Source: a virus. From it: a stretch of DNA of 64,000 nucleotides. Shown here piece after piece: positions 1 to 64,000 of this stretch (within the stretch, counting starts at the first letter, position 1; the number at the start of each line of letters is the position of its first letter). The DNA lies in the IMG/VR virus record IMGVR_UViG_3300029858_000005; one strand, written 5' to 3'. The notes beneath the pieces are model-generated. The model was not told where the DNA came from and made no database searches. It saw only the letters and a list, made by a program, of their open reading frames with translations. The position numbers and the translations under genes are program-made.

Positions 1-125
1 ATAATCAATATCTTTAAGTTGGTGATATATTATAGAGAGGTGAGAGGGCATCCACCAACGAGGGCAAACACCCCTCACCAACTCATTTTTTCTTAGTCTT
101 TTTTACGGACTTTCTTACTGCTCTG

Positions 126-797
126 TTACGCTCCTGTAGTGGGAGTAGAAGCTGCCTTGCAGCAACAGTAGCTACCATAACCTGTAACTGTAGGTGTACT
201 TGGAAGTACCAACTGCCCCTTAATATCATAAGCAGTCTTCAACTCCATAGCCTGGAGCAAAATCTTCTCCTTGTAAGGAGCAAGTGCTTCCATAACGGCA
301 ATCTTAGTCTCCAATGCAGCCATCTTAGCGTTGGTTGCATCATACTGGTCTCTGCCAGCCTTATAAAGACCAAACTCTGCGTCAATCGCTCTGCGGTTCT
401 CAGCGTTGATAGCATCTACCTGCGACTTGTAAAGACCGAATTTCTCGGCAACATCTGTCTCACGCATAGCATAGAACTTGTTAGCGGTGTCGAGCTTCAA
501 ACCGAACATGTCGGTAAGCAACTTCACCTCATCAGCGCATTCCTTCTCCATTACCTGTAAGGCAGTTGGCTGATTGGAACTTGAATTAGCTCCGTAGGTG
601 TTGATGTTTACGTTCTCAGGCATATTGCTGCCGCCGAGAGAGCCGAATACACCACGACCATTGCCGTTGAGCAAAGCTAAAGCCAAGCCACCGATGCCAA
701 TTCCGAGGGCTGTTCCTGCCAAACCCTTGCTGGCATACTCCTTCTTACCATCTTCGTAGATTTTCTTCTCTACGACCTTTGCATCTGTCATTTCCAT
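126..797 (-). CDS. hypothetical protein (Gly-rich hydrophobic segment, coiled-coil, C-terminal CCC)
   Basis: 223-aa ORF in track with no competing long ORF. A promoter-like TACCTTTG lies upstream on the minus strand (854-861). Confidence 0.6.
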   Translation of the reverse strand: MEMTDAKVVEKKIYEDGKKEYASKGLAGTALGIGIGGLALALLNGNGRGVFGSLGGSNMPENVNINTYGANSSSNQPTALQVMEKECADEVKLLTDMFGLKLDTANKFYAMRETDVAEKFGLYKSQVDAINAENRRAIDAEFGLYKAGRDQYDATNAKMAALETKIAVMEALAPYKEKILLQAMELKTAYDIKGQLVLPSTPTVTGYGSYCCCKAASTPTTGA

Positions 798-853
798 AAT
801 ACAATCTTTTGAAATCCTTAATATTAACTAACACTATTGTAACGTTACGGATG

Positions 854-861
854 CAAAGGTA
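854..861 (-). promoter_or_regulatory. Bacteroidales-type -7 promoter motif (TACCTTTG on minus strand)
   Basis: Plus-strand caaaggta is the reverse complement of TAnnTTTG. It lies about 60 nt upstream of the ATG at 797. Confidence 0.45.
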
Positions 862-974
862 CAAAGAATAGGGGAGAGCAAATATAACTCTATCACACTT
901 TCTTTTAGTGGTTGATTATCAGTGATTTAAGGTGATAGAAGGTAATATCATAAATAACAAAAAAAGAGAGGCAG

Positions 975-1319
975 TCACTTACCTCTCTTACTCTTAATGA
1001 AGTGCAGAATATCCCACTTCTTCCAATATCGGGTGTGCCCACGTTTCTTGCATTCGCCATGGGGCAAATCGCCCCTAGCCACCATTCTGTTAAGGGTAGC
1101 ATCAGAAACTCGCAATTTTTCCTTGACCTCCTCGGTGCTCATCATAGGGTTGAGAGCATACGGCAGATAGTTCTCACAAAGGTCTTCTATCTCATCGCTA
1201 CTCATTCCGCAAGCAGTTACCTTCTCCCCTCTCTTCTCTTGCTCGTCTGCTCGAAAGCAAGAGTCAGACAACGATTTTAATAACACTCCCAAGGTGTGAT
1301 AACCAAATAACTTTCCCAT
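975..1319 (-). CDS. small HTH DNA-binding protein (excisionase/AlpA/MerR-like C-terminal HTH); true start may be an internal Met
   Basis: 114-aa ORF. The C-terminal segment VKEKLRVSDATLNRMVARGDLP...RYWKKWDILHFIK looks like a winged-HTH excisionase-type motif. Confidence 0.5.
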   Translation of the reverse strand: MGKLFGYHTLGVLLKSLSDSCFRADEQEKRGEKVTACGMSSDEIEDLCENYLPYALNPMMSTEEVKEKLRVSDATLNRMVARGDLPHGECKKRGHTRYWKKWDILHFIKSKRGK

Positions 1320-1323
1320 ATCA

Positions 1324-1875
1324 TTATAATCTAGAGATTAAACTTTGACAGCCCTTGCCTGAGAAATACTTGTCGGCAAAACCATATACATAAAATATAA
1401 TGGTCATTACAAGTATTACAACATTAGCTTCCACCATTTCGTTGGTGGTAAAAACATTCCAGTATACGATATGAATAGCATTTATCCCAAATAGGTAGAT
1501 TATCATCGGAATACGCCATCTGTAGCAGAGCCAAAAGAATCTGCTCGCAAGTATAAGCACAAGCGGATGGATGTAAACGGAAAAATAGATAAATGCTGCC
1601 GATACCCAATTCTCCTTAAACCATACGCACATTTCTTTTTCATGAGACGCAAATGTTACCATGCATGCAATATGAAAAAGCATGATAAACAGAGGCATCA
1701 CTTCACAATAATACTTAAACCAAGTGAGTAGCTTTATGCTGTAGCCTCTACCTGCAAGGATAATGACGTTTATAATTTCGCTAACGTCCATGTCCTTAAA
1801 CATTACTCTTGACAACTGTACAACACCGACTGATTGAACTAACCGATGGACTTCGTCTTTTTGTTCTTCTGTCAT
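1324..1875 (-). CDS. multi-pass membrane protein, function unknown
   Basis: 183-aa ORF with several long hydrophobic stretches. TATCTTTG motif upstream on the minus strand (1941-1948). Confidence 0.6.
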   Translation of the reverse strand: MTEEQKDEVHRLVQSVGVVQLSRVMFKDMDVSEIINVIILAGRGYSIKLLTWFKYYCEVMPLFIMLFHIACMVTFASHEKEMCVWFKENWVSAAFIYFSVYIHPLVLILASRFFWLCYRWRIPMIIYLFGINAIHIVYWNVFTTNEMVEANVVILVMTIIFYVYGFADKYFSGKGCQSLISRL

Positions 1876-1940
1876 TGAAATACCTCCTTTTGTCTATAGT
1901 TAATTGTTCATAATTCGTTGATTTAAATTAAATGATGGTG

Positions 1941-1948
1941 CAAAGATA
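1941..1948 (-). promoter_or_regulatory. Bacteroidales-type -7 promoter motif (TATCTTTG on minus strand)
   Basis: Plus-strand caaagata, about 65 nt upstream of the start at 1875. Confidence 0.45.
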
Positions 1949-2097
1949 CAGTTTTTTGCACAAAATTAATGGAAATGAGAATGTTTCTGTGTTAAATTTC
2001 ATAAAAAGTAACAATCTGAAAGTAGACGGCTACAAAAATAGCGTTAGAACGGCTTTCTTGCCTAATTCTAACGCTATTTCTATCTACTTATCAGTGT

Positions 2098-2562
2098 TTA
2101 TCCTATCACAACATCAAGGGTCTCCATATCAGCGAACTTCAAGCCGCAATCTTTCGCTGCCTTGAACAACTCCTTCTCGTCAACTGCCTCGATGGCTACC
2201 TCTACCTCCTTGTCGGCAAGTTCCTTGAAATACTTCTCGGTCTTCTGCTTCTGATTGAAGAAGTACTCATTGACCTCAGCGAACTTGGCTGAATCGTCCT
2301 TGGTGTATTCGTAGCCCTCATTGGCGTGCTTCTTCTCCAACTGCTGGCACTCCTGAAGCTTGCGCTGCATCTCCTCGAACTTATCGTCCTTCAAGCTCTG
2401 CTGCGCTTCCTCCACATCCTTGTCGTAGGTATCGGCTACTTGGCGCAGTGCCTTCATATTCTTCCAAACTCGCATAGCGGCATCATCGCTCATTGATGAT
2501 GTCTTCAATGCCTTCAATGTTCTGTAGGCTGCAACAGCCTCGATTGTCTTAATCTTTTTCAT
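2098..2562 (-). CDS. hypothetical acidic coiled-coil protein
   Basis: 154-aa ORF. TAACTTTG motif upstream on the minus strand (2640-2647). Confidence 0.6.
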   Translation of the reverse strand: MKKIKTIEAVAAYRTLKALKTSSMSDDAAMRVWKNMKALRQVADTYDKDVEEAQQSLKDDKFEEMQRKLQECQQLEKKHANEGYEYTKDDSAKFAEVNEYFFNQKQKTEKYFKELADKEVEVAIEAVDEKELFKAAKDCGLKFADMETLDVVIG

Positions 2563-2815
2563 AATTGTTTCTATATTTTTATGTTATACAATATTCTTCG
2601 TCAGATTGCCATAGCAGAATACCTTTCCTATTAACAGTACAAAGTTAAGAAAATAATTCCGAATAGCAATGCAGGAGGAGCAAAATTTACGAATTTTAAA
2701 AATCAGCTTCCCCTCGTTGGGTAATCACTAGGTCGCAACGTGTCTGCTTTCTCGGTGAGAACGTAAACCACAAATACGTTTCTATCACATTTGTTACATT
2801 AATAATATTTACGTT

Positions 2816-4129
2816 TTAACGCATAATATAACTACCTCCTGGAGGAACTTGTTTCCATCCACCATCTATATTAATTTCAAAAGATAATTGACACATTTGT
2901 CCATAATATCCTCCTTCATAAATATTATCAAATCTTATATATACTTCAATATAATCTGTTCTATCACCTTCAGGAATAGTTACAGAGCCTGCACCTTGAC
3001 CAGAGCTATTAGATACATAACCTCTTCCGTATGTTGTCTTTTTACTAGTAGGCATACGAAAAGTCTGATTATTACCATAACTACAAACACTTCTAAACAT
3101 ACCATCAGTAACTGTTAATGCAGCATCAGGAAGTTTATATATTTTAGCTTTACAAATACAACTAGCACCAACTAATTCTCTCAACGATGAGAAATCAACA
3201 AAACCACTAGAACCACTTTTAATACTTTCCATATTAATTTGTCTAGGATAATATTTAAAACTAATAGCACCCGGAAGAGATATGAAAATTATTTTTGTAT
3301 CATCATATAAAGTTGCATTACGAGTGTATGCTAAAAAAGGTACAATAGTAATAACCTTATCTCCACTACCTATATCAAAAGTTATTTCTCTACCAGCATA
3401 TATATAATCTGTTGGTTTTTTGCAATTACCAACATAATAATTTTTATAAATCTTATCAGTAGTATTATATGGTGAATCATAACGAATTTGAATCCAAAAA
3501 GACCAAGCTAAAGATAAATCAGGTATTATATCATCCATAGTAAGATTTGTGTTATTATCCACATGTGTATTCATATATAATACACAATTAAATTTACGAA
3601 TTGAAGAATAATAAACTTCAACAGTATTATATTGAGGAAGAGAAGTCAGACATCTATTGTCTATTGCTTTGCTATTGTAGTTTCTAAAATCACTTAATCT
3701 ATAAGGAGAATTAGCACCACCTTTTGGAAAATGTTTTCCTGATACCATTGTAGTTGTATCAGCACTAATACCACCATTTTTTCCATATATATTATCTACA
3801 TAAAGGTTGTAACAACCATTAATTGCAAAACCTTCTCCTCCATAATTATTACGTAAGTTTTTATAAGTATCCATAGGTATATTCATACCACAACGAACAA
3901 CACAAGTAAATTTACTATATGAAGATGTTGCTTTTTCATCAGAATCTTCTCTAATAGGATATTCTTTAAATTCACCTTTACAATTAATAGGTTTATACTT
4001 ACTCCATATATTTATATTTTCACTCTTACAAAGAGTAGCAAGGTCATTGCTACTCTCTCCAAGAGCTTGTTTAACATCATCAATGCTAACAGGAGCACTA
4101 ATAATTCCGTTTTCACTATTGTAAGACAT
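2816..4129 (-). CDS. AT-rich distal tail / receptor-binding candidate (function inferred from position only)
   Basis: 437-aa ORF immediately distal to the giant fibre gene. It is markedly more A+T-rich than the neighbouring late genes and is rich in N, Y, S and G. Confidence 0.55.
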   Translation of the reverse strand: MSYNSENGIISAPVSIDDVKQALGESSNDLATLCKSENINIWSKYKPINCKGEFKEYPIREDSDEKATSSYSKFTCVVRCGMNIPMDTYKNLRNNYGGEGFAINGCYNLYVDNIYGKNGGISADTTTMVSGKHFPKGGANSPYRLSDFRNYNSKAIDNRCLTSLPQYNTVEVYYSSIRKFNCVLYMNTHVDNNTNLTMDDIIPDLSLAWSFWIQIRYDSPYNTTDKIYKNYYVGNCKKPTDYIYAGREITFDIGSGDKVITIVPFLAYTRNATLYDDTKIIFISLPGAISFKYYPRQINMESIKSGSSGFVDFSSLRELVGASCICKAKIYKLPDAALTVTDGMFRSVCSYGNNQTFRMPTSKKTTYGRGYVSNSSGQGAGSVTIPEGDRTDYIEVYIRFDNIYEGGYYGQMCQLSFEINIDGGWKQVPPGGSYIMR

Positions 4130-4262
4130 AATCTTTATTTTTTAAATATTCAACTTTAGTTACTAATTCTGTTACAACTTCTTTAGTAACAACTTGCTCT
4201 ACTGTTACATTACTTAGAACACTAGGCAAGGCAGCTCTATAAGAGCCACCCTGCGTTAATGC

Positions 4263-4568
4263 TTACTCTGCTGCCTCGCTTGCCATATTAGCGGCGATAG
4301 CGGAATTGACCTCCTTAATCAATGCTGATACCTCACTGAGCTTGCTCTGCGGAACACCGCTGATGTTGTAGGTCAGCTCGCTGCCGTTGGAGCTTGCGTT
4401 GGCATTGCCGAGATAATTACCATTTGGGTCACCATAGATACTCATATTGATGCTCTCAATGTTGCCACCCGTCTTGTCAACATTGTAGGTGATTTCTACT
4501 CGATAGCCGCCCTTTGTGTAAGTGGCGGTTGTCTGTTCACTCTTCTTGTTAATCTTTAAATTCTCCAT
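4263..4568 (-). CDS. small structural-module protein, unknown function
   Basis: 101-aa ORF starting 8 nt after the fibre gene stop. Its composition matches the bulk of the phage. Confidence 0.6.
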   Translation of the reverse strand: MENLKINKKSEQTTATYTKGGYRVEITYNVDKTGGNIESINMSIYGDPNGNYLGNANASSNGSELTYNISGVPQSKLSEVSALIKEVNSAIAANMASEAAE

Positions 4569-4576
4569 TTTCTTAA

Positions 4577-7500
4577 CTAATTTAATAAATTAATATTCTT
4601 GTTATCTAATCTCTTCTTGTTGCAGTCTTCCTTATCTCCACTCAATCGCAGAACCTCTGATTCAAGGAAGACCACCCGAGCCTTCAACCTGCTGACCTCA
4701 TCGCCCACCTGCTCGATAGCACCGAATGCCGTTGCAATCAGCTTCGGAGACCAGTAGTTAATCTTGTAATAGCCCTTCTCGTCAGTCTCCACGATGTCCT
4801 TTAAGTGAGGGTTGCACAAGACGTGTTGGGCAATCCAACCGATAGACCTTGTGTTGTCCTTCTTCCAAGCAAAGCTGAACGTGCCACCCATTGCCTTGAT
4901 GATACCCAAGTAGTCCAGCTTCCGCAAATCCTGCTTCAAGCGGATGTCAGAAGATTGATAAGCTGTAACTCCACCTTTAGCAAGAATGCTATTAGGGAAG
5001 TAAGTATTCATATAAGCGTCATAATCATATATATGACCAGTAGTACTAATTGTATATCTGTCACCATTATAGCTATATTTAGTTAAAGCTAAAGCTCTAA
5101 TTTTAACAACAATACCATTACGTAAATTAGTATTATTGCTAGGGTGACTAAATACTAATCTTACATAACGATATGTATCATTACCAACATTTACATTTAA
5201 AGGACCAACACAAATATCACATTTGTGTGCCCATCCTTTTATTATTTTAGAAACATATTCTTTATAACCACCAGTACTACTTCCAAAGTATACTTGACAT
5301 TTTATATCAACTCCATTATTTACATCAATACTTATCCAACTAAGTTCTTGATATATTTCATCAGGAATCTTAACAGTAACTCTAAGTTGATTTTTCTTTA
5401 TTTGAGCAAGTTTATCAGCCTCAGTATTACCAATCATATTATCAGACCCTAAAAAATAATTAAATACCCTAACATTATCATTTACAAGATTAAATCTATT
5501 TTCTGGATTACCAGGATATGTATTCCAACTAGCACCGTTATCAGTTGAATATTCTACTTGTATATTATCCTGAGGAATACCATTAAACATATTAGTAACA
5601 TTAGCTCCAATACTACCATCCCAATTTTGTAATGACGTACCATATACATTTGAATCAGAGGTTGTAAACATTGTACCTCTAGCAGTAAGCATATTGTTAA
5701 CTTTAACTGGACCATTAAATGTAGCACCGCTGTTAATATCAATACTAGTAAAATGAGCATTACCATTTTGATATATATACCAATAATTAGAACCATTATG
5801 ACTACATATATCTTGAACTTTCACCCAATTACTATTATTAGCATTACCTAAATATAAATCACCACCACTACCTCCAATTCTAGCTCCAGCATCAGGAGTT
5901 ATAGTTGTAATACCTGGAAATTTAAGTGTACCATTACTTCTTTTATTAGAATAATAATTAAATACAGTTCCATCGGCTATACCTAAATATATAGCATTAG
6001 CAACAGTATCATATTTAAGACCAGCCCAATCACTATACTCCCAGTCGGCTGCTCCAAAACGAATAGCAGCACCAGTATTAAATACTACTTGGTCTTTTAT
6101 AGCTGATATACGAGCATTAGCATTTACATTATTATTTAATATTATAGCTCCGTTTTCAGAATCACTATTGTTTATATATATAGTTCCGTTAACATTACCA
6201 GTTCCATCAAAACTTTGACCCCATATCGTTCTTGCTGCCGCAAGTTTTGTTGCAGAAGCTACATTTATATTATGTATATCAGTACCGTTAAGAAGTAACT
6301 TACCATAGTCTAACCTTAATGTGTTAGCTGTTTTAATAGTCATACCAAAGTAATCAGTAATAGTAGTACTATATGCTCCAGTATTTGGATAACGATGGTC
6401 AAATCCATACCAAGGATGTTTATTAGTACCATCACTCCAAACATCGTTCCAATTAGGAGACCAATTTATATTACCATTAAAAGTTCTACCATCAGTACCA
6501 TGAAGTCCATCAACTGTATCTGCGTTACCAGCACTACTAGCATAATTAACACTAATATTACTAATACTTTTTGTAGTTCCACCAACGGTTATACTAATTC
6601 CCTTATCAGAATTAGATAGAGCAGTAAGAAGTCCACTTGCATGGTAACCATCTACAGTGTCAGAATTGCCTGCGCTGCTAGCATATCCATTATGCAAAGC
6701 ATTATATAAACTATTTGCACCTTTTTGACTAAGACTTGTACCAGTAGAAGTTCCACTATAACTATCAGTAATTCCTCTCCAAGTATTTTGCCAAGTAGTA
6801 GAAACACCATTGATAGTAATAGTTTGACCACTTACAGAACCAGTAACAAAGTTTTTGTCATTAGTAAGTTGACTAAGTTTAGTAAGATTACCTTTATGAT
6901 AAACTTCATATTCAGCATCATATTTACTAGTAGTTCTAACTACATTATTGCTAAAATATAATACTCCATTTGCTGCACGAATACCATCATAGTTGCCATT
7001 ACTTCTACAAAAAAGAATAGCTTCTGTAGGGGAATCAGATAAATCTTGAGTATAAACGCTATTAACTCCAATAATATCAGAATTTCGCATATTTATACCA
7101 TAAGCATTATTAGAATAATATCTATCATTAGCCATGTTAAGAATACTAACATCTTGATGACTAGTAAGATAACCTTGACTTTTAACCCAAGATTGCGTAG
7201 CATACCCATTAAGAGATTGATGACTAGTAAGATAAGTTCCTAAATCTACAGCAGCACCTCCACTAGCTGCAATAGTTTTAGTAACACCGTTAATCTTTAC
7301 ACTATGAGTATGACTAGTTGCCGACTTACCACTAAGAAGTGAATCTACACTACTTTTGGTATAATAGTTAGCAAGACTTTGGTGAGAAGTTAAAAATGTA
7401 GCACCTTTAGTAAATGTAATACCCTTTCCGCTTTTAGATACAGACGTGATAGCATTCCCACTTCCACTTACAGATATTGCATTAACGTAACCATCAAGTG

Positions 7501-10500
7501 ACTGATGACTAGTTAAGAACGTACTACCTTTAACTACGCTGATAGTAGTACCATCCTTGGTGACAGACGTAACCGCATTACCGCTACCGCTGACAGAAAT
7601 AGCAGTAGCACTACCACCTTCCAAGCTGGAGATACGAGAATCAAGAGCCTTAATAGAGTAGGCAGAAGCTATCTCAGACAGCGATTCTGATGTAAGCTTC
7701 AAGGCATTTGAATAACTCTTCACACTGCCGTTCAAGCCGCCACCACCGCCCGTGGTAGATGCTCCTGCTCCGTATGCCGTGATACCGCCTGTGGCATAGA
7801 GATTACCATCAATTTTGATAGCCTTGTTTGTGGAATCATACGTGAGCTTAATGCCATGGAAGGAGATTGTACCCTCGAATGTAGCATCGCCCGATACGCC
7901 AAGTTTAGAGAATGGAGCGTTTGGCTTCAAAGACACAAGGTCGGCAACGCTCGTTCCTGCACTTCCTTCCTTCCAAGTCGGCTCGAAGAAGATGAGGTAT
8001 GCGCCAAGATTCTTTTCGCTGATGATAAACGATGTCGGGTCTGCGTGAACCTTTCCGCTCACATCCCACCAGATAGCACCATTGGCAAGATAACCAGAGC
8101 CATCGAAGCGGATGAGGGAGGTTGCAGGGGTAAGATTTCCGCTATTATAGTCCTTATCCACCATCTGACCGCCCCACCATGTTGCGATACTCTTCTTACC
8201 TCTGTTCGGGTCTATTGCTCCGTTGATACCGCTCTGAACGTTTCCGTCTCCGTCTCTCAGCGCAAGGAGCGTTGTCATTACAAGACCACCGTCAATATCT
8301 GTAGTCTGACCGAGCGCATCCTTGAGATACTTGTAACCTGCGAGGTCTGTGATATTCTGCTTCAAGTCACCATATATCTTGCTAGTGATATAGGCGTTTG
8401 CCAAGCCAAGTTTGTCATAGAATGCGCTGTATGTGGACTGAAAGTTGGTGAACTTCGTTCCCACGGCTGAGACGATAGTAGCCTTGCCGTTTGTATCAGA
8501 CGCATTGTATCTTGCTGATATATCTGAGAGATACGTAACGAGTTCCGTCTTGGCAGTCGTGAGGGTAGCAAAAGCGGTGTTGAGGTCGGTGAGTTCCTTG
8601 GTGTTCGTCAGCACCTCTGCTTCCTTCACCTCATTGTACGACTTCTGTGCTGCCGCAAAATCATCCTCAAGTCGCTTAGAATCCTGCGCCATTGCCGCAA
8701 TCTCGGAAGGCTCCAGGTAGCCATCGGTAACATAATTATCGAATTCCTTCTTGTTATCAGTGACCGTCTTTCCGAGGTTCGTAATGTCTGTCTGTGCGGT
8801 CTGTGCCGCCTTCTGAGCATTTTCTGCCGCCTTTTTGGCTGCGTTGGCAACGGTATCATCGGTGTATTTAGATGCTTTAATCCAATCACCGATGGCGAAC
8901 TGAGAACCAGCCGCTTTGTTAGTCTGACAGCGCAATACCTCATTCTTGTAGGTACTGCCGTCAGAAGGATAAGTGGCATTAACCCATATATCGCCAACCT
9001 GATAAGGTGTCGTAGGCTGAACGCTGAACACCTTCATTTTCCCGTTTGCGGTCTCCTGTGCCATTCTTGCATCGGAAAGGGCTTTGGCGATGTCGGTATC
9101 TGTAATTATAGTCCACTTATAGGTGTTGCTATCCTTGGCAAAGCGGTATGCCTTGCCCGTCTTGTTGTCGTAGTAAAGGTCGCCAAGATGGATTTCTTTA
9201 TCCTTATCGGTCTTCCAACTGATGGCTGGGGCATTCTCCAAGGTAGGAACACCATCATAGAACCACGTTTCGATAGCACCATCCACCTGATTCTGCAAGT
9301 CGGCAATCTTCTTGAAATACTGAGACAATTCCTTGCCATCCACAGTGGATTTAGCGGAAATCTTAGCCTTAACAGACATTTGCTTAGTGCTGCTATCATA
9401 TCTGATATAAGAGCTGCCCTCATAGCCATTCTCCTTTGTAGGTCTATCACCTACATACATATCACCATAGACGTTGAAGAATGCCTTGTTATTCTGCTTA
9501 TTCACACCATATTCCACGTACTCCCTATTGGCAAAGGAATAGCTGTTGATGCCGTGATAGAGGCTGATGGATGGCGAATAGGTATCTACCGCCGAGAAGA
9601 TAAGGCAGTTCTGACGTTCTACATCGGTTCTGTTACCGCACTGATTGAGTACATCACCTTTAGCAGGAACATCGCTTGCCGTAGCGCAATCGGTATCAGA
9701 GAGGTCGATATAATGATATTTCTTTCCTTCCAACTCTACTGGTTCCTCGTCACGACCGATTACCAATCGCCAATAGAAGTGATTACCAGCCTTGTGATAA
9801 GTACCCTTGCGAACGTTGAATGATTCCGAGCGCACTTGGTCGTTAACCGCGAAGTCGTTATCTACCTCATCACCATCCTGCTCTGCTAAGAAATAGCAAC
9901 GATAAGCCTTCTGTGACACATTATTGTATGTCACAGTAACCTCTTCTACCTTATGAGCCACCACGCCGCCAGCAGGAGAGATTATCTCCTTACCACCGAT
10001 GGTGGATGTTTTATTGATAACCAGCTCCTCGAAGATAGCCTTCATTCTTACCTCCAAGTAATCTGTGATGAGGTGCGAACGACCTTCTGCATCGGGAGTC
10101 CACGACCCTCCACCGACAAGCAATCCCTGCAAGAACTTCTGCACCTTTTCCCAAGTGATGGTGCCGTTGGCTATGTCATCGTTTATCTTTGAGATGAAGT
10201 GCTTACTTCCCTCTGTTGCAATCTGGCCTTTGACTTGTGTAGTTGTCAAGCCTGCACCTGTTCCGCCATTTCCACTTTGGAGCGACGATATCTGCTGTTG
10301 GATCTTCTGGATAGTTCCAACCTCCTTATCCTCGCGAAGAGTTATATCGTAGGTAGGAATCTTACCATCTTCTTCCTTGATTGTGAGCTGATCTATGGAT
10401 ATTACACCGCCAATTCTGAGGTCAGTATCCTCAAACTCCATCAAGTCTCCGGCTTTGAGCGTATCATGAAGACTCTTGATAACTCCTGTAGTATCCTTTT

Positions 10501-12454
10501 CAGCAAGATCATGCTGCCTTGCCATGAAAATCTCATCAACCTTAGGCTGATAGACGTACCTTGTGTAGTCGTTCTTGTCAATGAATGCTATGGCGTATTT
10601 AAGGAGCTTCAGAGACGCAGCATTGACATACGAATCAGGAAGTGTGATGCCGGTAAGAACGAAATGGTCGCCTTTCTTGATAGGGTAGTCCTTGTATGGA
10701 AACCAAAGCTCAAGAGCGTCGTCCTTTACTCTTTCAATAGTAAGCCTCCATCTTCCATCAATCTTGGTTGAGGATGCTACCTTGAATGTTCGTCCGCCAC
10801 ACATACCATCCTTCATCGAGATGGAGAAGTCGTCATCCTTTAAGTCGTTGATATCAAAATCGATAGCCTTTTTAAGATAGATATCAACATTCTTTACGGT
10901 TTCATTATCGCCAAATCTTCCGTCATCATCAGGAGCCACACCCTCATCAATCTCATCAACACGTACGCCACCGATTTCCATCTCCTCGATAGTAGGGTAG
11001 ATTTCAATAACTCCATTTGTCTTATCATCTGTTTCAAAGAACTGCGATGCAGAACGAAGACCAATCTGCTCGATGTTGATAGAATCGATGTATGGCCTGT
11101 GCGGATCTGTGGAGAATTTATGCTGTCTCCCGGTAGGATTCACGTACTTCTTCTCTTTATCCGTGAGTGTGTTATAGAAATCACTCAGCGATACATGAGG
11201 GAATCCAGGCAACATAAGTCTGTTGATGGACATGTTGTTCGGAAGATTCTTTGCGTACTCCTTCATGGACGAAGGAACATTTTTCTTGTTGAGGCCCGAT
11301 GTGATATACATCTTTGTGTTTCCGGCCTCGACCTGCGCAATAAACGCATCAAGCTTCTCCTTTGACTCCTCATCTCCGGTGTCAGTCTGTGTTCCCTTCA
11401 GCTCAGAATAGAATCTACATTTTTTAGAGCCGTATCCCTGTGTTACATAACCGGTAATCTCAGTCTTGAAATCAAATGTAACCTTAAGTACCCAACCGGA
11501 AGACTGCTCGCCAGTTTCTGGAGAAACAATATACTTTCTCGGATTCTTGAAATATGTCTCTATATAATCGAGGTCCAGTTCAAGTTCAACATTCGTGCTG
11601 GCTCCGACGACTTTCGTGATGTTCGCCACGTACTTGACACCGAGGTCAGCATAGTAGTGGGAAGGAAGATTCTTCTCGGAACCATAGGCTCTCAATCTCG
11701 TAACGACACTCTGGTCGGAATCAGCGTTCTGAACAATCTCATATAATCCATTACCGAGGCCATACTTGAAGATATGGCTTGCCTGTATTCCGGTAGTACC
11801 GACATAGATGTTTCTTCCTCTGACGATGAAGTTTATGTCCCACTTCTCGTTCACAAGCGCAAGGGCCTGCCAACAGGTCTGCGAATCCACTGTAATGGAC
11901 ATCGATTCGATGACGTTATCGTCGGTTTTCTCACCATAAACCGACAACCACTCACTTTCAAGGGCTCCACGCTGAACGGAACGGTCCTTGTTTCGGGAGT
12001 AAATCTTCCAAAGACCTGCACCAATCTGCTCGTTTAAGCATGCCTGGATTCTGTCTAGCAAATCATCCAAAGTCTGTACATAGAATGGAAATTTCGGCAG
12101 GGCAGTGTAGTGAAGCTCGTTATCGTTCAATACCACATCGAGGAACTCTGCCCTGGCAAGCTCATCCTGCAATGCATTGAACTTTACGCTGTCATATACG
12201 AAGCCCTCACCGTAGGTGTCAGGTCTTGCCTGCTTATCTTTGCCCGGCTCGTAGTTGAGCTCAAACCGCTCGCCACGATAGACAATATAGTCGCCTATCT
12301 GAAAGTTGATAGGCACTTCATGCTTGAAGTTGATAGTCAAAAAACACTCACCCATCCAGGAATCAGAGTACTCCAATCCATGAACGGTTATCTGCTCTCC
12401 GTTAACGTCTGTCAGCTTCGAGCCATCCTTATGATAAATATTCCAAGCGCTCAT
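4577..12454 (-). CDS. giant tail-tip (Tal-like) / tail-fibre protein with C-terminal peptidase-S74 intramolecular chaperone domain
   Basis: 2625-aa ORF directly after the Dit-like gene. It has tandem ~33-aa repeats (ISVSGSGNA[VI]TSV...FLTSHQSL) and two ASSAGN[SA]DTVDG[YL]H fibre motifs. The C-terminal ~130 aa (SSDIRLKQDL...GWIAQHV...coiled coil) resemble the self-cleaving S74 chaperone of tail fibres and endosialidases. Confidence 0.9.
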   Translation of the reverse strand: MSAWNIYHKDGSKLTDVNGEQITVHGLEYSDSWMGECFLTINFKHEVPINFQIGDYIVYRGERFELNYEPGKDKQARPDTYGEGFVYDSVKFNALQDELARAEFLDVVLNDNELHYTALPKFPFYVQTLDDLLDRIQACLNEQIGAGLWKIYSRNKDRSVQRGALESEWLSVYGEKTDDNVIESMSITVDSQTCWQALALVNEKWDINFIVRGRNIYVGTTGIQASHIFKYGLGNGLYEIVQNADSDQSVVTRLRAYGSEKNLPSHYYADLGVKYVANITKVVGASTNVELELDLDYIETYFKNPRKYIVSPETGEQSSGWVLKVTFDFKTEITGYVTQGYGSKKCRFYSELKGTQTDTGDEESKEKLDAFIAQVEAGNTKMYITSGLNKKNVPSSMKEYAKNLPNNMSINRLMLPGFPHVSLSDFYNTLTDKEKKYVNPTGRQHKFSTDPHRPYIDSINIEQIGLRSASQFFETDDKTNGVIEIYPTIEEMEIGGVRVDEIDEGVAPDDDGRFGDNETVKNVDIYLKKAIDFDINDLKDDDFSISMKDGMCGGRTFKVASSTKIDGRWRLTIERVKDDALELWFPYKDYPIKKGDHFVLTGITLPDSYVNAASLKLLKYAIAFIDKNDYTRYVYQPKVDEIFMARQHDLAEKDTTGVIKSLHDTLKAGDLMEFEDTDLRIGGVISIDQLTIKEEDGKIPTYDITLREDKEVGTIQKIQQQISSLQSGNGGTGAGLTTTQVKGQIATEGSKHFISKINDDIANGTITWEKVQKFLQGLLVGGGSWTPDAEGRSHLITDYLEVRMKAIFEELVINKTSTIGGKEIISPAGGVVAHKVEEVTVTYNNVSQKAYRCYFLAEQDGDEVDNDFAVNDQVRSESFNVRKGTYHKAGNHFYWRLVIGRDEEPVELEGKKYHYIDLSDTDCATASDVPAKGDVLNQCGNRTDVERQNCLIFSAVDTYSPSISLYHGINSYSFANREYVEYGVNKQNNKAFFNVYGDMYVGDRPTKENGYEGSSYIRYDSSTKQMSVKAKISAKSTVDGKELSQYFKKIADLQNQVDGAIETWFYDGVPTLENAPAISWKTDKDKEIHLGDLYYDNKTGKAYRFAKDSNTYKWTIITDTDIAKALSDARMAQETANGKMKVFSVQPTTPYQVGDIWVNATYPSDGSTYKNEVLRCQTNKAAGSQFAIGDWIKASKYTDDTVANAAKKAAENAQKAAQTAQTDITNLGKTVTDNKKEFDNYVTDGYLEPSEIAAMAQDSKRLEDDFAAAQKSYNEVKEAEVLTNTKELTDLNTAFATLTTAKTELVTYLSDISARYNASDTNGKATIVSAVGTKFTNFQSTYSAFYDKLGLANAYITSKIYGDLKQNITDLAGYKYLKDALGQTTDIDGGLVMTTLLALRDGDGNVQSGINGAIDPNRGKKSIATWWGGQMVDKDYNSGNLTPATSLIRFDGSGYLANGAIWWDVSGKVHADPTSFIISEKNLGAYLIFFEPTWKEGSAGTSVADLVSLKPNAPFSKLGVSGDATFEGTISFHGIKLTYDSTNKAIKIDGNLYATGGITAYGAGASTTGGGGGLNGSVKSYSNALKLTSESLSEIASAYSIKALDSRISSLEGGSATAISVSGSGNAVTSVTKDGTTISVVKGSTFLTSHQSLDGYVNAISVSGSGNAITSVSKSGKGITFTKGATFLTSHQSLANYYTKSSVDSLLSGKSATSHTHSVKINGVTKTIAASGGAAVDLGTYLTSHQSLNGYATQSWVKSQGYLTSHQDVSILNMANDRYYSNNAYGINMRNSDIIGVNSVYTQDLSDSPTEAILFCRSNGNYDGIRAANGVLYFSNNVVRTTSKYDAEYEVYHKGNLTKLSQLTNDKNFVTGSVSGQTITINGVSTTWQNTWRGITDSYSGTSTGTSLSQKGANSLYNALHNGYASSAGNSDTVDGYHASGLLTALSNSDKGISITVGGTTKSISNISVNYASSAGNADTVDGLHGTDGRTFNGNINWSPNWNDVWSDGTNKHPWYGFDHRYPNTGAYSTTITDYFGMTIKTANTLRLDYGKLLLNGTDIHNINVASATKLAAARTIWGQSFDGTGNVNGTIYINNSDSENGAIILNNNVNANARISAIKDQVVFNTGAAIRFGAADWEYSDWAGLKYDTVANAIYLGIADGTVFNYYSNKRSNGTLKFPGITTITPDAGARIGGSGGDLYLGNANNSNWVKVQDICSHNGSNYWYIYQNGNAHFTSIDINSGATFNGPVKVNNMLTARGTMFTTSDSNVYGTSLQNWDGSIGANVTNMFNGIPQDNIQVEYSTDNGASWNTYPGNPENRFNLVNDNVRVFNYFLGSDNMIGNTEADKLAQIKKNQLRVTVKIPDEIYQELSWISIDVNNGVDIKCQVYFGSSTGGYKEYVSKIIKGWAHKCDICVGPLNVNVGNDTYRYVRLVFSHPSNNTNLRNGIVVKIRALALTKYSYNGDRYTISTTGHIYDYDAYMNTYFPNSILAKGGVTAYQSSDIRLKQDLRKLDYLGIIKAMGGTFSFAWKKDNTRSIGWIAQHVLCNPHLKDIVETDEKGYYKINYWSPKLIATAFGAIEQVGDEVSRLKARVVFLESEVLRLSGDKEDCNKKRLDNKNINLLN

Positions 12455-12461
12455 CTGTATG

Positions 12462-12950
12462 CTATACTAAATTTGAAATATTGCCCTGTGTATCCTTAAT
12501 CGGCTTAATATCAGTAACAGGGTCGTTAAACTTGAAAGTAATAGAGAGGACTAGCAAGTCCTCGTTATCCGGATCTCTATATAGGTTTGGATCAATATCC
12601 TTAAGTCTTACATGCTGTCTTCCGATTCTATTGAAGTCGCAATACATCTTCATCATGCCTGACTTGCGGATGTAATCAATAAAAGCCTTACATTTCTCGT
12701 TAGCGCCGAAAGCCTCGCCGTGGAACATAAACTTTACCTTATTCTCGTATGCCGCCATATAAAGTCCATCCTTTCCGATATATTCGTCATCACCATGCTC
12801 ATCGTGCCACTCCCTTTTCGGTGGTTCCTTGACAGAATCGCAAGGCTTGAACGGGTTCTCGGAAACATACATGCCGAAGTCGGCGATGGAGTCCTTCACC
12901 TCATTCCCATCGCCTTCCTTCTGCATGTATATCCTGAAATATTCTTTCAT
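12462..12950 (-). CDS. distal tail protein (Dit)-like
   Basis: 162-aa ORF between the tape measure and the tail-tip gene, which is the canonical Dit position. No motif-level proof. Confidence 0.5.
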   Translation of the reverse strand: MKEYFRIYMQKEGDGNEVKDSIADFGMYVSENPFKPCDSVKEPPKREWHDEHGDDEYIGKDGLYMAAYENKVKFMFHGEAFGANEKCKAFIDYIRKSGMMKMYCDFNRIGRQHVRLKDIDPNLYRDPDNEDLLVLSITFKFNDPVTDIKPIKDTQGNISNLV

Positions 12951-12975
12951 ACCTTAAATCAACTTTTTACAATTG

Positions 12976-12983
12976 CAAATATA
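12976..12983 (-). promoter_or_regulatory. internal -7 promoter motif (TATATTTG on minus strand)
   Basis: Plus-strand caaatata in the 78-nt gap upstream of 12950. Confidence 0.35.
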
Positions 12984-13028
12984 CAAAATATTGCATAAAT
13001 ATGCAAGCAATATACGTATAAACATGCG

Positions 13029-13544
13029 TTAATTGAACTTAAAATCGTGTCTGTCCCTGATATTGACTGGTCCGGTAGCTTTCACGACTGTTCCTCCGTA
13101 TTGGTAGACGAAGCACTTCGCGGTATCTTCGCATTCAACATGAAGCTCTGCACCATCTAACAGATTGACAAACACCCTGGAGAATCCCTTAACCTTCAGG
13201 TAAAGTGAAGAGTTGTGCCTTACATATATCTCACCACTATCCATCCAGTCATAGCTGATATTTGCTACGCACTCTCCATTGAGGATGACAACCTTCGGAT
13301 TTTGCAGGTCAACGTTCTCGTCAACATACACACCATGATCATGAATGACATCACCAAAGTACTTCTTCATATCCTTGGTCGAAGGCCAGTTCTTTCCGAT
13401 ACAGAAGTCAATACCCTTAACAAACTTCTCGACCATCTCATGCTTGGATGAGTTGTCGTGCCACTCGGCGGTCCACTGAGCGCAAAGACCCAGTGAAACC
13501 GCCTCGTTCTTCATTCTGTCTGATAAATTTCTTTTTTCAAACAT
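13029..13544 (-). CDS. tail-module protein, unknown function
   Basis: 171-aa ORF starting 2 nt after the tape-measure stop. Confidence 0.6.
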   Translation of the reverse strand: MFEKRNLSDRMKNEAVSLGLCAQWTAEWHDNSSKHEMVEKFVKGIDFCIGKNWPSTKDMKKYFGDVIHDHGVYVDENVDLQNPKVVILNGECVANISYDWMDSGEIYVRHNSSLYLKVKGFSRVFVNLLDGAELHVECEDTAKCFVYQYGGTVVKATGPVNIRDRHDFKFN

Positions 13545-13546
13545 AA

Positions 13547-16500
13547 TTATTTCATTTTTAAAGATTTCGTACCATTGATAACTCTGTTGAAGTTATCGTT
13601 ATACTCAATGAAAATTTTCTCGATTCTCTCTGCTGCATCTGCATTGCGCAAGGTATTCCTAGCAATAAGGTTGAGCTGCGTGAGCTGAGATTTTGAAATC
13701 TCGCTCATCTCAGGAAGGAACTTGCCCTGCATTTCCCTGATTACAGAGACATCAAGTCTAATCGCGTTAAGATAGGATGCAAAAAGATCACCTGTCTCCT
13801 CGGTAATGCCTTTTATCGAGTTGGTCAAAGAGGAACTTCCGTTTTCTCTCAAATCAAGTCCCTTTTCCTTTAGAGCATCGAAGATACCGGTTAACTGAGG
13901 AACTACATTTTCGCCAACTTGGTAGAGCTTGTCAGCAAAATCGTCCATGTCGGTCTCATCAAGTTTACCCTTTTCATCAAGGATACCTGTAAGCCATTCG
14001 AGAGGTTTTTCAAGTGCCTTCTCCATGATTTTCTGAGATACAATATTCTTCGTAACTTCGCGAACCATTTCCTTGACCTTATTCTTGTAAGCCTCAACCG
14101 CATCTTCCCCCTTAGTCCATGCGCTTACAACAGTATCAGTCAGCTGATTTCCCCAACTCTTCATATCGATAGAGTAAACGTCTTTAAGGAAGTCCTGTGC
14201 GAACGTCTTAATCTGCAACTGCATCTCCTTGATTTGCTGGTCGTAGTCAGCAATCTTATCCTTGTCCGTCTTTTTCTTATCCTCCTCAGCTTGTCTCTGC
14301 TTTCTCAACTCGTCTTCCTGAGCGTGGAGTAGGGCGAGCTGATCTGCGTATGCGGAAGGATTCGTCTCTGTCTTCATTACAGCGTCATAAGTCTCCTTGC
14401 TGTAGTGACTGAAGTTGTGACCTCCAAAGAAATTCTTTCCAATATCTGTCTTAGAAAAAGAATCCCAAGCCTTATAGTCATTCTTGACATCGTTGAGCTT
14501 TTTATTCGCATCGGAAGACCTATTGTAAGAATAGATTCCACCGAGTGTCTTTTCAATAACGGAACTGATATTGCTAGATAGGTTCTTCAATTCATTCAGC
14601 TGTCTCTCTGCAAGCTTTATCTGTCTGTCGAGCTTGGCATCATGAGCCTTTGCAAACGCCTTAATAGGAGAGGTAAATATGCCAGTGACACCGGCAAGGA
14701 TTCCACCAACGTTGCCGGACTCCGCGCTTGTTACCACCTTTGACAGTGAACTTGACATGCCGGAGAATGTCTCGAAGAACGCAGAAGCGTCCTGCCATCC
14801 ATCAGACTCAGTGTCAGCTCCGAGAAGGGAAGCAGTCTCTTTGATGTCATTGAATGCTTCACTCATTCCCTGGACATTCTGGTCGATAATACTTACTACG
14901 TTAGCAAACTTATCAAGAGACTCCTTTGCTTTTGTTCCATCCTTAAACAGAATCTCAGCAGCTTTCATCATAGCCTTTCCGCTGTCAATCATGCTGTCAC
15001 CACGCTTGATGAAGTTTTCGTCTCCCATTTTGAGACCAAGTTCACGAACCTTCTTTCCTTCAGCAATTTTACTTGCTGCGATGGTCATCTGCTCGCTGGC
15101 ATCAGAAATCTTCTGCTCAGCCATTCCCTTCAGGCCACCATTGAGGAAAGTCTTCTTTGGACTCGTCAGCTTCGATAACTGCTCATCAAGCTGCTTGATT
15201 TCCTTGGCGTACTCTCTAGCATCAATGGCTCCGCTTTGTAGAGCCTCATTGATATTCTGCCTGATTCTTGCTCCGATAGTCTGAGCCTTATCCATACCGA
15301 GAGACACGATGGCTCCGTAGAAGTTGAGATAATCAGAAGAGTTCTTGAACTTGTCAAGCTTAACCTGACCAATCTCCTTGTCTCTCTGAATCTCATATCT
15401 CGCCTTGATGCCAGGATCATTCGTCTTGCTGATAAGCTCGTTGTATCTCTCCCTTATCTTCAAGATTTTATCCTCATAATCTTCTGTCTTCTCAATGATG
15501 TCGGCGGCATCTTGCAAAGACTTAACATAATTACCACGGAGGAGTTCTGTAATTTTTTTCCACTCTTCGTACTGATTTGGCTGCTTAAGCTTTTTCTCAG
15601 CTTCTCCGTCAGTCATGCTGAGAGAATCCTGAAGATTGAATATCTCATGGTAGTGAGCGTAATACTCGTCCATAAGAGATTGAGTCTTGTCATCCATCTG
15701 GAAAGCGTCAATCCATGCGGACTCAGCAAAGAACTTGCTGCCTGTCTTTTCGAGAAGACTCTTGTACAAATCCCAACGTTCTGACAGCTTGTTCATGGAC
15801 TCATTGAAGTCAGCTGCCTTTCTCTCATACTCCTTCTTGTCCTTCTCGTCGAAGAGCCACTCTGCAACCTCACGATAGATGGAAGTTTGGAACTTCTTTC
15901 TCTCGGTGGTGTTTATACTGAATCCTTCAAGGAGAGAATGGACAGCCTTCTGATAGTCGTCAAGATTAAGACCGGTAACCTCCGGGAAGAGATTATAAGT
16001 CTTCTTCTTTGCCTCTTCATCAGACATTATGCTCTTGTACTTCTGATACATCTGCCTTGCAGACTTCAAGCTGCTAAGGCGTTCCTGCAAGCGTTTGAGC
16101 TCAGTATCTTCTTCGCGACCATTCTTGTTTTTACCCTTACCGAAGTGACCAGTAACCTTATTCTTTCCTACATCAAGACTTATTCCAGACTGAGCCGCTA
16201 TTGCTTCAAGCATTCGCTGCTCCCTTACGTATGGTTGCCTGTCGCCTGCATTCTTTGCATTGTCGTTCTCGTCACGGACCTCCTTATATCTCTTTCTTAC
16301 AGCCTCTCCGAATGAAGTCCATCCGTTACTATTTCCTCCATTCAGATTGTGGAGATACTCGGCCATTTCCTTCTGCCAGAAACCACCTGTTCCTCCTTTA
16401 AGCTTTCCTGCCTTTTGTAGCTTGCCGAAGACTTTTCTTTCGATAGTTCCTACTTTGTTAGGGTTCTTCCAAACTTTTGGACCAGTATTGCCTTCTTGTG

Positions 16501-19500
16501 GCTTTGCTTTTCCTATGTTCAAAATAGCCATAGCTACGCTTTGAAGTCTCGCTACAAGACCAGGAACTTTCTTGTTCGCCTCAGATAACATTTGGTCAAG
16601 CATGGTTCTGAACTTATCCGGGTGCTGTTTGCACCACCTTGAGAACTCAACCATGTCCATATTCCTACTCTTGGCCATATATTCGAGATATTTAGGAATA
16701 TCGTCGGTAGCTATCTCGCCGAAATTCGCTCCAAAATGCCGAAGGTCGTCTTCCAAATTTTCAAGACTTCCCTTCATGTCTTTGTTTCCGTTGCTTACTT
16801 TGTCAACAAAGTGACGCCAGGTTGCAGCCCCTTTTCCGCCAGTTGTATATAGCGTGTATAGTTTTTCCTCGAATGTCATACCTGCCGCCCTTGCTCCAAG
16901 CATCGAGTTTGCCACTTTCTCCATAGAGCTTTTTGTGGAATCGCCGAATTTCTCCATCTTCATCTGGAGCTGAGCAAGGTTCCCTGCGACGTCGTTTATG
17001 TTCTCGTCAATATCGTCTTGACCGATACCAGTCCATTGGCCGAACCAACTTGCTCCACCTGCGAATCCAGCACCAGAAGCCTTCTTTGCCTTTGCGAAGT
17101 TCTCTCCTTCGCTTGGAGTGAAATTATTCTCATTCCTAGCGTCAATGATTTTCTGTTTTAAGATATCATACTCCTTGCCGAGGTCATCAGTACTATCTAT
17201 CTGTTCCTTAATGGAGTCTGTATAGAGTCCGCTCTGTTTAAGGACATCAGTCATCTTGTCTACCTGTTGCTGAAGAGCCTCGCCAGTGCCTTTATTGCCA
17301 ACTTCCGATAACGTATCAGATAGTGTCTTTACTGTTGTTTTTGCAGTCTCGTTTATCCTATCGGTATCCTGTTTGATGCTGTCCTTGAACTGACTATATG
17401 CCGAATACAGAGCCGTTCCTATAGTAATACCAAGTGTTGCAATATTCCATCCTGAGAAGAATCCTCCAAGCTTTCCTTTTGCCTGGTTAACAGCAAGCGA
17501 CATTCTTGCCCTTGTTCCTTCTTTAGTTATAAGCTCGGACTCCTTTGCGCTTATCATACCCATAAGGCGAAGCTGTTCGATCATCTCCTTGGATATTAGA
17601 CCCTCGCGGAAAGCTTTTTGCATCTTCAACGCGCTAAGTCTTCCCTCTAGTGCAGCTTGCTCTACAGCATTTCTGGTAATAATCTTGCTATTCAGCATTC
17701 CCTGGTAGTCAGCAATATTCTGCCTCATTATTTCCTGGGTTATCTTACCCTCAATGAGAGCTTGCTGCTGCTCTACGGCGAAAGTTCTTAGCTTTACCTG
17801 TTGTTCAGCACGCAAAGCTGCAAGGTTACTGCTTATACCAACTCTTGAAGCAATGGCTGTCGCACCCTTACGCAAAGCATACATAGCACCGAATGCAAGT
17901 GCTGCGTTAGAGACCTTATCCAAAGCCAAAACCAAATCTGTTGTTCTATTAATAAGGAATGAGAAAGTACCTCCGACAACACTCTTACCTTCTGCGAACT
18001 TTCCAAGCATAATGTCCCAGGCATCAATGAGCTTATTCCATCGACCAAGCAATGTTTCGGACAGAACGAACTGCATGTTGTAGAACTGGCCTCCCTCGTC
18101 TGTCATTTTCCAAAGCACTTTCTGGACATCCTCAAAGCTAACCTGTCTAGCACTAATCATCTTCTTGACATCTGCCTGGGTATAATTGTTCCTTCCGTTC
18201 TTTCCTTCTGAGTTATAAAGCTCAGTGATTCTCTGCAAAAGAGGAAGACCGGCGTAAGCAAACTGGCGCAACTCCTTACCATCGAGCCAAGAACGAGCCT
18301 TTACCTGGCCGAATGCCAAGCCCAATCGTCCGAAGTCTACGCCAAGACCAGATGCAATATCCGCAAGTCGTTTTGTGGTATCATACAAGTCATTTGCTTC
18401 GACTCCGAATGCAGCCAGCTGCTTTACATCTCGGTTCAGCTCTCCAAACTTGAATGGAGACTGCAACGCAAGCTGCTGAGTCTGAGCGAATAATTCGTCC
18501 GCCTTCTGCACATCTCCAAGGATAGAACGCAACGCAACATGCTGCTGAACAATCTCACCACCGGTCTGTACGATTGAATTAAAGAATTGCTGTGCGCCAA
18601 AGACAATACCTCCCTGTAAGAAGAGAGACTTGATGTCTCCGACTATGGATTGCATCTTCTTCGCTTCAGCGTTTGCTCCGGCGAATGCTGAAGCAAGGTC
18701 GTTTCGTGCTCTTGCAGCAGACTGAGCAATTTCCTGCTGACGCTTCTGTTCAAGCTCGATACCTTTCTGAACCTCTTGGTTTACTGCTTTCTGATCTTGA
18801 AGAACCCTAGAAGCTAATGTGGTATCGTGGCCACTACCGATATTGCCAAGCATACCGAGGCTATCCTTCCAGTTCTCTGAATTAAGTCTTCCCTTGATAT
18901 TTATAAGGGCTCTCATTAAAGAAAGAAGTCTGTTAATCTCGGCTTCAGCTTTACTAACATCTGCTCCGACAGAAATTCCTCGGCTGTATTCAGAGCGAAG
19001 CTGGCGAACCTTATTGCCGAGAGAATCATACCGACGCTCCGTGTTCTTCAAATCATTCTGGCGTTGTCTCTCTGCCTCTTTTGCCTCGCGTGCTGCGTCC
19101 TTTATAACCTTTGCATAAGTATTTGCTTTATCTATAGCATTAAGATACCCGGAACTCTTTACGATATCAGTTGCTGTGAGTCCTGTGATAGGATGAATAC
19201 CTCTGTTATTCCTGATCTGTTCTAACTCAGTTCTGTATTTAGACAGCTCTGACAACGACTGGCGTATGTTGTTCGTTGAATCGATGCCAAACAACTGTAT
19301 TCCTTCACCATGGCGTTTGTTGATTTCGTCAATAATAGAAGATAACTTATAAAGTTCTCTCTCTGCCTTGTTTGCCTCAGTGGAAACACTGTTAGGGAAT
19401 ATGTTGAATCCAGCACCTTCCTTAGACACCTCTCCAAGTATGCGGCCTATTTTGTACAGCCCGTCCTGGACAGACTCCAACTGCTGGAGTTTTTTCGAAC

Positions 19501-19756
19501 TGAAGAAATCTTCGCTTGAAAATACGCCAATGTTACGACGTAATTCTTTAACGAAGTTGTTTAGCTTTTCAAAACTACGACCTCCCTTATCTCCAATACC
19601 TTTTGTTGCTTCGGATATTGCTTCCAAAGCATTCTGTGCCTGCTTACCAGTAGAATCAACCTTGTTTAATTCTCTGATAATCTTTTTGGTTTCCTCTTCA
19701 ATTCTCGATTTTAGAGTGAGCGAGAAACTGAGGTCTCCCATATTTCCACCTGCCAT
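13547..19756 (-). CDS. tail tape measure protein
   Basis: 2069-aa ORF directly downstream of the frameshifted chaperone pair. Long helical/coiled-coil sequence with Gly/Ala-rich hydrophobic segments. Gene order is typical of siphoviruses. Confidence 0.9.
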   Translation of the reverse strand: MAGGNMGDLSFSLTLKSRIEEETKKIIRELNKVDSTGKQAQNALEAISEATKGIGDKGGRSFEKLNNFVKELRRNIGVFSSEDFFSSKKLQQLESVQDGLYKIGRILGEVSKEGAGFNIFPNSVSTEANKAERELYKLSSIIDEINKRHGEGIQLFGIDSTNNIRQSLSELSKYRTELEQIRNNRGIHPITGLTATDIVKSSGYLNAIDKANTYAKVIKDAAREAKEAERQRQNDLKNTERRYDSLGNKVRQLRSEYSRGISVGADVSKAEAEINRLLSLMRALINIKGRLNSENWKDSLGMLGNIGSGHDTTLASRVLQDQKAVNQEVQKGIELEQKRQQEIAQSAARARNDLASAFAGANAEAKKMQSIVGDIKSLFLQGGIVFGAQQFFNSIVQTGGEIVQQHVALRSILGDVQKADELFAQTQQLALQSPFKFGELNRDVKQLAAFGVEANDLYDTTKRLADIASGLGVDFGRLGLAFGQVKARSWLDGKELRQFAYAGLPLLQRITELYNSEGKNGRNNYTQADVKKMISARQVSFEDVQKVLWKMTDEGGQFYNMQFVLSETLLGRWNKLIDAWDIMLGKFAEGKSVVGGTFSFLINRTTDLVLALDKVSNAALAFGAMYALRKGATAIASRVGISSNLAALRAEQQVKLRTFAVEQQQALIEGKITQEIMRQNIADYQGMLNSKIITRNAVEQAALEGRLSALKMQKAFREGLISKEMIEQLRLMGMISAKESELITKEGTRARMSLAVNQAKGKLGGFFSGWNIATLGITIGTALYSAYSQFKDSIKQDTDRINETAKTTVKTLSDTLSEVGNKGTGEALQQQVDKMTDVLKQSGLYTDSIKEQIDSTDDLGKEYDILKQKIIDARNENNFTPSEGENFAKAKKASGAGFAGGASWFGQWTGIGQDDIDENINDVAGNLAQLQMKMEKFGDSTKSSMEKVANSMLGARAAGMTFEEKLYTLYTTGGKGAATWRHFVDKVSNGNKDMKGSLENLEDDLRHFGANFGEIATDDIPKYLEYMAKSRNMDMVEFSRWCKQHPDKFRTMLDQMLSEANKKVPGLVARLQSVAMAILNIGKAKPQEGNTGPKVWKNPNKVGTIERKVFGKLQKAGKLKGGTGGFWQKEMAEYLHNLNGGNSNGWTSFGEAVRKRYKEVRDENDNAKNAGDRQPYVREQRMLEAIAAQSGISLDVGKNKVTGHFGKGKNKNGREEDTELKRLQERLSSLKSARQMYQKYKSIMSDEEAKKKTYNLFPEVTGLNLDDYQKAVHSLLEGFSINTTERKKFQTSIYREVAEWLFDEKDKKEYERKAADFNESMNKLSERWDLYKSLLEKTGSKFFAESAWIDAFQMDDKTQSLMDEYYAHYHEIFNLQDSLSMTDGEAEKKLKQPNQYEEWKKITELLRGNYVKSLQDAADIIEKTEDYEDKILKIRERYNELISKTNDPGIKARYEIQRDKEIGQVKLDKFKNSSDYLNFYGAIVSLGMDKAQTIGARIRQNINEALQSGAIDAREYAKEIKQLDEQLSKLTSPKKTFLNGGLKGMAEQKISDASEQMTIAASKIAEGKKVRELGLKMGDENFIKRGDSMIDSGKAMMKAAEILFKDGTKAKESLDKFANVVSIIDQNVQGMSEAFNDIKETASLLGADTESDGWQDASAFFETFSGMSSSLSKVVTSAESGNVGGILAGVTGIFTSPIKAFAKAHDAKLDRQIKLAERQLNELKNLSSNISSVIEKTLGGIYSYNRSSDANKKLNDVKNDYKAWDSFSKTDIGKNFFGGHNFSHYSKETYDAVMKTETNPSAYADQLALLHAQEDELRKQRQAEEDKKKTDKDKIADYDQQIKEMQLQIKTFAQDFLKDVYSIDMKSWGNQLTDTVVSAWTKGEDAVEAYKNKVKEMVREVTKNIVSQKIMEKALEKPLEWLTGILDEKGKLDETDMDDFADKLYQVGENVVPQLTGIFDALKEKGLDLRENGSSSLTNSIKGITEETGDLFASYLNAIRLDVSVIREMQGKFLPEMSEISKSQLTQLNLIARNTLRNADAAERIEKIFIEYNDNFNRVINGTKSLKMK

Positions 19757-19774
19757 ATCCTGAATATTTTTAAA

Positions 19775-20502
19775 TTAGAGTTTATTGTTTAAGTAATCTG
19801 CAAGACTTATCTTCTTGCCAACGAGGCTTCCCTCATTCTTCTTTTTCTCCATCCATCTGTCGTAGAGGTCATCCATCTCCTTCTTGGTATGCTTCTTCGG
19901 ACCGCCTTCCTTCTTGGTCTTTGGATAGACGACAAGAGGCTGGTCTGCAACCATTAGGTCAATCTGTGCTGATGAATAGCCCCACCAGTAGTCGTAGGCT
20001 GCAATGAAGTACTTGCGCTGAAAGAGGAAACCGAACTTCTCCGCTAGTGAGAAGGCTGCTCCCCAGCTGGTTCTGCTTGGATAGCTTTTGCTTCGCTCCT
20101 CGTCATCGTCATCATCACGTCCGTCATCCCGGTCGCTAATATGGTAGCCAGTGAGAATGCGTTCGATGGAATTTTTTTTTTAGAAACATCGAGGACTCTC
20201 AGCACCTCGGCCACGTCCACATCCTTGATGTAGTAGAGCCAACGCCAGTAGATCCAATACAGGAATCGAATCTTCCAGATGTTGTTGAGGAGAATGCAGA
20301 CACAAATCTTGACGTTGCGCTTCCATTCGTTCTTCTCCTTTGACCTGATGTGGGAACACCTGCTCATGGTTCCCTTGCGAAGCCAGCCGATCTTGTGCTT
20401 CTTTCCACGGAACACGAACTCGGTAGGCTCGTCGTGCAGCACGCTGTCAAGCAACTCCTGCAAGTCCACTGAAGGCTGCTCTATTTTCTTTTCTTCTGCC
20501 AT
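19775..20502 (-). CDS. tail assembly chaperone, -1 frameshift fusion product (gpGT-like, ~242 aa)
   Basis: The -1 frame is open from the A10 run (20172-20181) to a TAA at 19775-19777. It has no ATG of its own, so it is absent from the ORF track. Hand translation gives ...SKKK/NSIERILTGYH...YDYWWGYSSAQIDLMV...LADYLNNKL*. Confidence 0.65.
20044..20502 (-). CDS. tail assembly chaperone (gpG-like, zero-frame product)
   Basis: 152-aa ORF between the major tail and tape measure genes. It contains the A10 slippery run. Confidence 0.7.
   Translation of the reverse strand: MAEEKKIEQPSVDLQELLDSVLHDEPTEFVFRGKKHKIGWLRKGTMSRCSHIRSKEKNEWKRNVKICVCILLNNIWKIRFLYWIYWRWLYYIKDVDVAEVLRVLDVSKKKIPSNAFSLATILATGMTDVMMTMTRSEAKAIQAEPAGEQPSH
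20172..20181 (-). promoter_or_regulatory. programmed -1 ribosomal frameshift slippery run (A10 on the coding strand)
   Basis: Zero-frame reading is TCT AAA AAA AAA ATT. A_AAA_AAA fits the X_XXY_YYZ pattern. Confidence 0.6.
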
Positions 20503-20526
20503 GATTGTATGCTATTAAATGAAGAA

Positions 20527-20558
20527 GGGCGGCACGGCTGTTGATTAGCCTGCCGCCC
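20527..20558 (-). terminator. GC-rich hairpin after the major tail gene (attenuator/terminator candidate)
   Basis: gggcggca...tgccgccc forms an 8-bp stem. On the minus strand it is followed by a T-rich stretch. Confidence 0.4.
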
Positions 20559-20606
20559 AACGGTTTGTTATCCTGAATCTAATTACCTAAAGAAGCCTTT
20601 ACTTGA

Positions 20607-21218
20607 TTAACCGCCAATGCCTGGTTCACCAGCAGCTGGAGCCTTAGTAAGCCAAGCGATGCTGCGCTTACCTGCACCCTCGATAGAACCTGAGAACTTA
20701 AACGCAACTGGCTCAGTACCGGAGTTGTCCCACTGCAATGTAGCGTAGAGAGCGATGTTGGTAATAACCATGAGGTTCTCCTTCTCGTCGTCAACAATAA
20801 CGATAGTACCCTTGATCTTGAACTTCTTAGGCTCAACAGCGATACCTGTAAAGCCGGTAGTAGCGTCGAGGGTAGCGTCACCTGTACCCTTCAGAGTAAC
20901 CTTGGTCAGCTCTGTGATAGCATCCTCGCCGAACATAATTGTCAGCAAGTCCTTTGCCTTTGAAGGAACAACGAACTCTACATTGAAGTCGCCGAGCTCA
21001 GCTGTGGTTGCCCAGTCGCCTGCAAGACCGATAACCTTGTAGTGGTTGATGGTTGGGTCATCCATAGTCGCCTTCAGCGAGTCAACGGTAACCGGAAGCT
21101 CAACCTCTGGGGTGATGTCAACTGTAGCCTTGCTCAAATCGGTAATAGCCTTTGAGTAGAGCAGAGTTTTAGGACCATTGAAAATGTCCTTCATCTTGTC
21201 AATAGTTGTCATAGCCAT
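20607..21218 (-). CDS. major tail (tube) protein
   Basis: 203-aa ORF just upstream of the chaperone pair. Followed by a hairpin. Confidence 0.6.
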   Translation of the reverse strand: MAMTTIDKMKDIFNGPKTLLYSKAITDLSKATVDITPEVELPVTVDSLKATMDDPTINHYKVIGLAGDWATTAELGDFNVEFVVPSKAKDLLTIMFGEDAITELTKVTLKGTGDATLDATTGFTGIAVEPKKFKIKGTIVIVDDEKENLMVITNIALYATLQWDNSGTEPVAFKFSGSIEGAGKRSIAWLTKAPAAGEPGIGG

Positions 21219-21253
21219 AATCTAAAATATTTTAAATTGTTATACCTGAATAC

Positions 21254-21661
21254 TTATTTCGTGCGTAACCTTCCCTGTATGATTGTCACGGAAAAACCTG
21301 CGCCATCGTCTGTCTGTAGTGTTATACGAGGATTGGAAACAATGAGATTTTTTGTGGAGATTGGAAATCTGTCCATAATCTCCTGGACTTTCTCGTCAAC
21401 GCTAGAAACATCAAATGTGTTTGGATTTCTTGCTGAAGCTTTATCGCGCACATACAATTCGATTTGAGCTGTAGTGGTGAAATCATTGTAAACTCCACTT
21501 GAGTTCATCTCGTTATTGTAGATACTAGATGGAAAGTATACCACGATGTAGCTGTTGATTTTCGTATCAACTGCTTTTGGTCGGCTCCGGGAGTAGAGCT
21601 TGTCACAAATCCCCTTCATTGCATTGCCGACATCGAAATATAGAGTCTTAATACTAACCAT
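21254..21661 (-). CDS. neck/tail-terminator candidate
   Basis: 135-aa ORF. Assignment by position between the head-completion genes and the major tail gene. Confidence 0.4.
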   Translation of the reverse strand: MVSIKTLYFDVGNAMKGICDKLYSRSRPKAVDTKINSYIVVYFPSSIYNNEMNSSGVYNDFTTTAQIELYVRDKASARNPNTFDVSSVDEKVQEIMDRFPISTKNLIVSNPRITLQTDDGAGFSVTIIQGRLRTK

Positions 21662-21664
21662 ATC

Positions 21665-22198
21665 TTACATCGTTCTAAAGTATCTAACCAAATATTCTCT
21701 AAGAGAGGTAATCACGTCGTGACCTCTCTTAACCTCGACAAACTTAGCGTAATCCACACCGGCAACAAGGAGCATCTGCCATGTGGCATCGTACTTTCCT
21801 TTGTTGTGCTCCCTGGAAACAAGTTCATCCCACGCCGCGTTTGGACCATATTCACCACCTTCTCCGTATTCACCCTTGTAAGGTCTCCTTCCGCTGTCTT
21901 TGAAGGAGAATGAACTGCGATAATACTTATCGAGGTTGTATCTCTCTCCGGCAGCAAGGGTTACTCGGGTTGGCTCTGGGCCTGGAGCATAATGAATCGA
22001 CTGCAATGAGCCGTTGTAATATGTACCGATGGCTGTTGACTTGTACAAGTTACCGGTTACGTCATCATAGTTTCGAGACTTGTCAGCAGCCTTCATTGTC
22101 ATTTCAGCCGCATGGTCCATCTTCTGCTGCATCTTTGCTACAGCCATCTGACGGATTTTCTTCTCGACCTGTAAAAACTGACCTGATAAACTTGTCAT
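21665..22198 (-). CDS. neck/tail-completion candidate
   Basis: 177-aa ORF. Assignment by position only. Confidence 0.4.
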   Translation of the reverse strand: MTSLSGQFLQVEKKIRQMAVAKMQQKMDHAAEMTMKAADKSRNYDDVTGNLYKSTAIGTYYNGSLQSIHYAPGPEPTRVTLAAGERYNLDKYYRSSFSFKDSGRRPYKGEYGEGGEYGPNAAWDELVSREHNKGKYDATWQMLLVAGVDYAKFVEVKRGHDVITSLREYLVRYFRTM

Positions 22199-22201
22199 AA
22201 T

Positions 22202-22579
22202 CTAAACCCTTGTCAAATTCCAATACACAACAGTCCTGTTATTATCCGGCTCGCAGTCCTTTACAATACCTACCTCGGTATTGTTACCGACAGTGGAGTA
22301 GATGGTGTCGCCGTCAAGAGGACATCTATCAGCATCCCATTCGTCATATCTGACCGGAATCGATGCCTTCCTCTTGTTCTGGTCGACATTCTTGTCTCCC
22401 TCTGTAGTGGTATCGGTGTAGCTGCGGCCTTCGCCATAATAGAGAATGATTTCCTTGTCCTCACCAACTGGAGCATCATCATCGGCAAACGGGTCATCAG
22501 GGTCGGCTTTTCCGACGACCTTCCTCACGATCTTGATGATGTGAGGATATCTTGGGTTTCTGATATTTTCCTTTTCCAT
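22202..22579 (-). CDS. head-closure candidate (start moved to the Met at 22579)
   Basis: The track ORF 22202..22618 overlaps the upstream gene by 34 nt. The ATG at 22577-22579 lies 5 nt after the upstream stop. Confidence 0.4.
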   Translation of the reverse strand: MEKENIRNPRYPHIIKIVRKVVGKADPDDPFADDDAPVGEDKEIILYYGEGRSYTDTTTEGDKNVDQNKRKASIPVRYDEWDADRCPLDGDTIYSTVGNNTEVGIVKDCEPDNNRTVVYWNLTRV

Positions 22580-22584
22580 ACGCC

Positions 22585-23019
22585 TTATTTGATGATGTGA
22601 GGGAGAGGTTCTCCCCAAGGAGAATAATTCGCCCTCTTTACTCCGTGGGAGGTCACCCGGAAGGTGGACTTCTTCTTGAGCATCGAATCAGGCTCCAGCT
22701 CTGCATAGATAGCGTTAGCCTCTGCCTTCATCTCGCTCCTGTCGTTGTCCGACATATCATAGCCACCTCCCGAATGAGTCCATCCGTTATCGGAATCGGA
22801 GGTGTTGTTCACCTTGCTCGGACCAAGAACAAACCATTTCAGCATGTCGGCATAGGCAAGTCTCACCTTGTCCTTGTCGCAGGCTTCGAGGTCGATGCCA
22901 TTTTCAAGCTTCCTGTCGTGCATGATGCCCAACAGAGCCTTTATCGGCATCTCGAACTTCACCTTATTAATAAGGTAGTCGTTCACAGTGTAAATGTTCA
23001 TCTCCGAATCCATAGTCAT
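22585..23019 (-). CDS. head-tail connector/adaptor candidate
   Basis: 144-aa ORF immediately after the capsid gene. Confidence 0.4.
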   Translation of the reverse strand: MTMDSEMNIYTVNDYLINKVKFEMPIKALLGIMHDRKLENGIDLEACDKDKVRLAYADMLKWFVLGPSKVNNTSDSDNGWTHSGGGYDMSDNDRSEMKAEANAIYAELEPDSMLKKKSTFRVTSHGVKRANYSPWGEPLPHIIK

Positions 23020-23041
23020 ACAATCTAGTTACGTTAAGAAA

Positions 23042-24223
23042 TTAACCCTTCTTGGTAATGTCGATAATCCAACGGTAAGGAGAATCGAGCATAGCAGGAA
23101 CAGAAGCGAGGAACAAGTCTGTTTTGAACTCCTGGTAGAGACCGTTCGCGGTAATCATGTTACGCAGCAAGCCAAGCTTGTTGTTGGTCTGCGCCCAAGC
23201 CACATCAATGAGCTTGTTGCCAAGGGTGTCAAAGATACGCTTGTCAAGGATCTCCTTACGCATGAAACGCAAAGGCTTGCCAGCAGGACGAAGAACAACT
23301 GTTCCGTCTGCCCAACCACGAATCTCTGTAACTGTGCCATCGAAGCGCTTGTTGTGCTCAACCTCATCGACAATCTCGATAGGAGAAAGACCGTTGAGGT
23401 CAACAACAGACTTCAAGAACATTGCGTTGTTTGGACCGTAGTTCTGCAAAACTGCCACAAAGTTAGCGTTCGCCCAGCTCTTGTACAACTCAGCAATCTG
23501 CTTGTTCTTCAAGAATACGTTATTGTAGTCGTTCTTGGTCATCTGCCATACGAGAGGTACACTGCGGTACTCGATGTTCTCCTTGCGCCAATCCTCCTCA
23601 AACTTGCGCATCTGCTCAAGCAAGTCGCAGTTTGGATCGTTCCAGGCAAGCGTACCCGCCTTTTTGAAGTTCTCCTTTGGAACCTTTGCGTCATACAGAG
23701 GCTCCTGGATACCACGACCAATCTTGTCGTAGTCGATGAAACCTGTCGAACTCAACTGGGCTGACATGTAGGTCATAGTCATGTCGAGTGAGTCGTACAA
23801 TACCTGTACCTTGTCGAGGTAAGCATCAACCAGGTCAGCGTCGTTGCCGAACTCATCCTGGAGAAGCTTCATCTTGTGGTAACGCTCTGTCGCAGTCTCA
23901 CGGAAGCCGTCAGCAGCGAAGTCTGGAATTGAAGCGGTGTACCACTCAATACCCTCATGGTCGTTCTGATAACCCTCGCCGAGAGGAGCACGGAGGTTCA
24001 TCAAGGTTGCAGGGTTCAATGTACGTGTGCGAACCTTGAAGGTTGCATCACCATTGTTAGATGTAGGGGTGAGATTTGGATCAATGTCACCCTGTGTCAG
24101 ATACCAGCCGTTGTTACAGCGAAGTACGCCGTCACGATTGACGAACTTCTGAAGGTAAGTGTTGTTACCCTTACCAGTGAAGAACTTCGCAAGCTGCTCG
24201 ACACCAATATCAATTTTTGCCAT
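23042..24223 (-). CDS. major capsid protein
   Basis: 393-aa ORF downstream of the scaffold and decoration-like genes. Size and position fit HK97-fold capsid proteins. Confidence 0.7.
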   Translation of the reverse strand: MAKIDIGVEQLAKFFTGKGNNTYLQKFVNRDGVLRCNNGWYLTQGDIDPNLTPTSNNGDATFKVRTRTLNPATLMNLRAPLGEGYQNDHEGIEWYTASIPDFAADGFRETATERYHKMKLLQDEFGNDADLVDAYLDKVQVLYDSLDMTMTYMSAQLSSTGFIDYDKIGRGIQEPLYDAKVPKENFKKAGTLAWNDPNCDLLEQMRKFEEDWRKENIEYRSVPLVWQMTKNDYNNVFLKNKQIAELYKSWANANFVAVLQNYGPNNAMFLKSVVDLNGLSPIEIVDEVEHNKRFDGTVTEIRGWADGTVVLRPAGKPLRFMRKEILDKRIFDTLGNKLIDVAWAQTNNKLGLLRNMITANGLYQEFKTDLFLASVPAMLDSPYRWIIDITKKG

Positions 24224-24258
24224 AATCCTGAATCAATCTTTTTACGTTAGACAATAGG

Positions 24259-25032
24259 TTAAATATGCCAGAACTCTGGGTAGAGTGACTTGTTCATCGC
24301 CTTGACAGCAGGAGGAACAGGACCCATACGGTCAAGCCACATAACGCAGTCTGGATTCAACATACAGAAGTTGACGTTTGTACGAGGCTTGTGGTACTTG
24401 TCGCCGCCGGCATCAAAATAAGGGAAGTCGTTGTCGCTCGGAGCAAAGCAGTTAGGGTTGGTTACCATAGGCAGCACGCTCGCGCCCGCCTTCTCTGCCT
24501 CCACCAGCACGTCACCAGCGCTCAATGTTCCAAGCGTCTCCGAGAGGGTCAGCTTCCATACGTCGCCTACCGATGTATCGGTGGTTGCCTCCACGGCGGT
24601 CACAGTCACACCCTTTGCCTTTGTCTTAAAGTCCTTCTGACCGACCATGATGGTGTCGCCAGGGAACGGGATGTGAACAAAGCCGTTACGAACGATGTAG
24701 ATGTCTGTGTCTGTAGCCGCAGCGGTAGCCTTTGCCACGCCGTAAGCCTTCAGAATCTTGATGGTAGCACCAGGACCATCGTTGCCTGCTGTAAAGCCAA
24801 GGTCGTGCTCGATCAAGTCACCGGCATAAATCTTAGCCTGGCCCTTGAATGGGTTGACAAGCTTACCACCAATAGGTGGGTGAACGAAGGCATTCTTGAT
24901 GAGTGCCTCAAGGCCAGCAAACACGTATCGGGTTCCACCGACCTTACCTTCTGTCTGAACAATGGTTGCGCCGTGGTTCAGCATACCACGAGTACCCATC
25001 TGTTCCATGTAGGAAATAGAAGTGTTGTCCAT
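24259..25032 (-). CDS. head decoration-like or second capsid-associated protein
   Basis: 257-aa ORF between the scaffold and capsid genes, the position of lambda gpD. No motif proof. Confidence 0.35.
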   Translation of the reverse strand: MDNTSISYMEQMGTRGMLNHGATIVQTEGKVGGTRYVFAGLEALIKNAFVHPPIGGKLVNPFKGQAKIYAGDLIEHDLGFTAGNDGPGATIKILKAYGVAKATAAATDTDIYIVRNGFVHIPFPGDTIMVGQKDFKTKAKGVTVTAVEATTDTSVGDVWKLTLSETLGTLSAGDVLVEAEKAGASVLPMVTNPNCFAPSDNDFPYFDAGGDKYHKPRTNVNFCMLNPDCVMWLDRMGPVPPAVKAMNKSLYPEFWHI

Positions 25033-25067
25033 AATCTTTTTACCTTTTTAAAATTGTTATCCTGAAA

Positions 25068-25766
25068 TTACTTCTTGTCTCCACCGCCGAATCTCTTCTT
25101 TCGACGCTCGGCCACTTCTTCCATAAACTTGTCATCATCTGTGGACGTGCCTCCGCTAGACGTGCGACTGCCTTTTGCAGGAATACCGTTTTCACCGGTA
25201 GCTTCCTTGTACTCTGCGGTGTAGATCTTCTCAGCCTTAGAAACCAGGTCGTCGATGTCGGCATCTTCGTCCGGAATCTCCAGCTTTGCGATTGCAGCAT
25301 TGAGGAAGTAGTTCTTCATTTCAAGGTTTGCCTTGTCGAACTTATCCTTCAAACCTGCCTTTACAGACTCGATGGTTGCCTTCCTTGCAGCCTTCTTGTC
25401 TCTTTCTGCGTTAGCTTCCTTGAGGGCTTTGATTTCTTTGAGAAGCTCGTTGTACTTGTCGTCAGAACCGGTTTTACCCTTGTCTTCCTCCTTGCGCTTA
25501 CGCTCCTCTTCCTCTTCCTTCTTCTTGCGTTCAGCTTCCTCCTTGCTCTTCTTTACCTCGTCAGAGATATTCTTGTGCAAGTTGCCGTTGATACGCTTCA
25601 GACGGTTTGCTAACTTGGTAACCAACTTGGAATTTGCTTCCTCGTCATCACCGAAATCTTCCAAAACATCATCAAGTTCCTCATCGATGGTCTTTTGGCT
25701 AAGTTCTTTGAACTTGGTGGTATCAACCTCCTTGTTCACTAATGCTAAGAGTTCCTCTCTTGTCAT
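25068..25766 (-). CDS. scaffolding protein
   Basis: 232-aa highly charged K/E-rich coiled-coil ORF. It is the first gene of the capsid operon. Confidence 0.65.
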   Translation of the reverse strand: MTREELLALVNKEVDTTKFKELSQKTIDEELDDVLEDFGDDEEANSKLVTKLANRLKRINGNLHKNISDEVKKSKEEAERKKKEEEEERKRKEEDKGKTGSDDKYNELLKEIKALKEANAERDKKAARKATIESVKAGLKDKFDKANLEMKNYFLNAAIAKLEIPDEDADIDDLVSKAEKIYTAEYKEATGENGIPAKGSRTSSGGTSTDDDKFMEEVAERRKKRFGGGDKK

Positions 25767-25843
25767 GTTGTTTTTTTGATTAAAATGTTATCCCGAAAGT
25801 GGTCCCTCCACCTCGAAAACGTATAAATATACCTTTTATTTTG

Positions 25844-25851
25844 CAAATATA
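25844..25851 (-). promoter_or_regulatory. -7 promoter motif (TATATTTG, minus strand) for the capsid/tail operon
   Basis: Plus-strand caaatata in the divergent 146-nt region. Confidence 0.45.
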
Positions 25852-25885
25852 TGAATAAATATGCAATTATCCAAGAAAAATTGTA

Positions 25886-25893
25886 TATTTTTG
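25886..25893 (+). promoter_or_regulatory. -7 promoter motif (TATTTTTG) for the packaging operon
   Basis: Matches TAnnTTTG about 20 nt upstream of the terminase ATG. Confidence 0.45.
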
Positions 25894-25912
25894 CAGTATT
25901 AAATGTATATTT

Positions 25913-28207
25913 ATGCAAAAGGAAGTATTTTCAGGATTAAAATTGGATAACGGTGAGCCTATTTATACTCAAGAGTATATCCAATCATTAAGAGACGCCG
26001 ATAAGAAGCATCCCGACAAGCTGAAGATTATAGCTCAGCGTGGCGGTCAGGAGCGCATGCTGTCTATTGATGCAGATATTAAGATAGTTGGCGGCTCGCG
26101 AGGTGGACCTCTGGATGAAGACACGAGAGTGTTAACTACTAGAGGATTCATTAAAATCAAGCATCTTAAATATGGCGACACCGTAATAGGACATGACGGT
26201 AAGGGACATAGAGTATTAGGTCGAATCGATTATCCTGATAGAGATTGCTACGAAATTGAACTATCTGACGGATCGAGTGTAGTATGCTCGGATGACCATA
26301 TCTGGAATGTATCTATCGATGGCGACAGGAGATTTATGCCACATCTTGCCTGTGAGATAGCTAGTTACATCAACGAAGGCTACGACATCACTATTCCCTG
26401 CGTAAAACCTGTAGAGTTTGATGAAAAGTTCGGCCTAGCCTCTGTCGCTGAGAGAACTGAGTCTTTAAGACGTATCATCGAAACATCGGGTAGATTTTCC
26501 GGAAAATACTGGAAGAAGACTTTCAAGACAAGAAAGAAAGCATTCGATTTCAAGTATCTGGTTGATAGTCTCGGTTCTGTTTGCTACGTAAAAAGGAAGT
26601 CAAACAAGAAATGGGAGGTTCGATTCGATTACAGAAAGAAGGAATTAGAGAGGAGGATTGTCAGCTGTAAACCGGTCGGCAAGCGAAACTGCTGTTGCAT
26701 CGCCGTTGAGAATCCGGACTCATTATTCGTTGTCGAGGACTTTATCGTCACTCACAACTCCAAGTCCTTCTCTTCCCTTATGGAAGTTCTGAAGGATATC
26801 AAAAATCCAGATTTCCATGCAACAATTCTTCGTAACGAAAAAGACGACTTGCAGTCCTTGGTGACAGACTCTTACAAATTGTTCTCCCAATTTGGAACTT
26901 ACAATAAGTCACAGAACGATATGACCTGGAACTTCGACAACGGAGGATGGCTCAAATTCTCGTACTACGCAGGAGCCTATCAGGATTTCAAGACACGATT
27001 CCAGGGGCGCCAGTATGCCTATGTCTGCATCGATGAGGGTACTCAGTGTCCATACAAGAAGTTCAAGTACCTATTGACCAACAACCGAAACGCAGCTCAC
27101 ATACGAAACCGATTCTGGATTACCTGTAACCCTGACCCGGAATCATGGGTGCGAAAGTTCATCGACTGGTGGGTTGACGAGAATGGATACATAATACCGG
27201 AGCGAGATGGAGTTATCCGCTACTGCTTCATGGATGGTGATACACCGGACTCTATCTACTGGGGTAACACAAGAGAAGAGGTATACGAACAGTGCAAGGG
27301 CATCATCGATAGCCTCTGGAAGGACAGCTACGAGGAACTTGGATACACGAAGCTCGAAATGTTCATCAAGTCGGCAACATTCGTTCGCGCTGACGTATCA
27401 GAGAATATTAAGCTTATCTCTACCGATGCCTCATATCTCGCCAACCTTGCCCAACAGGACGAGGAACAGCGCATGCGAGACCTGGAAGCTAACTGGAACT
27501 GGAAAGCTGCCGGTGATGACATGATCAAGATGGAAGACCTTGATGAAATCTACGACAATGCAGAACAGATAGGAGATGGAAAACGCAGAGCTTCTGCCGA
27601 TATCGCATTCACCGGAGGCGATAACTTCGTAATGTGGCTTTGGGAAGGATGGCATTGTAAAGACTTGGTTGTTCTGAGGCTGGACCCTAAGACACTCGTT
27701 TCGGTAGTTGAGGCCAAGCTGAGAGAGTGGGGTGTCGAGGAATGTAACTTCACTTACGATATGCAGGGTATCGGTCAGTACTTTAAGGGATTCTTCAAGG
27801 ATGCCGTCCCATTCAACAACCAGGCAGCACCTATCGCTAGGAATCATCAGGAAGAAGAAGGAATCAAATACCTATATAAGGATTTGAAGTCTCAGTGCGC
27901 ATGGTTATTCTATAAGATGATAAAAGAGAAGCAGATTTCCATCGACTCGGCCCTGCTTGAAAGAAAGTATTCAGGAAACGGATTTGACAAGGTTCCTCTC
28001 AGACAGATTCTTCAGAAGGAGCGTAAGATGCTCAGACGTGACGAGAATAGCGATGATAGGGGATTCAAGCTATTACCTAAGAAGATTGCCAAGAAATATG
28101 TCGGGCACTCGCCTGACTTCTTTGAATCTTGGTTCTACGTAATGATATTCAGTTTAACAAAAAAGAAAAATAAAAAGGTAAAAGGATTATGGATGCTATC
28201 AAGGTAA
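25913..28207 (+). CDS. terL: terminase large subunit, interrupted by an intein in the Walker A loop
   Basis: The Walker A-like GGSRGG|...|SKS is split. Walker B is YAYVCIDEGTQ. A C-terminal nuclease-type acidic motif is present (ADIAFTGGDN). The portal gene follows. Confidence 0.85.
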   Translation: MQKEVFSGLKLDNGEPIYTQEYIQSLRDADKKHPDKLKIIAQRGGQERMLSIDADIKIVGGSRGGPLDEDTRVLTTRGFIKIKHLKYGDTVIGHDGKGHRVLGRIDYPDRDCYEIELSDGSSVVCSDDHIWNVSIDGDRRFMPHLACEIASYINEGYDITIPCVKPVEFDEKFGLASVAERTESLRRIIETSGRFSGKYWKKTFKTRKKAFDFKYLVDSLGSVCYVKRKSNKKWEVRFDYRKKELERRIVSCKPVGKRNCCCIAVENPDSLFVVEDFIVTHNSKSFSSLMEVLKDIKNPDFHATILRNEKDDLQSLVTDSYKLFSQFGTYNKSQNDMTWNFDNGGWLKFSYYAGAYQDFKTRFQGRQYAYVCIDEGTQCPYKKFKYLLTNNRNAAHIRNRFWITCNPDPESWVRKFIDWWVDENGYIIPERDGVIRYCFMDGDTPDSIYWGNTREEVYEQCKGIIDSLWKDSYEELGYTKLEMFIKSATFVRADVSENIKLISTDASYLANLAQQDEEQRMRDLEANWNWKAAGDDMIKMEDLDEIYDNAEQIGDGKRRASADIAFTGGDNFVMWLWEGWHCKDLVVLRLDPKTLVSVVEAKLREWGVEECNFTYDMQGIGQYFKGFFKDAVPFNNQAAPIARNHQEEEGIKYLYKDLKSQCAWLFYKMIKEKQISIDSALLERKYSGNGFDKVPLRQILQKERKMLRRDENSDDRGFKLLPKKIAKKYVGHSPDFFESWFYVMIFSLTKKKNKKVKGLWMLSR
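26108..26758 (+). mobile_element. intein (~217 aa, class-3-like, no obvious homing endonuclease)
   Basis: Block A is PLDEDTRVLTTRG, the CLxxDTxV pattern with Pro in place of Cys1. Block B is SDDHIW. Block F is CCCIAVE. Block G is IVTHN|S. Together these give the Trp/Cys/Thr (WCT) positions of class 3 inteins. Confidence 0.75.
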
Positions 28208-29895
28208 CAAATTTCAGAAAGATTCTCGTAAAGAAGCCTTTCTTTGAACTCACGCCAAAGGGGTACATGACCCACGATGGCTATTGCAGGAACGAGGTGT
28301 CCGATAATGAAGACCCTCAGATGCCGCAAGATACATTGTACAGAGTGATTAAGACTCAGAAGGACTTCCTTCGTGAGTTCTATCCTACGTCCCACAAAAT
28401 CTTCGACAAGGATCTCTACCCTGACATCTGGAGAAAGAACCCGGAAGACGGGAAATGGTATGTCCAGGAGATTCAAAGAACGGCATTTGCTTTCCAGCAA
28501 GTTATTCATACGAAGCACGTTCTCCACATGACAGGTAACGATATTCAGTTTGAGCTTGCCGGTGATCCTGAGATGAAGAAACAGGAAGAGTATATTAATC
28601 TTCTTGCCAAGTTTAAGAAGGGATGGTATATGCACGATATGGAGATTCGCCACTATGAGGCTGTAAGTTCGTACATGAAGGTTGCTGAGGCTGCTGTAGT
28701 CGGATTCTTCGATAAAAACAAGAAATTCGGTACTCGCACATTGGCTTTCGATAGAGGAGACACATTGTATCCTCAGTTCGACCCTCTTACTGGTGAACTC
28801 GTTGTGTTTGCTCGCAAGTATTACGACTTCGATGAGGAAGGCAATGAAAAGATTGAATGGGTAGAGGTGTGGGATGACAAGACATTCTACCGCTTCAAGA
28901 AGCAAGTTAACGAAGGCAAGGTCAAGGAGACTATCAAGAGAATTGCCAAGATATTCGGAATCGACGACTACACTTGCGTTGAAGAGAAAGCTCACGGCTT
29001 CCCATTTATCCCTGTTGCATACGTAAGAAACGATGACGGCCCATGCTGGTCTGTTGTGCAGAAGAACATCGAGGACTACGAGGAAGCTTTCTCTTATCTC
29101 TGCGAGAACAACAAGGCTTACGCCTTCCCTATAATGAAGTTGAAGGGCGATGGTGACGACATTACCGTTGTTGGAGATACAGACGGATCGGCTAAGATGA
29201 TTCAGATTACCGATACGAATGGTGATGCTGACTTCATTAACGGAACAGACGCTTCCGATGCATTTGCGACACAGCTCAACAAGTCGTATGACCTCATCTA
29301 TGAGCTTTCGTTCACAGTAAAGCCACCGGAGCTGAAGTCGGGTGACCTTCCGGGCGTTGCCATCAAGCTGCTCTATTCTCCTGCTATCGAGGTTGCAGAG
29401 AACGATGCCAAGAAGATGCATCCGTTCCTGGATCAACTTGTTCGTATCTCAAAGTATGGTATCGGAGTTGAAGAAAACTGCATGGCCACTATGACCGGTC
29501 TTCCTATTCACGCTTGGGTGGAAATCTATGTGCATCAGAATAAATCTGAAATAATAACAAACTTAGCGACAGCTGTTCAGAACAACTTCCTCTCAAAGCA
29601 GACTGCATCTGAGCGTTGTCCAGACTTCCCAGTTAACGATGAATACGACCGTATCATGCGCGAGAAGAAGGAAGAGGATCAGCAGGACCTACTCATGGAT
29701 ATTCAGCGTGCGGATAACGAAACTCAAAATGCAATCGAGGAGCAGAAAGCTACTGCGAATATTCAGAATGGAGGTAGTGGAAACGTACGTACGGGTCGCG
29801 GAGCTGGACGCCCAAATAAGTCAGGAACCAAATGGGACGAGAATCGGAACGCCCCGAATGAGAACAACTGGCAGCACTACAATCAAACCCATTAA
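28189..29895 (+). CDS. portal protein
   Basis: 568-aa ORF overlapping the terminase stop. It is followed by a MuF-like gene. Acidic/polar C-terminal tail. Confidence 0.75.
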   Translation: MDAIKVTNFRKILVKKPFFELTPKGYMTHDGYCRNEVSDNEDPQMPQDTLYRVIKTQKDFLREFYPTSHKIFDKDLYPDIWRKNPEDGKWYVQEIQRTAFAFQQVIHTKHVLHMTGNDIQFELAGDPEMKKQEEYINLLAKFKKGWYMHDMEIRHYEAVSSYMKVAEAAVVGFFDKNKKFGTRTLAFDRGDTLYPQFDPLTGELVVFARKYYDFDEEGNEKIEWVEVWDDKTFYRFKKQVNEGKVKETIKRIAKIFGIDDYTCVEEKAHGFPFIPVAYVRNDDGPCWSVVQKNIEDYEEAFSYLCENNKAYAFPIMKLKGDGDDITVVGDTDGSAKMIQITDTNGDADFINGTDASDAFATQLNKSYDLIYELSFTVKPPELKSGDLPGVAIKLLYSPAIEVAENDAKKMHPFLDQLVRISKYGIGVEENCMATMTGLPIHAWVEIYVHQNKSEIITNLATAVQNNFLSKQTASERCPDFPVNDEYDRIMREKKEEDQQDLLMDIQRADNETQNAIEEQKATANIQNGGSGNVRTGRGAGRPNKSGTKWDENRNAPNENNWQHYNQTH

Positions 29896-29901
29896 TAGCC
29901 T

Positions 29902-30678
29902 ATGGATGAATTAAAACGTTCTGTCGATTACAGCAGGAAGCGCTTGCAGGCAATCCGAAACTGCGAGGGCCATGTTGCTGATATCCTCTGGAAAACGACG
30001 CAGAAGGTAATTACCGCAAGTAAGCGATACAGAGGCGCGGGCAGGCTCACAAACGAGTCAGCCCTGCTCTCTTACGCCAAGAATGTTACTGCTGAGGCCG
30101 AGGAGAGCATCAATACCTATATCTCTGCTTACTCCAAGGCTTCATGCAAGATTCTCGGGATTGACAGCGAGAACATCGAATCGTTTCTCGTCAGCGACAT
30201 CTACGGAAAGACGACATCTGAAAGAAACGCTGTCTATCTCGGAAACTTTGCTGAAGATATTGTAAGGATGATCAAGGCAGGAACCTTGATGGAATATTCA
30301 GACCAGCAGCTCCTGTCTTCCATCCGCACAGGCTATAAAGACCCATATCACACATCAGTCATCACCAAGGCGAAGAGAAAGGATATTAACATCGATGTTC
30401 CTTCTTACGGAAAGGGCTACTACAAGAACGCCTATCAGAATATCGTAAGAAATGCTTCTCAAGTGATTGCTTTGGCGTGGGGACAGGCAGAGCAGGAGTA
30501 TGGACAGGAGAATAAGGCTATCGGATTCTATGTCAAGAGAGGAAGCAGTTATCCTTGTGATATCTGTCAAAGCGAAGCCGATGCCGGCCTCCATTCTTTC
30601 AAAGACCCATATCCGCCATTTCACGTTTCGTGTTGTTGCTACACAGTATTTGCATTCAAGGATAATAAAAAGAAATAA
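29902..30678 (+). CDS. head morphogenesis protein (SPP1 gp7 / Mu F family)
   Basis: C-terminal motif CDIC...PYPPFHVSCCC matches the conserved PP.H..CRC signature. The position after the portal gene also fits. Confidence 0.75.
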   Translation: MDELKRSVDYSRKRLQAIRNCEGHVADILWKTTQKVITASKRYRGAGRLTNESALLSYAKNVTAEAEESINTYISAYSKASCKILGIDSENIESFLVSDIYGKTTSERNAVYLGNFAEDIVRMIKAGTLMEYSDQQLLSSIRTGYKDPYHTSVITKAKRKDINIDVPSYGKGYYKNAYQNIVRNASQVIALAWGQAEQEYGQENKAIGFYVKRGSSYPCDICQSEADAGLHSFKDPYPPFHVSCCCYTVFAFKDNKKK

Positions 30679-30682
30679 GATT

Positions 30683-31231
30683 ATGATTGAAGAAACAAAA
30701 GGATACACGTTATCCGTCGATACGTACAAGAAGGCGAAGGCTCTCAAGATGAAAGACCCTCGCTATTACATCTACGCCAGCCTCCGTGGTTCAGGTATGT
30801 CTGTTCGTGACAGCTGGGCCATCGCATTCCAAGGAGAAGGAATAGGTGTGTGGGAGAAATCTTTCCTCGAAAACGAGATGAATAAGCTAGAAGCCAAGGA
30901 GTCCGTTCAGAAGAGAATCGCAGAGGTACAGGGCAAGAAAGCGAAGAACGAGAACGCCGATGAGCTCACCCAGGAGGAACTTATTAAGGCTACCTCGAAG
31001 GAAGAGATTCTGAGAAACCTCGTTATCGCTCAGCGCAAGCAGAAGTTTGGCTCTCCAGAGTGGCAAAAGACGACTGCCATGATAGCCGACTACTCTAAGA
31101 TTAAGCAGGACGAAATTGATACAGAAAATAATGTGGTCCACTACTATATTCCTCTATCAATGCCTCGATGCTGCGAGGACTGCATTATCTTTAAAAATGG
31201 TCAGGCGACTTTCCAAAAGAAGAAGAAATAG
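30683..31231 (+). CDS. possible terminase small subunit / DNA-binding packaging protein
   Basis: 182 aa from the ATG at 30683; the track ORF starts upstream inside the MuF gene. N-terminal HTH-like segment, central coiled-coil, C-terminal Cys pair. Assignment is weak. Confidence 0.35.
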   Translation: MIEETKGYTLSVDTYKKAKALKMKDPRYYIYASLRGSGMSVRDSWAIAFQGEGIGVWEKSFLENEMNKLEAKESVQKRIAEVQGKKAKNENADELTQEELIKATSKEEILRNLVIAQRKQKFGSPEWQKTTAMIADYSKIKQDEIDTENNVVHYYIPLSMPRCCEDCIIFKNGQATFQKKKK

Positions 31232-31364
31232 TTAAATTCGTGTTAAAGTAACTTTGTTTTACTAGAAATTCAGCAAAACCAAGTACCTTTGCAAATAATT
31301 AATGTTCACAGATTCTTTCTGCTGAGCATAATTCAAATTATTTTGGTTAACTAAGAGGGGCAGT

Positions 31365-31403
31365 GTCTTCACAGATACTGCCCCTCGCTTTTTAAAACAA
31401 ATA
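31365..31403 (+). terminator. rho-independent terminator of the packaging operon
   Basis: gaggggcagt...actgcccctc forms a 10-bp stem, followed by gcttttt. Confidence 0.7.
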
Positions 31404-31431
31404 TATAAGTAGAAGAAAACTTTGAAGTCAA

Positions 31432-31620
31432 TTAAGGATACTTCTCTCCGGTAACCAACTCAAGTATACCCTTAAGCCTATCATTAAGAAGGTCGTCATT
31501 GAATACAGGAAGAACACCGTATGGAGGCAGTTTCTTAGTCTCTGCGGCCTCCAAAATGAACTGGAGCGCCTGTACTAAGGAAGTGTGGTCTTGAACGACC
31601 TCAAGCAATTTATCGCTCAT
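31432..31620 (-). CDS. hypothetical small protein (62 aa)
   Basis: The Met at 31620 overlaps the upstream stop (ATGAGCGATAA). The longer track ORF is out of frame with its neighbour. Confidence 0.5.
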   Translation of the reverse strand: MSDKLLEVVQDHTSLVQALQFILEAAETKKLPPYGVLPVFNDDLLNDRLKGILELVTGEKYP

Positions 31621-32164
31621 CCTTGCCTCCTTCCTTCTTAATCTGCTCTGCCATTTCAAGAAGAGTCTCGGCGTGCTTATCGCGGTCGATAACTTCCTGT
31701 ACGGCCTCATCGCTCTCCTTGCGAAGCTGCTCTTCAGTCTTACCATCGTCGGCAGCAGCGTTTCTTCTTGCAGCCTCACGAGCAATGTATTCGTCACGGA
31801 GTTTCAACTTACCTGCCGTGTATTCTGCATCGCCAGGCAACGATGTATCCGCATACATAAGCTGGGCAAATGCCTCGATGATGTTTCCATTATCCTTGGA
31901 GAACTCATAATGGTCTCCTACAGCCATAGGAACACATTCATCGAGCGCAGCGTACATTGATGTACCGATAGAGTATTCAATACCCCATGTACCGGCAATG
32001 TCAGCAATCTTGATGAAAGGCAGCGAGCCTCTCTGTAAATGCTTCTTGATATCAGCAGGGATATCCTCTCTGAGTGAAGCAACTTCTTTCTTAGACAAGC
32101 TCTTACTGAACTTCAGCACGGTGAAGTGTCTTGTCTTGATAGTCTTTCCAAATGGTAATGCCAT
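31610..32164 (-). CDS. hypothetical protein
   Basis: 184-aa ORF with an acidic C-terminal tail. Confidence 0.6.
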   Translation of the reverse strand: MALPFGKTIKTRHFTVLKFSKSLSKKEVASLREDIPADIKKHLQRGSLPFIKIADIAGTWGIEYSIGTSMYAALDECVPMAVGDHYEFSKDNGNIIEAFAQLMYADTSLPGDAEYTAGKLKLRDEYIAREAARRNAAADDGKTEEQLRKESDEAVQEVIDRDKHAETLLEMAEQIKKEGGKDER

Positions 32165-32176
32165 GATAACAATATT

Positions 32177-32320
32177 TTAAAGTTCAACTTTTATTTCCTT
32201 ATACTCGAAATCTGTGCAAGATGGATTCTCCTCAGAAGTAAACCTAATCTCATTAGGGTGGTTACAAGCTCCATTCTTGAAGAAGAAGCAATCCTTGCAA
32301 GTGTAATCAGTCTGTTCCAT
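32177..32320 (-). CDS. small Cys-rich protein (47 aa)
   Basis: Hand translation gives MEQTDYTCKDCFFFKNGACNHPNEIRFTSEENPSCTDFEYKEIKVEL. It fills an otherwise empty gap and overlaps the upstream stop. Too short for the ORF track. Confidence 0.4.
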   Translation of the reverse strand: MEQTDYTCKDCFFFKNGACNHPNEIRFTSEENPSCTDFEYKEIKVEL

Positions 32321-32933
32321 GTTCCTTACGTTTTTGATATTCCATCAATGTCAAGATACAATAGTTAGCGCAGTCAAGAAGAGCATCTTCCAATGGTTCA
32401 TTAGCAACTTGCGCCTCATTGTCCTTCAGCGTCTTGATGCGATTCACCTTCTCTCGTATCTTTCCGTAGCCGTAGTTGATACCAAGCTCATCATACATTT
32501 CGGAAAAAGCATTCCCATAATCGTGATTCTTGCGCTTGTAGGTATCGCTCATCTTGTCGGTGATATCCTTGAAGCGGTCAGCATCGGTTCTTTCGTTTTG
32601 TTTCCCCTTAAGCGGCAACTTGCTCCAATCAAGATTATCGCCGATGATACAATCCTTCCATTCATCCATCAGCTTTTCTGCATATTCGGGATATAAACCA
32701 TTCTTCTGCAAAATATCTAAATCTACGCGTACATTAGTAATGTCGCGAACGCCACAATAAACACGGTCATCTTTAACAGACTTTACACGAAAAACATCTG
32801 TAGGTCTAATCAGTGACATGCAGCATCCTTTCCTTGTATTGACATAATAGAGAAATCCTCCTCTGGTGCGTTCTATACTCTCGCACGGAAGTAAAAACTC
32901 CAGCCCAACCTTAATATCTTCTTTCTTAATCAT
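32307..32933 (-). CDS. protein with C-terminal DUF1599/MazG-like helical domain (nucleotide metabolism candidate)
   Basis: KNHDYGNAF...YGKIREKVNRIKTL...LEDALLDCANYCIL resembles the DUF1599 / all-alpha NTP-pyrophosphohydrolase pattern, recalled from memory. Confidence 0.4.
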   Translation of the reverse strand: MIKKEDIKVGLEFLLPCESIERTRGGFLYYVNTRKGCCMSLIRPTDVFRVKSVKDDRVYCGVRDITNVRVDLDILQKNGLYPEYAEKLMDEWKDCIIGDNLDWSKLPLKGKQNERTDADRFKDITDKMSDTYKRKNHDYGNAFSEMYDELGINYGYGKIREKVNRIKTLKDNEAQVANEPLEDALLDCANYCILTLMEYQKRKEHGTD

Positions 32934-32936
32934 AAG

Positions 32937-33338
32937 CTATTTCTCCTTATCTTTTAGTTCAACGAAATCTCCAATACCCAAACGAGCCTTGTTGATGCAA
33001 GACGCAATCCAACCAATCAGATAGGCAGAAGGCTCGCCGCCGTGTTCCATGCCAATAGCATCTTCGATGGCCTCGCAGGCATGAGAAACCTCGTGGCAAC
33101 AAACTCCCATTCTCATAGAATCCTTGCTTGCAAAATTAATAATAAATGAACAAAGCTTCTTATTCGACTTTTCCCTAACTTCATCGTAGGTTGTTGCGTT
33201 AGAATTAGAGAAATCAACCTTCAAAACCTCGCCATTTCTACCTTCGAAACACTTATTAGCGTCTTCTTGGCTCATGCCAATAGCGACACATAGCATTCTT
33301 GGATAGATAACAGGGTCGTATTCGTAATATCCTTTCAT
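32937..33338 (-). CDS. putative zinc metallopeptidase-like protein (HExxH)
   Basis: 133-aa ORF containing HEVSH. Confidence 0.4.
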   Translation of the reverse strand: MKGYYEYDPVIYPRMLCVAIGMSQEDANKCFEGRNGEVLKVDFSNSNATTYDEVREKSNKKLCSFIINFASKDSMRMGVCCHEVSHACEAIEDAIGMEHGGEPSAYLIGWIASCINKARLGIGDFVELKDKEK

Positions 33339-33346
33339 ATTCTCAA

Positions 33347-33841
33347 CTATTTCTGTTTTGATACAATCTCGATAGCAGACAATAATGTCTTCTCGCTGAT
33401 ACCTTTTCCACTACCAACACCATCTTTCTCTATTCTTTCAAGAGATTTCTCAATAGAGCAAAAATCATCCTGAGAATTACTTATAAAGCCATCAAGTTCT
33501 TCACTTACACTACTGATACAATCGTTGTTTTTTTTAACAATAGCTTCAAGACGGCCGAAACACTTGTCGATATAATCCTTCAACCTTTCTTCATGCTCTA
33601 TGATAGTTGCAGAGTTTGAGATTTTCCCATGCACCCAGTAATTATTTACGCATGCGTAATAATCACCTTTTTCATCGCTGTGTTTTTTGCCAGATACGAC
33701 TCTTAACTCAACGAAATTTTCTCCATCCATTACCGCATACACTCCTTCTCCAAATGGATATAGTTCGGCTTTTTCTGCATCCTCCCTACTTTCTCTTTCT
33801 TTGTATGCGACCTTTCCTAAAACGCTAACTCTAATTTCCAT
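33347..33841 (-). CDS. hypothetical protein
   Basis: 164-aa ORF. Confidence 0.55.
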   Translation of the reverse strand: MEIRVSVLGKVAYKERESREDAEKAELYPFGEGVYAVMDGENFVELRVVSGKKHSDEKGDYYACVNNYWVHGKISNSATIIEHEERLKDYIDKCFGRLEAIVKKNNDCISSVSEELDGFISNSQDDFCSIEKSLERIEKDGVGSGKGISEKTLLSAIEIVSKQK

Positions 33842-33848
33842 ATCTCAA

Positions 33849-34076
33849 CTATTTATTATGTAATCTACCAATATGCCACTTTGAGCAAACCTTACATAAG
33901 TAAGGATGCCAGCCGAGTGCCTTCAACCTCGGAATCTGATTCAGAAACTCCCAAGCATCATCCTCAGTCTCGTATGCAACCTTCGCCTTCCATGAATGAA
34001 CCTTTCTTGTCCAATGCTCTGGGTCCGGCTTGAACGGCGGCACTTTATTAGGATTGTGATGTCTTCTCATAGGCAC
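33849..34076 (-). CDS. hypothetical small protein
   Basis: 75-aa ORF with C..C...H near the C-terminus. Confidence 0.5.
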   Translation of the reverse strand: MPMRRHHNPNKVPPFKPDPEHWTRKVHSWKAKVAYETEDDAWEFLNQIPRLKALGWHPYLCKVCSKWHIGRLHNK

Positions 34077-34273
34077 TTGAATGAAACACTGTTCAACGTT
34101 CTGTTCACCGCAATCTCCCTCTCGTTACACATGGTCCTCATGCACTCCAGGGCATCATCGCGGACAGCAATCATAATCTCCTGCATCGAAGCGGTGGCCG
34201 GAACAATATTCCCATCAGCCTTCTTCTTCGTGATACGGGATATAATCTCCTTGATATATTCCTTGTCTATCAT
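34067..34273 (-). CDS. hypothetical small protein
   Basis: 68-aa ORF, translationally coupled to its neighbours. Confidence 0.5.
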   Translation of the reverse strand: MIDKEYIKEIISRITKKKADGNIVPATASMQEIMIAVRDDALECMRTMCNEREIAVNRTLNSVSFKCL

Positions 34274-34293
34274 AGAAATCTGTTTTATAACCG

Positions 34294-35856
34294 TTAATCA
34301 TCAGGCTGAATGAAGCTCTCAGGCTGCTTGATGTCCTCCTCACCACGCAATTTATTCTTCACGTCATTAATGAGAACTTCCTGCTTCAGGTCAACCATCT
34401 GCGCACCGTACACCAGATACGTCATTCCGCCCTGTGACCTCTTCTTGAAGAAGCCGTACTTGTCGCTCATATCACGCCCGAACTTCTGAATCGTAGGGAT
34501 ATCCTTCTCCTCGACATCGTTGGCCTTGCAGAACTCGACGAATCTCTCGTACATCTCCTTGGCAAGCATGCACTCCGAAATCTCGCCTCTCGCCTCCTGG
34601 CTGCACCTCATATCATACGCCCTTATCCAGGCATAGATAGGATTGCTTCCTAGAAGAGAGATGAGTAACTGCCTCCTGCTGCCCTCAGCTGCCGGGAACC
34701 TGTACTTCCTGCTTCTCAGCTCCATCGCGCCACGGAATATCCAGTTGAACACTCCGCTCAGCTCTTCACGGATGATCTTGCTCGCAAGCTCCGGGTCCTG
34801 CCTCTCCTTAGGAATGGTAACATCGAAGCTCACGTACTGCAAGCGTCTGATGAATCCGAGCGACGCATCGTCCGGGAACGGAAGCTCATTGAGGTTGAAG
34901 ATGAGGTAGGGGATTGAGTTCCCCTCAAGGATATCCCTTCCAAGCTTCCTCATAGGGACGGGCTCACCGCTCACGAGTCTCTTAAACATACCGGTGTTCT
35001 TCCTTCCGAACTTCTTCGGGTCAGAATCGGAAGACCAGTTGAAGATGGCGTTCCTGATAGGATACCTTCCCCTCATTCCCTCGTCGCCGTCAGCAGTGAG
35101 GTCGGCGTAGTCCATCTTGCTTATCCTGTCCTTGCCGAATATGTTGCAGGCAACGTCGAAGATGACACTCTTTCCGTTGGCTCCCGTACCTATAAGGAGA
35201 AGACAGAGCTCAATCTTCGATGATTCCTTCCCCTCGTACGGATTGTATGCAGTACCTCTCTGTATGAGACCGAGACCGAGGAACATCTGGAGGATCATCC
35301 TCGACGTCCTGTCTGGGAGGACCTCCTTGATGAAGTTCATCCACCTGTCGCACTTCGCCTTCGGATTGTAGTCGTATGGGTGGTAGTATGTGACATGGTA
35401 CTCGGGAGAGAACGGCATCACGTTCGGATACTTCAGACCGCTGCCGAAGTCAACAACTCCGTTTGCGAATGCAACGATGTCGAAGGTAGGTCTCAGTATG
35501 TTGTAGCACTCTATCACCTCCATGAATGACTTGTTCATCACCGTACTGATGCCGAGCATCGGAGCCATGGCCAGGTCGAGGAGCAGAAGCTGGTAAGCCT
35601 GTTCCAAAACTATCTTCGGAACAGCTTCGTATATCTTGCCGTTGAACATGTAGTAAGCACCGTTGTAGTACTTCACCGGAGCCTTCTTCGCCAGACGTCT
35701 CATTGACCTGATGAAAGTAGACTTCAGCTTGTTGTACTTATCAGAGTTTGCCTTACCCCAGTCCTGGCAACGGAGCGCTTCGAAGCCGTACTCGTCATGC
35801 CTCAAAAGGTCTAGCAACTGAGCGTGCAATGTGTCTATAGCAATACCATTTTCCAT
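34294..35856 (-). CDS. D5/P4-family primase-helicase (SF3 helicase)
   Basis: 520 aa. Walker A is LLIGTGANGKSV, with the surrounding D5_N / P4 C-terminal-type architecture. It is the first gene leftward from the control region. Confidence 0.75.
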   Translation of the reverse strand: MENGIAIDTLHAQLLDLLRHDEYGFEALRCQDWGKANSDKYNKLKSTFIRSMRRLAKKAPVKYYNGAYYMFNGKIYEAVPKIVLEQAYQLLLLDLAMAPMLGISTVMNKSFMEVIECYNILRPTFDIVAFANGVVDFGSGLKYPNVMPFSPEYHVTYYHPYDYNPKAKCDRWMNFIKEVLPDRTSRMILQMFLGLGLIQRGTAYNPYEGKESSKIELCLLLIGTGANGKSVIFDVACNIFGKDRISKMDYADLTADGDEGMRGRYPIRNAIFNWSSDSDPKKFGRKNTGMFKRLVSGEPVPMRKLGRDILEGNSIPYLIFNLNELPFPDDASLGFIRRLQYVSFDVTIPKERQDPELASKIIREELSGVFNWIFRGAMELRSRKYRFPAAEGSRRQLLISLLGSNPIYAWIRAYDMRCSQEARGEISECMLAKEMYERFVEFCKANDVEEKDIPTIQKFGRDMSDKYGFFKKRSQGGMTYLVYGAQMVDLKQEVLINDVKNKLRGEEDIKQPESFIQPDD

Positions 35857-35983
35857 TTATGTACAATAATAATATTAATTTTCCGTTATTGTGTAGGATA
35901 AACCCCGATAAATAGGGGCTTTCTGAAGGATAACACGTGTCAGGTCGTCCTTATAACATGTCGTCTATAAAATATCGACAATA

Positions 35984-35991
35984 CAAAGATA
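35984..35991 (-). promoter_or_regulatory. -7 promoter motif (TATCTTTG, minus strand) for the replication operon
   Basis: Plus-strand caaagata, about 130 nt upstream of 35856. Confidence 0.45.
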
Positions 35992-36246
35992 CAGATAATA
36001 TCCTGAATATCCGGTAAAACCCTAGTAAATAAAGGGTATAAATATACATTTTAGGTATACATTAAATGAAGGATAGGTATACATTTATGGTTTGGTCTGC
36101 AAAGTAAGAGTTTATGCTATCAAATGTTAATAAATAACGGATGAATGAATATGCATAATTATCCTTTATGGTAGGAGGTAATTAAACTTTACAAAAAGGC
36201 TGAAAAATCGGAAGAAAAAATTTTTAGATGAGGTGACTACCGCGCT

Positions 36247-36561
36247 GGTTTATAGCTGCAAAGGGGGTGTGGGGGTGTTTCTTCTGAAATTATTACATTT
36301 TGTGTCGGTTTATATAGTGTAAACGGGCGTGAAACAATATTTTTGTAATTATTTTAAATTGTCGGTTTATATTTATAAAAAATTTATGTAACCCCTTAAT
36401 AACCAACACTTTATAATTTTGTTTATATTCATTTTCTTGCATACTTATTCATTATCAATAAAGCGTGGAACACAAAAACTTATTATAATACACTTGACCG
36501 AAAAAATGTTACATAATAACGTACTGGTTAAATGTTAAAATATTAACATTTAGTGTTTATA
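36247..36561. repeat. iteron-like direct repeats (G)GTTTATA x5; putative origin/operator region
   Basis: Copies at 36247, 36307, 36364, 36421 and 36555. The first four are spaced 56-60 bp apart. Two share the longer TGTCGGTTTATAT. A 9-bp inverted repeat lies at 36530-36551. Confidence 0.5.
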
Positions 36562-36708
36562 TAGTTAGATATATAGAAGTAAAACGTAATATATTAAGAC
36601 TTTGCCACAAAGTGTTAAAACCCATAACAACCTATATATCAATACGTTACAACGTCTTTAAAGGTCGATTTTTAACATAAAAAATTTGCTTTTATCAATA
36701 AATTTTCG

Positions 36709-36716
36709 TACCTTTG
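36709..36716 (+). promoter_or_regulatory. early rightward promoter (-33 TTTG at 36685-36688, -7 TACCTTTG)
   Basis: Both Bacteroidales consensus elements are present with a ~20-nt spacer, about 60 nt upstream of the ATG at 36778. Confidence 0.55.
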
Positions 36717-36777
36717 TAGTACAAAAAGAAAGAGATAGGACACTATCTTATAAGTAACATTTAAACAATTTAGGTAT

Positions 36778-37299
36778 ATGAAAGAATTATCTGTAAAAGG
36801 TGCTCAAGGTTACGAGCACGCAAGTGCTAAGGTTGCTAGTTATGTAACCGAGTGCAAAGGTAGCGCAGTATTAGCGCAGAGTTTAGAAGTGCTCAATAGT
36901 TACCGCAAAAAGTTATTGAGTGAGTGCGCCGATAGTGAAGTAGTAAGCGCAAAGAAAGAGTTAGAAGTAGCTAGGGAACGCTATAACAAACTAGCTACAA
37001 AGTATGTGCTTTCAGATGAAAGCTACTGCAATTTGCAAACCGAGTGCGTACGTAGCGCAGTTAGCGAGTTTTCACGCAAACATAAACTGCCTAATTTCTT
37101 TGCGTGGTTTGATAGCAACGGCAAAGACAAACAAACTACTATAATAGATAGTTTGCAGCGTCTTGGTTCTAAATTGTGTTCTTTGCATCAATCATTTGCA
37201 AGTGGTGCAAAGGTAGCAAGGAAGAAGAGTGAAAGCATAACAGACCTACAAAAACAGATAGCAGAATTGCAGGCAAAGTTAGCAGCAGCGCAAAAGTAA
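36778..37299 (+). CDS. hypothetical coiled-coil protein (first early gene)
   Basis: 173-aa ORF followed by a strong terminator. Confidence 0.65.
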   Translation: MKELSVKGAQGYEHASAKVASYVTECKGSAVLAQSLEVLNSYRKKLLSECADSEVVSAKKELEVARERYNKLATKYVLSDESYCNLQTECVRSAVSEFSRKHKLPNFFAWFDSNGKDKQTTIIDSLQRLGSKLCSLHQSFASGAKVARKKSESITDLQKQIAELQAKLAAAQK

Positions 37300-37310
37300 C
37301 ACAAACAAGG

Positions 37311-37340
37311 TAGCTAGAGAAATCTAGCTATCTAGTTTTT
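37311..37340 (+). terminator. rho-independent terminator (8-bp stem, GAAA loop, T-run)
   Basis: tagctaga-gaaa-tctagcta, then tctagttttt. Confidence 0.65.
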
Positions 37341-38060
37341 CCTACTGGCTATCTAGTGGTAGCCAGTGGGATATTTCCACCGTGCGAATTACGTGCGGTG
37401 CGGGTCGTCGTACCCTTATTTTTCCTATCACGTTTAGGCGTACATTTGCAGGTCGGTGCTGCATAAGGGAACAAAACAGAGATTTTGGTGTTATTCCAGA
37501 GAGAGAGAATTTATTCTCCCTCAGGGGATTTATTATCAAAATTTCAGAGAGCTATCCGGCAAACGAATCTGTAGTGATACAGAAAGGCGGGCGAGAAATC
37601 CCGTCGAGGGTAGCGAGAGAGCACAGAGCCACCACGATACCGAATGAGATGAGGCACGTGGAAAGAGTAAGAGCCGTAGCTGTGCAGTTGTCTAGCGAGA
37701 TAACGGACGGATAAATCATAATTCATATTCTATCCCGTTGGCTGCGGGTTTAGGGATACGAGATATCCTGAAAAGCTGCGTGTTGGATGGCACGTGGAGT
37801 GGTTGCCGTTGCAGGGATTTTCCTGCACATCATATTCGCTCATAGTTTTTAAAGTGTGGGCTAGCGAATATAAAACGCACTTTCTGAAATCGGTTGCTTG
37901 TCATCCGTGCGAGATTTATCTCCTCAGAAATAAACAAGCTGCTGGCAGAAGCATAAAATCTGTAGGGTGTGAGCCACGTAGTTAAGACGATAAAGATAAA
38001 ACGTGGTGCAAAGATGCACATCCTGGCTAACGGGGCGGGGAGAAATCTCCGCTCTACAAT
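37341..38060 (+). ncRNA. ORF-poor, hairpin-dense region: candidate structured ncRNA or leader
   Basis: About 720 nt carrying only short mutually overlapping ORFs on both strands, none with the start cassette. Many stems are present, for example 37344-37367 and tgcaggg/cctgca. Confidence 0.35.
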
Positions 38061-38083
38061 TACAAACCATTTATATTAGAATT

Positions 38084-38209
38084 ATGAAACAGAGAATCAA
38101 GGAATTTTGCGATAAGTACATGTGGTTTATCTTGCCTGCTTGCAGCGTTCTAGCTATAATGCTGGGTGTTGTTTTGGAGAAGCATTTTCCACTGAGTGAA
38201 ATTCTGTAG
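38084..38209 (+). CDS. small membrane protein (41 aa)
   Basis: Start cassette ...ttagaattATG. One hydrophobic helix. Confidence 0.5.
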   Translation: MKQRIKEFCDKYMWFILPACSVLAIMLGVVLEKHFPLSEIL

Positions 38210-38259
38210 CCTAATCTCCCTACGCTTGTAGGGAACGAATAACCAAAAATATTAGAATT

Positions 38260-38394
38260 ATGAGTACGCTGAGAATTAAATGCCTCGATATGTGCGAGGT
38301 TGAGAGTATCATTGCAGATGCTCAGGAGATTTTGAGTCACGTAGAATTCGGGTCGCTAAAGAATGGTGTGCTTACATTATTCTGCGTGGCGTGA
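38260..38394 (+). CDS. hypothetical small protein (44 aa)
   Basis: Start cassette taaccaaaaatattagaattATG. The stop sits within TGAGCCTAA. Too short for the ORF track. Confidence 0.45.
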   Translation: MSTLRIKCLDMCEVESIIADAQEILSHVEFGSLKNGVLTLFCVA

Positions 38395-38465
38395 GCCTAA
38401 AAATCCGTAGCCAGTACGATAATTGTCGTGCGTGGCTACGGAACAATTACCAATATTTTAGAATT

Positions 38466-38699
38466 ATGAAAGCAAGACAGATCATTTATTCAAGTACGAT
38501 AATTGTGCTTGGATTTATTCAGAGTGCGCCGGCATTCATTTGCTTGGCAAGTACGATAATTCTCCTGAATGTGCTTGGAATTCTTTACGGAATTCTGCTT
38601 GTGTATATTTGGAGCAGTACGAAAAAGGGTAAGTGGTATTTCCGTGAGCTGTGGAGATCCACACTCCGCTTGGAGAATTTCATCCTTCCTGGAGTTTAA
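38466..38699 (+). CDS. small two-helix membrane protein (77 aa) overlapping AGTACGATAAT repeats
   Basis: Start cassette present. The track ORF starts earlier at 38391. The repeated DNA encodes STII three times. Confidence 0.45.
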   Translation: MKARQIIYSSTIIVLGFIQSAPAFICLASTIILLNVLGILYGILLVYIWSSTKKGKWYFRELWRSTLRLENFILPGV

Positions 38700-38801
38700 G
38701 AGATTTGGAAAGTACGATAATTGTGCTTGGAAACATTTAGCTAAATTCTGCTTGGAGAAATCCAGGCAGTACGATAATATAACCAATTAAATTACAGAAT
38801 T

Positions 38802-38999
38802 ATGAAGAAGAATATTTTCGTGGCATTGTTTGCCGTAGTGTGTGTTGCATTGTTTGTAGTATCAATTACTCTGTATAATTGTCACAGGGCGAACGTGATG
38901 CTGAGAAAGACTGTTATCAGCCAGGCTAACGAGATTTTGAAACTAAACGGCTGTCACACAGCAGAGGGAGGTACAACGTTCGTAGGTCTCAGAAAGTAG
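38802..38999 (+). CDS. small membrane-anchored protein (65 aa)
   Basis: Start cassette present. N-terminal hydrophobic helix. Confidence 0.55.
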   Translation: MKKNIFVALFAVVCVALFVVSITLYNCHRANVMLRKTVISQANEILKLNGCHTAEGGTTFVGLRK

Positions 39000-39062
39000 C
39001 CAAAAAATGTGCTCAGGCATTTTCCTGGGCATACTATGTAAAACCATTAAACAAATTGAATT

Positions 39063-39239
39063 ATGTTAGACAGAAAATCACAGAAGAATTTTGAGCGTGC
39101 GCTTATGCATGAGATGGAGAAGATCAAGATTGCAGCGCGCCAGTGGCATAGCAACAATACTAAGGGCTACAGAGATTATCGTAGCAAGAAAACTATCTCC
39201 AAGAGTTTCTCTGAGATTGCGGTATTGTGCATGAGCTAA
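39063..39239 (+). CDS. hypothetical small basic protein (58 aa)
   Basis: Start cassette aaaccattaaacaaattgaattATG. Preferred over the antisense track ORF 39078..39275. Confidence 0.45.
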   Translation: MLDRKSQKNFERALMHEMEKIKIAARQWHSNNTKGYRDYRSKKTISKSFSEIAVLCMS

Positions 39240-39287
39240 ATGTGCGTGACGATTGTCACGCATACTATTCACCAATATTTAAGAATT

Positions 39288-39578
39288 ATGATAGATGAAG
39301 AATACAAGGAGAATGTAGAGTACATACTCTCTACGATTTTGCCTAAGTTGCAGGAAATCCAAAAAAAAGTATTGAAAAATCAATCAAGACTGAGCCTTGA
39401 TGTTAGCGTTAGCAATAAAAACGGCGAAGGGTATATAAGTTGTTTTGCCTGTGTCATGAATGACATGGGAGAAATAACGGATACTTGTTTTCCACGTTTC
39501 ATCTGCGTATGCAGCAAAGAGGAGATGGACGAGCGGCTCAACGAGCTTAAAGAGTTCATCAAGAAGCACCTAACCTGA
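39288..39578 (+). CDS. hypothetical protein (96 aa)
   Basis: A start cassette marks the internal Met of track ORF 39240..39578. Confidence 0.55.
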   Translation: MIDEEYKENVEYILSTILPKLQEIQKKVLKNQSRLSLDVSVSNKNGEGYISCFACVMNDMGEITDTCFPRFICVCSKEEMDERLNELKEFIKKHLT

Positions 39579-39627
39579 AATTGAGGGAGTTATTTCTCCC
39601 TCTCCTATAAACCAAAAATGTAGAATT

Positions 39628-39897
39628 ATGAGCAAGTGGATTCAGTTTTATCATAAGATTAACAAGTTTGACCTTGTGAACATGAGATTTACGGATGATT
39701 TCAGTATCGTGGAAATGGTGGGCATGGATTCTGTCATGCCTATCGACGGCAGATTGAGTCTGTCATCCATACGTGATGTAGTACAAAAGAAAATCGAGAG
39801 CATGAAGAAAATCGAGAGTTTCGACCCTTGTGCGTTCTCCATCCTCACCGGTCCTACTATTCTGTGTGCTTCAGAAAGTCCGGTGTACAATCTCTAG
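39628..39897 (+). CDS. hypothetical protein (89 aa)
   Basis: Start cassette present. Stop within TAGCCAGA. Confidence 0.55.
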   Translation: MSKWIQFYHKINKFDLVNMRFTDDFSIVEMVGMDSVMPIDGRLSLSSIRDVVQKKIESMKKIESFDPCAFSILTGPTILCASESPVYNL

Positions 39898-39954
39898 CCA
39901 GAACTGGGCAGTACGATAATGCGCTGCCTGCTATTAACCAAAACAGAATATATT

Positions 39955-40119
39955 ATGACAGCAGAAGAAAAGACTCAGCTAGAGAAGCTTGTAGAAAAGT
40001 ATTTGAAAGAAGATGCGTACAAGCCACGAGGATGGGGAGAGAGAGCCGCAAGGAAGTTTCTCAGCGCATTAAATGGCGAGTGGCTTCTTACGTACAGCTT
40101 TAGACCAGATCCGGCGTAG
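39955..40119 (+). CDS. hypothetical small protein (54 aa)
   Basis: Start cassette at the internal Met of track ORF 39919..40119. Confidence 0.45.
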   Translation: MTAEEKTQLEKLVEKYLKEDAYKPRGWGERAARKFLSALNGEWLLTYSFRPDPA

Positions 40120-40164
40120 TTATTTGCTACGCCTCCAATTATTAACCAAATCAAAATTAGAATT

Positions 40165-40341
40165 ATGACAGACGGAGACAGAAAGTTCCTTGCCAGGCTC
40201 GTAGCGAGTCACAAGGCAGTTATCAGCGAGGAGTGCAGACGCAAGAATCTCGACAAGAGCGAGTATTTCAGACGCGTAGCGCGTGCAGACAAGAAGGCTC
40301 GGGAGATTGAGCAAGCGTGCATGAGTCCTCGCAAATTCTAG
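40165..40341 (+). CDS. small DNA-binding candidate (ribbon-helix-helix-like, 58 aa)
   Basis: Hand translation gives MTDGDRKFLARLVASHKAVISEECRRKNLDKSEYFRRVARAD... The KSEYFRR segment resembles RHH/MobC-type motifs. Start cassette present. Confidence 0.4.
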   Translation: MTDGDRKFLARLVASHKAVISEECRRKNLDKSEYFRRVARADKKAREIEQACMSPRKF

Positions 40342-40402
40342 CCAAACATTCTGTGCAGTCTATCTGCACAGAAACCATGTTAAACCATAAAAATGTAGAA
40401 TT

Positions 40403-41296
40403 ATGAAGAAAATTGTTAATACATTTACGAAGATTTTCGTACGAGACGGAAAGCGTCACAGAATTGTCGCTGTCGCTTCTTTAGGTGATGAGTGCAGAAA
40501 TAACATCTGCACTTTCTCTATTACAGGTCAGATAGATATTTTCTGTTTCGGTTCATGGCACTGCAAAACCTGCGGTTGCATTACAGACGAGATATGCAAA
40601 TTCTTTCCGGAATTGAAGCCATTTGTAAATCTTCACATGTGCAACTACAAGGGACAGCCATTCTATACTGTTGATAATGGCATTTACTATGTATCCCAAA
40701 GTAAGGAGATTGCTATGCGTAATCTCAGAATTACCGAGGATGAGTACGAGGCCCTGCTCCCTGCTGCCGAGCTGAACGACAAGGACTATTTTGTCTATAA
40801 GCTGTTCAAACTTGGCATCGTTAAGAGATGGAAGTCTGAAGCAGACAAGTTCATTGAGTTTCTTCTTCGCCAAGGAGGTGAATGGGAGAATCCATACACT
40901 ATCAGCGACGAAAGACCGACAATTAAGCTGACCGGAGGCATAAGAGCTCTTGTAGAATCCAGACTCAAGAAAGGATACTACACGAAGGAAAATATTGATA
41001 AGATATTGCAGCAAAGAAGAGCTGACGAAATCAGCAAGAAACGTCAGTCTGTAATTGAAGAGTTCTACAAGAAGACCGAAAAAGCTCGCAATGAGCGTGA
41101 CGTGATGCTTTACATTCTTGACCACGGTCTTTCTATCGGTAACGTGATTTATTACGATTACAACAACACCGTGAAGTTCAACTGGCTCGATTACAAGGAG
41201 CAGATTACGAAAGAACAGTTCGAGAATTTTATTGGGAACTTAGATCCCAGCAAGTTGCCTGAGGGTATTAAATTCTCAATCGACATCAAGAAGTAG
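40403..41296 (+). CDS. hypothetical protein (297 aa, N-terminal Cys cluster)
   Basis: Track ORF with start cassette. Confidence 0.65.
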   Translation: MKKIVNTFTKIFVRDGKRHRIVAVASLGDECRNNICTFSITGQIDIFCFGSWHCKTCGCITDEICKFFPELKPFVNLHMCNYKGQPFYTVDNGIYYVSQSKEIAMRNLRITEDEYEALLPAAELNDKDYFVYKLFKLGIVKRWKSEADKFIEFLLRQGGEWENPYTISDERPTIKLTGGIRALVESRLKKGYYTKENIDKILQQRRADEISKKRQSVIEEFYKKTEKARNERDVMLYILDHGLSIGNVIYYDYNNTVKFNWLDYKEQITKEQFENFIGNLDPSKLPEGIKFSIDIKK

Positions 41297-41351
41297 CCAA
41301 CCAATCCTCACTACAACGGGTGGGGATTTCTATTAACCAAATATTAGAATT

Positions 41352-41690
41352 ATGATAACGGATTACTACACAGCCGTACACTGGCTAAAAAGTGCGTTCA
41401 TCCTCTGTAACGAGATTGTAGAGAATGACGAATCAGTGATTGAAAACATCGAGTATCCAGAGATGACAGAAGAAGAAAGGAACAGAATCGAGATATTCCA
41501 GTGGTTCCTCACTAACATGAGCGAAGAGGATAAGGAATGGATGCAGAAGAATTTCCCTGATCTTATCTTCTCTTACTCAGACAAGCTTGACTTGTGGATT
41601 CTTTGCGTAGATCATTTTGGAACGATGTGGAAGGGAGTCCCAACGACTACCAACTGCGAGAATGCGGCAAAGGCTAGCCAGCTGCCGTAG
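41352..41690 (+). CDS. hypothetical acidic protein (112 aa)
   Basis: Track ORF, flanked by two near-identical cassettes. Confidence 0.6.
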   Translation: MITDYYTAVHWLKSAFILCNEIVENDESVIENIEYPEMTEEERNRIEIFQWFLTNMSEEDKEWMQKNFPDLIFSYSDKLDLWILCVDHFGTMWKGVPTTTNCENAAKASQLP

Positions 41691-41748
41691 CCAAACCAAT
41701 CCTCACTCCCATGGGTGGGGATTTCTATTAACCAAAGATTACAGAATT

Positions 41749-41988
41749 ATGAGTGATTTAGAGAAAATCCTGAATGACGATTTACTGAAGTGTAAAATCG
41801 TTGAGTCAGTAGAGAATCCCGTTAGGCGTGTGGACCTTATCAAGTGGACGCACGACAATACATACTCTATTGCTGAGGTACGCAAGGATACCGGTAAGCT
41901 AGAGGTCACAGACTTGAAAGCTGCCAGTGGTCTTGATGCATACAAGCATTTCTACAGAAATTATGGCGACATTGCCATATGTGGCTAA
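41749..41988 (+). CDS. hypothetical protein (79 aa)
   Basis: Start cassette at the internal Met of track ORF 41617..41988. Confidence 0.55.
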   Translation: MSDLEKILNDDLLKCKIVESVENPVRRVDLIKWTHDNTYSIAEVRKDTGKLEVTDLKAASGLDAYKHFYRNYGDIAICG

Positions 41989-42041
41989 AACTCCCCACAC
42001 CATTGTGGGGAACCATTATGAACCATTAAAACAGATGAATT

Positions 42042-42581
42042 ATGGAAAAGAATATTGTAGAAGTTGTTATGAATAACAAGGGTGAAGTTGTCGAGAAAGT
42101 AGCCGATTATATCGGTGTGGCAAGTTTTGCCGCGGTTATCGAGAGCCTCTATCGTGAGTGTCTTGAAAATTTCGATGACGCAGAGGATCTGGAAGAATAC
42201 ATTGCAGATGTATTCGAAAAGAATATCCAGTCTCTTGCGTGGGAGTTTACCCACAAGGTAAACAGAGAGATGAAGAAATATCTCCATCTTAACGACCAGC
42301 GCATGGATGGTAATTTTGCCAATCTGTACAACGATTATCCTAGACACGTTACAGGTACGTTCTGGGCGACGGACTACGATGGCGACGATTACTACGATTT
42401 GTATCCTCAGATGGTAGCCAGACTCGATTCCGCAGAGGACAGCGAGCAGGCGAACGAGGATAGAGCGTACCTAGAGGAATGGTATTTCAAGGCGTTCGGC
42501 ACGTACAACATCAAGTACAATTTCTCGAATGAGCTTGAAGAGGTTCACTCCATGATGGAGGAAGATTATGAGGAAGCCTAA
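42042..42581 (+). CDS. hypothetical highly acidic protein (179 aa)
   Basis: Track ORF with start cassette. The D/E/Y-rich composition could fit a DNA mimic, but this is unproven. Confidence 0.6.
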   Translation: MEKNIVEVVMNNKGEVVEKVADYIGVASFAAVIESLYRECLENFDDAEDLEEYIADVFEKNIQSLAWEFTHKVNREMKKYLHLNDQRMDGNFANLYNDYPRHVTGTFWATDYDGDDYYDLYPQMVARLDSAEDSEQANEDRAYLEEWYFKAFGTYNIKYNFSNELEEVHSMMEEDYEEA

Positions 42582-42636
42582 CAATATCCCCTAGCATGGG
42601 GATATTCAATGTTAAACCATTTAAATGATATTAGAT

Positions 42637-43479
42637 ATGAGTTACGAATTTGCAAAGAAAGAAATCGGCGATTACAGAATCACCATTTATCAGGATGAGA
42701 ATGCCGAATGCCCTTGCTCTGCATGGGATTTGGCAGGCGTATATCTTTGGGAGTATACCAGTTGCGGTAGTGGAAGATTAAGTAACGGCTGTAACTGGGA
42801 TGAAATATACGACAGAAAATACGACACTAATAACCACAGTTTGCAGGATGCTCTTCGTGAGCTTGTATACATGTACGTTCCGCAGAATCGTCTTGTAAAA
42901 TATCTGAAGAGCAACAAGCATCGCTCTGCCAAATTATCGTATGATAGAAGCTCTCATGTTTGGGAACTTGATTATTACGACAGCAGAGAGGCATACAAGA
43001 CTTCGGTAGAGTTTACTCCTGACGAAATCAAGAACTATGAAATGAGAGCAGAGATGATCGAGCCTATGAACAACGAGGACTTGATATGGCTGCTTGATGA
43101 CATAGCTTACGAAATCGTGATATACGAGTGGTCTTCTACGGGATACTGCCAGGGAGACTACGTAGAAGGCATTGCCTATTGCGACAAGGAGCGCTTCAAA
43201 AAGATGGTTGATACAAATACCAAGAACTGGAAGAATCGCGCTATCGAGCTGTTTGAGAGCGAAGTCAAGGATATTGGTATGTGGATGTGGGGTGATGTAA
43301 AAAGTTACGTCCTAGAAAAGAAACGCCCGTATACAAAATTGTACGAGGACGGTAAATCTTCTGATTCCTACGAGTGGAAGCAGATTGAATCCTGTTGCGG
43401 AGAGTACTTCGAAGATGCTGATGACCTCATCGAAGAGGTTATCAAGGAACACGGCTTACAGCCGAAAGATGCAGCCTAA
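42637..43479 (+). CDS. hypothetical protein (280 aa)
   Basis: Track ORF 42625..43479. The ATG at 42637 matches the ttagatATG cassette. Confidence 0.6.
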   Translation: MSYEFAKKEIGDYRITIYQDENAECPCSAWDLAGVYLWEYTSCGSGRLSNGCNWDEIYDRKYDTNNHSLQDALRELVYMYVPQNRLVKYLKSNKHRSAKLSYDRSSHVWELDYYDSREAYKTSVEFTPDEIKNYEMRAEMIEPMNNEDLIWLLDDIAYEIVIYEWSSTGYCQGDYVEGIAYCDKERFKKMVDTNTKNWKNRAIELFESEVKDIGMWMWGDVKSYVLEKKRPYTKLYEDGKSSDSYEWKQIESCCGEYFEDADDLIEEVIKEHGLQPKDAA

Positions 43480-43527
43480 CAAGGGGAGCTTGCATGCTCC
43501 TCTTCCATTAACCAATTAAATAGAATT

Positions 43528-43788
43528 ATGGGAAAGATTACAATTTCGCAGAAGGGAAGTAGAACTATCTACAGAGTGAACAGAAGAATCGTGTGCTATC
43601 GTGACGGGCACAAGTATTGTGTGGGCAAGCCATCATCTGGCAGCACCCATATCGAGCTTGATGCCTTGTCCGAGAATATTGCACACGAGAGATGCATTGA
43701 GATTTGTGAGCGTAGAATCAATGCGGAGATGAAGTATCAGAATCCTGTCGCATACAACGCCCACAGAGTATTGAACGCATTAGCCTAA
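43528..43788 (+). CDS. hypothetical protein (86 aa)
   Basis: Track ORF with start cassette. Confidence 0.55.
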   Translation: MGKITISQKGSRTIYRVNRRIVCYRDGHKYCVGKPSSGSTHIELDALSENIAHERCIEICERRINAEMKYQNPVAYNAHRVLNALA

Positions 43789-43841
43789 AAACGGAGGGAG
43801 CAATCCCTCTGACATTATTAACCAATAAATTATTAAGAATT

Positions 43842-44249
43842 ATGGATAAAAAAGAAATGTGGAAAGTACTTGGACGTGACGATTACGCACACAAGTCTCA
43901 AGAACTGAAAAAAAAGTGCGAGGAACTGGCGAAAGCTATATGCGATAAGCTCATTGAGCTTGACATGACAGAAATCTTCATCCCTCGCTGTGGTATTACC
44001 TTCAGAGTTATTACCGTGCAAATAAGTTGTGTTAAACGCATTCTTCTTGCGCTAGAGAGTGGCACCATTTACTATTTGTTGCAAGAGTTTGATATATGCA
44101 ACATACATGCTGGTGACCTTAATGTGAAGGTTGGCCGCGTAGTAGATGCACTTAGTTTTGTTACTCACTTGGACGAGATATTACAAGAAATATCGAAGAT
44201 TGAGGACAAAGAAGTCGCAGACATCGAAGCTGCTCTCAAGAGACTCTAA
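43842..44249 (+). CDS. hypothetical protein (135 aa)
   Basis: Track ORF with start cassette. Confidence 0.6.
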   Translation: MDKKEMWKVLGRDDYAHKSQELKKKCEELAKAICDKLIELDMTEIFIPRCGITFRVITVQISCVKRILLALESGTIYYLLQEFDICNIHAGDLNVKVGRVVDALSFVTHLDEILQEISKIEDKEVADIEAALKRL

Positions 44250-44259
44250 CATCTATCAT

Positions 44260-44301
44260 CCGTGAGCGACAGGCGCACATCGGGTTCGAGACCCGACACG
44301 G
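44260..44301 (+). other. tRNA-like minihelix (closing stem plus small hairpin plus T-arm-like hairpin)
   Basis: ccgtg-a-[gcg acagg cgc]-aca-[tcggg TTCGAGA cccga]-cacgg. Confidence 0.3.
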
Positions 44302-44329
44302 AACAATATTAACCAAAATTACAAGAGTT

Positions 44330-44557
44330 ATGAAGAGATATTACGTATCAGTCACAGAGCATTTAAACAAGGTAGTCAGCGTTGATGCTGAGAGTGAGAA
44401 TGAAGCCGTACAGAAAGTGCAGGATGCCTATAATAATAGCGATATTATTCTTGACGCTGACAATTTCTCAGGTGAGGTTATCGAGATCGAACCAGATCAG
44501 GAGTACTGGAGAGAATCCGAAGAGGATGACAGCGCAGCACTCCAGCATATCGACTAA
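44330..44557 (+). CDS. hypothetical acidic protein (75 aa)
   Basis: Track ORF with start cassette. Confidence 0.55.
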   Translation: MKRYYVSVTEHLNKVVSVDAESENEAVQKVQDAYNNSDIILDADNFSGEVIEIEPDQEYWRESEEDDSAALQHID

Positions 44558-44609
44558 GCCTAAAAAGAGAGGGTAGCTCCCTCTCACAATAACCAAAACA
44601 AGAAGAATT

Positions 44610-45875
44610 ATGAATGAAGACAGAATCCTAGAGATGTTCTTCGAAAAAGCCAGATGGCAGTATGCTATCGAGAAAGGCTTATTCAAGGACATGAACAAAG
44701 CAGTAATGTATCAGCTGACGACACCGGAGGCTCGTCTGGCTATGTATCAGAGGATCAAGAGCGGCAATTACAAGATAATGCCGCCACACACAGCGAAGAT
44801 TCCGAAAGACAACGGAGATTTCCGCACTGTCTATGTGAATGAGGCTGTGGACAGAATCCTCCTGAGCATAGCCAACGACCTCCTGTTCGAGCTGATGCCA
44901 GAGATGGTGCATTCACGCTGCACGTCATACCAGAAAGGTATCGGCTGCGGCCGTGTTGTACAAGATGTCTCTCATATAATATACTCGGCAGATGGTAGAA
45001 TCATCGGATTCAAGTCCGACTTATCCAAGTACTTTGACAACGTGCCTATCCGATTCATCGACTGGGCATTTGACAGAGTAGAGGAGAAGTGCGGAAAATC
45101 TGCACTGATAGATGTCATCCGTGACTACTATCACACAGATATCTATTTCGATGAGGACAATAACCTCTGCGAGAAGTATCAGTCCCTCAAGCAGGGATGC
45201 TCTGTTGCCGCATGGCTGGCTGACGTGGTTCTATACCATATCGATGAGATGTTGTCGAGTCTGAACGGATATTACGTCCGTTACTCAGATGATATTCTCT
45301 TCGTTGGCGAGGACTACGAGAAAGCCATGGATATACTGAAGAGCGAGCTGGAGAAGATGCAGATGACGCTCAACCCGAAGAAGGTTGAGTATCTTGACGC
45401 AAATCACTGGTTCAAGTTCTTGGGATATTCCATCAAGGGTCACAATATCTCTCTGTCGTCCACACGTATCAAGACCTTCCAGAAGGAGATTGAGAAAAGG
45501 ACGATAAAGAAGCGTGATACTACGATGACGAAAGCCGTCAATGCTGTAAACAGGTATCTCTACAAGGGGTACTGCGATTACTCCTGGGCTACTCAGGTTC
45601 TTCCGGTCATAAACGTGAAAGAGGACATCGACAAGCTCAACACCTTCGTCATGGACTGCATCCGTGCGGTCAAGACAGGCAAGAGAAAGATCGGTGGTCT
45701 CGGATACGTGAAGACTCAGGCTGTAGGTTGCATAGACCGAGGTCGTGGAAGGAACGTGAAAGCCAACAGGAGTAAGACAGAGAGCGAAATCAAGGGGTAT
45801 CTATCGATAGGTTGTGCTCAGAATGCCTTGCGAACGAGCAGGGCAGCGTACAACACATTGGTGAATACTTTGTAG
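44610..45875 (+). CDS. reverse transcriptase, group-II-intron-like (RT domains 1-7 plus thumb/X-like region; no endonuclease domain)
   Basis: RT motifs seen: IPKDNGDFRTVYV (RT1), SYQKGIG (RT2a), FKSDLSKYFDNV (RT3), LKQGCSVAAWLADVVLYHID (RT4), YVRYSDDILFVG (RT5, YxDD), LNPKKVEY (RT6), FKFLGYSI (RT7). VNRYLYKGYCDYSW is X-domain-like. Confidence 0.9.
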   Translation: MNEDRILEMFFEKARWQYAIEKGLFKDMNKAVMYQLTTPEARLAMYQRIKSGNYKIMPPHTAKIPKDNGDFRTVYVNEAVDRILLSIANDLLFELMPEMVHSRCTSYQKGIGCGRVVQDVSHIIYSADGRIIGFKSDLSKYFDNVPIRFIDWAFDRVEEKCGKSALIDVIRDYYHTDIYFDEDNNLCEKYQSLKQGCSVAAWLADVVLYHIDEMLSSLNGYYVRYSDDILFVGEDYEKAMDILKSELEKMQMTLNPKKVEYLDANHWFKFLGYSIKGHNISLSSTRIKTFQKEIEKRTIKKRDTTMTKAVNAVNRYLYKGYCDYSWATQVLPVINVKEDIDKLNTFVMDCIRAVKTGKRKIGGLGYVKTQAVGCIDRGRGRNVKANRSKTESEIKGYLSIGCAQNALRTSRAAYNTLVNTL

Positions 45876-47160
45876 ATGAGCATCCTAGCGCAGGGATTTT
45901 GCCGGAATGAAGATACAAGGTTTTAAATATCCCGGTTGCGGAGTACAGGGACCATCTAATACCTAGATGGTCCTCTGTTCGTCCTAAACCGGGCATTATC
46001 AATCTGATATAGCTATGCGCAGCATCTTCTGACCGGCAGACTCTGTAACCGAGCACACGGACGTGGGAGAAGGACGGACAGATTCAGGCAACGCCTCTAT
46101 AACATCATCTGATTGATCCAGCTATCCAAGTTTACAACTTGAGACAGCTGGATCATTCATATGGCACAAGGCGTAGCTCATCAATGAAGTACAGAGATGT
46201 GCCGGTCCGCATGACTCTCGCAGGTGGCGCACACCACCACTCACTGACGGATGGCAATAGTTTATGAAACAGGTCTCTTAACCAGACTCTGGATCCTGGT
46301 AACACCCGGATCCTGAGTCTGGCGAATCCTGTGTCAAATCAGAAACATAAAGTATTGTGCCGAGCCATCGGTCAGGGAATCACCCTAACACGAGGGTAGT
46401 CTTTAAAGGAGAGTGAATTTATGAGTGCTGTTTACATGCCGCCGGTGTGGCCGGCGGCTTACAACAGCCCTCGAATCAAGCTGTTATAGCTACGTGCCAC
46501 GCTCTCAGATGAAGACAACGTTATTGCCAAACGAGGTACACGAGGAGGAATTCTTTATATCACGAGCTTTGTAACTCGCGGGGAGGCATCCTTAGAACAA
46601 CGATGCTCCCCGCGATATCAGCTCCCTCAATCGCCAAGATAGAGATAGACAACAGACCTATGAGTGTACCTACAAACAACCAAAGTGAATTGCATCACGA
46701 CTTATCAAGAGTATGAGGTTTAATATCCCGTAAGGTGGAATACCTGTGCCTGCCGATATCTCCGCAGGCACAGGTATCCAGTCACGGGACCGAATCAAGA
46801 ACATATATCCATGCAACATAATACATGAGATAAGTCATTCGCATTGCAGCGATGTCTGGCAAGTTCTGAGAGTTCATCGAGCGTTTCATTGATTCTGAAG
46901 CCAAGGATGTGGAAGCGTACGCTTCCTGAGGTTGGCTTCATAACAATGCCACGCCCTTAATCAAAAACTTAAAGCAATGCAACGTATCAGGTTGAGTCAG
47001 ACTAGGTTATTGCGAGCCGAATGGTGCGCAAGGAGAATAGATTGTACAATACGGTATCAATCATCCTGAAGATCCAGGTGGTTACCTGGATCTGTCAGGA
47101 CTTAGATACAGTATTAATCAAGACCTTATAGTTACGCAACAGATTCTCTGAGCGCACTCC
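45876..47160 (+). ncRNA. ~1.3-kb ORF-free, hairpin-dense region downstream of the RT: candidate large structured ncRNA
   Basis: No ORF of 60 aa or more lies wholly inside on either strand. All three stop codons occur in all frames. Perfect or near-perfect stems at 45949-45973, 46115-46154, 46282-46322, 46438-46458, 46577-46614, 46741-46776, 46897-46939 and 47065-47099. Confidence 0.5.
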
Positions 47161-47182
47161 TATTAACAAATATTTAAGAATT

Positions 47183-47428
47183 ATGAACAGCAAATTACTA
47201 AAGAAGCTTGAGGAAATCAAGAAAGAGTACGAAACGTCAGAAGTTTGCATGGGCGAGATGCTTGATTCAGTAAGTGCAGACGGATTATCTGTCGAGGATG
47301 CACACTGGTTGTATATGCGTGCAATGGAGTGGGCGAACGGAGATAAATTCTATATCCACATTGGAGAAGACGAAGACGTACTGAGTAAGGATGAACTCGA
47401 AGAAGCCAATTTGATAGTGCTAGAATAA
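47183..47428 (+). CDS. hypothetical acidic protein (81 aa)
   Basis: Track ORF with a variant start cassette (TTAACAAA). Confidence 0.55.
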   Translation: MNSKLLKKLEEIKKEYETSEVCMGEMLDSVSADGLSVEDAHWLYMRAMEWANGDKFYIHIGEDEDVLSKDELEEANLIVLE

Positions 47429-47460
47429 GCACTATCCCTATTAACCAATACAATAGAATT

Positions 47461-47913
47461 ATGACATACGACGAGATTATCAATGCAGTTGAGAATGGTG
47501 CTAAGTTCATCATCAACTTCCAGAAGAGAACATGTAGGGTGAATGGTAAGATAGTGATGTCCGAGGAAGATAAGCCGAAAGATACACCTTACCTGACACA
47601 TGCAGTAGTCCTGTTCGCAATAGAACAGAGATATAAGGCATACAAGCATTCTGTGCCATCAGAGCGTTCCGAATCCCATCGCCGCTACTACTTCAAGGCT
47701 TTGCCAGAGAAAGAGCTCACAGACGAAGATATGATGTATGGTGAGCGACGGGAGGTAGCGAGATGCAAGCTAGAACTATACGTCCTTATGCAGCTGCTCA
47801 GAGGAAACCTTGCATGGGAGAACAGATGGGGCAGATGGTTCTGGAAGTCAGAGAACGACAAGGATCTGATTATCCTCAGAGACTGGGTTGAGCCAAACAA
47901 GGGTGGGGCGTAA
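47461..47913 (+). CDS. hypothetical protein (150 aa)
   Basis: Track ORF with start cassette. Confidence 0.6.
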   Translation: MTYDEIINAVENGAKFIINFQKRTCRVNGKIVMSEEDKPKDTPYLTHAVVLFAIEQRYKAYKHSVPSERSESHRRYYFKALPEKELTDEDMMYGERREVARCKLELYVLMQLLRGNLAWENRWGRWFWKSENDKDLIILRDWVEPNKGGA

Positions 47914-47970
47914 GCCTCATCCACTAGAGTTAAATAAATTTTTAGTAACCAATTTAAAATAATTAGAATT

Positions 47971-49041
47971 ATGAAGCAGATTGTAACAATCACTGGTGAG
48001 AACTTGAACATCGTAACAAAAAACGTAGAGGCTACAGCAGCTACCCAGAAGACCAAGGCGCAGATGCGTCTCGAAGCTCTTAAGGCAGCAGGCGTTGATA
48101 CTAGTAAATATTTCCCTCTCGGTGACGACCAGCTTATCAAGATCGAAAATGGCGCAGCAGTTCCTGTAGACATGGACGATGCAACCATCGATGCGGTAGG
48201 CAAGCAGATTGTCGAGGGTGGATACGTAAGCAACTGGAAGCTCTTCCGTCGTTGGGTGATGAGTCAGATGTTCCACATGTTGCGAGACATGGATAAGAGT
48301 TATCTGTCATTCAACGAGGTGTTGCAGCACAAGGGCTACGAGTATCAGTGGCGCATGTTGGAGAACGAGCTGCATGCTCAGATGAAGATGTGTGACCACA
48401 AGGATTACGAGAACACCAAGGCGAGAAATCGCTGGTTCAACGGCTGCGTAGCACACGATATGGCTATTGACTATATTAACAAGCTTCGCAGCTATATTGA
48501 CGACAAGTGCATCTACACTACCAAGATAGACAAGGATGGAAAAAAGAAGAAGACATACAAGCATACCTGCAAGGGTAATCCTTATATCCGTCTTCAAAAC
48601 GAAAACATCTTCGTCGCTGACTTGGAGAGAAAGGTATACAATCCTCTCCGTGACCTTGCCAACAAGATGGGGGCTGTACCGACCTACACCTACAAGGAGC
48701 TCTACGATGCAGTTCGCGAGTTCAACAAGAACCGCAAGCATCTCGCATGGGATACCAAGCAGGCAGATGCATTCATTCATGCTTACAAAGGGTCTGGTTC
48801 CTACTACACGATGAGAAACCTCATCATGTTCCATGGAGCAAGATTCATGAAGAACGGACGAAAGATGTCAGAGGCCAATTCTCTGAAGGAGCTTGAGTCT
48901 AAAGCCAAGCTCTACGATGAAGAGGGTTGGAAGATGCTCGGTGTACTCAAGCAGCTTATCAAGGACAATAATATAAGCGTCCAGGGCAAGATTCTTGAAT
49001 GGAAGAAAGCCAAGAGCGAGAACAAGGAAGAGGTTCAGTAG
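47971..49041 (+). CDS. hypothetical protein (356 aa)
   Basis: Track ORF with start cassette. Confidence 0.65.
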   Translation: MKQIVTITGENLNIVTKNVEATAATQKTKAQMRLEALKAAGVDTSKYFPLGDDQLIKIENGAAVPVDMDDATIDAVGKQIVEGGYVSNWKLFRRWVMSQMFHMLRDMDKSYLSFNEVLQHKGYEYQWRMLENELHAQMKMCDHKDYENTKARNRWFNGCVAHDMAIDYINKLRSYIDDKCIYTTKIDKDGKKKKTYKHTCKGNPYIRLQNENIFVADLERKVYNPLRDLANKMGAVPTYTYKELYDAVREFNKNRKHLAWDTKQADAFIHAYKGSGSYYTMRNLIMFHGARFMKNGRKMSEANSLKELESKAKLYDEEGWKMLGVLKQLIKDNNISVQGKILEWKKAKSENKEEVQ

Positions 49042-49262
49042 GACGTAAGGTTCGCCACCTAAAGAATGGTGGCTCGGCAGCAATTCACAAGAGCTTCTTC
49101 AACGAAGGATCTCCTCCAGTCACTACTGGAGGTAATCCTTCGAGCTAAAGCTCTCTAGATCGAACTTATAGAGTAAGGCGCCAGCCGGGGACCATTTTAG
49201 CCAAAAGTCGGTTACTGATTCGGTAACCGATTCGAAAAGTTTAACCAATAAAATTAAGAATT

Positions 49263-49658
49263 ATGAAGGAAATTAATGTAGACACAAGAGAGTATATTAA
49301 GGCTCTTATTGACGGGAAGAATGTCGTCGAGGAATCACTTCTAGACGCAATCTTTGACGATTCGCAATATCTCACCAATAAGTTTTTTTCATTGGGATTT
49401 GTAGGAGGCGCACCTACAATGATAGAGTATCACGGAAACTACCTATCTATCAGGAAGCTTCGATCGTGGATTACATCAGAGTGGGGTAGAGAGATTGTCA
49501 AACGACTGACTGGCGAATCAAAAAATAATATATACTATTTCGAGACGAAGCAGTATCTCGACGAACGCCAGGCTGAGCCTTTAATCTATACATTCTTTCT
49601 GAGCACAGATTACCTTACTGTAAGATTTCACTACAATGTAAAAGTAGATGAAGATTAG
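49263..49658 (+). CDS. hypothetical protein (131 aa)
   Basis: Track ORF with start cassette. Confidence 0.6.
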   Translation: MKEINVDTREYIKALIDGKNVVEESLLDAIFDDSQYLTNKFFSLGFVGGAPTMIEYHGNYLSIRKLRSWITSEWGREIVKRLTGESKNNIYYFETKQYLDERQAEPLIYTFFLSTDYLTVRFHYNVKVDED

Positions 49659-49709
49659 CCAAACATGTCAGTCGTTAGCAGCGGCTGACTACTCATATCA
49701 TAACTAAAT

Positions 49710-49758
49710 TTTGTTTAAATGGTTCAAGCCGGTCTGTCGTGAGACACGCCGGTTTTTT
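49710..49758 (+). terminator. TTTGTTTAAATG motif plus 13-bp hairpin with GTGA loop plus T-run (copy 1)
   Basis: aagccggtctgtc-gtga-gacacgccggttt(ttt). It contains a 7-codon ATG..TGA mini-ORF. Confidence 0.5.
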
Positions 49759-49792
49759 GTTCCACAAGTTTAACCAATTTTAAATTAGAATT

Positions 49793-50497
49793 ATGAGTAG
49801 AAATTACTGGACATTAGGTAAGGAAGGAATTAAGACTCGTCTGTCAAAGGCACAGGCAGCTTACGAGAACGCATTGGAGAATGTAGAGAACCTGCACGTC
49901 AAGATCAGTGATGGCAACAACAAGTTGGGAGCAATCCCATCTGTTTCGCTCATCCCGGTCATGGATTGCGGTAACTGTGCAATCTGTGCCAAGAGCTGCT
50001 ACGACCTGCGTAACGACCTCATCTACAAAGAGGTCGTCAAGACTAGAGCTATTAACTCCGCAATCTATCACGTGGATCCTGAGCGATACTTCAAGGAGAT
50101 TGATGACTACCTCAACTACCGCTATCCTAGAGCATTCCGATTCCACATCGGAGGCGACATCCGGGACAAATGGTATCTTGACAAAATGTGCGAGATTGCT
50201 CGCAAGCATAAGGATACCAAGTTCCTTGCGTTCACGAAGATGTTCGATGTGTGCAACGAGTATCTCGATGAGGGCAACGTAATCCCTGGGAACATGCACA
50301 TTCTCTTTTCGGGGTGGCTTGGTCTCAAGATGGATAACCGCCACGGATTTCCGGAGGCGCATCCTATCTTCGAGAGCGGAACGTCTGCTCCGGAAGGAAC
50401 ACGTCTGTGTACCGGGAACTGCACAGAGTGTCTGAAGGAAGATAGGTTGTGCTGGTCTATCGGGAAAGGTCAGGCGGTAGGATTCCTTGCACACTAG
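49793..50497 (+). CDS. GP88-family-like Cys-cluster protein
   Basis: KLGAIPSVSLIPVMDCGNCAICAKSCYDL...FRFHIGGDI...FLAFTK resembles the phage GP88 domain pattern (SLP..TCPG...C...CYA...GD...TK), recalled from memory. Confidence 0.4.
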   Translation: MSRNYWTLGKEGIKTRLSKAQAAYENALENVENLHVKISDGNNKLGAIPSVSLIPVMDCGNCAICAKSCYDLRNDLIYKEVVKTRAINSAIYHVDPERYFKEIDDYLNYRYPRAFRFHIGGDIRDKWYLDKMCEIARKHKDTKFLAFTKMFDVCNEYLDEGNVIPGNMHILFSGWLGLKMDNRHGFPEAHPIFESGTSAPEGTRLCTGNCTECLKEDRLCWSIGKGQAVGFLAH

Positions 50498-50556
50498 CCA
50501 AAAGCCTCGTCGAAACGACGGGGTACTATGTTTAACCAATTAAAATTTTGTGAATT

Positions 50557-50991
50557 ATGGCATCAGCAAGAAGAGGTACAAGAATGCTCAAAGCTTCCGA
50601 CATTATGAAGAGAAAGGGCATTGTCCAGAAACAGATGGACATGGACAAGTTCAACGAGGTTGTAGAGAATTTCTTTATGACCCATGAGCCTAAGGAGACG
50701 ATTCTCCTTACTCCGAAGAGATTCATCGAGATGGATAACCCGCCAAATGGAGACTTCATTGACTATCTCGATGTCAGCGTGTGGAAGAAGAGAAGCGAAG
50801 ACCCAAATGACCCGTTCGACTTCATCGACTTTCAGTACATGAAGAAGAACGGGATGCTCCGTCCTATCCTTATAGTGAACGAGCCTTTCATCGGCAATGC
50901 TGCCGGGTGGCTGAGAGATTTTTGTGGATTCACTGTGAAGAACAGAACACGAAAGAAGAAGAAGGAATATATCGTGTCTCTGCCGGTGTAA
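50557..50991 (+). CDS. hypothetical protein (144 aa)
   Basis: Track ORF with start cassette. Preferred over the antisense ORF 50563..50997. Confidence 0.55.
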   Translation: MASARRGTRMLKASDIMKRKGIVQKQMDMDKFNEVVENFFMTHEPKETILLTPKRFIEMDNPPNGDFIDYLDVSVWKKRSEDPNDPFDFIDFQYMKKNGMLRPILIVNEPFIGNAAGWLRDFCGFTVKNRTRKKKKEYIVSLPV

Positions 50992-51054
50992 AGCCAAACA
51001 ATGCGTGGAACATTCTGTTTCACGCTCCTAGTATTAACCAATTAAAATAGAGAT

Positions 51055-51423
51055 ATGGAAGATTTAGAAAGATTCAAGAAGTTTGTCAGAGAGAACAATC
51101 CTATGGTTCCTGACTTGTTGCAGGAGTTTGAACCAGTCCGCAAGATCGATTCCGTAGAAGATATCAACGATTGTGACTGGATTCATCTAATGGATGAGTA
51201 CGATGCGGCGAACATCACCTGGAAGGCTCAGATGATGGCGCAGGAAGTCGAAGATGCGCTCGGCAGCGATGAGTACACCTGCCACATACAGGAATACCCG
51301 AAGAGCGGCCGTATAGGTGTTATCATCGATGGAACACAAGAGTTCCTTGGCAAGAAGAGCGAATGCGAGAATTATCTTCAGGGGCTCCTTAGAGCACTGG
51401 AAATCACAAAGGAGAATCACTAA
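51055..51423 (+). CDS. hypothetical acidic protein (122 aa)
   Basis: Track ORF with start cassette. Confidence 0.6.
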   Translation: MEDLERFKKFVRENNPMVPDLLQEFEPVRKIDSVEDINDCDWIHLMDEYDAANITWKAQMMAQEVEDALGSDEYTCHIQEYPKSGRIGVIIDGTQEFLGKKSECENYLQGLLRALEITKENH

Positions 51424-51479
51424 GCCGAACAAGCCTGCCTGGAACGGTGGGCATCAAGTTAAACCAAAATATTAAGATT

Positions 51480-51998
51480 ATGAAGAGAAAAGTATTGAAA
51501 GACAAGATTGATGAGTTGCGTTCAACAGCAAAGATGGAACTTGCATGCACCATCCGTGAGATAATGAGAGAGCACAATGTGAGCAGAAAGGTGTTCGATT
51601 GGCCTGTACTTGCCGGCGACAACAGGGAGGTGAATATCGTAGAAGTAGGCGACAGCGAAACAGCTATCCCTATCATTCATAGCCGATGCACTTCTGTAGG
51701 GTTTGAGTTCCCGGAAGCAAAAGCTATCGATGACGATATACCAGTTGACCTTCTTGCAGACATCGCTACTAGTCTGAACGACGAGCTGAACGGCTATATC
51801 GGTGTCTATGCTGCAAAGTATAAGATTGCCTACAATGATGGAATTTTCATTCCTAAGGAGAATCCGTACGTATTCCGGGCAGAATCATATAAAGATGCAT
51901 TGGATGAGGCGGAAGACTACATGCGTGTGTGGAATGACCATAATGGTTCTACCCTAAGACTCGTGTCAGTCGAGAAGCAGACTGCTTCGGAAGGTTAA
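51480..51998 (+). CDS. hypothetical protein (172 aa)
   Basis: Start cassette at the internal Met of track ORF 51447..51998. Confidence 0.6.
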   Translation: MKRKVLKDKIDELRSTAKMELACTIREIMREHNVSRKVFDWPVLAGDNREVNIVEVGDSETAIPIIHSRCTSVGFEFPEAKAIDDDIPVDLLADIATSLNDELNGYIGVYAAKYKIAYNDGIFIPKENPYVFRAESYKDALDEAEDYMRVWNDHNGSTLRLVSVEKQTASEG

Positions 51999-52047
51999 AT
52001 TAGCGTTAAAAACGGCAAAGACGATGGTTTATATTATAAACTTTTCG

Positions 52048-52055
52048 TATCTTTG
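52048..52055 (+). promoter_or_regulatory. -7 promoter motif (TATCTTTG) in front of the internal recombinase gene
   Basis: It lies in the right arm of an imperfect inverted repeat (52014-52024 / 52045-52057). The loop of that repeat contains GGTTTATAT. Confidence 0.4.
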
Positions 52056-52081
52056 CCACTAGTAACCAAAATTATAGAATT

Positions 52082-53101
52082 ATGACAGAAGAAATAAGAA
52101 TCAAGACAAGAGATTGGGAGAGACTTCTGAGCTACACTCAGCAGCAGAAGTACAAGACTGCCATCAAGCAGGGTTGGTTCGCCAATTATCACGGCAACTC
52201 GTGGAGGCATGACACGTTCTATGGCGCATACATCTGGAAATACCCGAAACTTATTAAGGTTGTAAGGATGTTCGAAGAGATGCTTGGACATAAGCCATTA
52301 TGGGAAGACATCACCGACGACAATCTGCGCGACCTCTATGAGAAGATTCAGGAGAACTACGCTCCTAACTCGGCAAGAACCGTATGTGCAACCATCAAGG
52401 CCGTGATACGTGAGAACGATGCTACCAGGGAAATTCCTAGTCCTACGTTCGGCAGAATACTTAGAGCGAAGGCTGTACCGGTTCAGTCTGTATATCTCTC
52501 TGATGAGGAGATAAACAGGATCATCAAGTACAACCCTCACGGGAAAACAAAAAGATATGTTCAGAGAATGTTTATCATGGAATGTCTCTGTGGCGCACGT
52601 TACAGCGACTGCCAGAGGATGACGGAAGAGAACATAGATGATACCGGACACTTCCTCGTGTATGTTACTCAAAAGACAAAGACCGAGGTAAGGGTTCCAC
52701 TTCACAAGAAGCTCCGTAAGTTCCTCGTATGCGGCACTGGTGACGAGCCTCTTCCGGGTGAGATAGGTGAAAGGACGTTCAATAGAGCACTCCGCGATAT
52801 CTGTCGTGACTGCGGAATAGATACGAATACAAAGGTGTTCAAAGCTGGAAAGGAAGAGACAGGAAAGAAGTATCGGTTCGTATCATCCCATACGGGCAGA
52901 CGCTCGTTCGCAACGAATCTCTCAAAGAAGGGAGTACCTCTTGAGCAGATTGCCGTCATGATGGGACATACCAGTAACGGTATGCCTAATATACAGATGA
53001 CACAGCGCTACATTGTCGGTAAGACCGAGATTGACAGCAATACACTGAGATTGTTCGGCGTCTATGAAGAAGACCTCGATAACGGTCTAGATGAGGATTA
53101 A
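52082..53101 (+). CDS. tyrosine recombinase (second, internal copy)
   Basis: Catalytic-type residues seen: CGARYSD (Arg), SSHTGRRSF (His-x-x-Arg), MMGHTS (His), TQRYI (Tyr). Confidence 0.8.
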   Translation: MTEEIRIKTRDWERLLSYTQQQKYKTAIKQGWFANYHGNSWRHDTFYGAYIWKYPKLIKVVRMFEEMLGHKPLWEDITDDNLRDLYEKIQENYAPNSARTVCATIKAVIRENDATREIPSPTFGRILRAKAVPVQSVYLSDEEINRIIKYNPHGKTKRYVQRMFIMECLCGARYSDCQRMTEENIDDTGHFLVYVTQKTKTEVRVPLHKKLRKFLVCGTGDEPLPGEIGERTFNRALRDICRDCGIDTNTKVFKAGKEETGKKYRFVSSHTGRRSFATNLSKKGVPLEQIAVMMGHTSNGMPNIQMTQRYIVGKTEIDSNTLRLFGVYEEDLDNGLDED

Positions 53102-53164
53102 GCTAAAACTGGAGGTGGCCAGCTGCCATCTCCTGCCATTGTTTAACCAATTAAAATAATGATT

Positions 53165-53587
53165 ATGGTAGAAGATTATACAGTAGAAGAGTTGAATAAA
53201 CTCATCAATGAGTGTCGGAAGAAGTACGAAAAGCTAGAAAAGGAGACCGTCATGAAGGCTCTGACTGGCGAGATTGGTACGAACTCCGCAATGGTGGAAG
53301 AGTTGGAGATACTCAACATCCACTATCACGATGAAATGGATGAGTACGATATAACTGCACCTGACCTGAATCCAGATCTTATCGATAATTTCAAGAGGGC
53401 AGAGCGTGATGGCAAGAACGTCATCTTCGAGGCACAGGAATATCTTAAGATCCTGGGAATGTGCGAAGAAATGTTCAACCAGAAGCTATGGGTCAACGAA
53501 GATGGCCACATATGCGATGAAGAAGGTAATAGACTTTCCGCCGACAGAGAGCATCGTGTTTTCGAAGTTGTTAAGTGCGGAAAATAA
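53165..53587 (+). CDS. hypothetical acidic protein (140 aa)
   Basis: Track ORF. The ATG at 53165 matches gattATG. Confidence 0.55.
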   Translation: MVEDYTVEELNKLINECRKKYEKLEKETVMKALTGEIGTNSAMVEELEILNIHYHDEMDEYDITAPDLNPDLIDNFKRAERDGKNVIFEAQEYLKILGMCEEMFNQKLWVNEDGHICDEEGNRLSADREHRVFEVVKCGK

Positions 53588-53613
53588 TATACATCTAGTT
53601 TTCATATACTAGA

Positions 53614-53663
53614 TTTGTTTAAATGTTCGTCCTCTCTTGCCCGTGAGGGTAGGGGAGGATTTT
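53614..53663 (+). terminator. TTTGTTTAAATG motif plus 13-bp hairpin with GTGA loop plus T-run (copy 2)
   Basis: tcctctcttgccc-gtga-gggtaggggagga-tttt. Same geometry as copy 1, a different stem sequence, and a 7-codon mini-ORF. Confidence 0.5.
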
Positions 53664-53736
53664 AAAAACGGCCCCGATTAGCCAAAAATAGGGAGCTTCG
53701 GCTCCTGCAATTAATAACTTTTAAAAAATAAGAATT

Positions 53737-54315
53737 ATGGCAAATTGGGCATCAACAAGCTATCGTATTGAAGGCAACCAGAAGGACCTTCAGGAGTTAA
53801 ACAACCTTTGCAAGGCGTTTATGAACAAAGAGCGTCCTGTAATGGAGGAAGGAGCAGATGAGAACTGGGAAGGAAATATCATCCTGGCTCTTGGCGAAGT
53901 AATCGGTGATAACTACATTCGTGGATTTATCCATACATGCGAGTTATCAGACGGCCTATTAAAAATTTGTGCAGAGGAGGCATGGGGAGCAACGGACTTC
54001 AATAAGCTCCTCGAAAAACACTATGACGGCATGAAAGTGTACTTTATAGTGGAAGAGGAAATGTGTGAGATCTATGCTACAAACGACGCAGAAGGCAAAT
54101 ACTTCAACTGTCGCTCTGTATTGACTTCGTATGTAGATGGAGAATATCACAGAGAAGAGTTTAAGAATAAAAACGAGGCTTTAAAGTATGCAGCGAAACT
54201 CATTGGTCGTGATTCTGTCACAAAGTTAGAAGTTGCAAAGTGGAACGAGGAACGCAAGAATAAAGGCGTTTTTGAATACATAAACATCAATGGATGTGAT
54301 ATTATTGACGAGTAA
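53737..54315 (+). CDS. hypothetical protein; N-terminus MANWASTSYRIEG resembles DUF1281/Api92-like proteins
   Basis: 192-aa track ORF. The resemblance is from memory only. Confidence 0.55.
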   Translation: MANWASTSYRIEGNQKDLQELNNLCKAFMNKERPVMEEGADENWEGNIILALGEVIGDNYIRGFIHTCELSDGLLKICAEEAWGATDFNKLLEKHYDGMKVYFIVEEEMCEIYATNDAEGKYFNCRSVLTSYVDGEYHREEFKNKNEALKYAAKLIGRDSVTKLEVAKWNEERKNKGVFEYININGCDIIDE

Positions 54316-54354
54316 TAATTTAAGCCCTACGCAACACGGTCAAGCGATAAGAAT

Positions 54355-54606
54355 ATGACAACAGAGAATTTAGTTACAGCCAGGAATAAGGTAGAGAATG
54401 TCTATGAGCTGATCAATGACCTGGTTAGTAATCATAGCATTGATATGCTTGACTTGGCATACCCAAAGAACGATGGAAAGCAAGACGCTTGCGCTGTCGC
54501 AGAAATGATGCTGCTCCGCCAAAGTGCGAACAGCCTGTCTGAAGCTTGCAGCTTCCTTGTCGATAGACTCACGGATGCTATTGGAGACGAAAATGAAGTA
54601 AAATAA
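54355..54606 (+). CDS. hypothetical protein (83 aa)
   Basis: Track ORF preceded by an AGCCCT...CACGGT cassette. Confidence 0.55.
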   Translation: MTTENLVTARNKVENVYELINDLVSNHSIDMLDLAYPKNDGKQDACAVAEMMLLRQSANSLSEACSFLVDRLTDAIGDENEVK

Positions 54607-54657
54607 TAACCCATTCAGCCCTAGGCGCATTACGGTTTACGGTTAAGCGCAGACAAT

Positions 54658-55008
54658 ATGAAGAAATTTAATATCATCAACAATATCGTTGATACAGAAG
54701 TATTTCAAAAAGAGTTCATGGCAGATATTCCGCAAGCTACATTCTCTGAGAAGAATGGAGAGAACTTTATCTATGTAGATGATAAATTTGAAAACGAAGT
54801 AGAAAACTATCTGAAGAAGAAATGTGTTCGTTTTATCCCTATGACGGAGAAGCAAATTGAATACGAGGGATATAATGTTACTGTAAGCGAAGATAGCAGT
54901 TTTTATTATATTGATTTTAACTCAGGCGCAGGTGAAGCTGTGTACGAAAAAGCAGATTGGACGCTCGATGATGCTTTGAAAGACCAGCTTAATTTAGATA
55001 AAGAGTAA
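54658..55008 (+). CDS. hypothetical acidic protein (116 aa)
   Basis: Track ORF preceded by an AGCCCT...ACGGT cassette. Confidence 0.55.
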   Translation: MKKFNIINNIVDTEVFQKEFMADIPQATFSEKNGENFIYVDDKFENEVENYLKKKCVRFIPMTEKQIEYEGYNVTVSEDSSFYYIDFNSGAGEAVYEKADWTLDDALKDQLNLDKE

Positions 55009-55050
55009 TAACATCTAAGCCCTATCGCATCACGGTGAAGCGAAAAGAAT

Positions 55051-55353
55051 ATGGAGAATATATTAGAAAAAACGGTGAAGGAAAATGGAAATATCAACTT
55101 AAACGAATTAAGTTGGAAGCAGGTCATTACACTCATGAACACCTGGGATTCCAGCTTCGCAAGAAACGAGAACTCGTCGTTCTCGGAGATGGTGAAGCGA
55201 TGCTATAAATCACGTCCATGGCATGAGAATGCGAATATTATCTATTTGCATCGAGATAACAAGAAAACTACCATCCTCCCTCACGCCTGTTACAACCTCG
55301 ACGAAGCAGAGGAAAATATGATATTTAATTTGCTCAAAAAGCAATTAAAGTGA
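55051..55353 (+). CDS. hypothetical protein (100 aa)
   Basis: Track ORF preceded by an AGCCCT...CACGGT cassette. Confidence 0.55.
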   Translation: MENILEKTVKENGNINLNELSWKQVITLMNTWDSSFARNENSSFSEMVKRCYKSRPWHENANIIYLHRDNKKTTILPHACYNLDEAEENMIFNLLKKQLK

Positions 55354-55653
55354 ATCTCTACGGAATCGGTAGAACGAAAAAGCCCCGACCTAAGCCGGGG
55401 CTACCACAGACCATTACAGTCTGACATCTACGATAGTAGAAATTTGCTCTTTATGAGCGTTTAAATCCACAATTCCGAAGAATTGACCGTCAACGGAAGT
55501 TTATTTTTATTTCTATTCCATAAAGGTTCGATTAGTCTTCCGAAGACATGTGCAAAGATAAGAAATAAAACAATACGGTGTATCATTTCGCCCGAATTAT
55601 TAATATTATTTAAGATATTTCAGCCCTCGACAGCACGGTAAAGTCGTTAACGT

Positions 55654-56139
55654 ATGGAAAGAAAAACAAAACATATTACCCTTCTTGATGACGGAAAGAC
55701 CATGCTATACGACTTTAGCAAGTGCGATAATTATATAGAGGCGATTCTTGCGGACTACATAGATTGTACAACGGATGAGCAATTAAAGGAATCGATTTCT
55801 CTCTGTTTTCCAGGTAACGTTTCTGATCAAGAAAAAGTATTTGGGAATCTGAAATCGAAATTTTCGAAAATTATTCCCGGCAGAAGAAATGTGTATTACG
55901 TGGCTGTTTACAACGAGAACGACGAAAAGATTGCGGTCGTTACAAGCAACTTGTTCGGTCGTCCAGGATTGTTTTATGCTAATTCGAGAATTGATGCCGA
56001 CTTGTTTGGAGATAGAGATGAGGCTGAGGAACTAATAAGGAAAGTTAAATCGAACGGAATTTGTAACATGCAGCGATATTTAGCTATGAAGAAAGAATCT
56101 CCTGATGTACAATATAAGATAATAGAATGGAAGTTCTAG
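55654..56139 (+). CDS. hypothetical protein (161 aa)
   Basis: Track ORF preceded by an AGCCCT...CACGGT cassette. Confidence 0.6.
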   Translation: MERKTKHITLLDDGKTMLYDFSKCDNYIEAILADYIDCTTDEQLKESISLCFPGNVSDQEKVFGNLKSKFSKIIPGRRNVYYVAVYNENDEKIAVVTSNLFGRPGLFYANSRIDADLFGDRDEAEELIRKVKSNGICNMQRYLAMKKESPDVQYKIIEWKF

Positions 56140-56147
56140 AGTATAAA

Positions 56148-56184
56148 TAGCCGCTTATTCACTTAACAGATAGGCGGCTATTTT
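56148..56184 (+). terminator. rho-independent terminator ending the long early operon
   Basis: atagccgc...gcggctat forms an 8-bp stem, followed by tttt. Confidence 0.6.
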
Positions 56185-56419
56185 ATTAAGATACCCACCA
56201 AAAAAGCAACGAAAATCACACTTTTTTATTAAACTACGTTAATTGTAAATATTCTGTACTTTAATGAATGTTGCAATTAGCTGTTTTTACTTCGCTTGAA
56301 ACCTTTAGCTATACCATTATCTTTAAAATGCTTGTCCTCACTTTTTACTTTAACAAGTACGGTTTATGGTGAAAACAGAACTATTGCACGGAATAGAAAA
56401 TCGTAGTATCTTTGCAGTG

Positions 56420-56541
56420 CTTGTTAGAAGTCACGCGCTAGCAAATAAATAAGTTTTATCTAGAAGTTGATTAGTTCAACTACAACGATATACCCTATCC
56501 AAAGTTTGGAGCGTGACCCAGACGGCGGATAGGGTTTTTTC
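56420..56541 (+). ncRNA. candidate small RNA (promoter-to-terminator unit, ~120 nt)
   Basis: TATCTTTG at 56407-56414. Internal hairpin agttga/tcaact. Long-range gtcacgc/gcgtgac pairing. Terminal stem ccctatcc/ggataggg followed by T6. No ORF. Confidence 0.35.
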
Positions 56542-56909
56542 TTTACCCTATCTCAAAGTTTCAAGCAAATACATACGAGGTTTAATCCGTGCAGTCCTCT
56601 TCGGAGTTATCGACCGATATATAAAACTGCTCTGTCAGGTAAGTTACATTATGGTTGTGTAAATCCCGCAACGTGTCACCTCACGACGGGTGCCCATATC
56701 AGAAATGAGAAAGCCGACCATAACGAACAAAGCTCTGTGGGTATCAGAAGACTTATGCTGGCTTTACAAGGAGTACGAACTACTATGGTATATTATATAT
56801 ATTGTAGTTGATAAAAAATAAGGTTTGACTCGCTTGGCTATCCCATTTATTCTTATGGGTATAGAGGTGTTGTATATGTAAATGAAGAAAAACGTTAAAC
56901 ATTAGTTCT

Positions 56910-57824
56910 ATGGCAAGAATAACGAGAAACAAAGCTGCCGAGATACTGGGAGTATCAAGACAGACTATCAGCAACTACATCAAGGAAGGCATCCTTGGAA
57001 GCTACGTAGGCGAACACGGCATCCTGTATGTCAACAGCGAGGATATCGAGAAATATGCTCAAAAATACAAGATGATTGCAGCAAACGAGAAGATGATTGA
57101 CGAGAAGCTCAAGGAAGTCGAGTATCGCAAGCGCGCTATCAACGTCGAGCTCACTGAACTGAGAGACAGAGCTACCGCAAACGGCAAGCTTGCTGCAAAC
57201 GCCGTAGGCATGCTGTTCGGTGTAATCAATACAATGTCGCATCTTGGTGTATTACCGAATCTGACCTATCGTGAGTCCAATCTTCTCAAGGACATAATTA
57301 ACGGAATGACCTATGACGAGCTGTCGGTCAAGTACGGCGTGTCTGCAACGAGAATCAGGCAGATTGCAGAAAAGACTTGCAACAAACTCGCCTACAACGA
57401 GAATATTGCCATTGCTGAGCTCTCAACGAACAGAGCCTTGAAGTATGAGGTTGAGCGCCTGAAGAAGGTAATCAAGTCGATACAGGTAAGCTTCGATGAA
57501 TACCGGCGCGCGAAAGGTGACAAGCCAGTCAGTAGCGCAGTTCTTCCTCCGCTGATCCTTTCTAGGGATATAAAGGACTGTGGATTCTCTGTCCGCATCC
57601 TGAATGCACTCAAAACCTTCGACGTATATACAGTAGGTGACCTAGTTCGTAATCTACGCGGAAGGTCAGAGCTTATGAAGCTCAGGAATCTCGGCAATAA
57701 GAGCGTCTATTCCATCCTTGACTTCGTTGAGGAAAATAATCTTGACTTCAAGGAGAACGGAGAGTCTGAGGAAGACTTCTATATCAGGCTCAACAACAAG
57801 TTGTCAAACCAAAAAATACATTAA
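56910..57824 (+). CDS. chimeric transcription factor: N-terminal HTH, sigma-70 region-4/LuxR-like HTH, and RNA polymerase alpha-subunit C-terminal-domain-like module
   Basis: AAEILGVSRQTISNYIKEG (HTH). LTYRESNLLKDIINGMTYDELSVKYGVSATRIRQIAEKTCNKL (sigma region-4 type). FSVRILNALKTFDVYTVGDLV...ELMKLRNLGNKSVYSILDFVEENNL aligns with E. coli alpha-CTD (TVRSANCLK...IGDLV...[20 protein letters not shown]). Confidence 0.7.
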   Translation: MARITRNKAAEILGVSRQTISNYIKEGILGSYVGEHGILYVNSEDIEKYAQKYKMIAANEKMIDEKLKEVEYRKRAINVELTELRDRATANGKLAANAVGMLFGVINTMSHLGVLPNLTYRESNLLKDIINGMTYDELSVKYGVSATRIRQIAEKTCNKLAYNENIAIAELSTNRALKYEVERLKKVIKSIQVSFDEYRRAKGDKPVSSAVLPPLILSRDIKDCGFSVRILNALKTFDVYTVGDLVRNLRGRSELMKLRNLGNKSVYSILDFVEENNLDFKENGESEEDFYIRLNNKLSNQKIH

Positions 57825-57828
57825 AGTT

Positions 57829-58389
57829 ATGAATAAGAAACTAAGATTGCTGGTGACTGCAAAGTGTCACAACAAGTGTCCGATGTGCTGCAACAACCAG
57901 TTCGATATTGAGAAGATTCCGGTAGTTGACAGACTGGACTACGACGAGATTAGCATCACAGGTGGAGAGCCACTGCTGACGGGTGTATACGGTAGAACAA
58001 CGTTGCTTGCATTCGAAATCAAGGGTGTCTTTCGTACACTTGGAATCCCCGCACCAAAGCTTTACCTCTATACAGCATGGGTTGATTACCGAGCACTCCG
58101 CGATTGCAGCTATGACTTCGATGGAATCTGCCTCACACTACACAGTAAGCGCGATGTGACAAAGTTCGTTGAAATGAACGATATTATGCTCGGAAATGAG
58201 AGATACGAATGGAGCGGTAGAGGTTTCGACCCAGACTGCTCCCTCCGTCTCAACCTCTTCGCAGACATGAAGGCTCTTCTCCCTAATGACATCGACCTGT
58301 CTATGTGGAAAGTGAAGGACATGGAGTGGGTAAAGGATTGCCCGGTTCCAGAGGGTGAGGACTTCCGAAGAATCAAGGAGCTGTTTTAG
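57829..58389 (+). CDS. small radical-SAM protein (NrdG/QueE-like activase fold)
   Basis: CHNKCPMC (CxxxCxxC) near the N-terminus and ITGGEPLL. Start taken at the ATG at 57829, inside track ORF 57718..58389. Confidence 0.6.
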   Translation: MNKKLRLLVTAKCHNKCPMCCNNQFDIEKIPVVDRLDYDEISITGGEPLLTGVYGRTTLLAFEIKGVFRTLGIPAPKLYLYTAWVDYRALRDCSYDFDGICLTLHSKRDVTKFVEMNDIMLGNERYEWSGRGFDPDCSLRLNLFADMKALLPNDIDLSMWKVKDMEWVKDCPVPEGEDFRRIKELF

Positions 58390-58451
58390 TATATCGTTAA
58401 AAAAATAGATACAAGTAACAAATTAATAAAGATTGAGGAGAAAGTAAACAA

Positions 58452-58661
58452 ATGAATATCAGACTAAACAAGATTACTGACCGTCTGGAAATCAGAACCA
58501 AAAAGAGAATGATAGCCTTCCATTGCGATATTCTGAAAGGTTCTTATTACCTAGTACCGACTGTAAGATTTGACACCAGTAGGGCATACGGAGAGAAGAG
58601 CATCTGGTTCCTCTTCCTAGGTGCTTTTGTGTTGATTGATATTTTTAAAATAAAAGACTAA
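58452..58661 (+). CDS. hypothetical small protein with C-terminal hydrophobic helix
   Basis: 69-aa track ORF. Confidence 0.45.
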   Translation: MNIRLNKITDRLEIRTKKRMIAFHCDILKGSYYLVPTVRFDTSRAYGEKSIWFLFLGAFVLIDIFKIKD

Positions 58662-58688
58662 GTATATTTTTTTTAATTTTTAAACATT

Positions 58689-59234
58689 ATGAGTGTAAAA
58701 AACATTATTTTGGCATCAGTACTCGCAATAGTAGTACTCGCCGCAGGTTCAGTTATCGGTTGTTATTTCCATTACAACAACCAGGAAATCTCACTTCGCC
58801 AGCAGTCAGAGGCTCAGCGTGGCAAGATTGAGGGTGTTCACGACAAGATGTGGAAGGTTCTTCAGCAGAAGGCACAGGTTACGGATGAGTACAAGTCCGC
58901 ATTCGAGTCCATCTATCCGAAACTTATCGAGGGCAGATACTCAAAGGGAGACGGCTCGCTTATGAAGTGGATCAAGGAAAGTAATCCTAACTTCGACGTT
59001 TCGCTATACAAGGACCTCATGCAGTCCATAGAGATTCAGCGCTCCGAGTTTCAGACATCACAGGAGAGAATGCTCGATATCATCCGTGAGCACGAGACGC
59101 TCGTGAAGACATATCCGGCGAAGTGGTTCATCTCTGACACCAAGCCTATCGAATACAAGGTTATCTCATCATCCAAGACAAAGATGATCATGCAGCTTGG
59201 AGAGGATAACGACGTAGACCTGTTCAAGAAGTAA
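58689..59234 (+). CDS. N-terminally membrane-anchored protein (weakly LemA-like architecture)
   Basis: 181-aa ORF with a TM helix followed by a helical domain. Confidence 0.5.
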   Translation: MSVKNIILASVLAIVVLAAGSVIGCYFHYNNQEISLRQQSEAQRGKIEGVHDKMWKVLQQKAQVTDEYKSAFESIYPKLIEGRYSKGDGSLMKWIKESNPNFDVSLYKDLMQSIEIQRSEFQTSQERMLDIIREHETLVKTYPAKWFISDTKPIEYKVISSSKTKMIMQLGEDNDVDLFKK

Positions 59235-59240
59235 CGGCTT

Positions 59241-60356
59241 ATGGAAATATTCATATTCCTAATCCCATTCGTGGTTGCTGCTTTCCTGTTGATTTTCTTC
59301 AGGAAGCAGACCACCTGGTGGGAATACGCAGTACTCATTGTTCCTTCCATCCTCATAGGTATCCTCATGGAGTTCGTGTTCAAACAGTCAAATGCTGCTG
59401 ACACGGAGTATCTCGGAAGCTACGTTACAAGAATCCGTCATTACGATGCCTGGAATGAGTACATACACCGCACGTGTACAAGGACCGTTGGAAGCGGAAA
59501 GAATCAACGTACGGAAACATACGATTGTTCGTACGTAGACAATCACCCTGAACGTTGGACTTATTTTGATGCTAGGAACAAGGAAGAATACTTCATGACC
59601 GACAACGAGTTTAATGTAGTCAGAAAGATTCTCGGAACCAAAAGCGTGTTCATTGATATGCACAGGGATTACTACACTAAGGATGGCGATGCTCAGGAAT
59701 GGGCGTGGGATGGTTCCATTGAAAACTCGTACACATTATCTTCTGAGCACGATTATAAGAATAAAGTGAAAGCCTCACGTTCTATTTTCAAGTTTGAGGA
59801 TATTGATTATCAGCAGGCACGAAAGCTTGGACTGTTCGAGTATCCGGATATCGTTCTTTATGACCAGAACCCTGTGCTTGGACTGAAGATCCCGAAGAAT
59901 CAGGAGAAGGCGATGAGATGGCTGAACGGATACTATGGCGAGCGGAAGCAGTTTAGGGTATTCGTCCTGTTCTTTACAAACAAGCCGGAAGAAATCGTCG
60001 AAAAGCAACGGTCTTACTGGCAGGGCGGCAACAAGAATGAGCTTGTCGTGTGCGTCGGTATTGACAAAAACAAGAATGTCAAGTGGTGCAACGCATTTTC
60101 ATGGTGTGATAGCCCGGTCGTAGGCGTTAAGAGTAGAGACTGGTTTATGAGCAATCCTGTAAATCTCGAAAAGTACGCCGAGTATATCGGTCCGATTGTA
60201 GAAAAGGAATGGCACAGAAAGAATTTCGAGGATTTTGATTATCTTACCATCGAGCTTACCGACGGGCAGTATTGGGCTATCATTGTTCTCCTGCTGATAT
60301 TCAATATTGTAATGAGCTCCTGGATTATTTCTAACGATTATAAAAACGATTTGTAG
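59241..60356 (+). CDS. membrane protein with N- and C-terminal TM segments
   Basis: 371-aa ORF. Confidence 0.6.
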   Translation: MEIFIFLIPFVVAAFLLIFFRKQTTWWEYAVLIVPSILIGILMEFVFKQSNAADTEYLGSYVTRIRHYDAWNEYIHRTCTRTVGSGKNQRTETYDCSYVDNHPERWTYFDARNKEEYFMTDNEFNVVRKILGTKSVFIDMHRDYYTKDGDAQEWAWDGSIENSYTLSSEHDYKNKVKASRSIFKFEDIDYQQARKLGLFEYPDIVLYDQNPVLGLKIPKNQEKAMRWLNGYYGERKQFRVFVLFFTNKPEEIVEKQRSYWQGGNKNELVVCVGIDKNKNVKWCNAFSWCDSPVVGVKSRDWFMSNPVNLEKYAEYIGPIVEKEWHRKNFEDFDYLTIELTDGQYWAIIVLLLIFNIVMSSWIISNDYKNDL

Positions 60357-60359
60357 CGT

Positions 60360-60839
60360 ATGAAAGAAAGATTAAAAATGATTTTCGACCGCATCGACAT
60401 CTTTGTCGTGTGCATTGTCATCGGGCTATGCTTCTGTATTGTGGAAGCCTTTCTTGGAATCTGGAACATGTTTGCTGATTGCTTCTTCATAACTCTCCTT
60501 GCTACCGAATGCTGCTACATCCTCCGCTGCAAGGAGAAGCTTCAAATAGAGCTGATAGAGACAAAGGAGAAGCTGAAGGAGGCAGAGAAGAATGCAAATG
60601 ATAATCTCTTACAGCTGCATCAATATTCAAGATATGCTAGTTTAGTATGCCTGTACAGGAATTTATGGAGAGAAAAATGCCGCTTAGCGGAGGCTAAGGT
60701 TCTCTACTGTAAGAGAAAGCTTACTACAAGTGGCCTATTGGAACATATGAGGACTCGCGAGGAAAATATAGCCGATATCGAAAAATGTATCCAACGAAAT
60801 ATAGTCGATTTCGAAAAATGTATCCAACGAAAAAAATGA
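60360..60839 (+). CDS. membrane-anchored coiled-coil protein
   Basis: 159-aa ORF. The C-terminus carries the duplication IEKCIQRNIVDFEKCIQRKK. Confidence 0.55.
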   Translation: MKERLKMIFDRIDIFVVCIVIGLCFCIVEAFLGIWNMFADCFFITLLATECCYILRCKEKLQIELIETKEKLKEAEKNANDNLLQLHQYSRYASLVCLYRNLWREKCRLAEAKVLYCKRKLTTSGLLEHMRTREENIADIEKCIQRNIVDFEKCIQRKK

Positions 60840-60959
60840 CGAATACAATAAAAGCATGAACAACAAGTAATTTCTTGCGTATCTCAGTTTTTTTGTATAT
60901 TTGTATCTGAATGCTGTATGTGAATTAAGGCAGAGCACTATTTCGCTGCTACTCTCTTT

Positions 60960-61000
60960 CCCGGCGTCTGACACTTACCCTATGTCGACGCCGGGTTTTT
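60960..61000 (+). terminator. rho-independent terminator
   Basis: cccggcgtc...gacgccggg forms a 9-bp stem, followed by ttttt. Confidence 0.6.
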
Positions 61001-61002
61001 CT

Positions 61003-62184
61003 TTACTGTTTATTCAGATAGTCGATGACTTTTCGGTTCGCCTCGTCTATCTTCTTATTGTCGAACTGAATATAAAGGTCAGTGGTTGAGGAATCCCACT
61101 CGCTATGACCTAGAGCCTTACCGATAACTTCCTTCGGGATATCAATACTCGCCGCTATGGTAGCCCAGCTTCTTCTGGCAGTATACCATACTATATCCTT
61201 GTGAAGTGGCTTGATTTCTTTCTTGATCAAGGCGCCACGCTTGTTTTTCTTCATTTCTGTTGGTCCGATTCTCTTCAGATAATCTCCTAGCGTTCTCCTG
61301 AAGCTTGATTCCTTCGTTCCATCATCAAGAATGCACAGAAGATGGTCCTTTCCCTTATACTTCTTAATAATTTCCATAGCTTCCGGCTCAACCTTGATGT
61401 CGTAGAGTCTGCCGGTCTTGTTGCGCTTGTATTGAATGCGCCCTTTCTTGATGCAGTCGTCAGGAAGTTCGAGCAGGTCGGACAGGTTGATGCCTACAAG
61501 GTAGAACCCGAGCATGAACAAGTCACGGTACTTCTCCATGAAAGGTTCAACCGGGAAGTCGCGATACTCCCTCATCTCCTCGGCACTCAGATACAGGTAC
61601 TGCTGACGCTCCGTCTTGATGGAAAACTTACGGAAAGGATATTTGGTGGTAATCTCATTATCTATGGCCCAGTTGAACACCGTACGTATGTTTCTGAGGT
61701 CGATGGCTATTCCACCGCTCATGCGGCCCTTCAGAAGCTCATGCGCCTGGAATCTTTCGAGCCAGTCCCTGTCGATGTTGTCGAAATCCGCATGCTCATC
61801 GAAGGATTCAATTCTCTTCTTTGTTCTTAGAAATATCTCCTTGGTGCTGTCCTTGGCCTTGGTCTTGATGAACTCATCGATGTAGTAGAGGATATTCTTC
61901 TCTACAGATGCAGCCCTTCCGTTGATGATGGCTTTGATTTCGTCCTTCATCCTTGCTGCCGGAAGATCACCGTTCATATAGACATATTCTTCCACGGACG
62001 CAAATAGCCTTGCTAGCATGGCCGTCTTGGCTCTTGCGTTCGGAACACTCTTCGGGAATACCATCCCGCTGAACTTGACGGTACTCGTGATGCCGGTATA
62101 GACCTGGAATCTCTTTCCCTGATAACTGATGATGAAGAAAACCTTTAGGGACTTTCCTTCAACGTACGTCTTGATGCTATTCAT
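61003..62184 (-). CDS. int: tyrosine integrase (Bacteroidales phage/CTn type)
   Basis: 393 aa. ARRSWATIAAS (Arg) and LGHSEWDSSTTDLYI (His...Tyr). It sits adjacent to the att-like site. Confidence 0.85.
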   Translation of the reverse strand: MNSIKTYVEGKSLKVFFIISYQGKRFQVYTGITSTVKFSGMVFPKSVPNARAKTAMLARLFASVEEYVYMNGDLPAARMKDEIKAIINGRAASVEKNILYYIDEFIKTKAKDSTKEIFLRTKKRIESFDEHADFDNIDRDWLERFQAHELLKGRMSGGIAIDLRNIRTVFNWAIDNEITTKYPFRKFSIKTERQQYLYLSAEEMREYRDFPVEPFMEKYRDLFMLGFYLVGINLSDLLELPDDCIKKGRIQYKRNKTGRLYDIKVEPEAMEIIKKYKGKDHLLCILDDGTKESSFRRTLGDYLKRIGPTEMKKNKRGALIKKEIKPLHKDIVWYTARRSWATIAASIDIPKEVIGKALGHSEWDSSTTDLYIQFDNKKIDEANRKVIDYLNKQ

Positions 62185-62186
62185 AC

Positions 62187-62479
62187 TTACTCACAGATTT
62201 TACTCACAACTCAATTTTACTCACATATTACTCACAAAACTACTCACATTGGCGTACATTATGCACGATTTTGTACCTATTTTGTGGGTGAAAATGATGA
62301 TTTTTGATTATGTTTTTATAGTGAAAAACGATGTAAGTGGTTGATTATCAATACTTGAGCGAGATACGGGAGTCGAACCCGCCTCACAGGCTTGGGAAGA
62401 CTCTCTTGTGCTTTGATAAAACGCTAACGCTCTGATACTTAGGGCTATCGAATAACACTGCACTCACATATTACTCACA
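62187..62479. other. attP-like site: seven direct TTACTCACA arm repeats flanking a tRNA 3'-half core
   Basis: Repeats at 62187, 62200, 62217, 62228, 62240(C), 62460(G) and 62471. The core at 62358-62399 on the minus strand reads as anticodon-loop-to-acceptor sequence. Confidence 0.65.
62358..62399 (-). tRNA. partial tRNA (3' part only: T-arm GCGGG-TTCGACT-CCCGT, acceptor 3' strand, possible UCC anticodon loop); not a complete gene
   Basis: Minus strand reads cttcccaagcctgtgaggcgggttcgactcccgtatctcgct. No complementary 5' acceptor strand or D-arm could be found upstream. Confidence 0.5.
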
Positions 62480-62488
62480 AATTCTATT

Positions 62489-62977
62489 CTATTTAACTTT
62501 CTTGAGGGTGTAATAGCTATTGTAAGTTGTGTGAAACCAAAGTTTTATTGTACCATCACTTTCAAAGTCTATGTCATGGGTTCTTGGCATGCTTGACTCC
62601 GATTTATATGTGTATAATGTAAAACCAGTTGCTTCGTAGTATTGCAAACTCCATTTTATAAACGACAAGTCTTCTTTTACGTCTTTCGTCATAAAAGGTT
62701 CTTCTCCGTCATAGTATACATAAGCAGTTGCTTCGCCAGTACACTTCGTTCTCTCGCTACTCATAAGCTCCAGATAGCAATCTCCCTCTATCCTGATTTT
62801 TGGATTATAAACTCCACCGCCAGAACCACCACCGATAACTTTCCATTTGCCGATGAGATAGTTTTCTCGATCGTTCTGAATCTTCTGGTCGTTGATAGAA
62901 GAGTCATCGCTACTGCTGCATGATGTGAATGATGCTCCTGCAAGAAGTATCATTGCTGCTAATAATACCTTCTTCAT
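62489..62977 (-). CDS. lipoprotein (lysogenic-conversion / exclusion candidate)
   Basis: Signal peptide plus lipobox, MKKVLLAAMILLAGASFTSC. Confidence 0.65.
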   Translation of the reverse strand: MKKVLLAAMILLAGASFTSCSSSDDSSINDQKIQNDRENYLIGKWKVIGGGSGGGVYNPKIRIEGDCYLELMSSERTKCTGEATAYVYYDGEEPFMTKDVKEDLSFIKWSLQYYEATGFTLYTYKSESSMPRTHDIDFESDGTIKLWFHTTYNSYYTLKKVK

Positions 62978-62997
62978 AATCCTTATATATAATAATG

Positions 62998-63576
62998 TTA
63001 TACCTCGATTCTGTTATCTGCAAGAATCTTCCTTAGAAGACGAATCTCGCTGTCTTTTGACCTTATTATTTCATCCTTGGCATTGATGATCTGAATGAGC
63101 TGAGCATTCTTCTCTTTAAACGAATCCTCTTCCCGATCCTTAGCGCGGTCTGTTCCGGTTTCGATGTTCTGTTTGTTATTACCGACGAACATGCTTGCTA
63201 TTACAGGTGTTGGAGAGCTCGGGTTGTTTTTTAAGTATTCGGCCATACGCTCTATTTCCGCTCTTAGCACTTCGTCGTTAATATGCATACCAGGATAACT
63301 GCCAGACATTCTGTTTAGTTCCCTCGTCTTCTCCTCTAGTTTCTCAGGCAAGTACATCGGGCCGATGCCGGTTTCAAGCCACTGGTCGTTAACTAGCAAT
63401 GAGTGTTTCATCTTACTTATGTCCACCTTGGTGATAGCGACCTTGCCGTCGAGCTTCCTACCGATATTACTTATATCGGTCACCTTCATGAACTGCTGCT
63501 TGTTAAGCTGTTCGCACTTCATTACTTCCTTCAGTCTTTCTTGTAGTTCTGCTACACGATTTTCTGTTACTGCCAT
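62998..63576 (-). CDS. putative repressor-like regulator (N-terminal DNA-binding-like region, C-terminal coiled coil)
   Basis: 192-aa ORF divergent from a plus-strand promoter. It occupies the lysogeny-module position next to int/attP. Functional call is weak. Confidence 0.4.
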   Translation of the reverse strand: MAVTENRVAELQERLKEVMKCEQLNKQQFMKVTDISNIGRKLDGKVAITKVDISKMKHSLLVNDQWLETGIGPMYLPEKLEEKTRELNRMSGSYPGMHINDEVLRAEIERMAEYLKNNPSSPTPVIASMFVGNNKQNIETGTDRAKDREEDSFKEKNAQLIQIINAKDEIIRSKDSEIRLLRKILADNRIEV

Positions 63577-63680
63577 ACACTTTTAGTTTTATATACGCAA
63601 CTAAAACCGCTCAAAGTGCTAATAAAGGTTAATGGTACAAGAAAAACGTGTAAATCATTTGTTTGTTACACGAAATTCAT

Positions 63681-63688
63681 GTACCTTT
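63681..63688 (+). promoter_or_regulatory. -7 promoter motif (TACCTTTG)
   Basis: Lies in the divergent region upstream of the ATG at 63834. Confidence 0.4.
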
Positions 63689-63833
63689 GCACTCGTTAAC
63701 GGTCGAGTAACCAACAAAGCCGTTACAAACGGAGGCTTGTGCGACCGAAAGTACGTACTTTACATTGACACTGCAAATATACGACTTTTTTCGCATACCT
63801 CCAAATTTTTAATGAATTATTTAAGTAACAAAG

Positions 63834-64000
63834 ATGAAAAAAGTTGCAAGAATAACAAAACAGGACATATTGGGCATCAAACCAGGAAAATTTGAAGTCT
63901 TCCTGCTTGAGTCCGCAAGAGCAGTTCGGTCGGCAGTAACATATGCTTATCAGCTCGCTCAATATGAAGATTTGCCGAAGGGCGTGCTTAAATACTCAAC
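63834..64000 (+). CDS. hypothetical protein, 5' partial (runs off the window)
   Basis: Hand translation gives MKKVARITKQDILGIKPGKFEVFLLESARAVRSAVTYAYQLAQYEDLPKGVLKYS, open to the window end. Confidence 0.45.
   Translation, partial: MKKVARITKQDILGIKPGKFEVFLLESARAVRSAVTYAYQLAQYEDLPKGVLKYS

Follow-up and report, generated by a model that had tools for sequence, protein, structure and literature searches.

The window, i.e. the whole stretch of viral DNA that was analysed (64,000 nucleotides), is the genome of a temperate siphophage. Near-identical prophages were found in Segatella copri genomes, and the host of the phage is the gut bacterium Segatella (Prevotella) copri. One block of this genome holds an array of co-oriented genes (Table 1), the products of which have recognisable domains only for RT, integrase, GP88, and DpnD/PcfM. 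An integron type was ruled out for the tyrosine recombinase of the array (21.6 bits vs a cut-off of 265). The ORF-free leader in front of the array is kept in relatives in its length (about 700–800 nt) and at both ends, and the host-type promoter match further upstream was seen in 39 of 74 relatives. Terminator-like hairpins with T-runs lie 3' of the 173-aa gene at 37308–37333 and 37393–37413, and the array may therefore be out of reach of transcription from the promoter at 36685.

Table 1. Array, flanking features and cassettes, with positions in the window.
Feature	Position	Strand	Details
Host-type promoter match	36685-36716	+	TTTG-N20-TACCTTTG; nearest full one upstream of array; precedes 173-aa gene 36778-37299
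ORF-free, hairpin-rich leader	37300-38024	+	separates 173-aa gene from cassette 1
Array, 29 co-oriented genes, mostly small ORFans	38025-53739 (16-kb block)	+	27/29 with upstream cassette
Cassette 1, no upstream gene	38025-38086	+	GGCTAAC 38025, hairpin 38032-38055 (-16.7 kcal/mol), AACCA 38065, AGAATT-ATG 38084
Cassette	38207-38262	+	stop with TAGCCTAA, hairpin 38217-38234, AACCA 38241, ATG 38260
Variant-box cassette	38392-38468	+	AGCCTAA 38394, hairpin 38414-38431 (loop GTACGATAAT type), ATTACCAAT 38447, ATG 38466
Cassette	38739-38804	+	AGCTAAA 38739, hairpin 38748-38769, AACCA 38781, ATG 38802
Cassette	38997-39065	+	stop with TAGCCAAA, hairpin 39008-39033, AACCA 39042, TGAATT-ATG 39063
Cassette without Box A	39576-39630	+	hairpin 39583-39602, AACCA 39610, ATG 39628
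Cassette	40102-40167	+	hairpin 40113-40133 across upstream stop 40117-40119, AACCA 40144, ATG 40165
Cassette	40339-40405	+	TAGCCAAA, hairpin 40349-40373 (z -5.0), AACCA 40383, ATG 40403
Cassette	41294-41354	+	TAGCCAAC, hairpin 41303-41328 (G·U pairs), AACCA 41335, ATG 41352
Cassette	41688-41751	+	TAGCCAAA, hairpin 41698-41723, AACCA 41730, ATG 41749
Cassette	41983-42044	+	GGCTAAA enclosing stop, hairpin 41992-42011, AACCA 42021, ATG 42042
Short-leader cassette without AGAATT	42575-42627	+	AGCCTAA enclosing stop, hairpin 42583-42606, AACCA 42615, ATG 42625
Cassette	43473-43530	+	AGCCTAA, hairpin 43481-43504, AACCA 43510, ATG 43528
Cassette	43782-43844	+	AGCCTAA, hairpin 43792-43811, AACCA 43820, ATG 43842
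Cassette without Box A	44280-44332	+	hairpin 44280-44296, AACCA 44311, AGAGTT-ATG 44330
Cassette 5' of reverse-transcriptase gene	44555-44612	+	TAAGCCTAA, hairpin 44567-44585, AACCA 44591, ATG 44610
Degenerate cassette past 1.3-kb ORF-free stretch	47150-47185	+	CTATTAACAAAT 47164, AGAATT-ATG 47183; without stable hairpin
Cassette extending into upstream ORF	47404-47463	+	AGCCAAT 47404, hairpin 47413-47436, stop 47426-47428, AACCA 47443, ATG 47461; AGCCAAT and hairpin 5' arm coding
Cassette	47891-47973	+	coding AGCCAAA 47891, hairpin 47901-47922 across stop, AACCA 47947, ATG 47971
Cassette	49199-49265	+	AGCCAAA 49199, hairpin 49206-49232 (12 bp), AACCA 49243, ATG 49263
Cassette	49726-49795	+	hairpin 49726-49755 then TTTTTT (sole copy in window with T-run after hairpin), AACCA 49772, ATG 49793
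Cassette	50495-50559	+	TAGCCAAA, hairpin 50504-50524, AACCA 50534, TGAATT-ATG 50557
Cassette	50989-51057	+	TAAAGCCAAA, hairpin 51003-51025, AACCA 51036, AGAGAT-ATG 51055
Cassette	51421-51482	+	TAAGCCGAA, hairpin 51433-51452 (U·G, G·U pairs), AACCA 51462, AAGATT-ATG 51480
Cassette 5' of integrase gene	52010-52084	+	long hairpin about 52012-52058, AACCA 52064, ATG 52082
Cassette	53099-53161	+	TAAGCTAAA, hairpin 53111-53133, AACCA 53145, ATG 53159
Final cassette, degenerate box	53680-53739	+	AGCCAAA 53680, hairpin 53691-53706, TTAATAACT 53713, AGAATT-ATG 53737
Solitary cassette	31327-31385	-	hairpin, TTAACCAAAA, TGAATT-ATG, then mere 7-codon ORF

The cassette comprises about 55 bases and consists, in this order, of a stop-codon box (Box A, AGCCWAA), an RNA hairpin, a CTATTAACCAAW box (Box B), and an A-rich leader. 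A sequence-only reading of the locus had described such a repeated module, and its existence was confirmed by the composite pattern AACCA-N8-16-RAWTATG, which has 23 matches in the window vs 0.35 expected from shuffles (0 of 100 shuffles reached 23). Twenty-one matches are on the plus strand between 38065 and 53167; the other two are a minus-strand match at 31327–31348, the cassette of which is probably a remnant, and a match at 59252 that is likely due to chance. The same reading had assigned the cassette to 29 consecutive genes. An AACCA-type box or a one-base variant (ATTACCAA at 38447, TAACAAA at 47164, AATAACT at 53713) precedes 27 of the 29 genes that start between 38084 and 53737. The box is missing at 39240 and 39919, where the gaps to the upstream gene are 0 nt and 21 nt, respectively. 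AGAATT or a one-base variant lies directly 5' of 25 ATGs. About 18 junctions with the stop codon embedded in Box A had been counted earlier; if relaxed variants such as AGCTAAA, GGCTAAA, and AGACCAG are included, Box A is present at 22 junctions and overlaps or abuts the stop codon at 15 of them, in three registers (T-AGCC, TA-AGCC, and AGCC-TAA). The four hairpins quoted at that time are all present, at 40349, 42583, 50504, and 53111.

Eighteen hairpins of the window fold at -9.6 to -16.7 kcal/mol, with z <= -2 against dinucleotide shuffles in 16 of the 18. The hairpin sequences fall into 57 unrelated families. Internal non-Watson–Crick oppositions in 781 stems are G·T in 390 cases vs A·C in 16, and G·T occurs in 24 and A·C in nine of the unrelated families. 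Compensatory changes from one Watson–Crick pair to another were found at 16 stem pairs, for some with U·G intermediates, and folding is 2.4 kcal/mol more favourable for the sense than for the antisense strand. The hairpins are under selection to fold in the sense strand, i.e. as an RNA-level structure, while the G·T bias would also fit a hairpin in plus-strand single-stranded DNA. Among 879 distinct cassettes, only 0.5% have TTTT within 10 nt after the stem, and the first 8 nt past it contain a mean of 2.9 T. A canonical terminator was ruled out by these missing U-tracts, which together with the sense-strand selection support the earlier proposal of RNA stabiliser or processing sites.

Box B has a nearly invariant core of 5–6 nt within a 15-nt consensus, and its invariant AACCA lies 17–24 nt, mostly 18–21 nt, 5' of the ATG. 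From the hairpin to the ATG the sequence is G-poor (G below about 5% at most positions, except for G at -5 and 12–14% at -7/-8), and the claim that a Shine–Dalgarno sequence is absent holds. Adenine peaks at -3 (0.85), -6 (0.75), and -11 to -14 (0.59–0.80). In Flavobacterium johnsoniae, A-3, A-6, A-12/-13, and an unpaired region from -20 to +20 were measured as determinants of translation start, and they were also noted in Bacteroides (PMC6847099; PMC7366714). The stem ends about 23–36 nt 5' of the ATG and thus beyond this unpaired region. The adenine pattern of the leader looks like the known translation-start signature of the Shine–Dalgarno-blind Bacteroidia, and the match of the last 15 nt to it (A-3, A-6, A-11 to -14) supports a role in translation initiation, which had been among the first suggestions.

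The cassette, as had been proposed, was sought in related phages and recurs in all 80 viral contigs fetched by a single array protein, with 5–29 copies per contig and about 20–29 in those spanning the full 21 kb. Homology break points between relatives lie inside cassettes in 70% of cases vs 14% expected, a figure to be read with the caveat that any mosaic phage is expected to show gene-boundary break points to some degree, since recombinants with cut genes are eliminated. Where junction pairs have only the downstream gene in common, box and leader are kept with it in 71%; for Box A and hairpin, 48% of junction pairs show retention with the upstream gene and 24% with the downstream one. The most frequent shuffled unit is box, gene, stop, and hairpin, and one gene may have up to nine different upstream neighbours. 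These data support the earlier idea of recombination cassettes resembling T4 PeSLs. The box is also conserved in a second, independent lineage, as a Prevotella MAG locus (L305) without nucleotide similarity to the window carries the hairpin, CTATTAACCAAW, and the A-rich leader 5' of nine genes.

The explanation that is favoured, although tentatively and with somewhat less than even confidence, is an RNA-level intercistronic expression module doubling as a recombination linker. Its main site of action would be the mRNA of a long block of accessory genes that are transcribed together; we infer co-transcription, processing, and a reader of the box. The 3' half of the upstream unit consists of the stop codon merged with the A-rich AGCCWAA box and a stable hairpin of 7–11 bp, the pairing of which is maintained while its sequence is free. 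This hairpin probably guards the upstream message from 3' exonucleases once the U/A-rich stretch behind it is cleaved. The 5' half of the downstream unit is a G-free single-stranded leader, running from the box CWAYTATTAACCAAW to the A-rich tract and AGAAUU-AUG and probably shielded by the hairpin from upstream coding RNA. To ribosomes incapable of Shine–Dalgarno pairing it may offer a uniform, unstructured loading site for every gene, newly acquired ORFans included, and the AACCA box may be recognised sequence-specifically by a candidate ribosome component, RNA-binding protein, or RNase. As identical boxes stand before dozens of unrelated genes, a side effect is that they serve as short homologies where genes are acquired, lost, or exchanged between related phages, each as a unit ready for expression. 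However, a sequence-specific box of 15 nt is more than an unstructured leader requires, and two related Bacteroides phages, BI-TP1 and BS-TP1, do without such a box in expressing similar blocks of genes.

The main rival, which appears possible but rather doubtful, regards the cassettes as promoter-attenuator units functionally equivalent to T4 PeSLs. In this reading, a phage-specific promoter would be recognised through the CTATTAACCAAW box, either by an alternative sigma factor or by a host RNA polymerase that a phage factor has redirected; transcription would start a few bases downstream, and the hairpin would attenuate or end transcription from the preceding unit. Box, gene, stop, and hairpin would then form a promoter-to-terminator unit, and the near-invariant core within its 15-nt consensus, kept in a lineage otherwise without nucleotide similarity, fits this reading, as do architecture, ORFan association, and break points, which parallel PeSLs (PMC2839356; PMC4122927). 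A candidate factor, suggested in the sequence-only reading, is the phage protein encoded at 56910–57824, which has HTH_17, sigma-70 region 4, and alpha-CTD-like domains; the domain call made there is correct. However, the scanned proteins of the window included no sigma region 2 protein, no complete sigma factor, and no phage RNA polymerase. The box is unlike the host promoter (-33 TTTG / -7 TAnnTTTG), as already stated in the sequence-only reading; a search of the cassettes for its consensus gave none, full matches being located exclusively outside the array (e.g. 36685–36716), and sigma-70-type matches were not enriched (47 vs 41.2). The spacing between box and AGAATT varies by 8 nt, which excludes the two as analogues of -35 and -10 elements. 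A start 5–8 nt past the box would give leaders of about 3–12 nt, whereas only 3.7% of B. thetaiotaomicron leaders are shorter than 10 nt (PMC7366714), and part of the conserved A-11 to -14 tract would stay outside the transcript. In promoters, moreover, the surroundings of the start site are usually the least conserved part. The hairpins also lack U-tracts. The phage-specific promoter suggested at first is weakened by the short leaders, about 10 nt or less, that it would give, together with the missing host match and polymerase.

An unlikely alternative is a regulon operator, in which the box, alone or with Box A, is bound by one phage or host regulator that switches the whole array; this could be a T4 RegA-like RNA-binding translational repressor or activator, a T4 RegB-like endoribonuclease, or a DNA-binding repressor. 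A sequence-specific motif with a fixed spacing to 27 start codons, the common A/C-rich RCCAA core of Box A and Box B on either side of the hairpin, and the confinement to one functional block would agree with it. However, neither an RNA-binding protein nor a nuclease emerged as a candidate, L305 and the phage have a single protein in common, a 179-aa ORFan of very acidic composition with an unusable predicted structure (pLDDT 59), and this explanation overlaps the RNA-level module rather than replacing it. Least probable are recombination linkers or self-spreading repeats kept for gene exchange, duplication, and capture with little role in expression: the concentration of break points, the changing upstream neighbours, the near-duplicate adjacent cassettes 41294–41354 and 41688–41751, and the orphan minus-strand cassette would suit them, but strand-specific hairpin selection and ATG-relative adenine positions indicate an RNA function, conserved boxes of only 7–15 nt are short for homologous recombination, the recombinase is not integron-type, and Box A and Box B, unlike attC core sites, do not form inverted repeats.

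A close relative in kind of the cassette is the promoter-early stem-loop (PeSL) of T4-type myoviruses (Arbiol et al. 2010, PMC2839356; Comeau et al. 2014, PMC4122927). Both are short composite intergenic motifs made of a stem-loop, a conserved gene-proximal signal, and a translation start, both recur ahead of numerous small ORFan genes within a plastic part of the genome, and in both the end points of insertions, deletions, and replacements between related phages sit in the motifs. For PeSLs, promoter activity and termination of transcription by the stem-loop were both demonstrated, and the promoters fit the sigma-70 consensus of the host (PMC2839356; PMC4122927). In contrast, the cassette has a box matching no known host promoter, a hairpin without U-tract, no Shine–Dalgarno sequence, and a third conserved element, AGCCWAA, at the stop codon; its host belongs to the Bacteroidota and its phage is a temperate siphophage.

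The start-associated sequences (SAS) and extended SAS (ESAS) of Cluster K mycobacteriophages (Pope et al. 2011, PMC3203893) are likewise asymmetric, conserved repeats linked to the translation starts of a gene subset in one orientation, often with an inverted repeat just 5' and with a suspected role in translation initiation. The SAS (GGGATAGGAGCCC) sits right at the start codon, with 11–19 copies genome-wide, and a 17-bp sequence is conserved in the inverted repeats of the ESAS (PMC3203893). Unlike these, the cassette has its box 17–24 nt upstream, its stems covary without conserved sequence, and it serves nearly every gene of one block.

In lambdoid phages, boundary (linker) sequences are short, conserved, and proposed as guides of modular exchange, and morons have their own host-type promoters and terminators without a known common flanking motif. 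The mobility of genes as self-contained expression units is shared with the cassette (morons are discussed in PMC2839356), whereas the boundary sequences are not known as repeated multi-part modules. REP elements and processed T7 early mRNAs resemble the proposed RNA-level module in having RNA-acting hairpins between cistrons of one transcript, without terminator U-tracts. Such intercistronic stabiliser hairpins protect the upstream message after processing; REP elements are conserved in sequence, and the T7 sites are long RNase III substrates. In contrast to the cassette, neither kind is known to be joined to a fixed box downstream and a standard region for translation start.

The repeated intergenic cassette that the sequence-only reading had described could be followed gene by gene: it precedes 27 of the 29 consecutive genes of the array, and the two array starts without a cassette sit 0 and 21 nt behind the preceding gene. 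The full module has about 55 nt, in which Box A (AGCCWAA, at or near the stop codon) is followed by a hairpin, Box B with its AACCA core, an A-rich leader and the ATG. The pattern AACCA-N8-16-RAWTATG occurs 23 times in the window versus 0.35 expected. A core-independent search gave the Box B consensus C-W-A-Y-T-A-T-T-A-A-C-C-A-A-W, with frequencies of 0.89–0.98 at each AACCA position, and identified the box in at least 59 different gene families. The core starts 17–24 nt (mostly 18–21 nt) before the ATG, and the hairpin ends 5–12 nt before the core and about 23–36 nt before the ATG. Box A or a variant of it was found at 22 junctions, overlapping or abutting the stop codon in 15 and doing so in three registers; it is thus an element at the nucleotide level rather than a coding constraint. 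All 80 relatives (IMG/VR contigs fetched with the 356-aa protein of the array) carry 5–29 gene-strand cassettes, and about 20–29 where the full 21 kb is present. A CRISPR array, already dismissed from the sequence, and a tandem repeat were both rejected on anatomy, as the units are genes of differing length and the hairpins are unlike one another.

Near-identical DNA is present in the Segatella copri HDD04 chromosome (96%) and in a 59.6-kb Segatella copri MAG contig (98.8%), and more distant copies of the element were found in Prevotella sp. MAGs and Leyella stercorea; it is therefore a temperate phage of Prevotellaceae, which belong to the Bacteroidota. The HDD04 prophage lies at around 912-920 kb of NZ_CP152484.1. 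The structural and packaging module is that of a siphophage; to it belong a major head protein, a portal, a 2069-aa tape measure, a 2625-aa fibre with an S74 chaperone domain at its C-terminus, and a large terminase with 57% identity to those of the Bacteroides phages LoVEphage, BI-TP1 and PV4-TP1. The terminase ORF encodes 764 aa with a recognisable terminase domain from about residue 283, and homologues of the LoVEphage type align in two pieces (73% covered); it may carry an N-terminal extension or an insertion. Few array products are recognisable; they include a GP88-family protein and a DpnD/PcfM-like protein, whose family is known from conjugative plasmids.

Positions of the features discussed (in the window, unless another locus is named)
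Feature	Position	Strand
Structural and packaging module, first part	1-25 kb	-
Structural and packaging module, second part	25.9-31 kb	+
Large terminase ORF	25913-28207	+
Primase	34-36 kb	
Full host-type promoter match	36685-36716	
ORF-free leader before first cassette	37300-38024	+
Array	38025-53739	+
Starts of the 29 array genes, 27 preceded by a cassette	38084-53737	+
CAGTACGATAAT in or beside cassette hairpins	38414-38431, 38770-38780, 39905-39918	
179-aa acidic ORFan	42042-42581	+
179-aa acidic ORFan, counterpart in L305	4957-5373	
DpnD/PcfM-like protein	44330-44557	+
Reverse transcriptase locus	44610-47182	+
Reverse transcriptase locus, in L201	8365-12918	
GP88-family protein	49793-50497	+
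Tyrosine recombinase (integrase)	52082-53101	
Second intergenic cassette	54316-55656	+
Genes behind second cassette, starts	54355, 54658, 55051, 55654	+
304-aa protein	56910-57824	+
Tyrosine recombinase	61003	
GKATAACA box	2582-2589, 20566-20573, 21238-21245, 25055-25062, 25786-25793, 62996-63003	-

Free energies of 18 window hairpins ranged from -9.6 to -16.7 kcal/mol, with z <= -2 in 16 of them. In the relatives, 228 distinct hairpins were assigned to 57 unrelated sequence families, with stems of 6–14 bp (median 8) and a median of -11.8 kcal/mol; most loops have 3–6 nt (RNAfold). The stem finder scored G·T and A·C oppositions equally, and the internal non-Watson-Crick oppositions in the stems were G·T in 390 cases versus A·C in 16. 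Of the two, G·T alone is able to pair in an RNA with the sense of the gene. G·T was present in 24 hairpin families and A·C in nine, and rare variants inside the families showed a small bias (18 versus 11 columns), as expected if new A·C mismatches arise and are then removed. Pairing-preserving double changes were found at 16 stem pairs, some with U·G intermediates. By these pairing data, the hairpin acts in the sense strand. A hairpin in (+)-strand single-stranded DNA would fit the same G·T numbers, and RNA is the simpler reading because the favoured strand is the coding strand. Consensus folding of paralogous cassettes (MAFFT and RNAalifold) revealed no common helix because paralogous hairpins are not homologous. 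Rfam at gathering thresholds matched zero families in the window, and a search of 37200-47300 at E <= 1 returned nothing except a single chance miRNA match. CAGTACGATAAT recurs in or beside several cassette hairpins of the window, in L309 and in relatives, and appears to mark a hairpin sub-family of the early array and the relatives as a conserved loop or flank.

The leader was profiled in 59 gene families that were selected solely for having Box B. Adenine reaches a frequency of 0.85 at -3, 0.75 at -6 and 0.59–0.80 at -11 to -14, and G between -24 and -1 stays at about 0–8% at most positions, the exceptions being -5 (0.69), -4 (0.20) and -7/-8 (0.12–0.14). In ribosome profiling of Flavobacterium johnsoniae, A-3, A-6, A-12/-13 and low pairing from -20 to +20 were positive determinants (PMC6847099), and the same adenine enrichment is cited for Bacteroides (PMC7366714). 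Bacteroidota ribosomes ignore Shine-Dalgarno sequences (PMC7366714, PMC6847099), and the leader carries the Shine-Dalgarno-independent start signature of Bacteroidia (Baez et al. 2019; PMC6847099), with the end of the hairpin falling just outside the low-pairing span. Its RGAWT-ATG context is common to the late genes of the phage. By composition, the 3' half of the cassette is in all likelihood a translation start region of the Bacteroidia type. A role of positions -11 to -14 in translation would require their transcription, which would put any transcript start within the cassette at Box B or upstream of it. A start downstream of Box B would produce leaders of about 3–12 nt, and in B. thetaiotaomicron only 3.7% of leaders are shorter than 10 nt (PMC7366714). 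Mainly on these grounds we infer that Box B belongs to the RNA and does not represent a -10-like element.

The reading we tentatively favour is that the cassette is an intercistronic module working at the RNA level. The hairpin would stabilise and insulate the upstream cistron, the downstream cistron would obtain a standardised, unstructured leader for ribosome loading, and the AACCA box would be a sequence-specific element read by some factor. As a consequence, recombination would occur at the shared boxes and be exploited by the phage population. Two points weigh on this reading, namely the terminator-like hairpins with T-runs behind the upstream 173-aa gene and the specificity of a 15-nt box, which exceeds the needs of an unstructured leader. 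It has also been considered, as a speculative and rather improbable reading, that the AACCA box is a dedicated substitute for the Shine-Dalgarno sequence, recruiting the SD-blind Prevotella ribosome to internal cistrons sequence-specifically, with the hairpin as the 5' border of the loading site. The recruiting factor could be bS1 or a different component of the platform, or else an RNA-binding protein of phage or host. If true, a ribosome-recruiting site would exist 17–24 nt before the start codon.

The main rival is a PeSL-like promoter-attenuator cassette with a phage-specific promoter (PeSLs being the promoter early stem-loops of T4-type phages). It accounts for the sequence specificity of Box B and for the shape of the shuffled unit, but three points are at odds with it: the argument from leader length, the absence of U-tracts, and the fact that no transcription factor for such a promoter is recognisable. 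On balance it is unlikely. As to the U-tracts, TTTT within 10 nt after the stem was found in 0.5% of 879 distinct cassettes, the first 8 nt behind the stem contain a mean of 2.9 T, and the cassettes do not form a canonical intrinsic terminator (G+C-rich hairpin with an immediate sense U-tract). A terminator scan listed (-) terminators, since the A-run of Box A is a T-run on the antisense strand; that selection acts on these was rejected, given a wobble-pair ratio of 24:1 in favour of the sense strand. As to the promoter, the main Bacteroidota promoters are of the TTTG / TAnnTTTG type (PMC7366714, PMC6847099), and the host consensus TTTG-N-TAnnTTTG (-33 / -7) is missing from every cassette, in agreement with the earlier statement that the signal is not a host-type promoter. 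Full host-type matches were located outside the array, and an unrelated gut phage contig, in contrast, has TAnnTTTG 20–31 nt before many ATGs. Matches of the sigma-70 type were at background (47 versus 41.2 expected), the spacing of 30–45 nt is too variable for Box A to serve as -35 for Box B, and on an ECF-type reading (AAC at -35) the -10 would, by inspection, land on the ATG. The scanned proteins included no RNA polymerase and no sigma factor with region 2.

A protein of 304 aa has HTH_17 at its N-terminus, a helix-turn-helix like that of sigma-70 region 4 (residues 130–160) and a C-terminal domain resembling the CTD of the RNA polymerase alpha subunit (residues 214–280), without sigma region 2. 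It matches many alpha subunits among PDB sequences and, as a phage factor, could imitate parts of RNA polymerase or compete with them. The 173-aa gene and the first cassette are separated by an ORF-free leader of about 750 nt; it starts with two terminator-like hairpins bearing T-runs and is rich in hairpins, several of which have GAAATC-type loops. The 80 relatives conserve the length of this leader and its two ends, and its middle is variable.

That the cassette is the operator of a regulon is improbable; a search for a cassette reader among the array proteins (Pfam, NCBIfam, PHROGs, PDB sequences) gave nothing relevant. A literature search for the box sequence and for Segatella phage transcript maps gave nothing usable. 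Exact-pattern scans of viral and genome collections matched the same phage family many times. Apart from L305, a Prevotella sp. MAG locus, the remaining matches were singletons without a hairpin (median -4.9 kcal/mol over 50 nt upstream; true cassettes average -16.1 kcal/mol over 58 nt). L305 carries nine cassettes; at the nucleotide level it is not similar to the window, and its one weak protein homologue is 27% identical. The box is thus kept across lineages with little else in common. The protein common to both is a very acidic 179-aa ORFan with 481 database relatives, zero Pfam domains and a poor AlphaFold model (pLDDT 59); as a guess, it may be an anti-defence protein of the DNA-mimic type. 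Comparable small-gene blocks that lack the cassette occur in the Bacteroides phages BI-TP1 and BS-TP1.

The 80 relatives are mosaic in the gene content of this block: about 16 gene families form a common backbone, alternative genes are inserted between them, and a single gene has up to nine different upstream neighbours. Junction pairs that share only the downstream gene conserve box and leader in 71% and Box A and hairpin in 24%, and in pairs sharing only the upstream gene Box A and hairpin are conserved in 48%. The most common unit therefore runs from the box through leader, gene, stop and Box A to the hairpin, and a second break point lies at Box A. The proposal that exchange between related phages breaks at the cassettes gained support when the window was compared with the 80 relatives by BLAST: of the internal homology end points, 70% fell in cassettes ±10 nt (61% when distinct positions are counted), versus 14% of the sequence. 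As some border concentration is expected in any mosaic phage, this excess supports, and does not prove, a causal role of the cassettes as exchange points. It is improbable that they are pure recombination linkers.

Other recurrent motifs were observed. The second intergenic cassette precedes four genes and consists of TAATAA ... AGCCCTA, a short covarying stem (CGC/GCG, GCGC/GCGC, TCGC/GCGA or CGAC/GTCG, thermodynamically weak) enclosing the conserved loop A-N-CACGGT-N-AA, and AAGAAT-ATG; it has no AACCA box and recurs in relatives (families 40, 49 and 73). A GKATAACA box, often followed by ATTTTAAAA, is located about 20–65 nt before the ATG of several (-) late or structural genes (eight copies versus 3.5 expected, seven of them on the (-) strand) and may correspond, in the late genes, to the AACCA box. 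Within the array, a 421-aa reverse transcriptase is followed by 1.3 kb that is free of ORFs and contains many long inverted repeats. The enzyme has an RVT_1 domain, and its best NCBIfam match is a group II intron reverse transcriptase/maturase at 105 bits, below the cut-off of 300; Rfam gave no match at the locus. Bacteroides phage BS-TP1 shows the same order in gp79-gp82 (reverse transcriptase, a gap of about 1.35 kb and two to three genes, the last being a homologue of the 356-aa gene). The locus may encode a reverse transcriptase with a large structured non-coding RNA; a diversity-generating retroelement was rejected, as the window has no template/variable repeat pair anywhere.

In data from the human gut this phage family occurs very abundantly, and the organisation of gene expression in Bacteroidota phages is almost unstudied. 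The cassette bears on the unsettled question of how start codons are chosen in Bacteroidota without Shine-Dalgarno pairing, and the standardised module, which stands before unrelated genes in at least 59 natural variants, represents a ready-made mutational series. Should the proposed mode of action hold, Segatella and Prevotella, for which few genetic tools exist, would gain a portable part for insulation and translation start. Whatever the mechanism, it is an unusually clear linker case in modular phage evolution, with gain, loss and replacement at defined short motifs, and places exchange of the linker type outside the T4 group and in a temperate phage.

We place the cassette among the regulatory linker cassettes, and no earlier one of such kind was found for Bacteroidota phages in the searched literature. 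An integron-like attC array was rejected. The attC cores RYYYAAC...GTTRRRY are pairing inverted repeats, whereas Box A (AGCCWAA) and Box B (TTAACCAAT) share an A/C-rich composition and a direct orientation and are thus not complementary; the integrase is not of the integron type (21.6 bits against TIGR02249, cut-off 265), and the homologous integrase position is also occupied in the cassette-free phage BI-TP1. The closest systems are the SAS/ESAS repeats of Cluster K mycobacteriophages and the PeSLs. Like SAS, the cassette is tied to start codons, but SAS is a 13-bp asymmetric repeat immediately before the start, whereas the cassette core has another sequence and lies further upstream, and only the AGAATT context abuts the ATG. 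ESAS has conserved 17-bp half-sites, in contrast to the many unrelated, covarying stem families of the cassette. With PeSLs, the cassette shares a composite of stem-loop and gene-proximal signal before ORFans in a plastic region, here 27 in 16 kb, and indel or replacement end points between relatives that lie inside the motifs. The PeSL promoter matches the consensus of the host primary sigma factor, whereas the cassette signal does not match that of its host. The PeSL stem-loop is an effective terminator; in the cassette the canonical U-tract is missing, with TTTT in 0.5% of the 879 copies. In its genome dynamics the cassette resembles a PeSL in the way it works, but it has neither the defining promoter feature nor the hallmarks of a terminator.

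Follow-up and report, generated by a model that had tools for sequence, protein, structure and literature searches.

Organization of the locus

We analysed a 64,000-nucleotide stretch of viral DNA (IMG/VR record IMGVR_UViG_3300029858_000005; hereafter, the window), in which a gene for a 421-aa reverse transcriptase (RT) is followed by a 1.3-kb region and then by genes for proteins of 81, 150 and 356 aa (Table 1). All RT motifs quoted in a preliminary description of this DNA were found, including an intact YSDD at residues 225-228 (nt 45282-45293); residues 193-206 read LKQGCSVAAWLADV, residues 270-275 FLGYSI and residues 313-326 VNRYLYKGYCDYSW, and there is a basic C-terminal extension, GGLGY...RGRGRNVKANRSK (nt 45693-45776). 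The RT is strongly constrained and its active site is intact, with YxDD unchanged across 34 diverse homologues. RVT_1 is its sole Pfam domain (residues 64-275, E 1.4e-19); no endonuclease domain, in agreement with the preliminary description, and no other fused domain was detected with Pfam, and nothing significant was found in residues 276-421. The RT gene starts with a cassette whose exact form, TAACCAA-N8-18-ATG, occurs 19 times in the window vs. 1.4 expected, with one copy at the RT start (44590-44616). The cassette had been said to be common to the RT and 28 neighbours; the RT does have one, whereas the exact count is 19, and near matches with one mismatch, such as TAACAAA at 47166, are presumably counted in the higher figure.

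Indeed, at ORF thresholds of both 60 aa (46057-47182) and 100 aa (45876-47460), no ORF-free stretch in the window is longer than the one 3' of the RT stop; the second-longest is 921 nt. No conserved small ORF was found in the region: ORFs of 30-59 aa are intact in 0-49 of 73 distinct relatives, most of them in fewer than 25, and indels often break the frame, consistent with the region being non-coding, as originally proposed. There was no Rfam match at the gathering score in the whole window and, at E up to 10, the region gave only weak, spurious matches to eukaryotic miRNA-hairpin and other unrelated models.

Table 1. Features of the RT locus in the window, with the evidence for each
Feature	Position	Strand	Evidence and remarks
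RT start cassette	44567..44609	+	Sequence; hairpin GAGAGGG-tagc-TCCCTCTC, TAACCAA (44590), spacer, ATG
UG27 reverse transcriptase, 421 aa	44610..45875	+	PADLOC RT_UG27, Pfam RVT_1, invariant YxDD
Predicted unit U1	45896..46042	+	Apex hairpin 45940-45984; 3' motif 45998; compensatory apex pairs 9/17 (alifold); CM R1 match 45903-46035; own fold -59.9 kcal/mol
Predicted unit U2	46060..46224	+	3' motif 46180; alifold domain 46063-46221; P1-AAG/UGA-P2 base by inspection and own MFE fold; CM R1 matches apex only
Predicted unit U3	46238..46381	+	Apex hairpin 46282-46322; 3' motif 46338; compensatory apex pairs 10/20; CM match 46251-46370
Predicted unit U4	46396..46519	+	3' motif 46475; CM match 46409-46508, 16.5 bits; fold
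Predicted unit U5	46509..46688	+	Hypervariable apex 46564-46624; 3' motif variant AUCGC...UAGAG at 46630; CM match 36.6 bits, E 1e-9
Predicted unit U6	46696..46839	+	Apex hairpin 46736-46780; 3' motif 46794; compensatory apex pairs 12/19; CM match 46705-46830
Predicted unit U7	46840..46994	+	3' motif 46960; partial CM match 46958-46980; fold
Predicted unit U8	46995..47175	+	3' motif 47117; best-conserved unit; seed of CM R1; compensatory change in 12/23 pairs (alignment A3)
81-aa acidic ORF	47183..47428	+	Lineage-specific, outside conserved core
150-aa accessory protein	47461..47913	+	Homologues 36-55% identical in distant loci
356-aa accessory protein	47971..49041	+	Homologues 29-47% identical in distant loci
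Candidate ninth unit U9	49085..49215	+	Gap after 356-aa gene; weak CM match, 15.1 bits, E 0.08; 3' motif HMM E 0.14

The reverse transcriptase matches the UG27 family over its full length

Comparison of the RT to PADLOC, Pfam and NCBIfam profiles identified PADLOC RT_UG27 as by far the best match (E 4.7e-225, 745 bits, model positions 2-420 of 420), and gave no support to classification as a retron or group II intron RT; membership in a diversity-generating retroelement (DGR) is not supported either (see below). The runner-up PADLOC models were UG26 (116 bits), Drt9/UG28 (93) and UG17 (92), with Drt2 at 50 bits, and on these scores UG2, UG28 and UG17 were rejected as the family of the window RT. 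The profile matches place the RT, over its entire length, in UG27 within UG/Abi class 2. Its earlier placement nearest to group II intron RTs holds at the superfamily level only: group II intron RT/maturases are the best matches in general libraries, but TIGR04416 gives 105 bits, below its cutoff of 300 (PDB GsI-IIC RT, E 1e-10), and the specific family lies in UG/Abi class 2.

Mestre et al. (2022, NAR 50:6084, PMC9226505) described UG27 in human-gut phages and assigned it to the class 2 UG/Abi RTs; they list 1,447 dereplicated genomes, and the carriers are gut phages of Bacteroidetes or Firmicutes. The published loci contain two or three conserved unknown genes (the domain-less clusters 337 and 346, and 336), separated from the RT by a putative ncRNA with 'three long stem-loops', a region that is matched by CRISPR spacers (PMC9226505). 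The window locus shares with these systems the full-length RT model match, the lack of a fused domain, location in a gut Bacteroidales phage, two domain-less downstream genes and a structured region of long stem-loops between the RT and these genes. No defining feature differs; three long stem-loops are published, vs. eight units and a probable ninth, in variable copy number, here. The module had been presented as possibly undescribed; because its RT belongs to an already published family, and RT, ncRNA and accessory genes were reported together in 2022, it is real but not new. What is added here, on the comparative folding evidence given below, is the resolution of the putative ncRNA into 8(+1) paralogous units whose copy number varies. 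The word counts of a September 2026 preprint (bioRxiv 10.64898/2026.09.22.753630), a lead rather than a set of claims, include 'UG27' (74), 'UG27 ncRNA' (11), 'ncRNA array' (10), 'cDNA' (24), 'hairpin' (33) and 'ssDNA' (5); given the terms 'UG27 ncRNA' and 'ncRNA array', the array architecture has probably been published too.

The region downstream of the RT resolves into paralogous units of a predicted RNA array

Covariation and folding indicate that the 1.3 kb is a tandem array of eight paralogous folded units of ~125-180 nt each, with a period of ~160 nt. The 58 helices predicted by alifold group into eight domains with many compensatory pairs, and each of the eight units, folded alone, takes one common shape: at the base, a helix interrupted by an AAG/UGA internal loop; next, a long hairpin, hypervariable but compensating at its apex; and, on the 3' side, the motif AUCAA-N5-UAnAG. 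A covariance model built from U8 (CM R1) matches six other units; all full-unit matches are on the + strand, and matches on the − strand are limited to self-complementary hairpin apices. The motif ATCA-N6-TANAG is present in 6 copies in 1.1 kb vs. 3 copies in the remaining 63 kb. The pairing of the RT with structured RNA that the preliminary description had proposed is thereby borne out, with covariation-supported units filling 45896-47175; its single RNA of five to ten times the length of a retron ncRNA is not, as the alifold domains, the CM and the folds all point to eight retron-sized units.

Conservation within the region is patchy, with blocks of 95-97% alternating with hairpin apices of ~40-55%; the U5 apex shows ~40% conservation among relatives with 92% identity in RT DNA. 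U7 is present or absent depending on the relative (gapped in ~26-32% of relatives), and U2 and U6 were missed by a sequence HMM. Sequence searches recover U8, which adjoins the start cassette of the following gene, in loci with RTs 64-70% identical. A ninth unit after the 150-aa and 356-aa genes is probable: a weak match was found at the equivalent place in 90 of 105 close loci, and clear units occupy this place in distant loci.

Conservation of the module and likely strand of the RNA

We identified 416 relatives in IMG/VR. Distant relatives were searched for with a 10-sequence RT alignment as seed, a 34-sequence alignment being too diverse; the distant RTs P0132 and P0149 as single IMG/VR queries returned nothing. 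All 80 close relatives examined keep the region (L064 lacks ~790 nt of it), and this, together with the use of the phage's own start cassette, supports the earlier view of the RT as a resident phage gene. Arrays of 2-8 units adjoin RTs that are only 55-70% identical to the window RT, and in these loci, as well as in phage BS-TP1, the order is RT, array (2-8 units), 150-aa gene, 356-aa gene and further units. The units were found only in modules with a UG27 RT, in all lineages in which they were detected. The order of RT, array, 150-aa gene and 356-aa gene is conserved for RTs down to about 55% identity, with two deviations. One RT lineage (L152, L122, L137, L104, L115, L169 and L083; 57-62% identity) has genes directly 3' of the RT and, at the edge of the retrieved DNA, 3.4-3.9 kb further on, only single motif matches. 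At L167, there is no unit between the RT and the 150-aa gene, so that adjacency of RT and array is not universal.

Across all loci, an HMM of the 3' motif gave 803 matches on the + strand vs. 1 on the − strand, with a median spacing of 163 nt. In an alignment of 36 units from diverse phages (A6), both partners vary in 22 of 23 pairs, and pairing is present in 91.5% of the cells, compared to 61% in shuffled and 34-42% in slid controls, pair counts that lean towards structure because A6 was fitted to the model. In the basal helices, G-U outnumbers A-C (39 vs. 14), which favours the + strand as the RNA strand. G-U accounts for 3.7% of the apex pairs (0 of 650 in U8) and for ~5% in the basal helices; a low apex G-U share was considered as a sign of a functional cDNA hairpin and rejected, the two classes not being clearly different. 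No terminator-like site was found on the + strand between the RT stop and the end of the array.

Of 112 close loci, 87 have the 81-aa ORF, and no distant locus does; it has no family match in Pfam or PHROGs. Most loci whose RT is 55-70% identical encode a homologue of the 150-aa protein 3' of the RT; in three deviating loci, it is upstream of the RT (L168), overlaps the called RT ORF (L091) or abuts the RT stop (L167). The 356-aa homologue invariably follows the 150-aa homologue in distant loci. Neither protein has a Pfam, PHROG or PDB match, and Foldseek returned nothing for their AF2 models (pLDDT 74 for the 150-aa protein and 60, a low-confidence model, for the 356-aa protein). The 150-aa protein is probably one of Mestre's clusters 336/337/346, to which the 356-aa protein may also belong.

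No near-identical DNA was found among GenBank phages. The cultured Bacteroides phage BS-TP1 has an equivalent module, with gp79 as its UG27-type RT, and Segatella copri genomes carry, in their chromosomes, RTs 94-99% identical to the window RT, including a strain with a complete genome and equivalent architecture. Among gut Bacteroidales, the carriers of the module are temperate phages and prophages, the window phage being one of Segatella/Prevotella. A single cluster of RTs at 90% identity comprises 6,526 sequences.

Comparison with other reverse transcriptase systems

DRT2, DRT9 and DRT10, which are class 2 UG RTs, use an ncRNA as template (bioRxiv 10.64898/2026.04.29.721553). These systems (UG2, UG28 and UG17, respectively) share the RT class with the window and consist of a stand-alone RT with a dedicated structured template ncRNA. 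However, they are bacterial defence loci with a single ncRNA that is usually upstream of the RT, whereas in the window and its relatives the system is carried by phages, and the RNA lies downstream of the RT in 2-9 repeats. The DRT systems produce concatemers, poly-dA or 7-nt repeats. A SLATT effector is part of DRT10, whereas the accessory proteins of the window are unrelated to known effectors; moreover, the two flanking ACU triplets of DRT10 have no conserved equivalent in the units, where no flanking direct repeat (telomerase- or DRT10-like) in the 3' motif is conserved across units.

Retrons resemble the units in size, in a closing helix (cf. a1/a2) around a long hairpin (cf. msd), and in variable sequence with pairing kept. 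In retrons, however, the msr motif is 5' of the hairpin, whereas the conserved motif of the window units is 3', the array is downstream of the RT and no branching-G context is identifiable in the units. The RT is not a retron RT, as had been concluded before: the St85 NCBIfam model scores 41 bits against a cutoff of 235, and PADLOC retron models reach at best E 1e-13, vs. 5e-225 for UG27. No Rfam retron msr match was found in the region at E up to 10; the units resemble msr-msd in shape only. We know of no natural retron array. A group II intron is likewise rejected: there are no ribozyme domains (Rfam to E 10 around the ORF), the RT has no endonuclease domain, and the ORF is not inside an intron but, as originally observed, follows ordinary genes and the start cassette.

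Interpretation and alternative explanations

We consider it highly probable that the locus is a UG27 system that comprises a class 2 UG/Abi RT, a co-oriented array of RNA units (eight and a probable ninth) and two conserved proteins of unknown fold. The units might instead be small RNAs of the phage (regulatory sRNAs, protein sponges or anti-CRISPR-like decoys) that are co-transcribed but not reverse transcribed. Hypervariable apices and variable copy number would suit decoys or sponges, further units lie beyond the accessory genes rather than beside the RT, and no template or priming site is identifiable from sequence; nevertheless, we regard this explanation as unlikely, given the restriction of the units to UG27 RT modules in every lineage with detection, the strong constraint on an RT with an intact active site, the precedent of templating in class 2 UG systems, and the co-occurrence of UG27 and 'cDNA' among the word counts of the September 2026 preprint. 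Another explanation, in which the repeats would function at the DNA level (as iterons of a replication origin, as sites of packaging or recombination, or as palindromes) and their linkage to the RT would be incidental, appears very unlikely. Their inverted repeats are tandem, periodic and near-perfect, and G-U is scarce in the long hairpins, as a DNA palindrome would show; however, orientation relative to the RT is fixed in 803 of 804 motif matches, G-U intermediates exceed A-C in the basal helices, and, as is typical of RNA, there are conserved, asymmetric single-stranded motifs as well as internal loops. Furthermore, the element tracks the RT and the two accessory genes across very different phage genomes, and the nearest characterised relatives of the RT require an ncRNA.

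Contiguous conservation and structure over 1.3 kb, along with one possible, weak long-range pairing predicted by alifold (46042-46044 with 47177-47179), could indicate a single large, globally folded RNA (ribozyme-like, or GOLLD/ROOL/OLE-like), but this is improbable for a region that splits into eight self-contained, mutually paralogous domains, has no Rfam family match, varies from 2 to 8 units by lineage and, among close relatives, has or lacks U7 or is short of ~790 nt. We give hardly any credence to a DGR with its template repeat in the non-coding region and the variable repeat elsewhere in the genome, although a phage-borne RT adjoining non-coding DNA is reminiscent of one and BS-TP1 is reported to have a DGR (PMC12694917). 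As the preliminary description already held, the RT4 region (QGCSVA, in motif 4 LKQGCSVAAW) is not [LIV]GxxxSQ, and Avd and a TR/VR pair are absent from these 64 kb of a genome that is roughly 25-30 kb larger. Nor do the 64 kb contain a second RT. Self-BLAST of 44000-47500 against the window and an adenine-masked 40-mer scan (0 matches) found no such repeats, and no repeats of at least 45 nt occur in the window except the cassette hairpins. The DGR of BS-TP1 is a separate locus (RT gp25, Avd-like gp26, target gp27) far from gp79; gp25 is 22% identical to gp79 and to the window RT, and gp26 has no match in the window. The variation in the region is, moreover, compensatory in stems rather than adenine-specific. 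The same compensatory substitutions, together with the poor retention of the 30-59-aa ORFs, which occur on both strands, make a hidden conserved protein-coding gene equally implausible.

Possible mechanism and role of the UG27 module

In the UG27 system as we interpret it, the array would be co-transcribed with the RT gene from the RT's cassette, because neither a cassette nor a terminator lies between them. Each unit would be a separate RT substrate of roughly retron-ncRNA size, in which the invariant base (P1, AAG/UGA loop, P2) and the single-stranded 3' motif AU(C/G)A-N6-UAnAG-nnA-nG may form the docking/initiation site of the RT. A segment of each unit, the likeliest candidate being one arm of the long hairpin, would be copied into a short cDNA, the templated nucleotides and the priming being guesses. 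The products of the locus would accordingly be a set of related hairpin ssDNAs or RNA-DNA hybrids, distinguished from one another by their rapidly evolving apices, and the 150-aa and 356-aa proteins might act on or with them. Candidate roles include anti-defence decoys and prophage-encoded exclusion or defence; because near-identical RTs are present in Segatella copri chromosomes, a prophage-borne role, such as superinfection exclusion, is as open as counter-defence.

UG27 is among the most abundant RT families of the human gut virome, the literature examined assigns it no function, and a UG/Abi-type RT that is kept by phages rather than used against them is a rare case. The modular design of the array, whose 2-9 units each combine an invariant base with a hypervariable apex, can guide mapping, mutation and expression, for which the cultured phage BS-TP1 and the completely sequenced Segatella copri strain provide wet-lab systems with equivalent architecture. 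More tentatively, and with considerable doubt, we suggest that the array could be a natural multiplexed cDNA factory, with the units as independent templates of retron size, the rapidly evolving and strictly paired apices as specificity determinants of hairpin ssDNAs, and copy number tuned by duplication and loss. If true, it would count as the first RT template array known from nature and as a case of phage-side reverse transcription, unless the 2026 preprint already reports it. Example targets of such a factory are nucleic-acid sensors of the host or of rival phages, for which the products could serve as decoys or triggers.

RT family assignment

In the 421-aa reverse transcriptase (RT), Pfam detects RVT_1 alone (residues 64-275, E = 1.4e-19), and the RT motifs named in the preliminary description of this DNA were all located, namely LKQGCSVAAWLADV at residues 193-206, YSDD at 225-228, FLGYSI at 270-275 and VNRYLYKGYCDYSW at 313-326. 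The best PADLOC match is RT_UG27, covering model positions 2-420 of 420 (745 bits, E = 4.7e-225), with UG26 (116 bits), Drt9 (UG28; 93 bits) and UG17 (92 bits) as runners-up. YxDD is invariant across 34 RT homologues, indicating an intact active site. A PDB sequence search with the RT returned Cas6-RT-Cas1, group II intron RTs, 9ioa and DRT2 (E = 1e-11 to 1e-4) and no deposited UG27 structure; entry 9ioa, deposited as 'RNA-dependent DNA polymerase', we take to be a DRT9-like RT. One homologue, P0122, is a predicted protein of 1,872 aa, the first 435 residues of which are a UG27 RT (68% identity); this length may come from a genuine fusion or from read-through of a stop codon that is recoded.

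Mestre et al. (2022) defined UG27 as a class 2 UG/Abi RT that carries no additional domains. They found it, after dereplication, in 1,447 predicted genomes of gut phages with hosts among Bacteroidetes and Firmicutes, accompanied by the domain-less gene clusters 337 and 346 (and 336). The same study placed a putative ncRNA, 'with three long stem-loops', in the intergenic DNA that separates the RT from cluster 336, a region sometimes targeted by host CRISPR spacers; it found no defence-island enrichment and proposed an anti-defence or addiction role (PMC9226505). With this publication and the full-length RT_UG27 match, the RT-ncRNA module, initially put forward as a candidate undescribed one, is the already published UG27 system. 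Term counts from a September 2026 preprint (bioRxiv 10.64898/2026.09.22.753630; UG27 74, UG27 ncRNA 11, ncRNA array 10, cDNA 24, hairpin 33, ssDNA 5, protein-primed 0, anti-defense 0), which are a lead and not evidence, suggest that the ncRNA array has been described there as well.

Structure of the non-coding region

Indeed, no ORF-free stretch in the window is longer than the one directly 3' of the RT stop codon, and no conserved short ORF was found in it over 73 distinct relatives. The non-coding region is kept in 80 of 80 IMG/VR relatives with RTs 94-99% identical. Its median DNA identity among these close relatives is 83.5%, lower than that of the RT gene (92%) and of flanking genes (91-95%). 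Conservation is patchy, with blocks of 95-97% identity interleaved with hairpin apices at about 40-55%. RNAalifold applied to 73 sequences yielded eight consecutive closed domains, the apical hairpins of which are rich in compensatory changes (e.g., 9 of 17, 10 of 20 and 12 of 19 pairs); in A3, the alignment of the last domain (U8) among relatives, pairing is kept through double changes in 12 of 23 pairs. A covariance model built from A3 matched six further places within the 1.3 kb, one of these being just a 23-nt motif fragment in U7, with scores of 36.6 bits (E = 1e-9) at the top and lower thereafter. Full-unit matches were exclusively on the + strand, and the − strand matches comprised palindromic hairpin apices only (the best at 47049-47114, 19.1 bits).

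Folded singly, all eight units have a common architecture that consists, from 5' to 3', of P1, a symmetric internal loop (5'-AAG / UGA-3'), P2, a UUCAAU-like junction and a long irregular hairpin, followed by single-stranded AUCAA-N5-UAnAG-nnAnGC and the strands that close first P2 and then P1. The pattern ATCA-N6-TANAG occurs in 6 copies (+) in 45998-47131 vs. 3 in the remaining 63 kb, and across 254 distinct units the AU, UA.AG and A positions are 99-100% invariant. The 'large RNA' is made up of eight units in tandem, each about 125-180 nt long and recurring with a period of close to 160 nt. A weak match at the position of U9, the candidate ninth unit, was present in 90 of 105 close relatives.

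Even near-identical phages differ in their arrays: the U7 segment is missing in roughly a quarter of close relatives, and one locus, L064 (7267-7776), is without about 790 nt of the array, from unit 1 into unit 6. The apices fall into discrete 'alleles' that differ strongly between phages with RT genes 92% identical.

Features of the RT-ncRNA module and other features of the window
Feature	Coordinates	Strand	Remarks
UG27 RT, 421 aa	44610-45875	+	ORF; Pfam RVT_1
DpnD/PcfM-like gene, 75 aa	44330-44557		directly upstream of RT; PF14207, E 1.7e-18
Units U1-U8	45896-47175	+	tandem array
U7 segment	46840-46990		variably present
Apical hairpins showing 'alleles' (examples)	46282-46322, 46564-46624, 46736-46780, 47064-47100		
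81-aa ORF	47183-47428		
150-aa accessory protein	47461-47913		
356-aa accessory protein	47971-49041		
Candidate unit U9	49085-49215	+	weak matches, right after 356-aa gene
GP88-family protein, 234 aa	49793-50497		PF17338, E 1.2e-16; phrog_1392
ORF-free stretch	56140-56909		640-770 nt
Isolated copy of unit 3' motif pattern	57471		
Start cassettes TAACCAA-N8-18-(GAATT)ATG	38240-53167	+	
Start cassette	31327-31349	−	
Second-longest ORF-free stretch	35857-36777		921 nt
48-nt direct repeat	41299-41346, 41694-41741		92% identical

Conservation of the module across phages

In most loci with RT identity of 55-70%, homologues of the 150-aa and 356-aa proteins are encoded 3' of the RT in unchanged order, starting at most about 3.8 kb past the RT stop. 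Deviating loci are L168, in which both accessory genes are upstream of the RT, L091, where the called RT ORF and the 150-aa homologue overlap, and L167, in which the 150-aa gene abuts the RT stop and the sole unit found follows the accessory genes. Sequence and structure searches gave no functional clue for either accessory protein. The 81-aa ORF and the genes upstream of the RT are lineage-specific. The DpnD/PcfM-like gene was found in 106 of 112 close loci and does not belong to the module in distant lineages; the GP88-family protein also occurs 3' of the module in a small number of distant UG27 loci.

Across all fetched loci, a profile of the 3' motif yielded 803 matches on the RT strand and 1 on the opposite strand, with a median spacing of 163 nt. 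Arrays of 2-8 units separate the RT from the 150-aa gene, and one to three additional units follow the 356-aa gene. When 36 units from diverse phages were aligned to the model, 22 of 23 pairs varied on both sides, and standard pairs occupied 91.5% of cells vs. 60.8% in shuffled alignments and 34-42% with partners slid, figures that are somewhat inflated because the alignment was fitted to the model. Among the pairs, G-U (39) exceeded A-C (14), an excess in favour of a + strand RNA.

In one UG27 RT lineage with 57-62% identity (the L152 lineage: L152, L122, L137, L104, L115, L169 and L083), ORFs directly follow the RT, and no 150-aa or 356-aa homologues were detected within 4 kb; this lineage has single unit-motif matches alone, located 3.4-3.9 kb downstream, where the fetched sequence stops. 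Checked for conservation as a unit, as suggested at the outset, RT and array are thus commonly but not obligatorily adjacent, L167 and the L152 lineage being the exceptions.

Alternative interpretations

The view that the RT belongs to neither a DGR, a retron nor a group II intron was borne out by the repeat scan, the RT models and the absence of ribozyme domains. For a DGR, no TR/VR-like repeat was found in the window, even with adenines masked, nor was an Avd, an SQ motif or a second RT within it. For a retron, RT scores are far below the cutoffs of the NCBIfam retron models (as they are for the Drt models), and the ncRNA differs in layout and position. A group II intron is contradicted by the missing ribozyme domains and by a score of 105 bits against the group II RT/maturase model, the cutoff of which is 300. 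A hidden protein-coding gene was rejected as no ORF is conserved. The preliminary description was right about a structured RNA region; its single giant RNA is contradicted by modularity, copy-number variation and unit paralogy, with the covariance model and the single-unit folds resolving eight paralogous units.

The apices are almost perfectly Watson-Crick paired, G-U making up 3.7% of pairs (0 of 650 in U8). Together with the apex 'alleles', this hints at an exchange of cassettes, or at selection that acts on the RNA and its complement alike. The rarity of G-U in these long hairpins would also fit repeats that act at the DNA level and not as RNA; however, the motifs are asymmetric and strand-fixed, and G-U is in excess over A-C, making this explanation less likely than units that act as RNA.

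Hosts and a cultured relative

RTs 94-99% identical to that of the window occur in Segatella (Prevotella) copri assemblies, including a complete chromosome, that of strain HDD04 (NZ_CP152484.1), in which a 94%-identical RT lies inside locus L174 (917321-926583). Judging from these sequence matches, the phage type in the window is probably temperate, with S. copri as host. More distant RTs (63-70% identity) are located on large chromosomal contigs of Alistipes, Bacteroides, Muribaculaceae, Leyella, Butyricimonas and others; such chromosomal occurrence indicates that the elements are temperate phages or prophages of Bacteroidales.

The module layout is matched in the cultured temperate Bacteroides phage BS-TP1 (PQ571274.1), where gp79, annotated as 'tail protein', is a 68%-identical RT (L171, 79351-80613), followed by an unannotated gap of 1,349 nt that holds about seven unit motifs, then by gp80 (150 aa), gp81 and gp82 (365 aa). 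This phage carries a separate bona fide DGR (RT gp25, Avd-like gp26, target gp27), the RT of which is 22% identical to the UG27-type RT. UG27 is a very abundant phage RT system, the function of which can be tested directly given the array architecture and the cultured phage and lysogen carrying it.

Proposed mechanism

Because neither a start cassette nor a terminator-like site separates the RT from the array, the two are likely to be co-transcribed. The RT would bind each unit via the invariant base and 3' motif, and each unit would template a short cDNA, by analogy with characterised class 2 UG RTs, the products of which are rolling-circle cDNA (DRT2), poly-dA (DRT9) and 7-nt repeats (DRT10) (bioRxiv 10.64898/2026.04.29.721553). 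The DRT10 template loop is flanked by two ACU triplets, whereas no flanking direct repeat of this type is conserved in the UG27 units, and repeat synthesis is therefore not predicted. The most economical guess, again by analogy, is retron-like copying of a hairpin arm, which would produce a set of hairpin ssDNAs differing in their fast-evolving apices; the term counts of the September 2026 preprint, as a lead and not evidence, are compatible with this guess. The candidate roles of the module are counter-defence, exclusion encoded by the prophage, or a part in replication or lysogeny.

Start cassettes and other features of the window

The RT gene starts with the recurrent cassette TAACCAA-N8-18-ATG, in agreement with the preliminary description; the window contains 19 copies vs. 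1.4 expected, usually with a short G+C-rich hairpin just upstream. The cassette seems to serve a long block of small genes on the + strand as a phage-specific signal, be it a promoter, a processing site or a mark for translation start. The second-longest ORF-free stretch is A+T-rich (GC 0.31 in 36001-37000), gene orientation and GC skew change sign there, and it could be an origin or a regulatory region between divergent genes. The copies of the 48-nt repeat precede two neighbouring small genes and overlap their start cassettes.

Follow-up and report, generated by a model that had tools for sequence, protein, structure and literature searches.

The window analysed here, a 64,000-nt stretch of viral DNA (IMG/VR record IMGVR_UViG_3300029858_000005), carries terminase, portal and major capsid genes together with an integrase and a D5-like primase, which identifies it as part of a tailed phage genome. 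Within it, an interval free of open reading frames (ORFs), 45876-47182, separates the stop codon of a reverse transcriptase (RT) gene at 45875 from the next start codon at 47183. The neighbouring genes, all of which lie on the plus strand, are the following.

44610-45875, plus strand: RT gene of the UG27 family (Class 2 UG/Abi), 421 aa, recognised by PADLOC RT_UG27, Pfam RVT_1 and the motif YSDD
47183-47428, plus strand: small ORF of 81 aa from the ORF list, no family match
47461-47913, plus strand: RTas346, UG27-associated protein (PADLOC RTas346, E = 1.3e-60)
47971-49041, plus strand: RTas337, UG27-associated protein (PADLOC RTas337, E = 3.7e-112)

Residues 3-421 of the RT align with positions 2-420 of the 420-position PADLOC RT_UG27 profile (E = 4.7e-225); the protein also matches Pfam RVT_1 (E = 1.4e-19), and its catalytic YSDD motif is intact, reading YVRYSDDILFV in the translation. 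Matches to this RT come from more than 4,600 protein clusters. Among the other PADLOC models, Drt9 (E = 3.6e-27) and UG17 (E = 6.4e-27) score better than Drt2 (E = 6e-14), and the nearest characterised relatives of the RT are Drt9/UG28 and UG17, that is, DRT10. Clusters 346 and 337, by which UG27 systems are defined, are both co-located with the RT. The profiles of the two proteins gave no credible match in PDB sequences or Pfam, the proteins contain no recognisable domains, and their predicted structures are poor (pLDDT 57 for an AlphaFold2 model of RTas337 built from a shallow alignment; pLDDT 42 for a single-sequence prediction of RTas346). The small ORF between the array and RTas346 has no PHROG, Pfam or PADLOC match and is absent in about 20% of close relatives (gap fraction 0.17-0.23); it is possibly an accessory gene and probably lies outside the core of the system. 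What an initial annotation of this DNA had described as flanking early genes are thus the UG27 RT upstream and RTas346/RTas337 downstream, an identity that it had not recognised, and it is this context that defines the nature of the RNA.

The RT recurs at 94-99% identity in genomes of Segatella copri, among them the complete chromosome of strain HDD04, and the terminase shares 57% identity with its counterparts in LoVEphage-like temperate phages of Bacteroides. These similarities indicate a temperate phage or prophage of S. copri.

The interval is non-coding and unusually structured. Its longest ORF with a start codon encodes 50 aa, and among 57 non-redundant relatives its substitutions are distributed evenly over the three phases (3637/3822/3510), without codon periodicity, in contrast to those of the RT gene (1065/812/5577). 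Likewise, 85% of 1506 indel events in the array are not multiples of three, and the RT gene has none of this kind. The lack of coding potential claimed in the initial annotation is therefore borne out, and the gap is ORF-free as far as 47182. Every 200-nt window from 45800 to 47199 folds well below its dinucleotide shuffles (z ≤ -2), with a mean z of -3.5 on the plus and -4.0 on the minus strand in the region, compared with -1.9 and -1.1 in the flanks. All eight hairpins that the initial annotation had listed are present at the stated coordinates, and the recurrence of GATCCAG/CTGGATC at 46115 and 47071 is real. The enrichment in G+C suggested at the same time is modest: the region (0.47-0.505) exceeds the downstream genes (0.41-0.45) but not the upstream RT gene (0.47-0.49). 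A search for tRNAs and tmRNAs found none, and a nucleotide search of GenBank phages with the region and its 12-kb context returned no match. A scan for sigma-70 promoters and intrinsic terminators, which is ill-suited to Bacteroidota, gave counts at shuffle level and no plus-strand terminator.

A tandem array of homologous modules

In the consensus fold of a 57-sequence alignment (A1), long stem-loop domains follow one another, each with a closing helix of its own, and one pattern fits the alignment of seven of these domains. Beginning 20 nt past the RT stop codon, the segment 45895-47162 comprises eight homologous, co-oriented modules of 126-167 nt arranged head to tail; the median module length across the family is 154 nt. 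A covariance model of the sixth module alone finds all eight, in register and on the plus strand, and with R2, a generic module covariance model, the array modules score between 30 and 138 bits. The duplicated domains at which the initial annotation had guessed are accordingly these eight modules. A ninth lies beyond RTas337.

45895-46043, plus strand: module D1, full-length match to R2 (54.4 bits, E = 6e-12); tip hairpin 45941-45980 with 7 covarying pairs
46059-46225, plus strand: module D2, 30.6 bits (E = 7e-6); the most diverged of the modules, its tip hairpin carrying a long insert
46238-46381, plus strand: module D3, 61.7 bits; tip hairpin 46282-46322 with 10 covarying pairs
46395-46520, plus strand: module D4, 66.8 bits; tip short here and about 25 nt longer in most relatives
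46531-46674, plus strand: module D5, 42.2 bits
46696-46839, plus strand: module D6, 138 bits; holds the 13-bp stem
46850-47006, plus strand: module D7, 69 bits; present or absent among close relatives
47019-47162, plus strand: module D8, 97.3 bits; 19-bp closing helix 47023-47045/47136-47158, last module before the next gene
49060-49201, plus strand: ninth module, 3' of RTas337, 21.8 bits (E = 1e-3, filters off)

The modules are separated by short linkers of 10-20 nt, some of which contain small hairpins. In D2, helices 46063-46069/46215-46221 and 46103-46111/46158-46164 covary; in D5, pairing in the closing helix 46534-46541/46664-46671 is 100% canonical, with covariation in the inner helices. 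The ninth module is kept in 76 of 80 close loci, where its 50 pairs are 99.3% canonical and 6 of them covary.

A common anatomy was drawn from 111 independent modules. Each is closed by two basal helices with a conserved CAAGG/UGAG internal loop between them, and each bears a long hairpin whose tip is free in sequence and length, with pairing that is almost strictly Watson-Crick. On the 3' side of this hairpin, between it and the basal helices, lies a single-stranded segment of about 35 nt, which carries a near-invariant motif in fixed register, AUC-R-N6-UA-N-AG-NN-A-Y-G-Y-R-N-C...UGA. A0, U1 and C2 are conserved in 106-110 of the 111 modules and U10, A11 and A13 in all 111; G14, A17, G19 and C23, followed by U32, G33 and A34, complete the motif.

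The fold is supported by compensatory change. In D6 (34 sequences), 14 of 40 pairs show double compensatory changes, and 98.3% of cells are paired, compared with 88.9% in shuffles (0 of 500 reaching the observed value); double-change cells number 124 versus 40 in shuffles (0/500), and sliding the partners against each other lowers pairing to 27-43%. A cross-module MAFFT alignment analysed with RNAalifold gave no consensus structure, and model-guided alignments (A3, A7 and A8) were used in its place. Among 43 diverged modules, whose RTs are 57-70% identical, 84.7% of cells are paired versus 44.6% in shuffles (0/500), with 693 double-change cells versus 226 (0/500); A7 and A8 were fitted to the model structure, so that pairing counts from them are somewhat inflated. 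Helices 1, 2, 4 and 7 are 93-96% paired in the diverged modules, where almost all of their positions show the four Watson-Crick types, and model helices 3 and 8 find no support in this set. Taken together, the tests on D6 and on the 43 modules support a conserved structured RNA.

Although model fitting favours pairing in the 43-module set, the set still exceeds its shuffle and slide controls by a wide margin.

The strand of the RNA is less evident from the region as a whole. The RNAalifold energy is -545 on the plus and -562 on the minus strand, and wobble statistics over all shared pairs do not decide between the two (G.U versus A.C, 341:267). The tip hairpins, with 624 Watson-Crick, 8 G.U and 12 A.C cells, show no strand asymmetry. 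G.U and A.C stand at 25:3 in the basal helices of diverged modules, which favours an RNA of the plus strand. Because of this excess, the plus-strand neighbours and the common orientation of modules and RT, we infer that the plus strand is the one transcribed.

The pattern of variation among close relatives separates two components of the module. Over 80 close IMG/VR loci, the region is conserved at 80-97% nucleotide identity in a mosaic pattern, in which the linkers and stem bases are conserved and the hairpin tips vary yet stay paired. Nucleotide diversity (pi) rises from 0.115 outside the tips to 0.264 within them, compared with 0.154-0.231 at third codon positions of the three flanking genes. 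The framework is under purifying selection, and the tips drift as fast as synonymous sites, or faster, with their pairing kept.

Copy number and distribution of the array

Arrays of about 2-8 modules were found next to the UG27 genes in all divergent loci tested. At eight viral loci outside the training set, all 34 matches fall on the RT strand, with 2-4 modules directly upstream of RTas346 and 1-2 more after RTas337. In 30 independent loci from Bacteroidales genomes (Segatella, Bacteroides, Alistipes, Muribaculaceae, Butyricimonas and others), arrays of about 5-8 modules start from the RT stop codon and 170 of 174 matches are on the RT strand; the other 4 are partial matches to a palindromic hairpin, and full-length matches occur on the RT strand only. 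Searches of IMG/VR with two distant RT queries found nothing. BS-TP1, the one cultured phage with the system, has a 1,350-nt array that is unannotated and an RT that is annotated as a "tail protein".

Gene order is informative as to the partners of the RNA. In loci L081-L086, the RT and the array have several ORFs between them, but the array still adjoins RTas346, and in locus L091, where the genes are rearranged, the array follows RTas337. The array thereby tracks RTas346/RTas337 at least as closely as the RT, and because it follows these genes so closely, RTas346 or RTas337 could be its primary RNA-binding partner. Among close relatives, modules are gained, lost and swapped one by one: D7 is missing in roughly a quarter to a third of the close loci, six loci have another module in the place of D6, and D1-D5 are all absent from a natural variant (L064). 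More generally, the UG27 RT/RTas346/RTas337 set of temperate Bacteroidales phages is constantly accompanied by module arrays.

Relation to known RNAs and alternative explanations

An RNA of this kind has been described before. Mestre et al. (2022, NAR, PMC9226505) found UG27 in 1,447 dereplicated gut phage genomes, together with clusters 346 and 337, and reported in the same intergenic region a putative conserved ncRNA with "three long stem-loops", which is targeted by CRISPR spacers. The locus analysed here shares with that description the RT family, the two clusters, the intergenic position and hosts among gut Bacteroidota, and all features of UG27 systems given there were found: the RT profile, 346/337, a structured intergenic ncRNA and encoding by a gut phage of Bacteroidota or Firmicutes. 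The element is a member of this already described kind, a UG27 RT-associated ncRNA. It differs from the published outline in number, with eight modules and a ninth in place of three long stem-loops, and with about 2-8 at other loci plus 1-2 after RTas337. In a recent preprint (bioRxiv 10.64898/2026.09.22.753630, dated 2026-09-24), UG27 is mentioned 74 times and cDNA 24 times, with 10 occurrences of "ncRNA array" and two of "UG27 ncRNA array"; to judge from these term counts, the array organisation has very probably been reported already. Publication is unconfirmed for the module map, the support of individual helices, the invariant motif, the module after RTas337, the range of copy numbers and the selection pattern. 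Rfam 15 contains no family for UG27 RNA.

Two further classes of RT-associated element were considered for the locus and rejected. For a group II intron, there is no Rfam match, and the TIGR04416 score of 105 bits compares with a cut-off of 300. For a diversity-generating retroelement, no repeat of at least 30 nt links the region to any gene of the window, as a TR/VR pair would, and the variation in the hairpins is compensatory on both arms, not adenine-specific.

A close comparison is with the ncRNAs of DRT2/UG2, DRT9/UG28 and DRT10/UG17, which serve RTs of the same class. In Class 2 UG systems, a dedicated ncRNA serves the RT as scaffold and also as the source of a short single-stranded template, which two anchored stem-loops frame, in complexes of very different oligomeric state (1:1, 2:1 and 6:6; bioRxiv 10.64898/2026.06.29.735271). 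Like the modules, these are dedicated structured ncRNAs, of about 150-300 nt, in which stem-loops frame a conserved single-stranded segment. The differences concern arrangement and setting. DRT2, DRT9 and DRT10 have one ncRNA, usually upstream of the RT, whereas UG27 has a tandem array downstream; they serve bacterial defence, and their effectors or products are known (Neo, poly-dA, and 7-nt repeats plus SLATT), whereas UG27 is phage-encoded, shows no enrichment in defence islands (PMC9226505) and is partnered by RTas346 and RTas337, which have no recognisable domains. In DRT10, moreover, an A-B-A' microhomology resets the template; in the single-stranded segment of the 111 UG27 modules, 4-nt direct repeats at distances of 4-14 occur at shuffle level, and the template role proposed here therefore rests on analogy.

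We conclude that the element is genuine and conserved and that it is linked in function to the RT. It is a UG27 RT-associated tandem ncRNA array, and it is likely, in our assessment, that its modules are RT-binding, template-bearing units like the single ncRNAs of Class 2 UG systems; given their common general layout, equating one module with one Class 2 unit is the most economical reading. In this model, the array would be transcribed with the operon from the plus strand, and each module would be the counterpart of the single ncRNA in DRT2, DRT9 or DRT10. The stem-loops of a module would bind the RT and the conserved single-stranded segment would be offered as the template window for cDNA, so that by analogy each module is probably both scaffold and template for RT-driven cDNA synthesis. 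Concatenation would provide several RT-binding and template units from one transcript, acting either in cis as a multivalent scaffold or, after processing, as monomers.

If the emphasis is placed entirely on processing, the array becomes a precursor only, cut into ncRNAs of about 150 nt that would each act alone with an RT, much as DRT2 and DRT9 have one ncRNA per RT, and the 1.3-kb molecule would have no function itself. This reading has an appreciable, though less than even, probability. It accords with modules that fold autonomously within their own closing helices, that are gained, lost and swapped singly, that range from about 2 to 8 with the system kept throughout, and that also stand alone, apart from the array, after RTas337; the units are also set apart by short linkers, some bearing small hairpins. 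However, the units are densely packed and no processing signal or nuclease was identified. A different output is envisaged if the RT copies each variable hairpin into a hairpin ssDNA, with priming close to the conserved G after the closing helix, so that every phage would make its own set of distinct small ssDNAs. The topology recalls a retron msr-msd, an RT-linked RNA with a closing duplex, an adjacent conserved G (just inside it, in CAAGG) and a long variable hairpin; in addition, the tips evolve at or above the synonymous rate with pairing kept, and their near-absence of wobble would fit a need for both the RNA and its DNA copy to fold. It would equally fit replacement of whole stems, and recent divergence could also leave the tips strictly Watson-Crick. 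Retrons have one upstream msr-msd per RT and an RT of the retron clade, whereas the UG27 RT matches retron models only at E = 1e-10 to 1e-13, compared with 1e-225 for its own family, and its RNA is a downstream array; a retron was rejected on these grounds. As the characterised Class 2 relatives furthermore copy short single-stranded windows and not hairpins (bioRxiv 10.64898/2026.06.29.735271), the retron-like reading is considered unlikely.

The two remaining alternatives dispense with modular RNAs for the RT. The region could act as DNA, as repeated protein-binding units or hairpin repeats in replication, partition or packaging, for example as an origin built of large iterons. Its direct repeats, about 140-190 bp long and sharing an invariant motif in fixed register, the near-symmetric wobble and slightly better minus-strand RNAalifold energy of the whole region, and its location among early or replication genes, with a D5/primase-like gene present, would all suit such an element. 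Against this, helices whose two arms lie about 130 nt from each other show covariation that includes all four Watson-Crick types, which requires the folding of a single strand and not recognition of duplex DNA. The plus-strand G.U excess of the basal helices points in the same direction, the element always travels co-oriented with the RT gene set in phages of different families (PMC9226505), and the relatives of the RT are all ncRNA-dependent, making a DNA-level function very improbable. The initial annotation had likened the region, in size and ornateness, to large phage-associated RNAs such as GOLLD and ROOL, and the last alternative is a single large, globally folded RNA in the class of GOLLD, ROOL and HEARO/omega RNAs. 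The size of about 1.3 kb, the many stems and the link to a phage are indeed shared with those RNAs, and the view of a non-coding, structured, phage-associated RNA candidate stands. The single fold does not: the Rfam search proposed at the time gave no match at the gathering threshold across the whole window, and the region yields only chance matches to miRNA hairpins at E ≤ 10. Those RNAs have a single fold, unlike the repetitive modular array found here, in which eight homologous units explain the whole length, no conserved helix joins one module to another (the sole predicted one has 3 bp) and the array persists with 3 to 8 units, with D1-D5 lost in L064. Next to no credence is therefore given to this class.

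Implications for UG27 systems

UG27 is the one large family of UG/Abi RTs that is found in phages, not in bacterial defence islands, and it is very abundant in the human gut. The present analysis adds the anatomy of its RNA, namely the module boundaries, the helices that are and are not supported and the invariant single-stranded motif, as well as the variable copy number (about 2-8, plus 1-2 after RTas337) and the finding that the array follows RTas346/RTas337 as closely as it follows the RT. Two tractable systems are available for its study: Segatella copri HDD04, which has a complete genome and carries such a prophage, and BS-TP1, a cultured phage of Bacteroides. A more far-reaching possibility, which we likewise regard as unlikely, is that the concatenated units assemble a multi-RT particle on one transcript and that the tips are copied into phage-specific hairpin ssDNAs for use in phage-host or phage-phage conflict. 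If true, this would amount to a retron-like output from a non-retron RT, and UG27 would bring a new architecture to the Class 2 UG RTs, of which it would be the first to act for the benefit of a phage.

Base pairing in the array and in the RT gene

The tip hairpins, the variable outer parts of the long hairpins in the structured RNA modules, are paired almost exclusively by Watson–Crick pairs. Across the tip stems of the eight tandem modules downstream of the UG27 reverse transcriptase (RT) gene (D1–D8; window 45941-47100) and an alignment of 43 diverged modules, only 8 G.U and 12 A.C combinations were found among ~640 cells. G.U use in the basal helices is ordinary (25 G.U versus 3 A.C). Such near-strict Watson–Crick pairing in the tips is unusual if the constraint were on the RNA only.

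In its 5' part, the RT coding sequence contains another long hairpin (-87 kcal/mol), at window 44690-44910, with a z score of about -6.3 on both strands. Pairing remains 98% canonical across 59 distinct relatives, among which just three pairs covary, and these weakly. This hairpin might be an RNA element that overlaps the open reading frame.

Natural variants of the module array

Related loci differ in module content. L064 (6251-6784) lacks D1–D5 and retains three modules; in six loci (L002, L010, L041, L057, L058, and L062) another module occupies the D6 position; and D7 is present or absent depending on the locus, with many lacking the equivalent of window 46836-46959. Together, these variants would provide a ready-made deletion and swap series. 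In L107, from Leyella stercorea, two modules precede the RT gene in addition to the downstream array, which indicates that module position relative to the RT is not fixed.

Modules in variant loci (locus-internal coordinates)
~7136-7282, L002, module in place of D6
2032-2175, L107, module upstream of the RT gene
3786-3930, L107, module upstream of the RT gene
4001-5266, L107, RT gene

The system also occurs in a cultured virus, Bacteroides phage BS-TP1 (PQ571274.1), where the UG27 RT (79351-80613) is annotated as 'tail protein' and the 1,350-nt module array that follows (80614-81962) carries no annotation.

Gene-start motif and other repeats

Nearly all + strand early genes (window 38239-53179) are preceded by a ~30-nt motif, TTAACCAA-N(8-12)-AGAATTATG, whose ATG serves as the start codon of the gene. 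Within the array, it was found solely at the 3' end, ahead of the next gene.

Example sites of the motif (window, + strand)
39599
40374
43499
44309
44589
47154
47432
49239
49769
51459
52053
53144

The host of the phage lacks Shine–Dalgarno sequences. The motif looks like a phage-specific gene-start signal, acting as a promoter and/or in translation initiation.

Within a 48-nt direct repeat (41299-41346 and 41694-41741; 92% identical), CCTCAC...GGGTGGGG forms a G+C-rich hairpin that precedes the TAACCAA gene-start motif; the repeat may be a terminator–promoter cassette between early genes. The ninth module is followed immediately by a perfect hairpin of 10-12 bp, GTCGGTTACTGATTCGGTAACCGAT (49196-49232); an intrinsic terminator scan, a method ill-suited to Bacteroidota, called it on the minus strand alone. 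A 33-nt unit occurs in two tandem copies (94% identical) close to an ORF end, at 60764-60829.

Lifestyle and possible role

The window encodes a tyrosine integrase (52082-53101), and a near-identical RT locus resides within the complete chromosome of Segatella copri HDD04 (NZ_CP152484.1, 917321-926583); together, these indicate that the phage is temperate. UG27 shows no enrichment in defence islands (PMC9226505), yet it could conceivably serve in prophage-encoded superinfection exclusion or defence.
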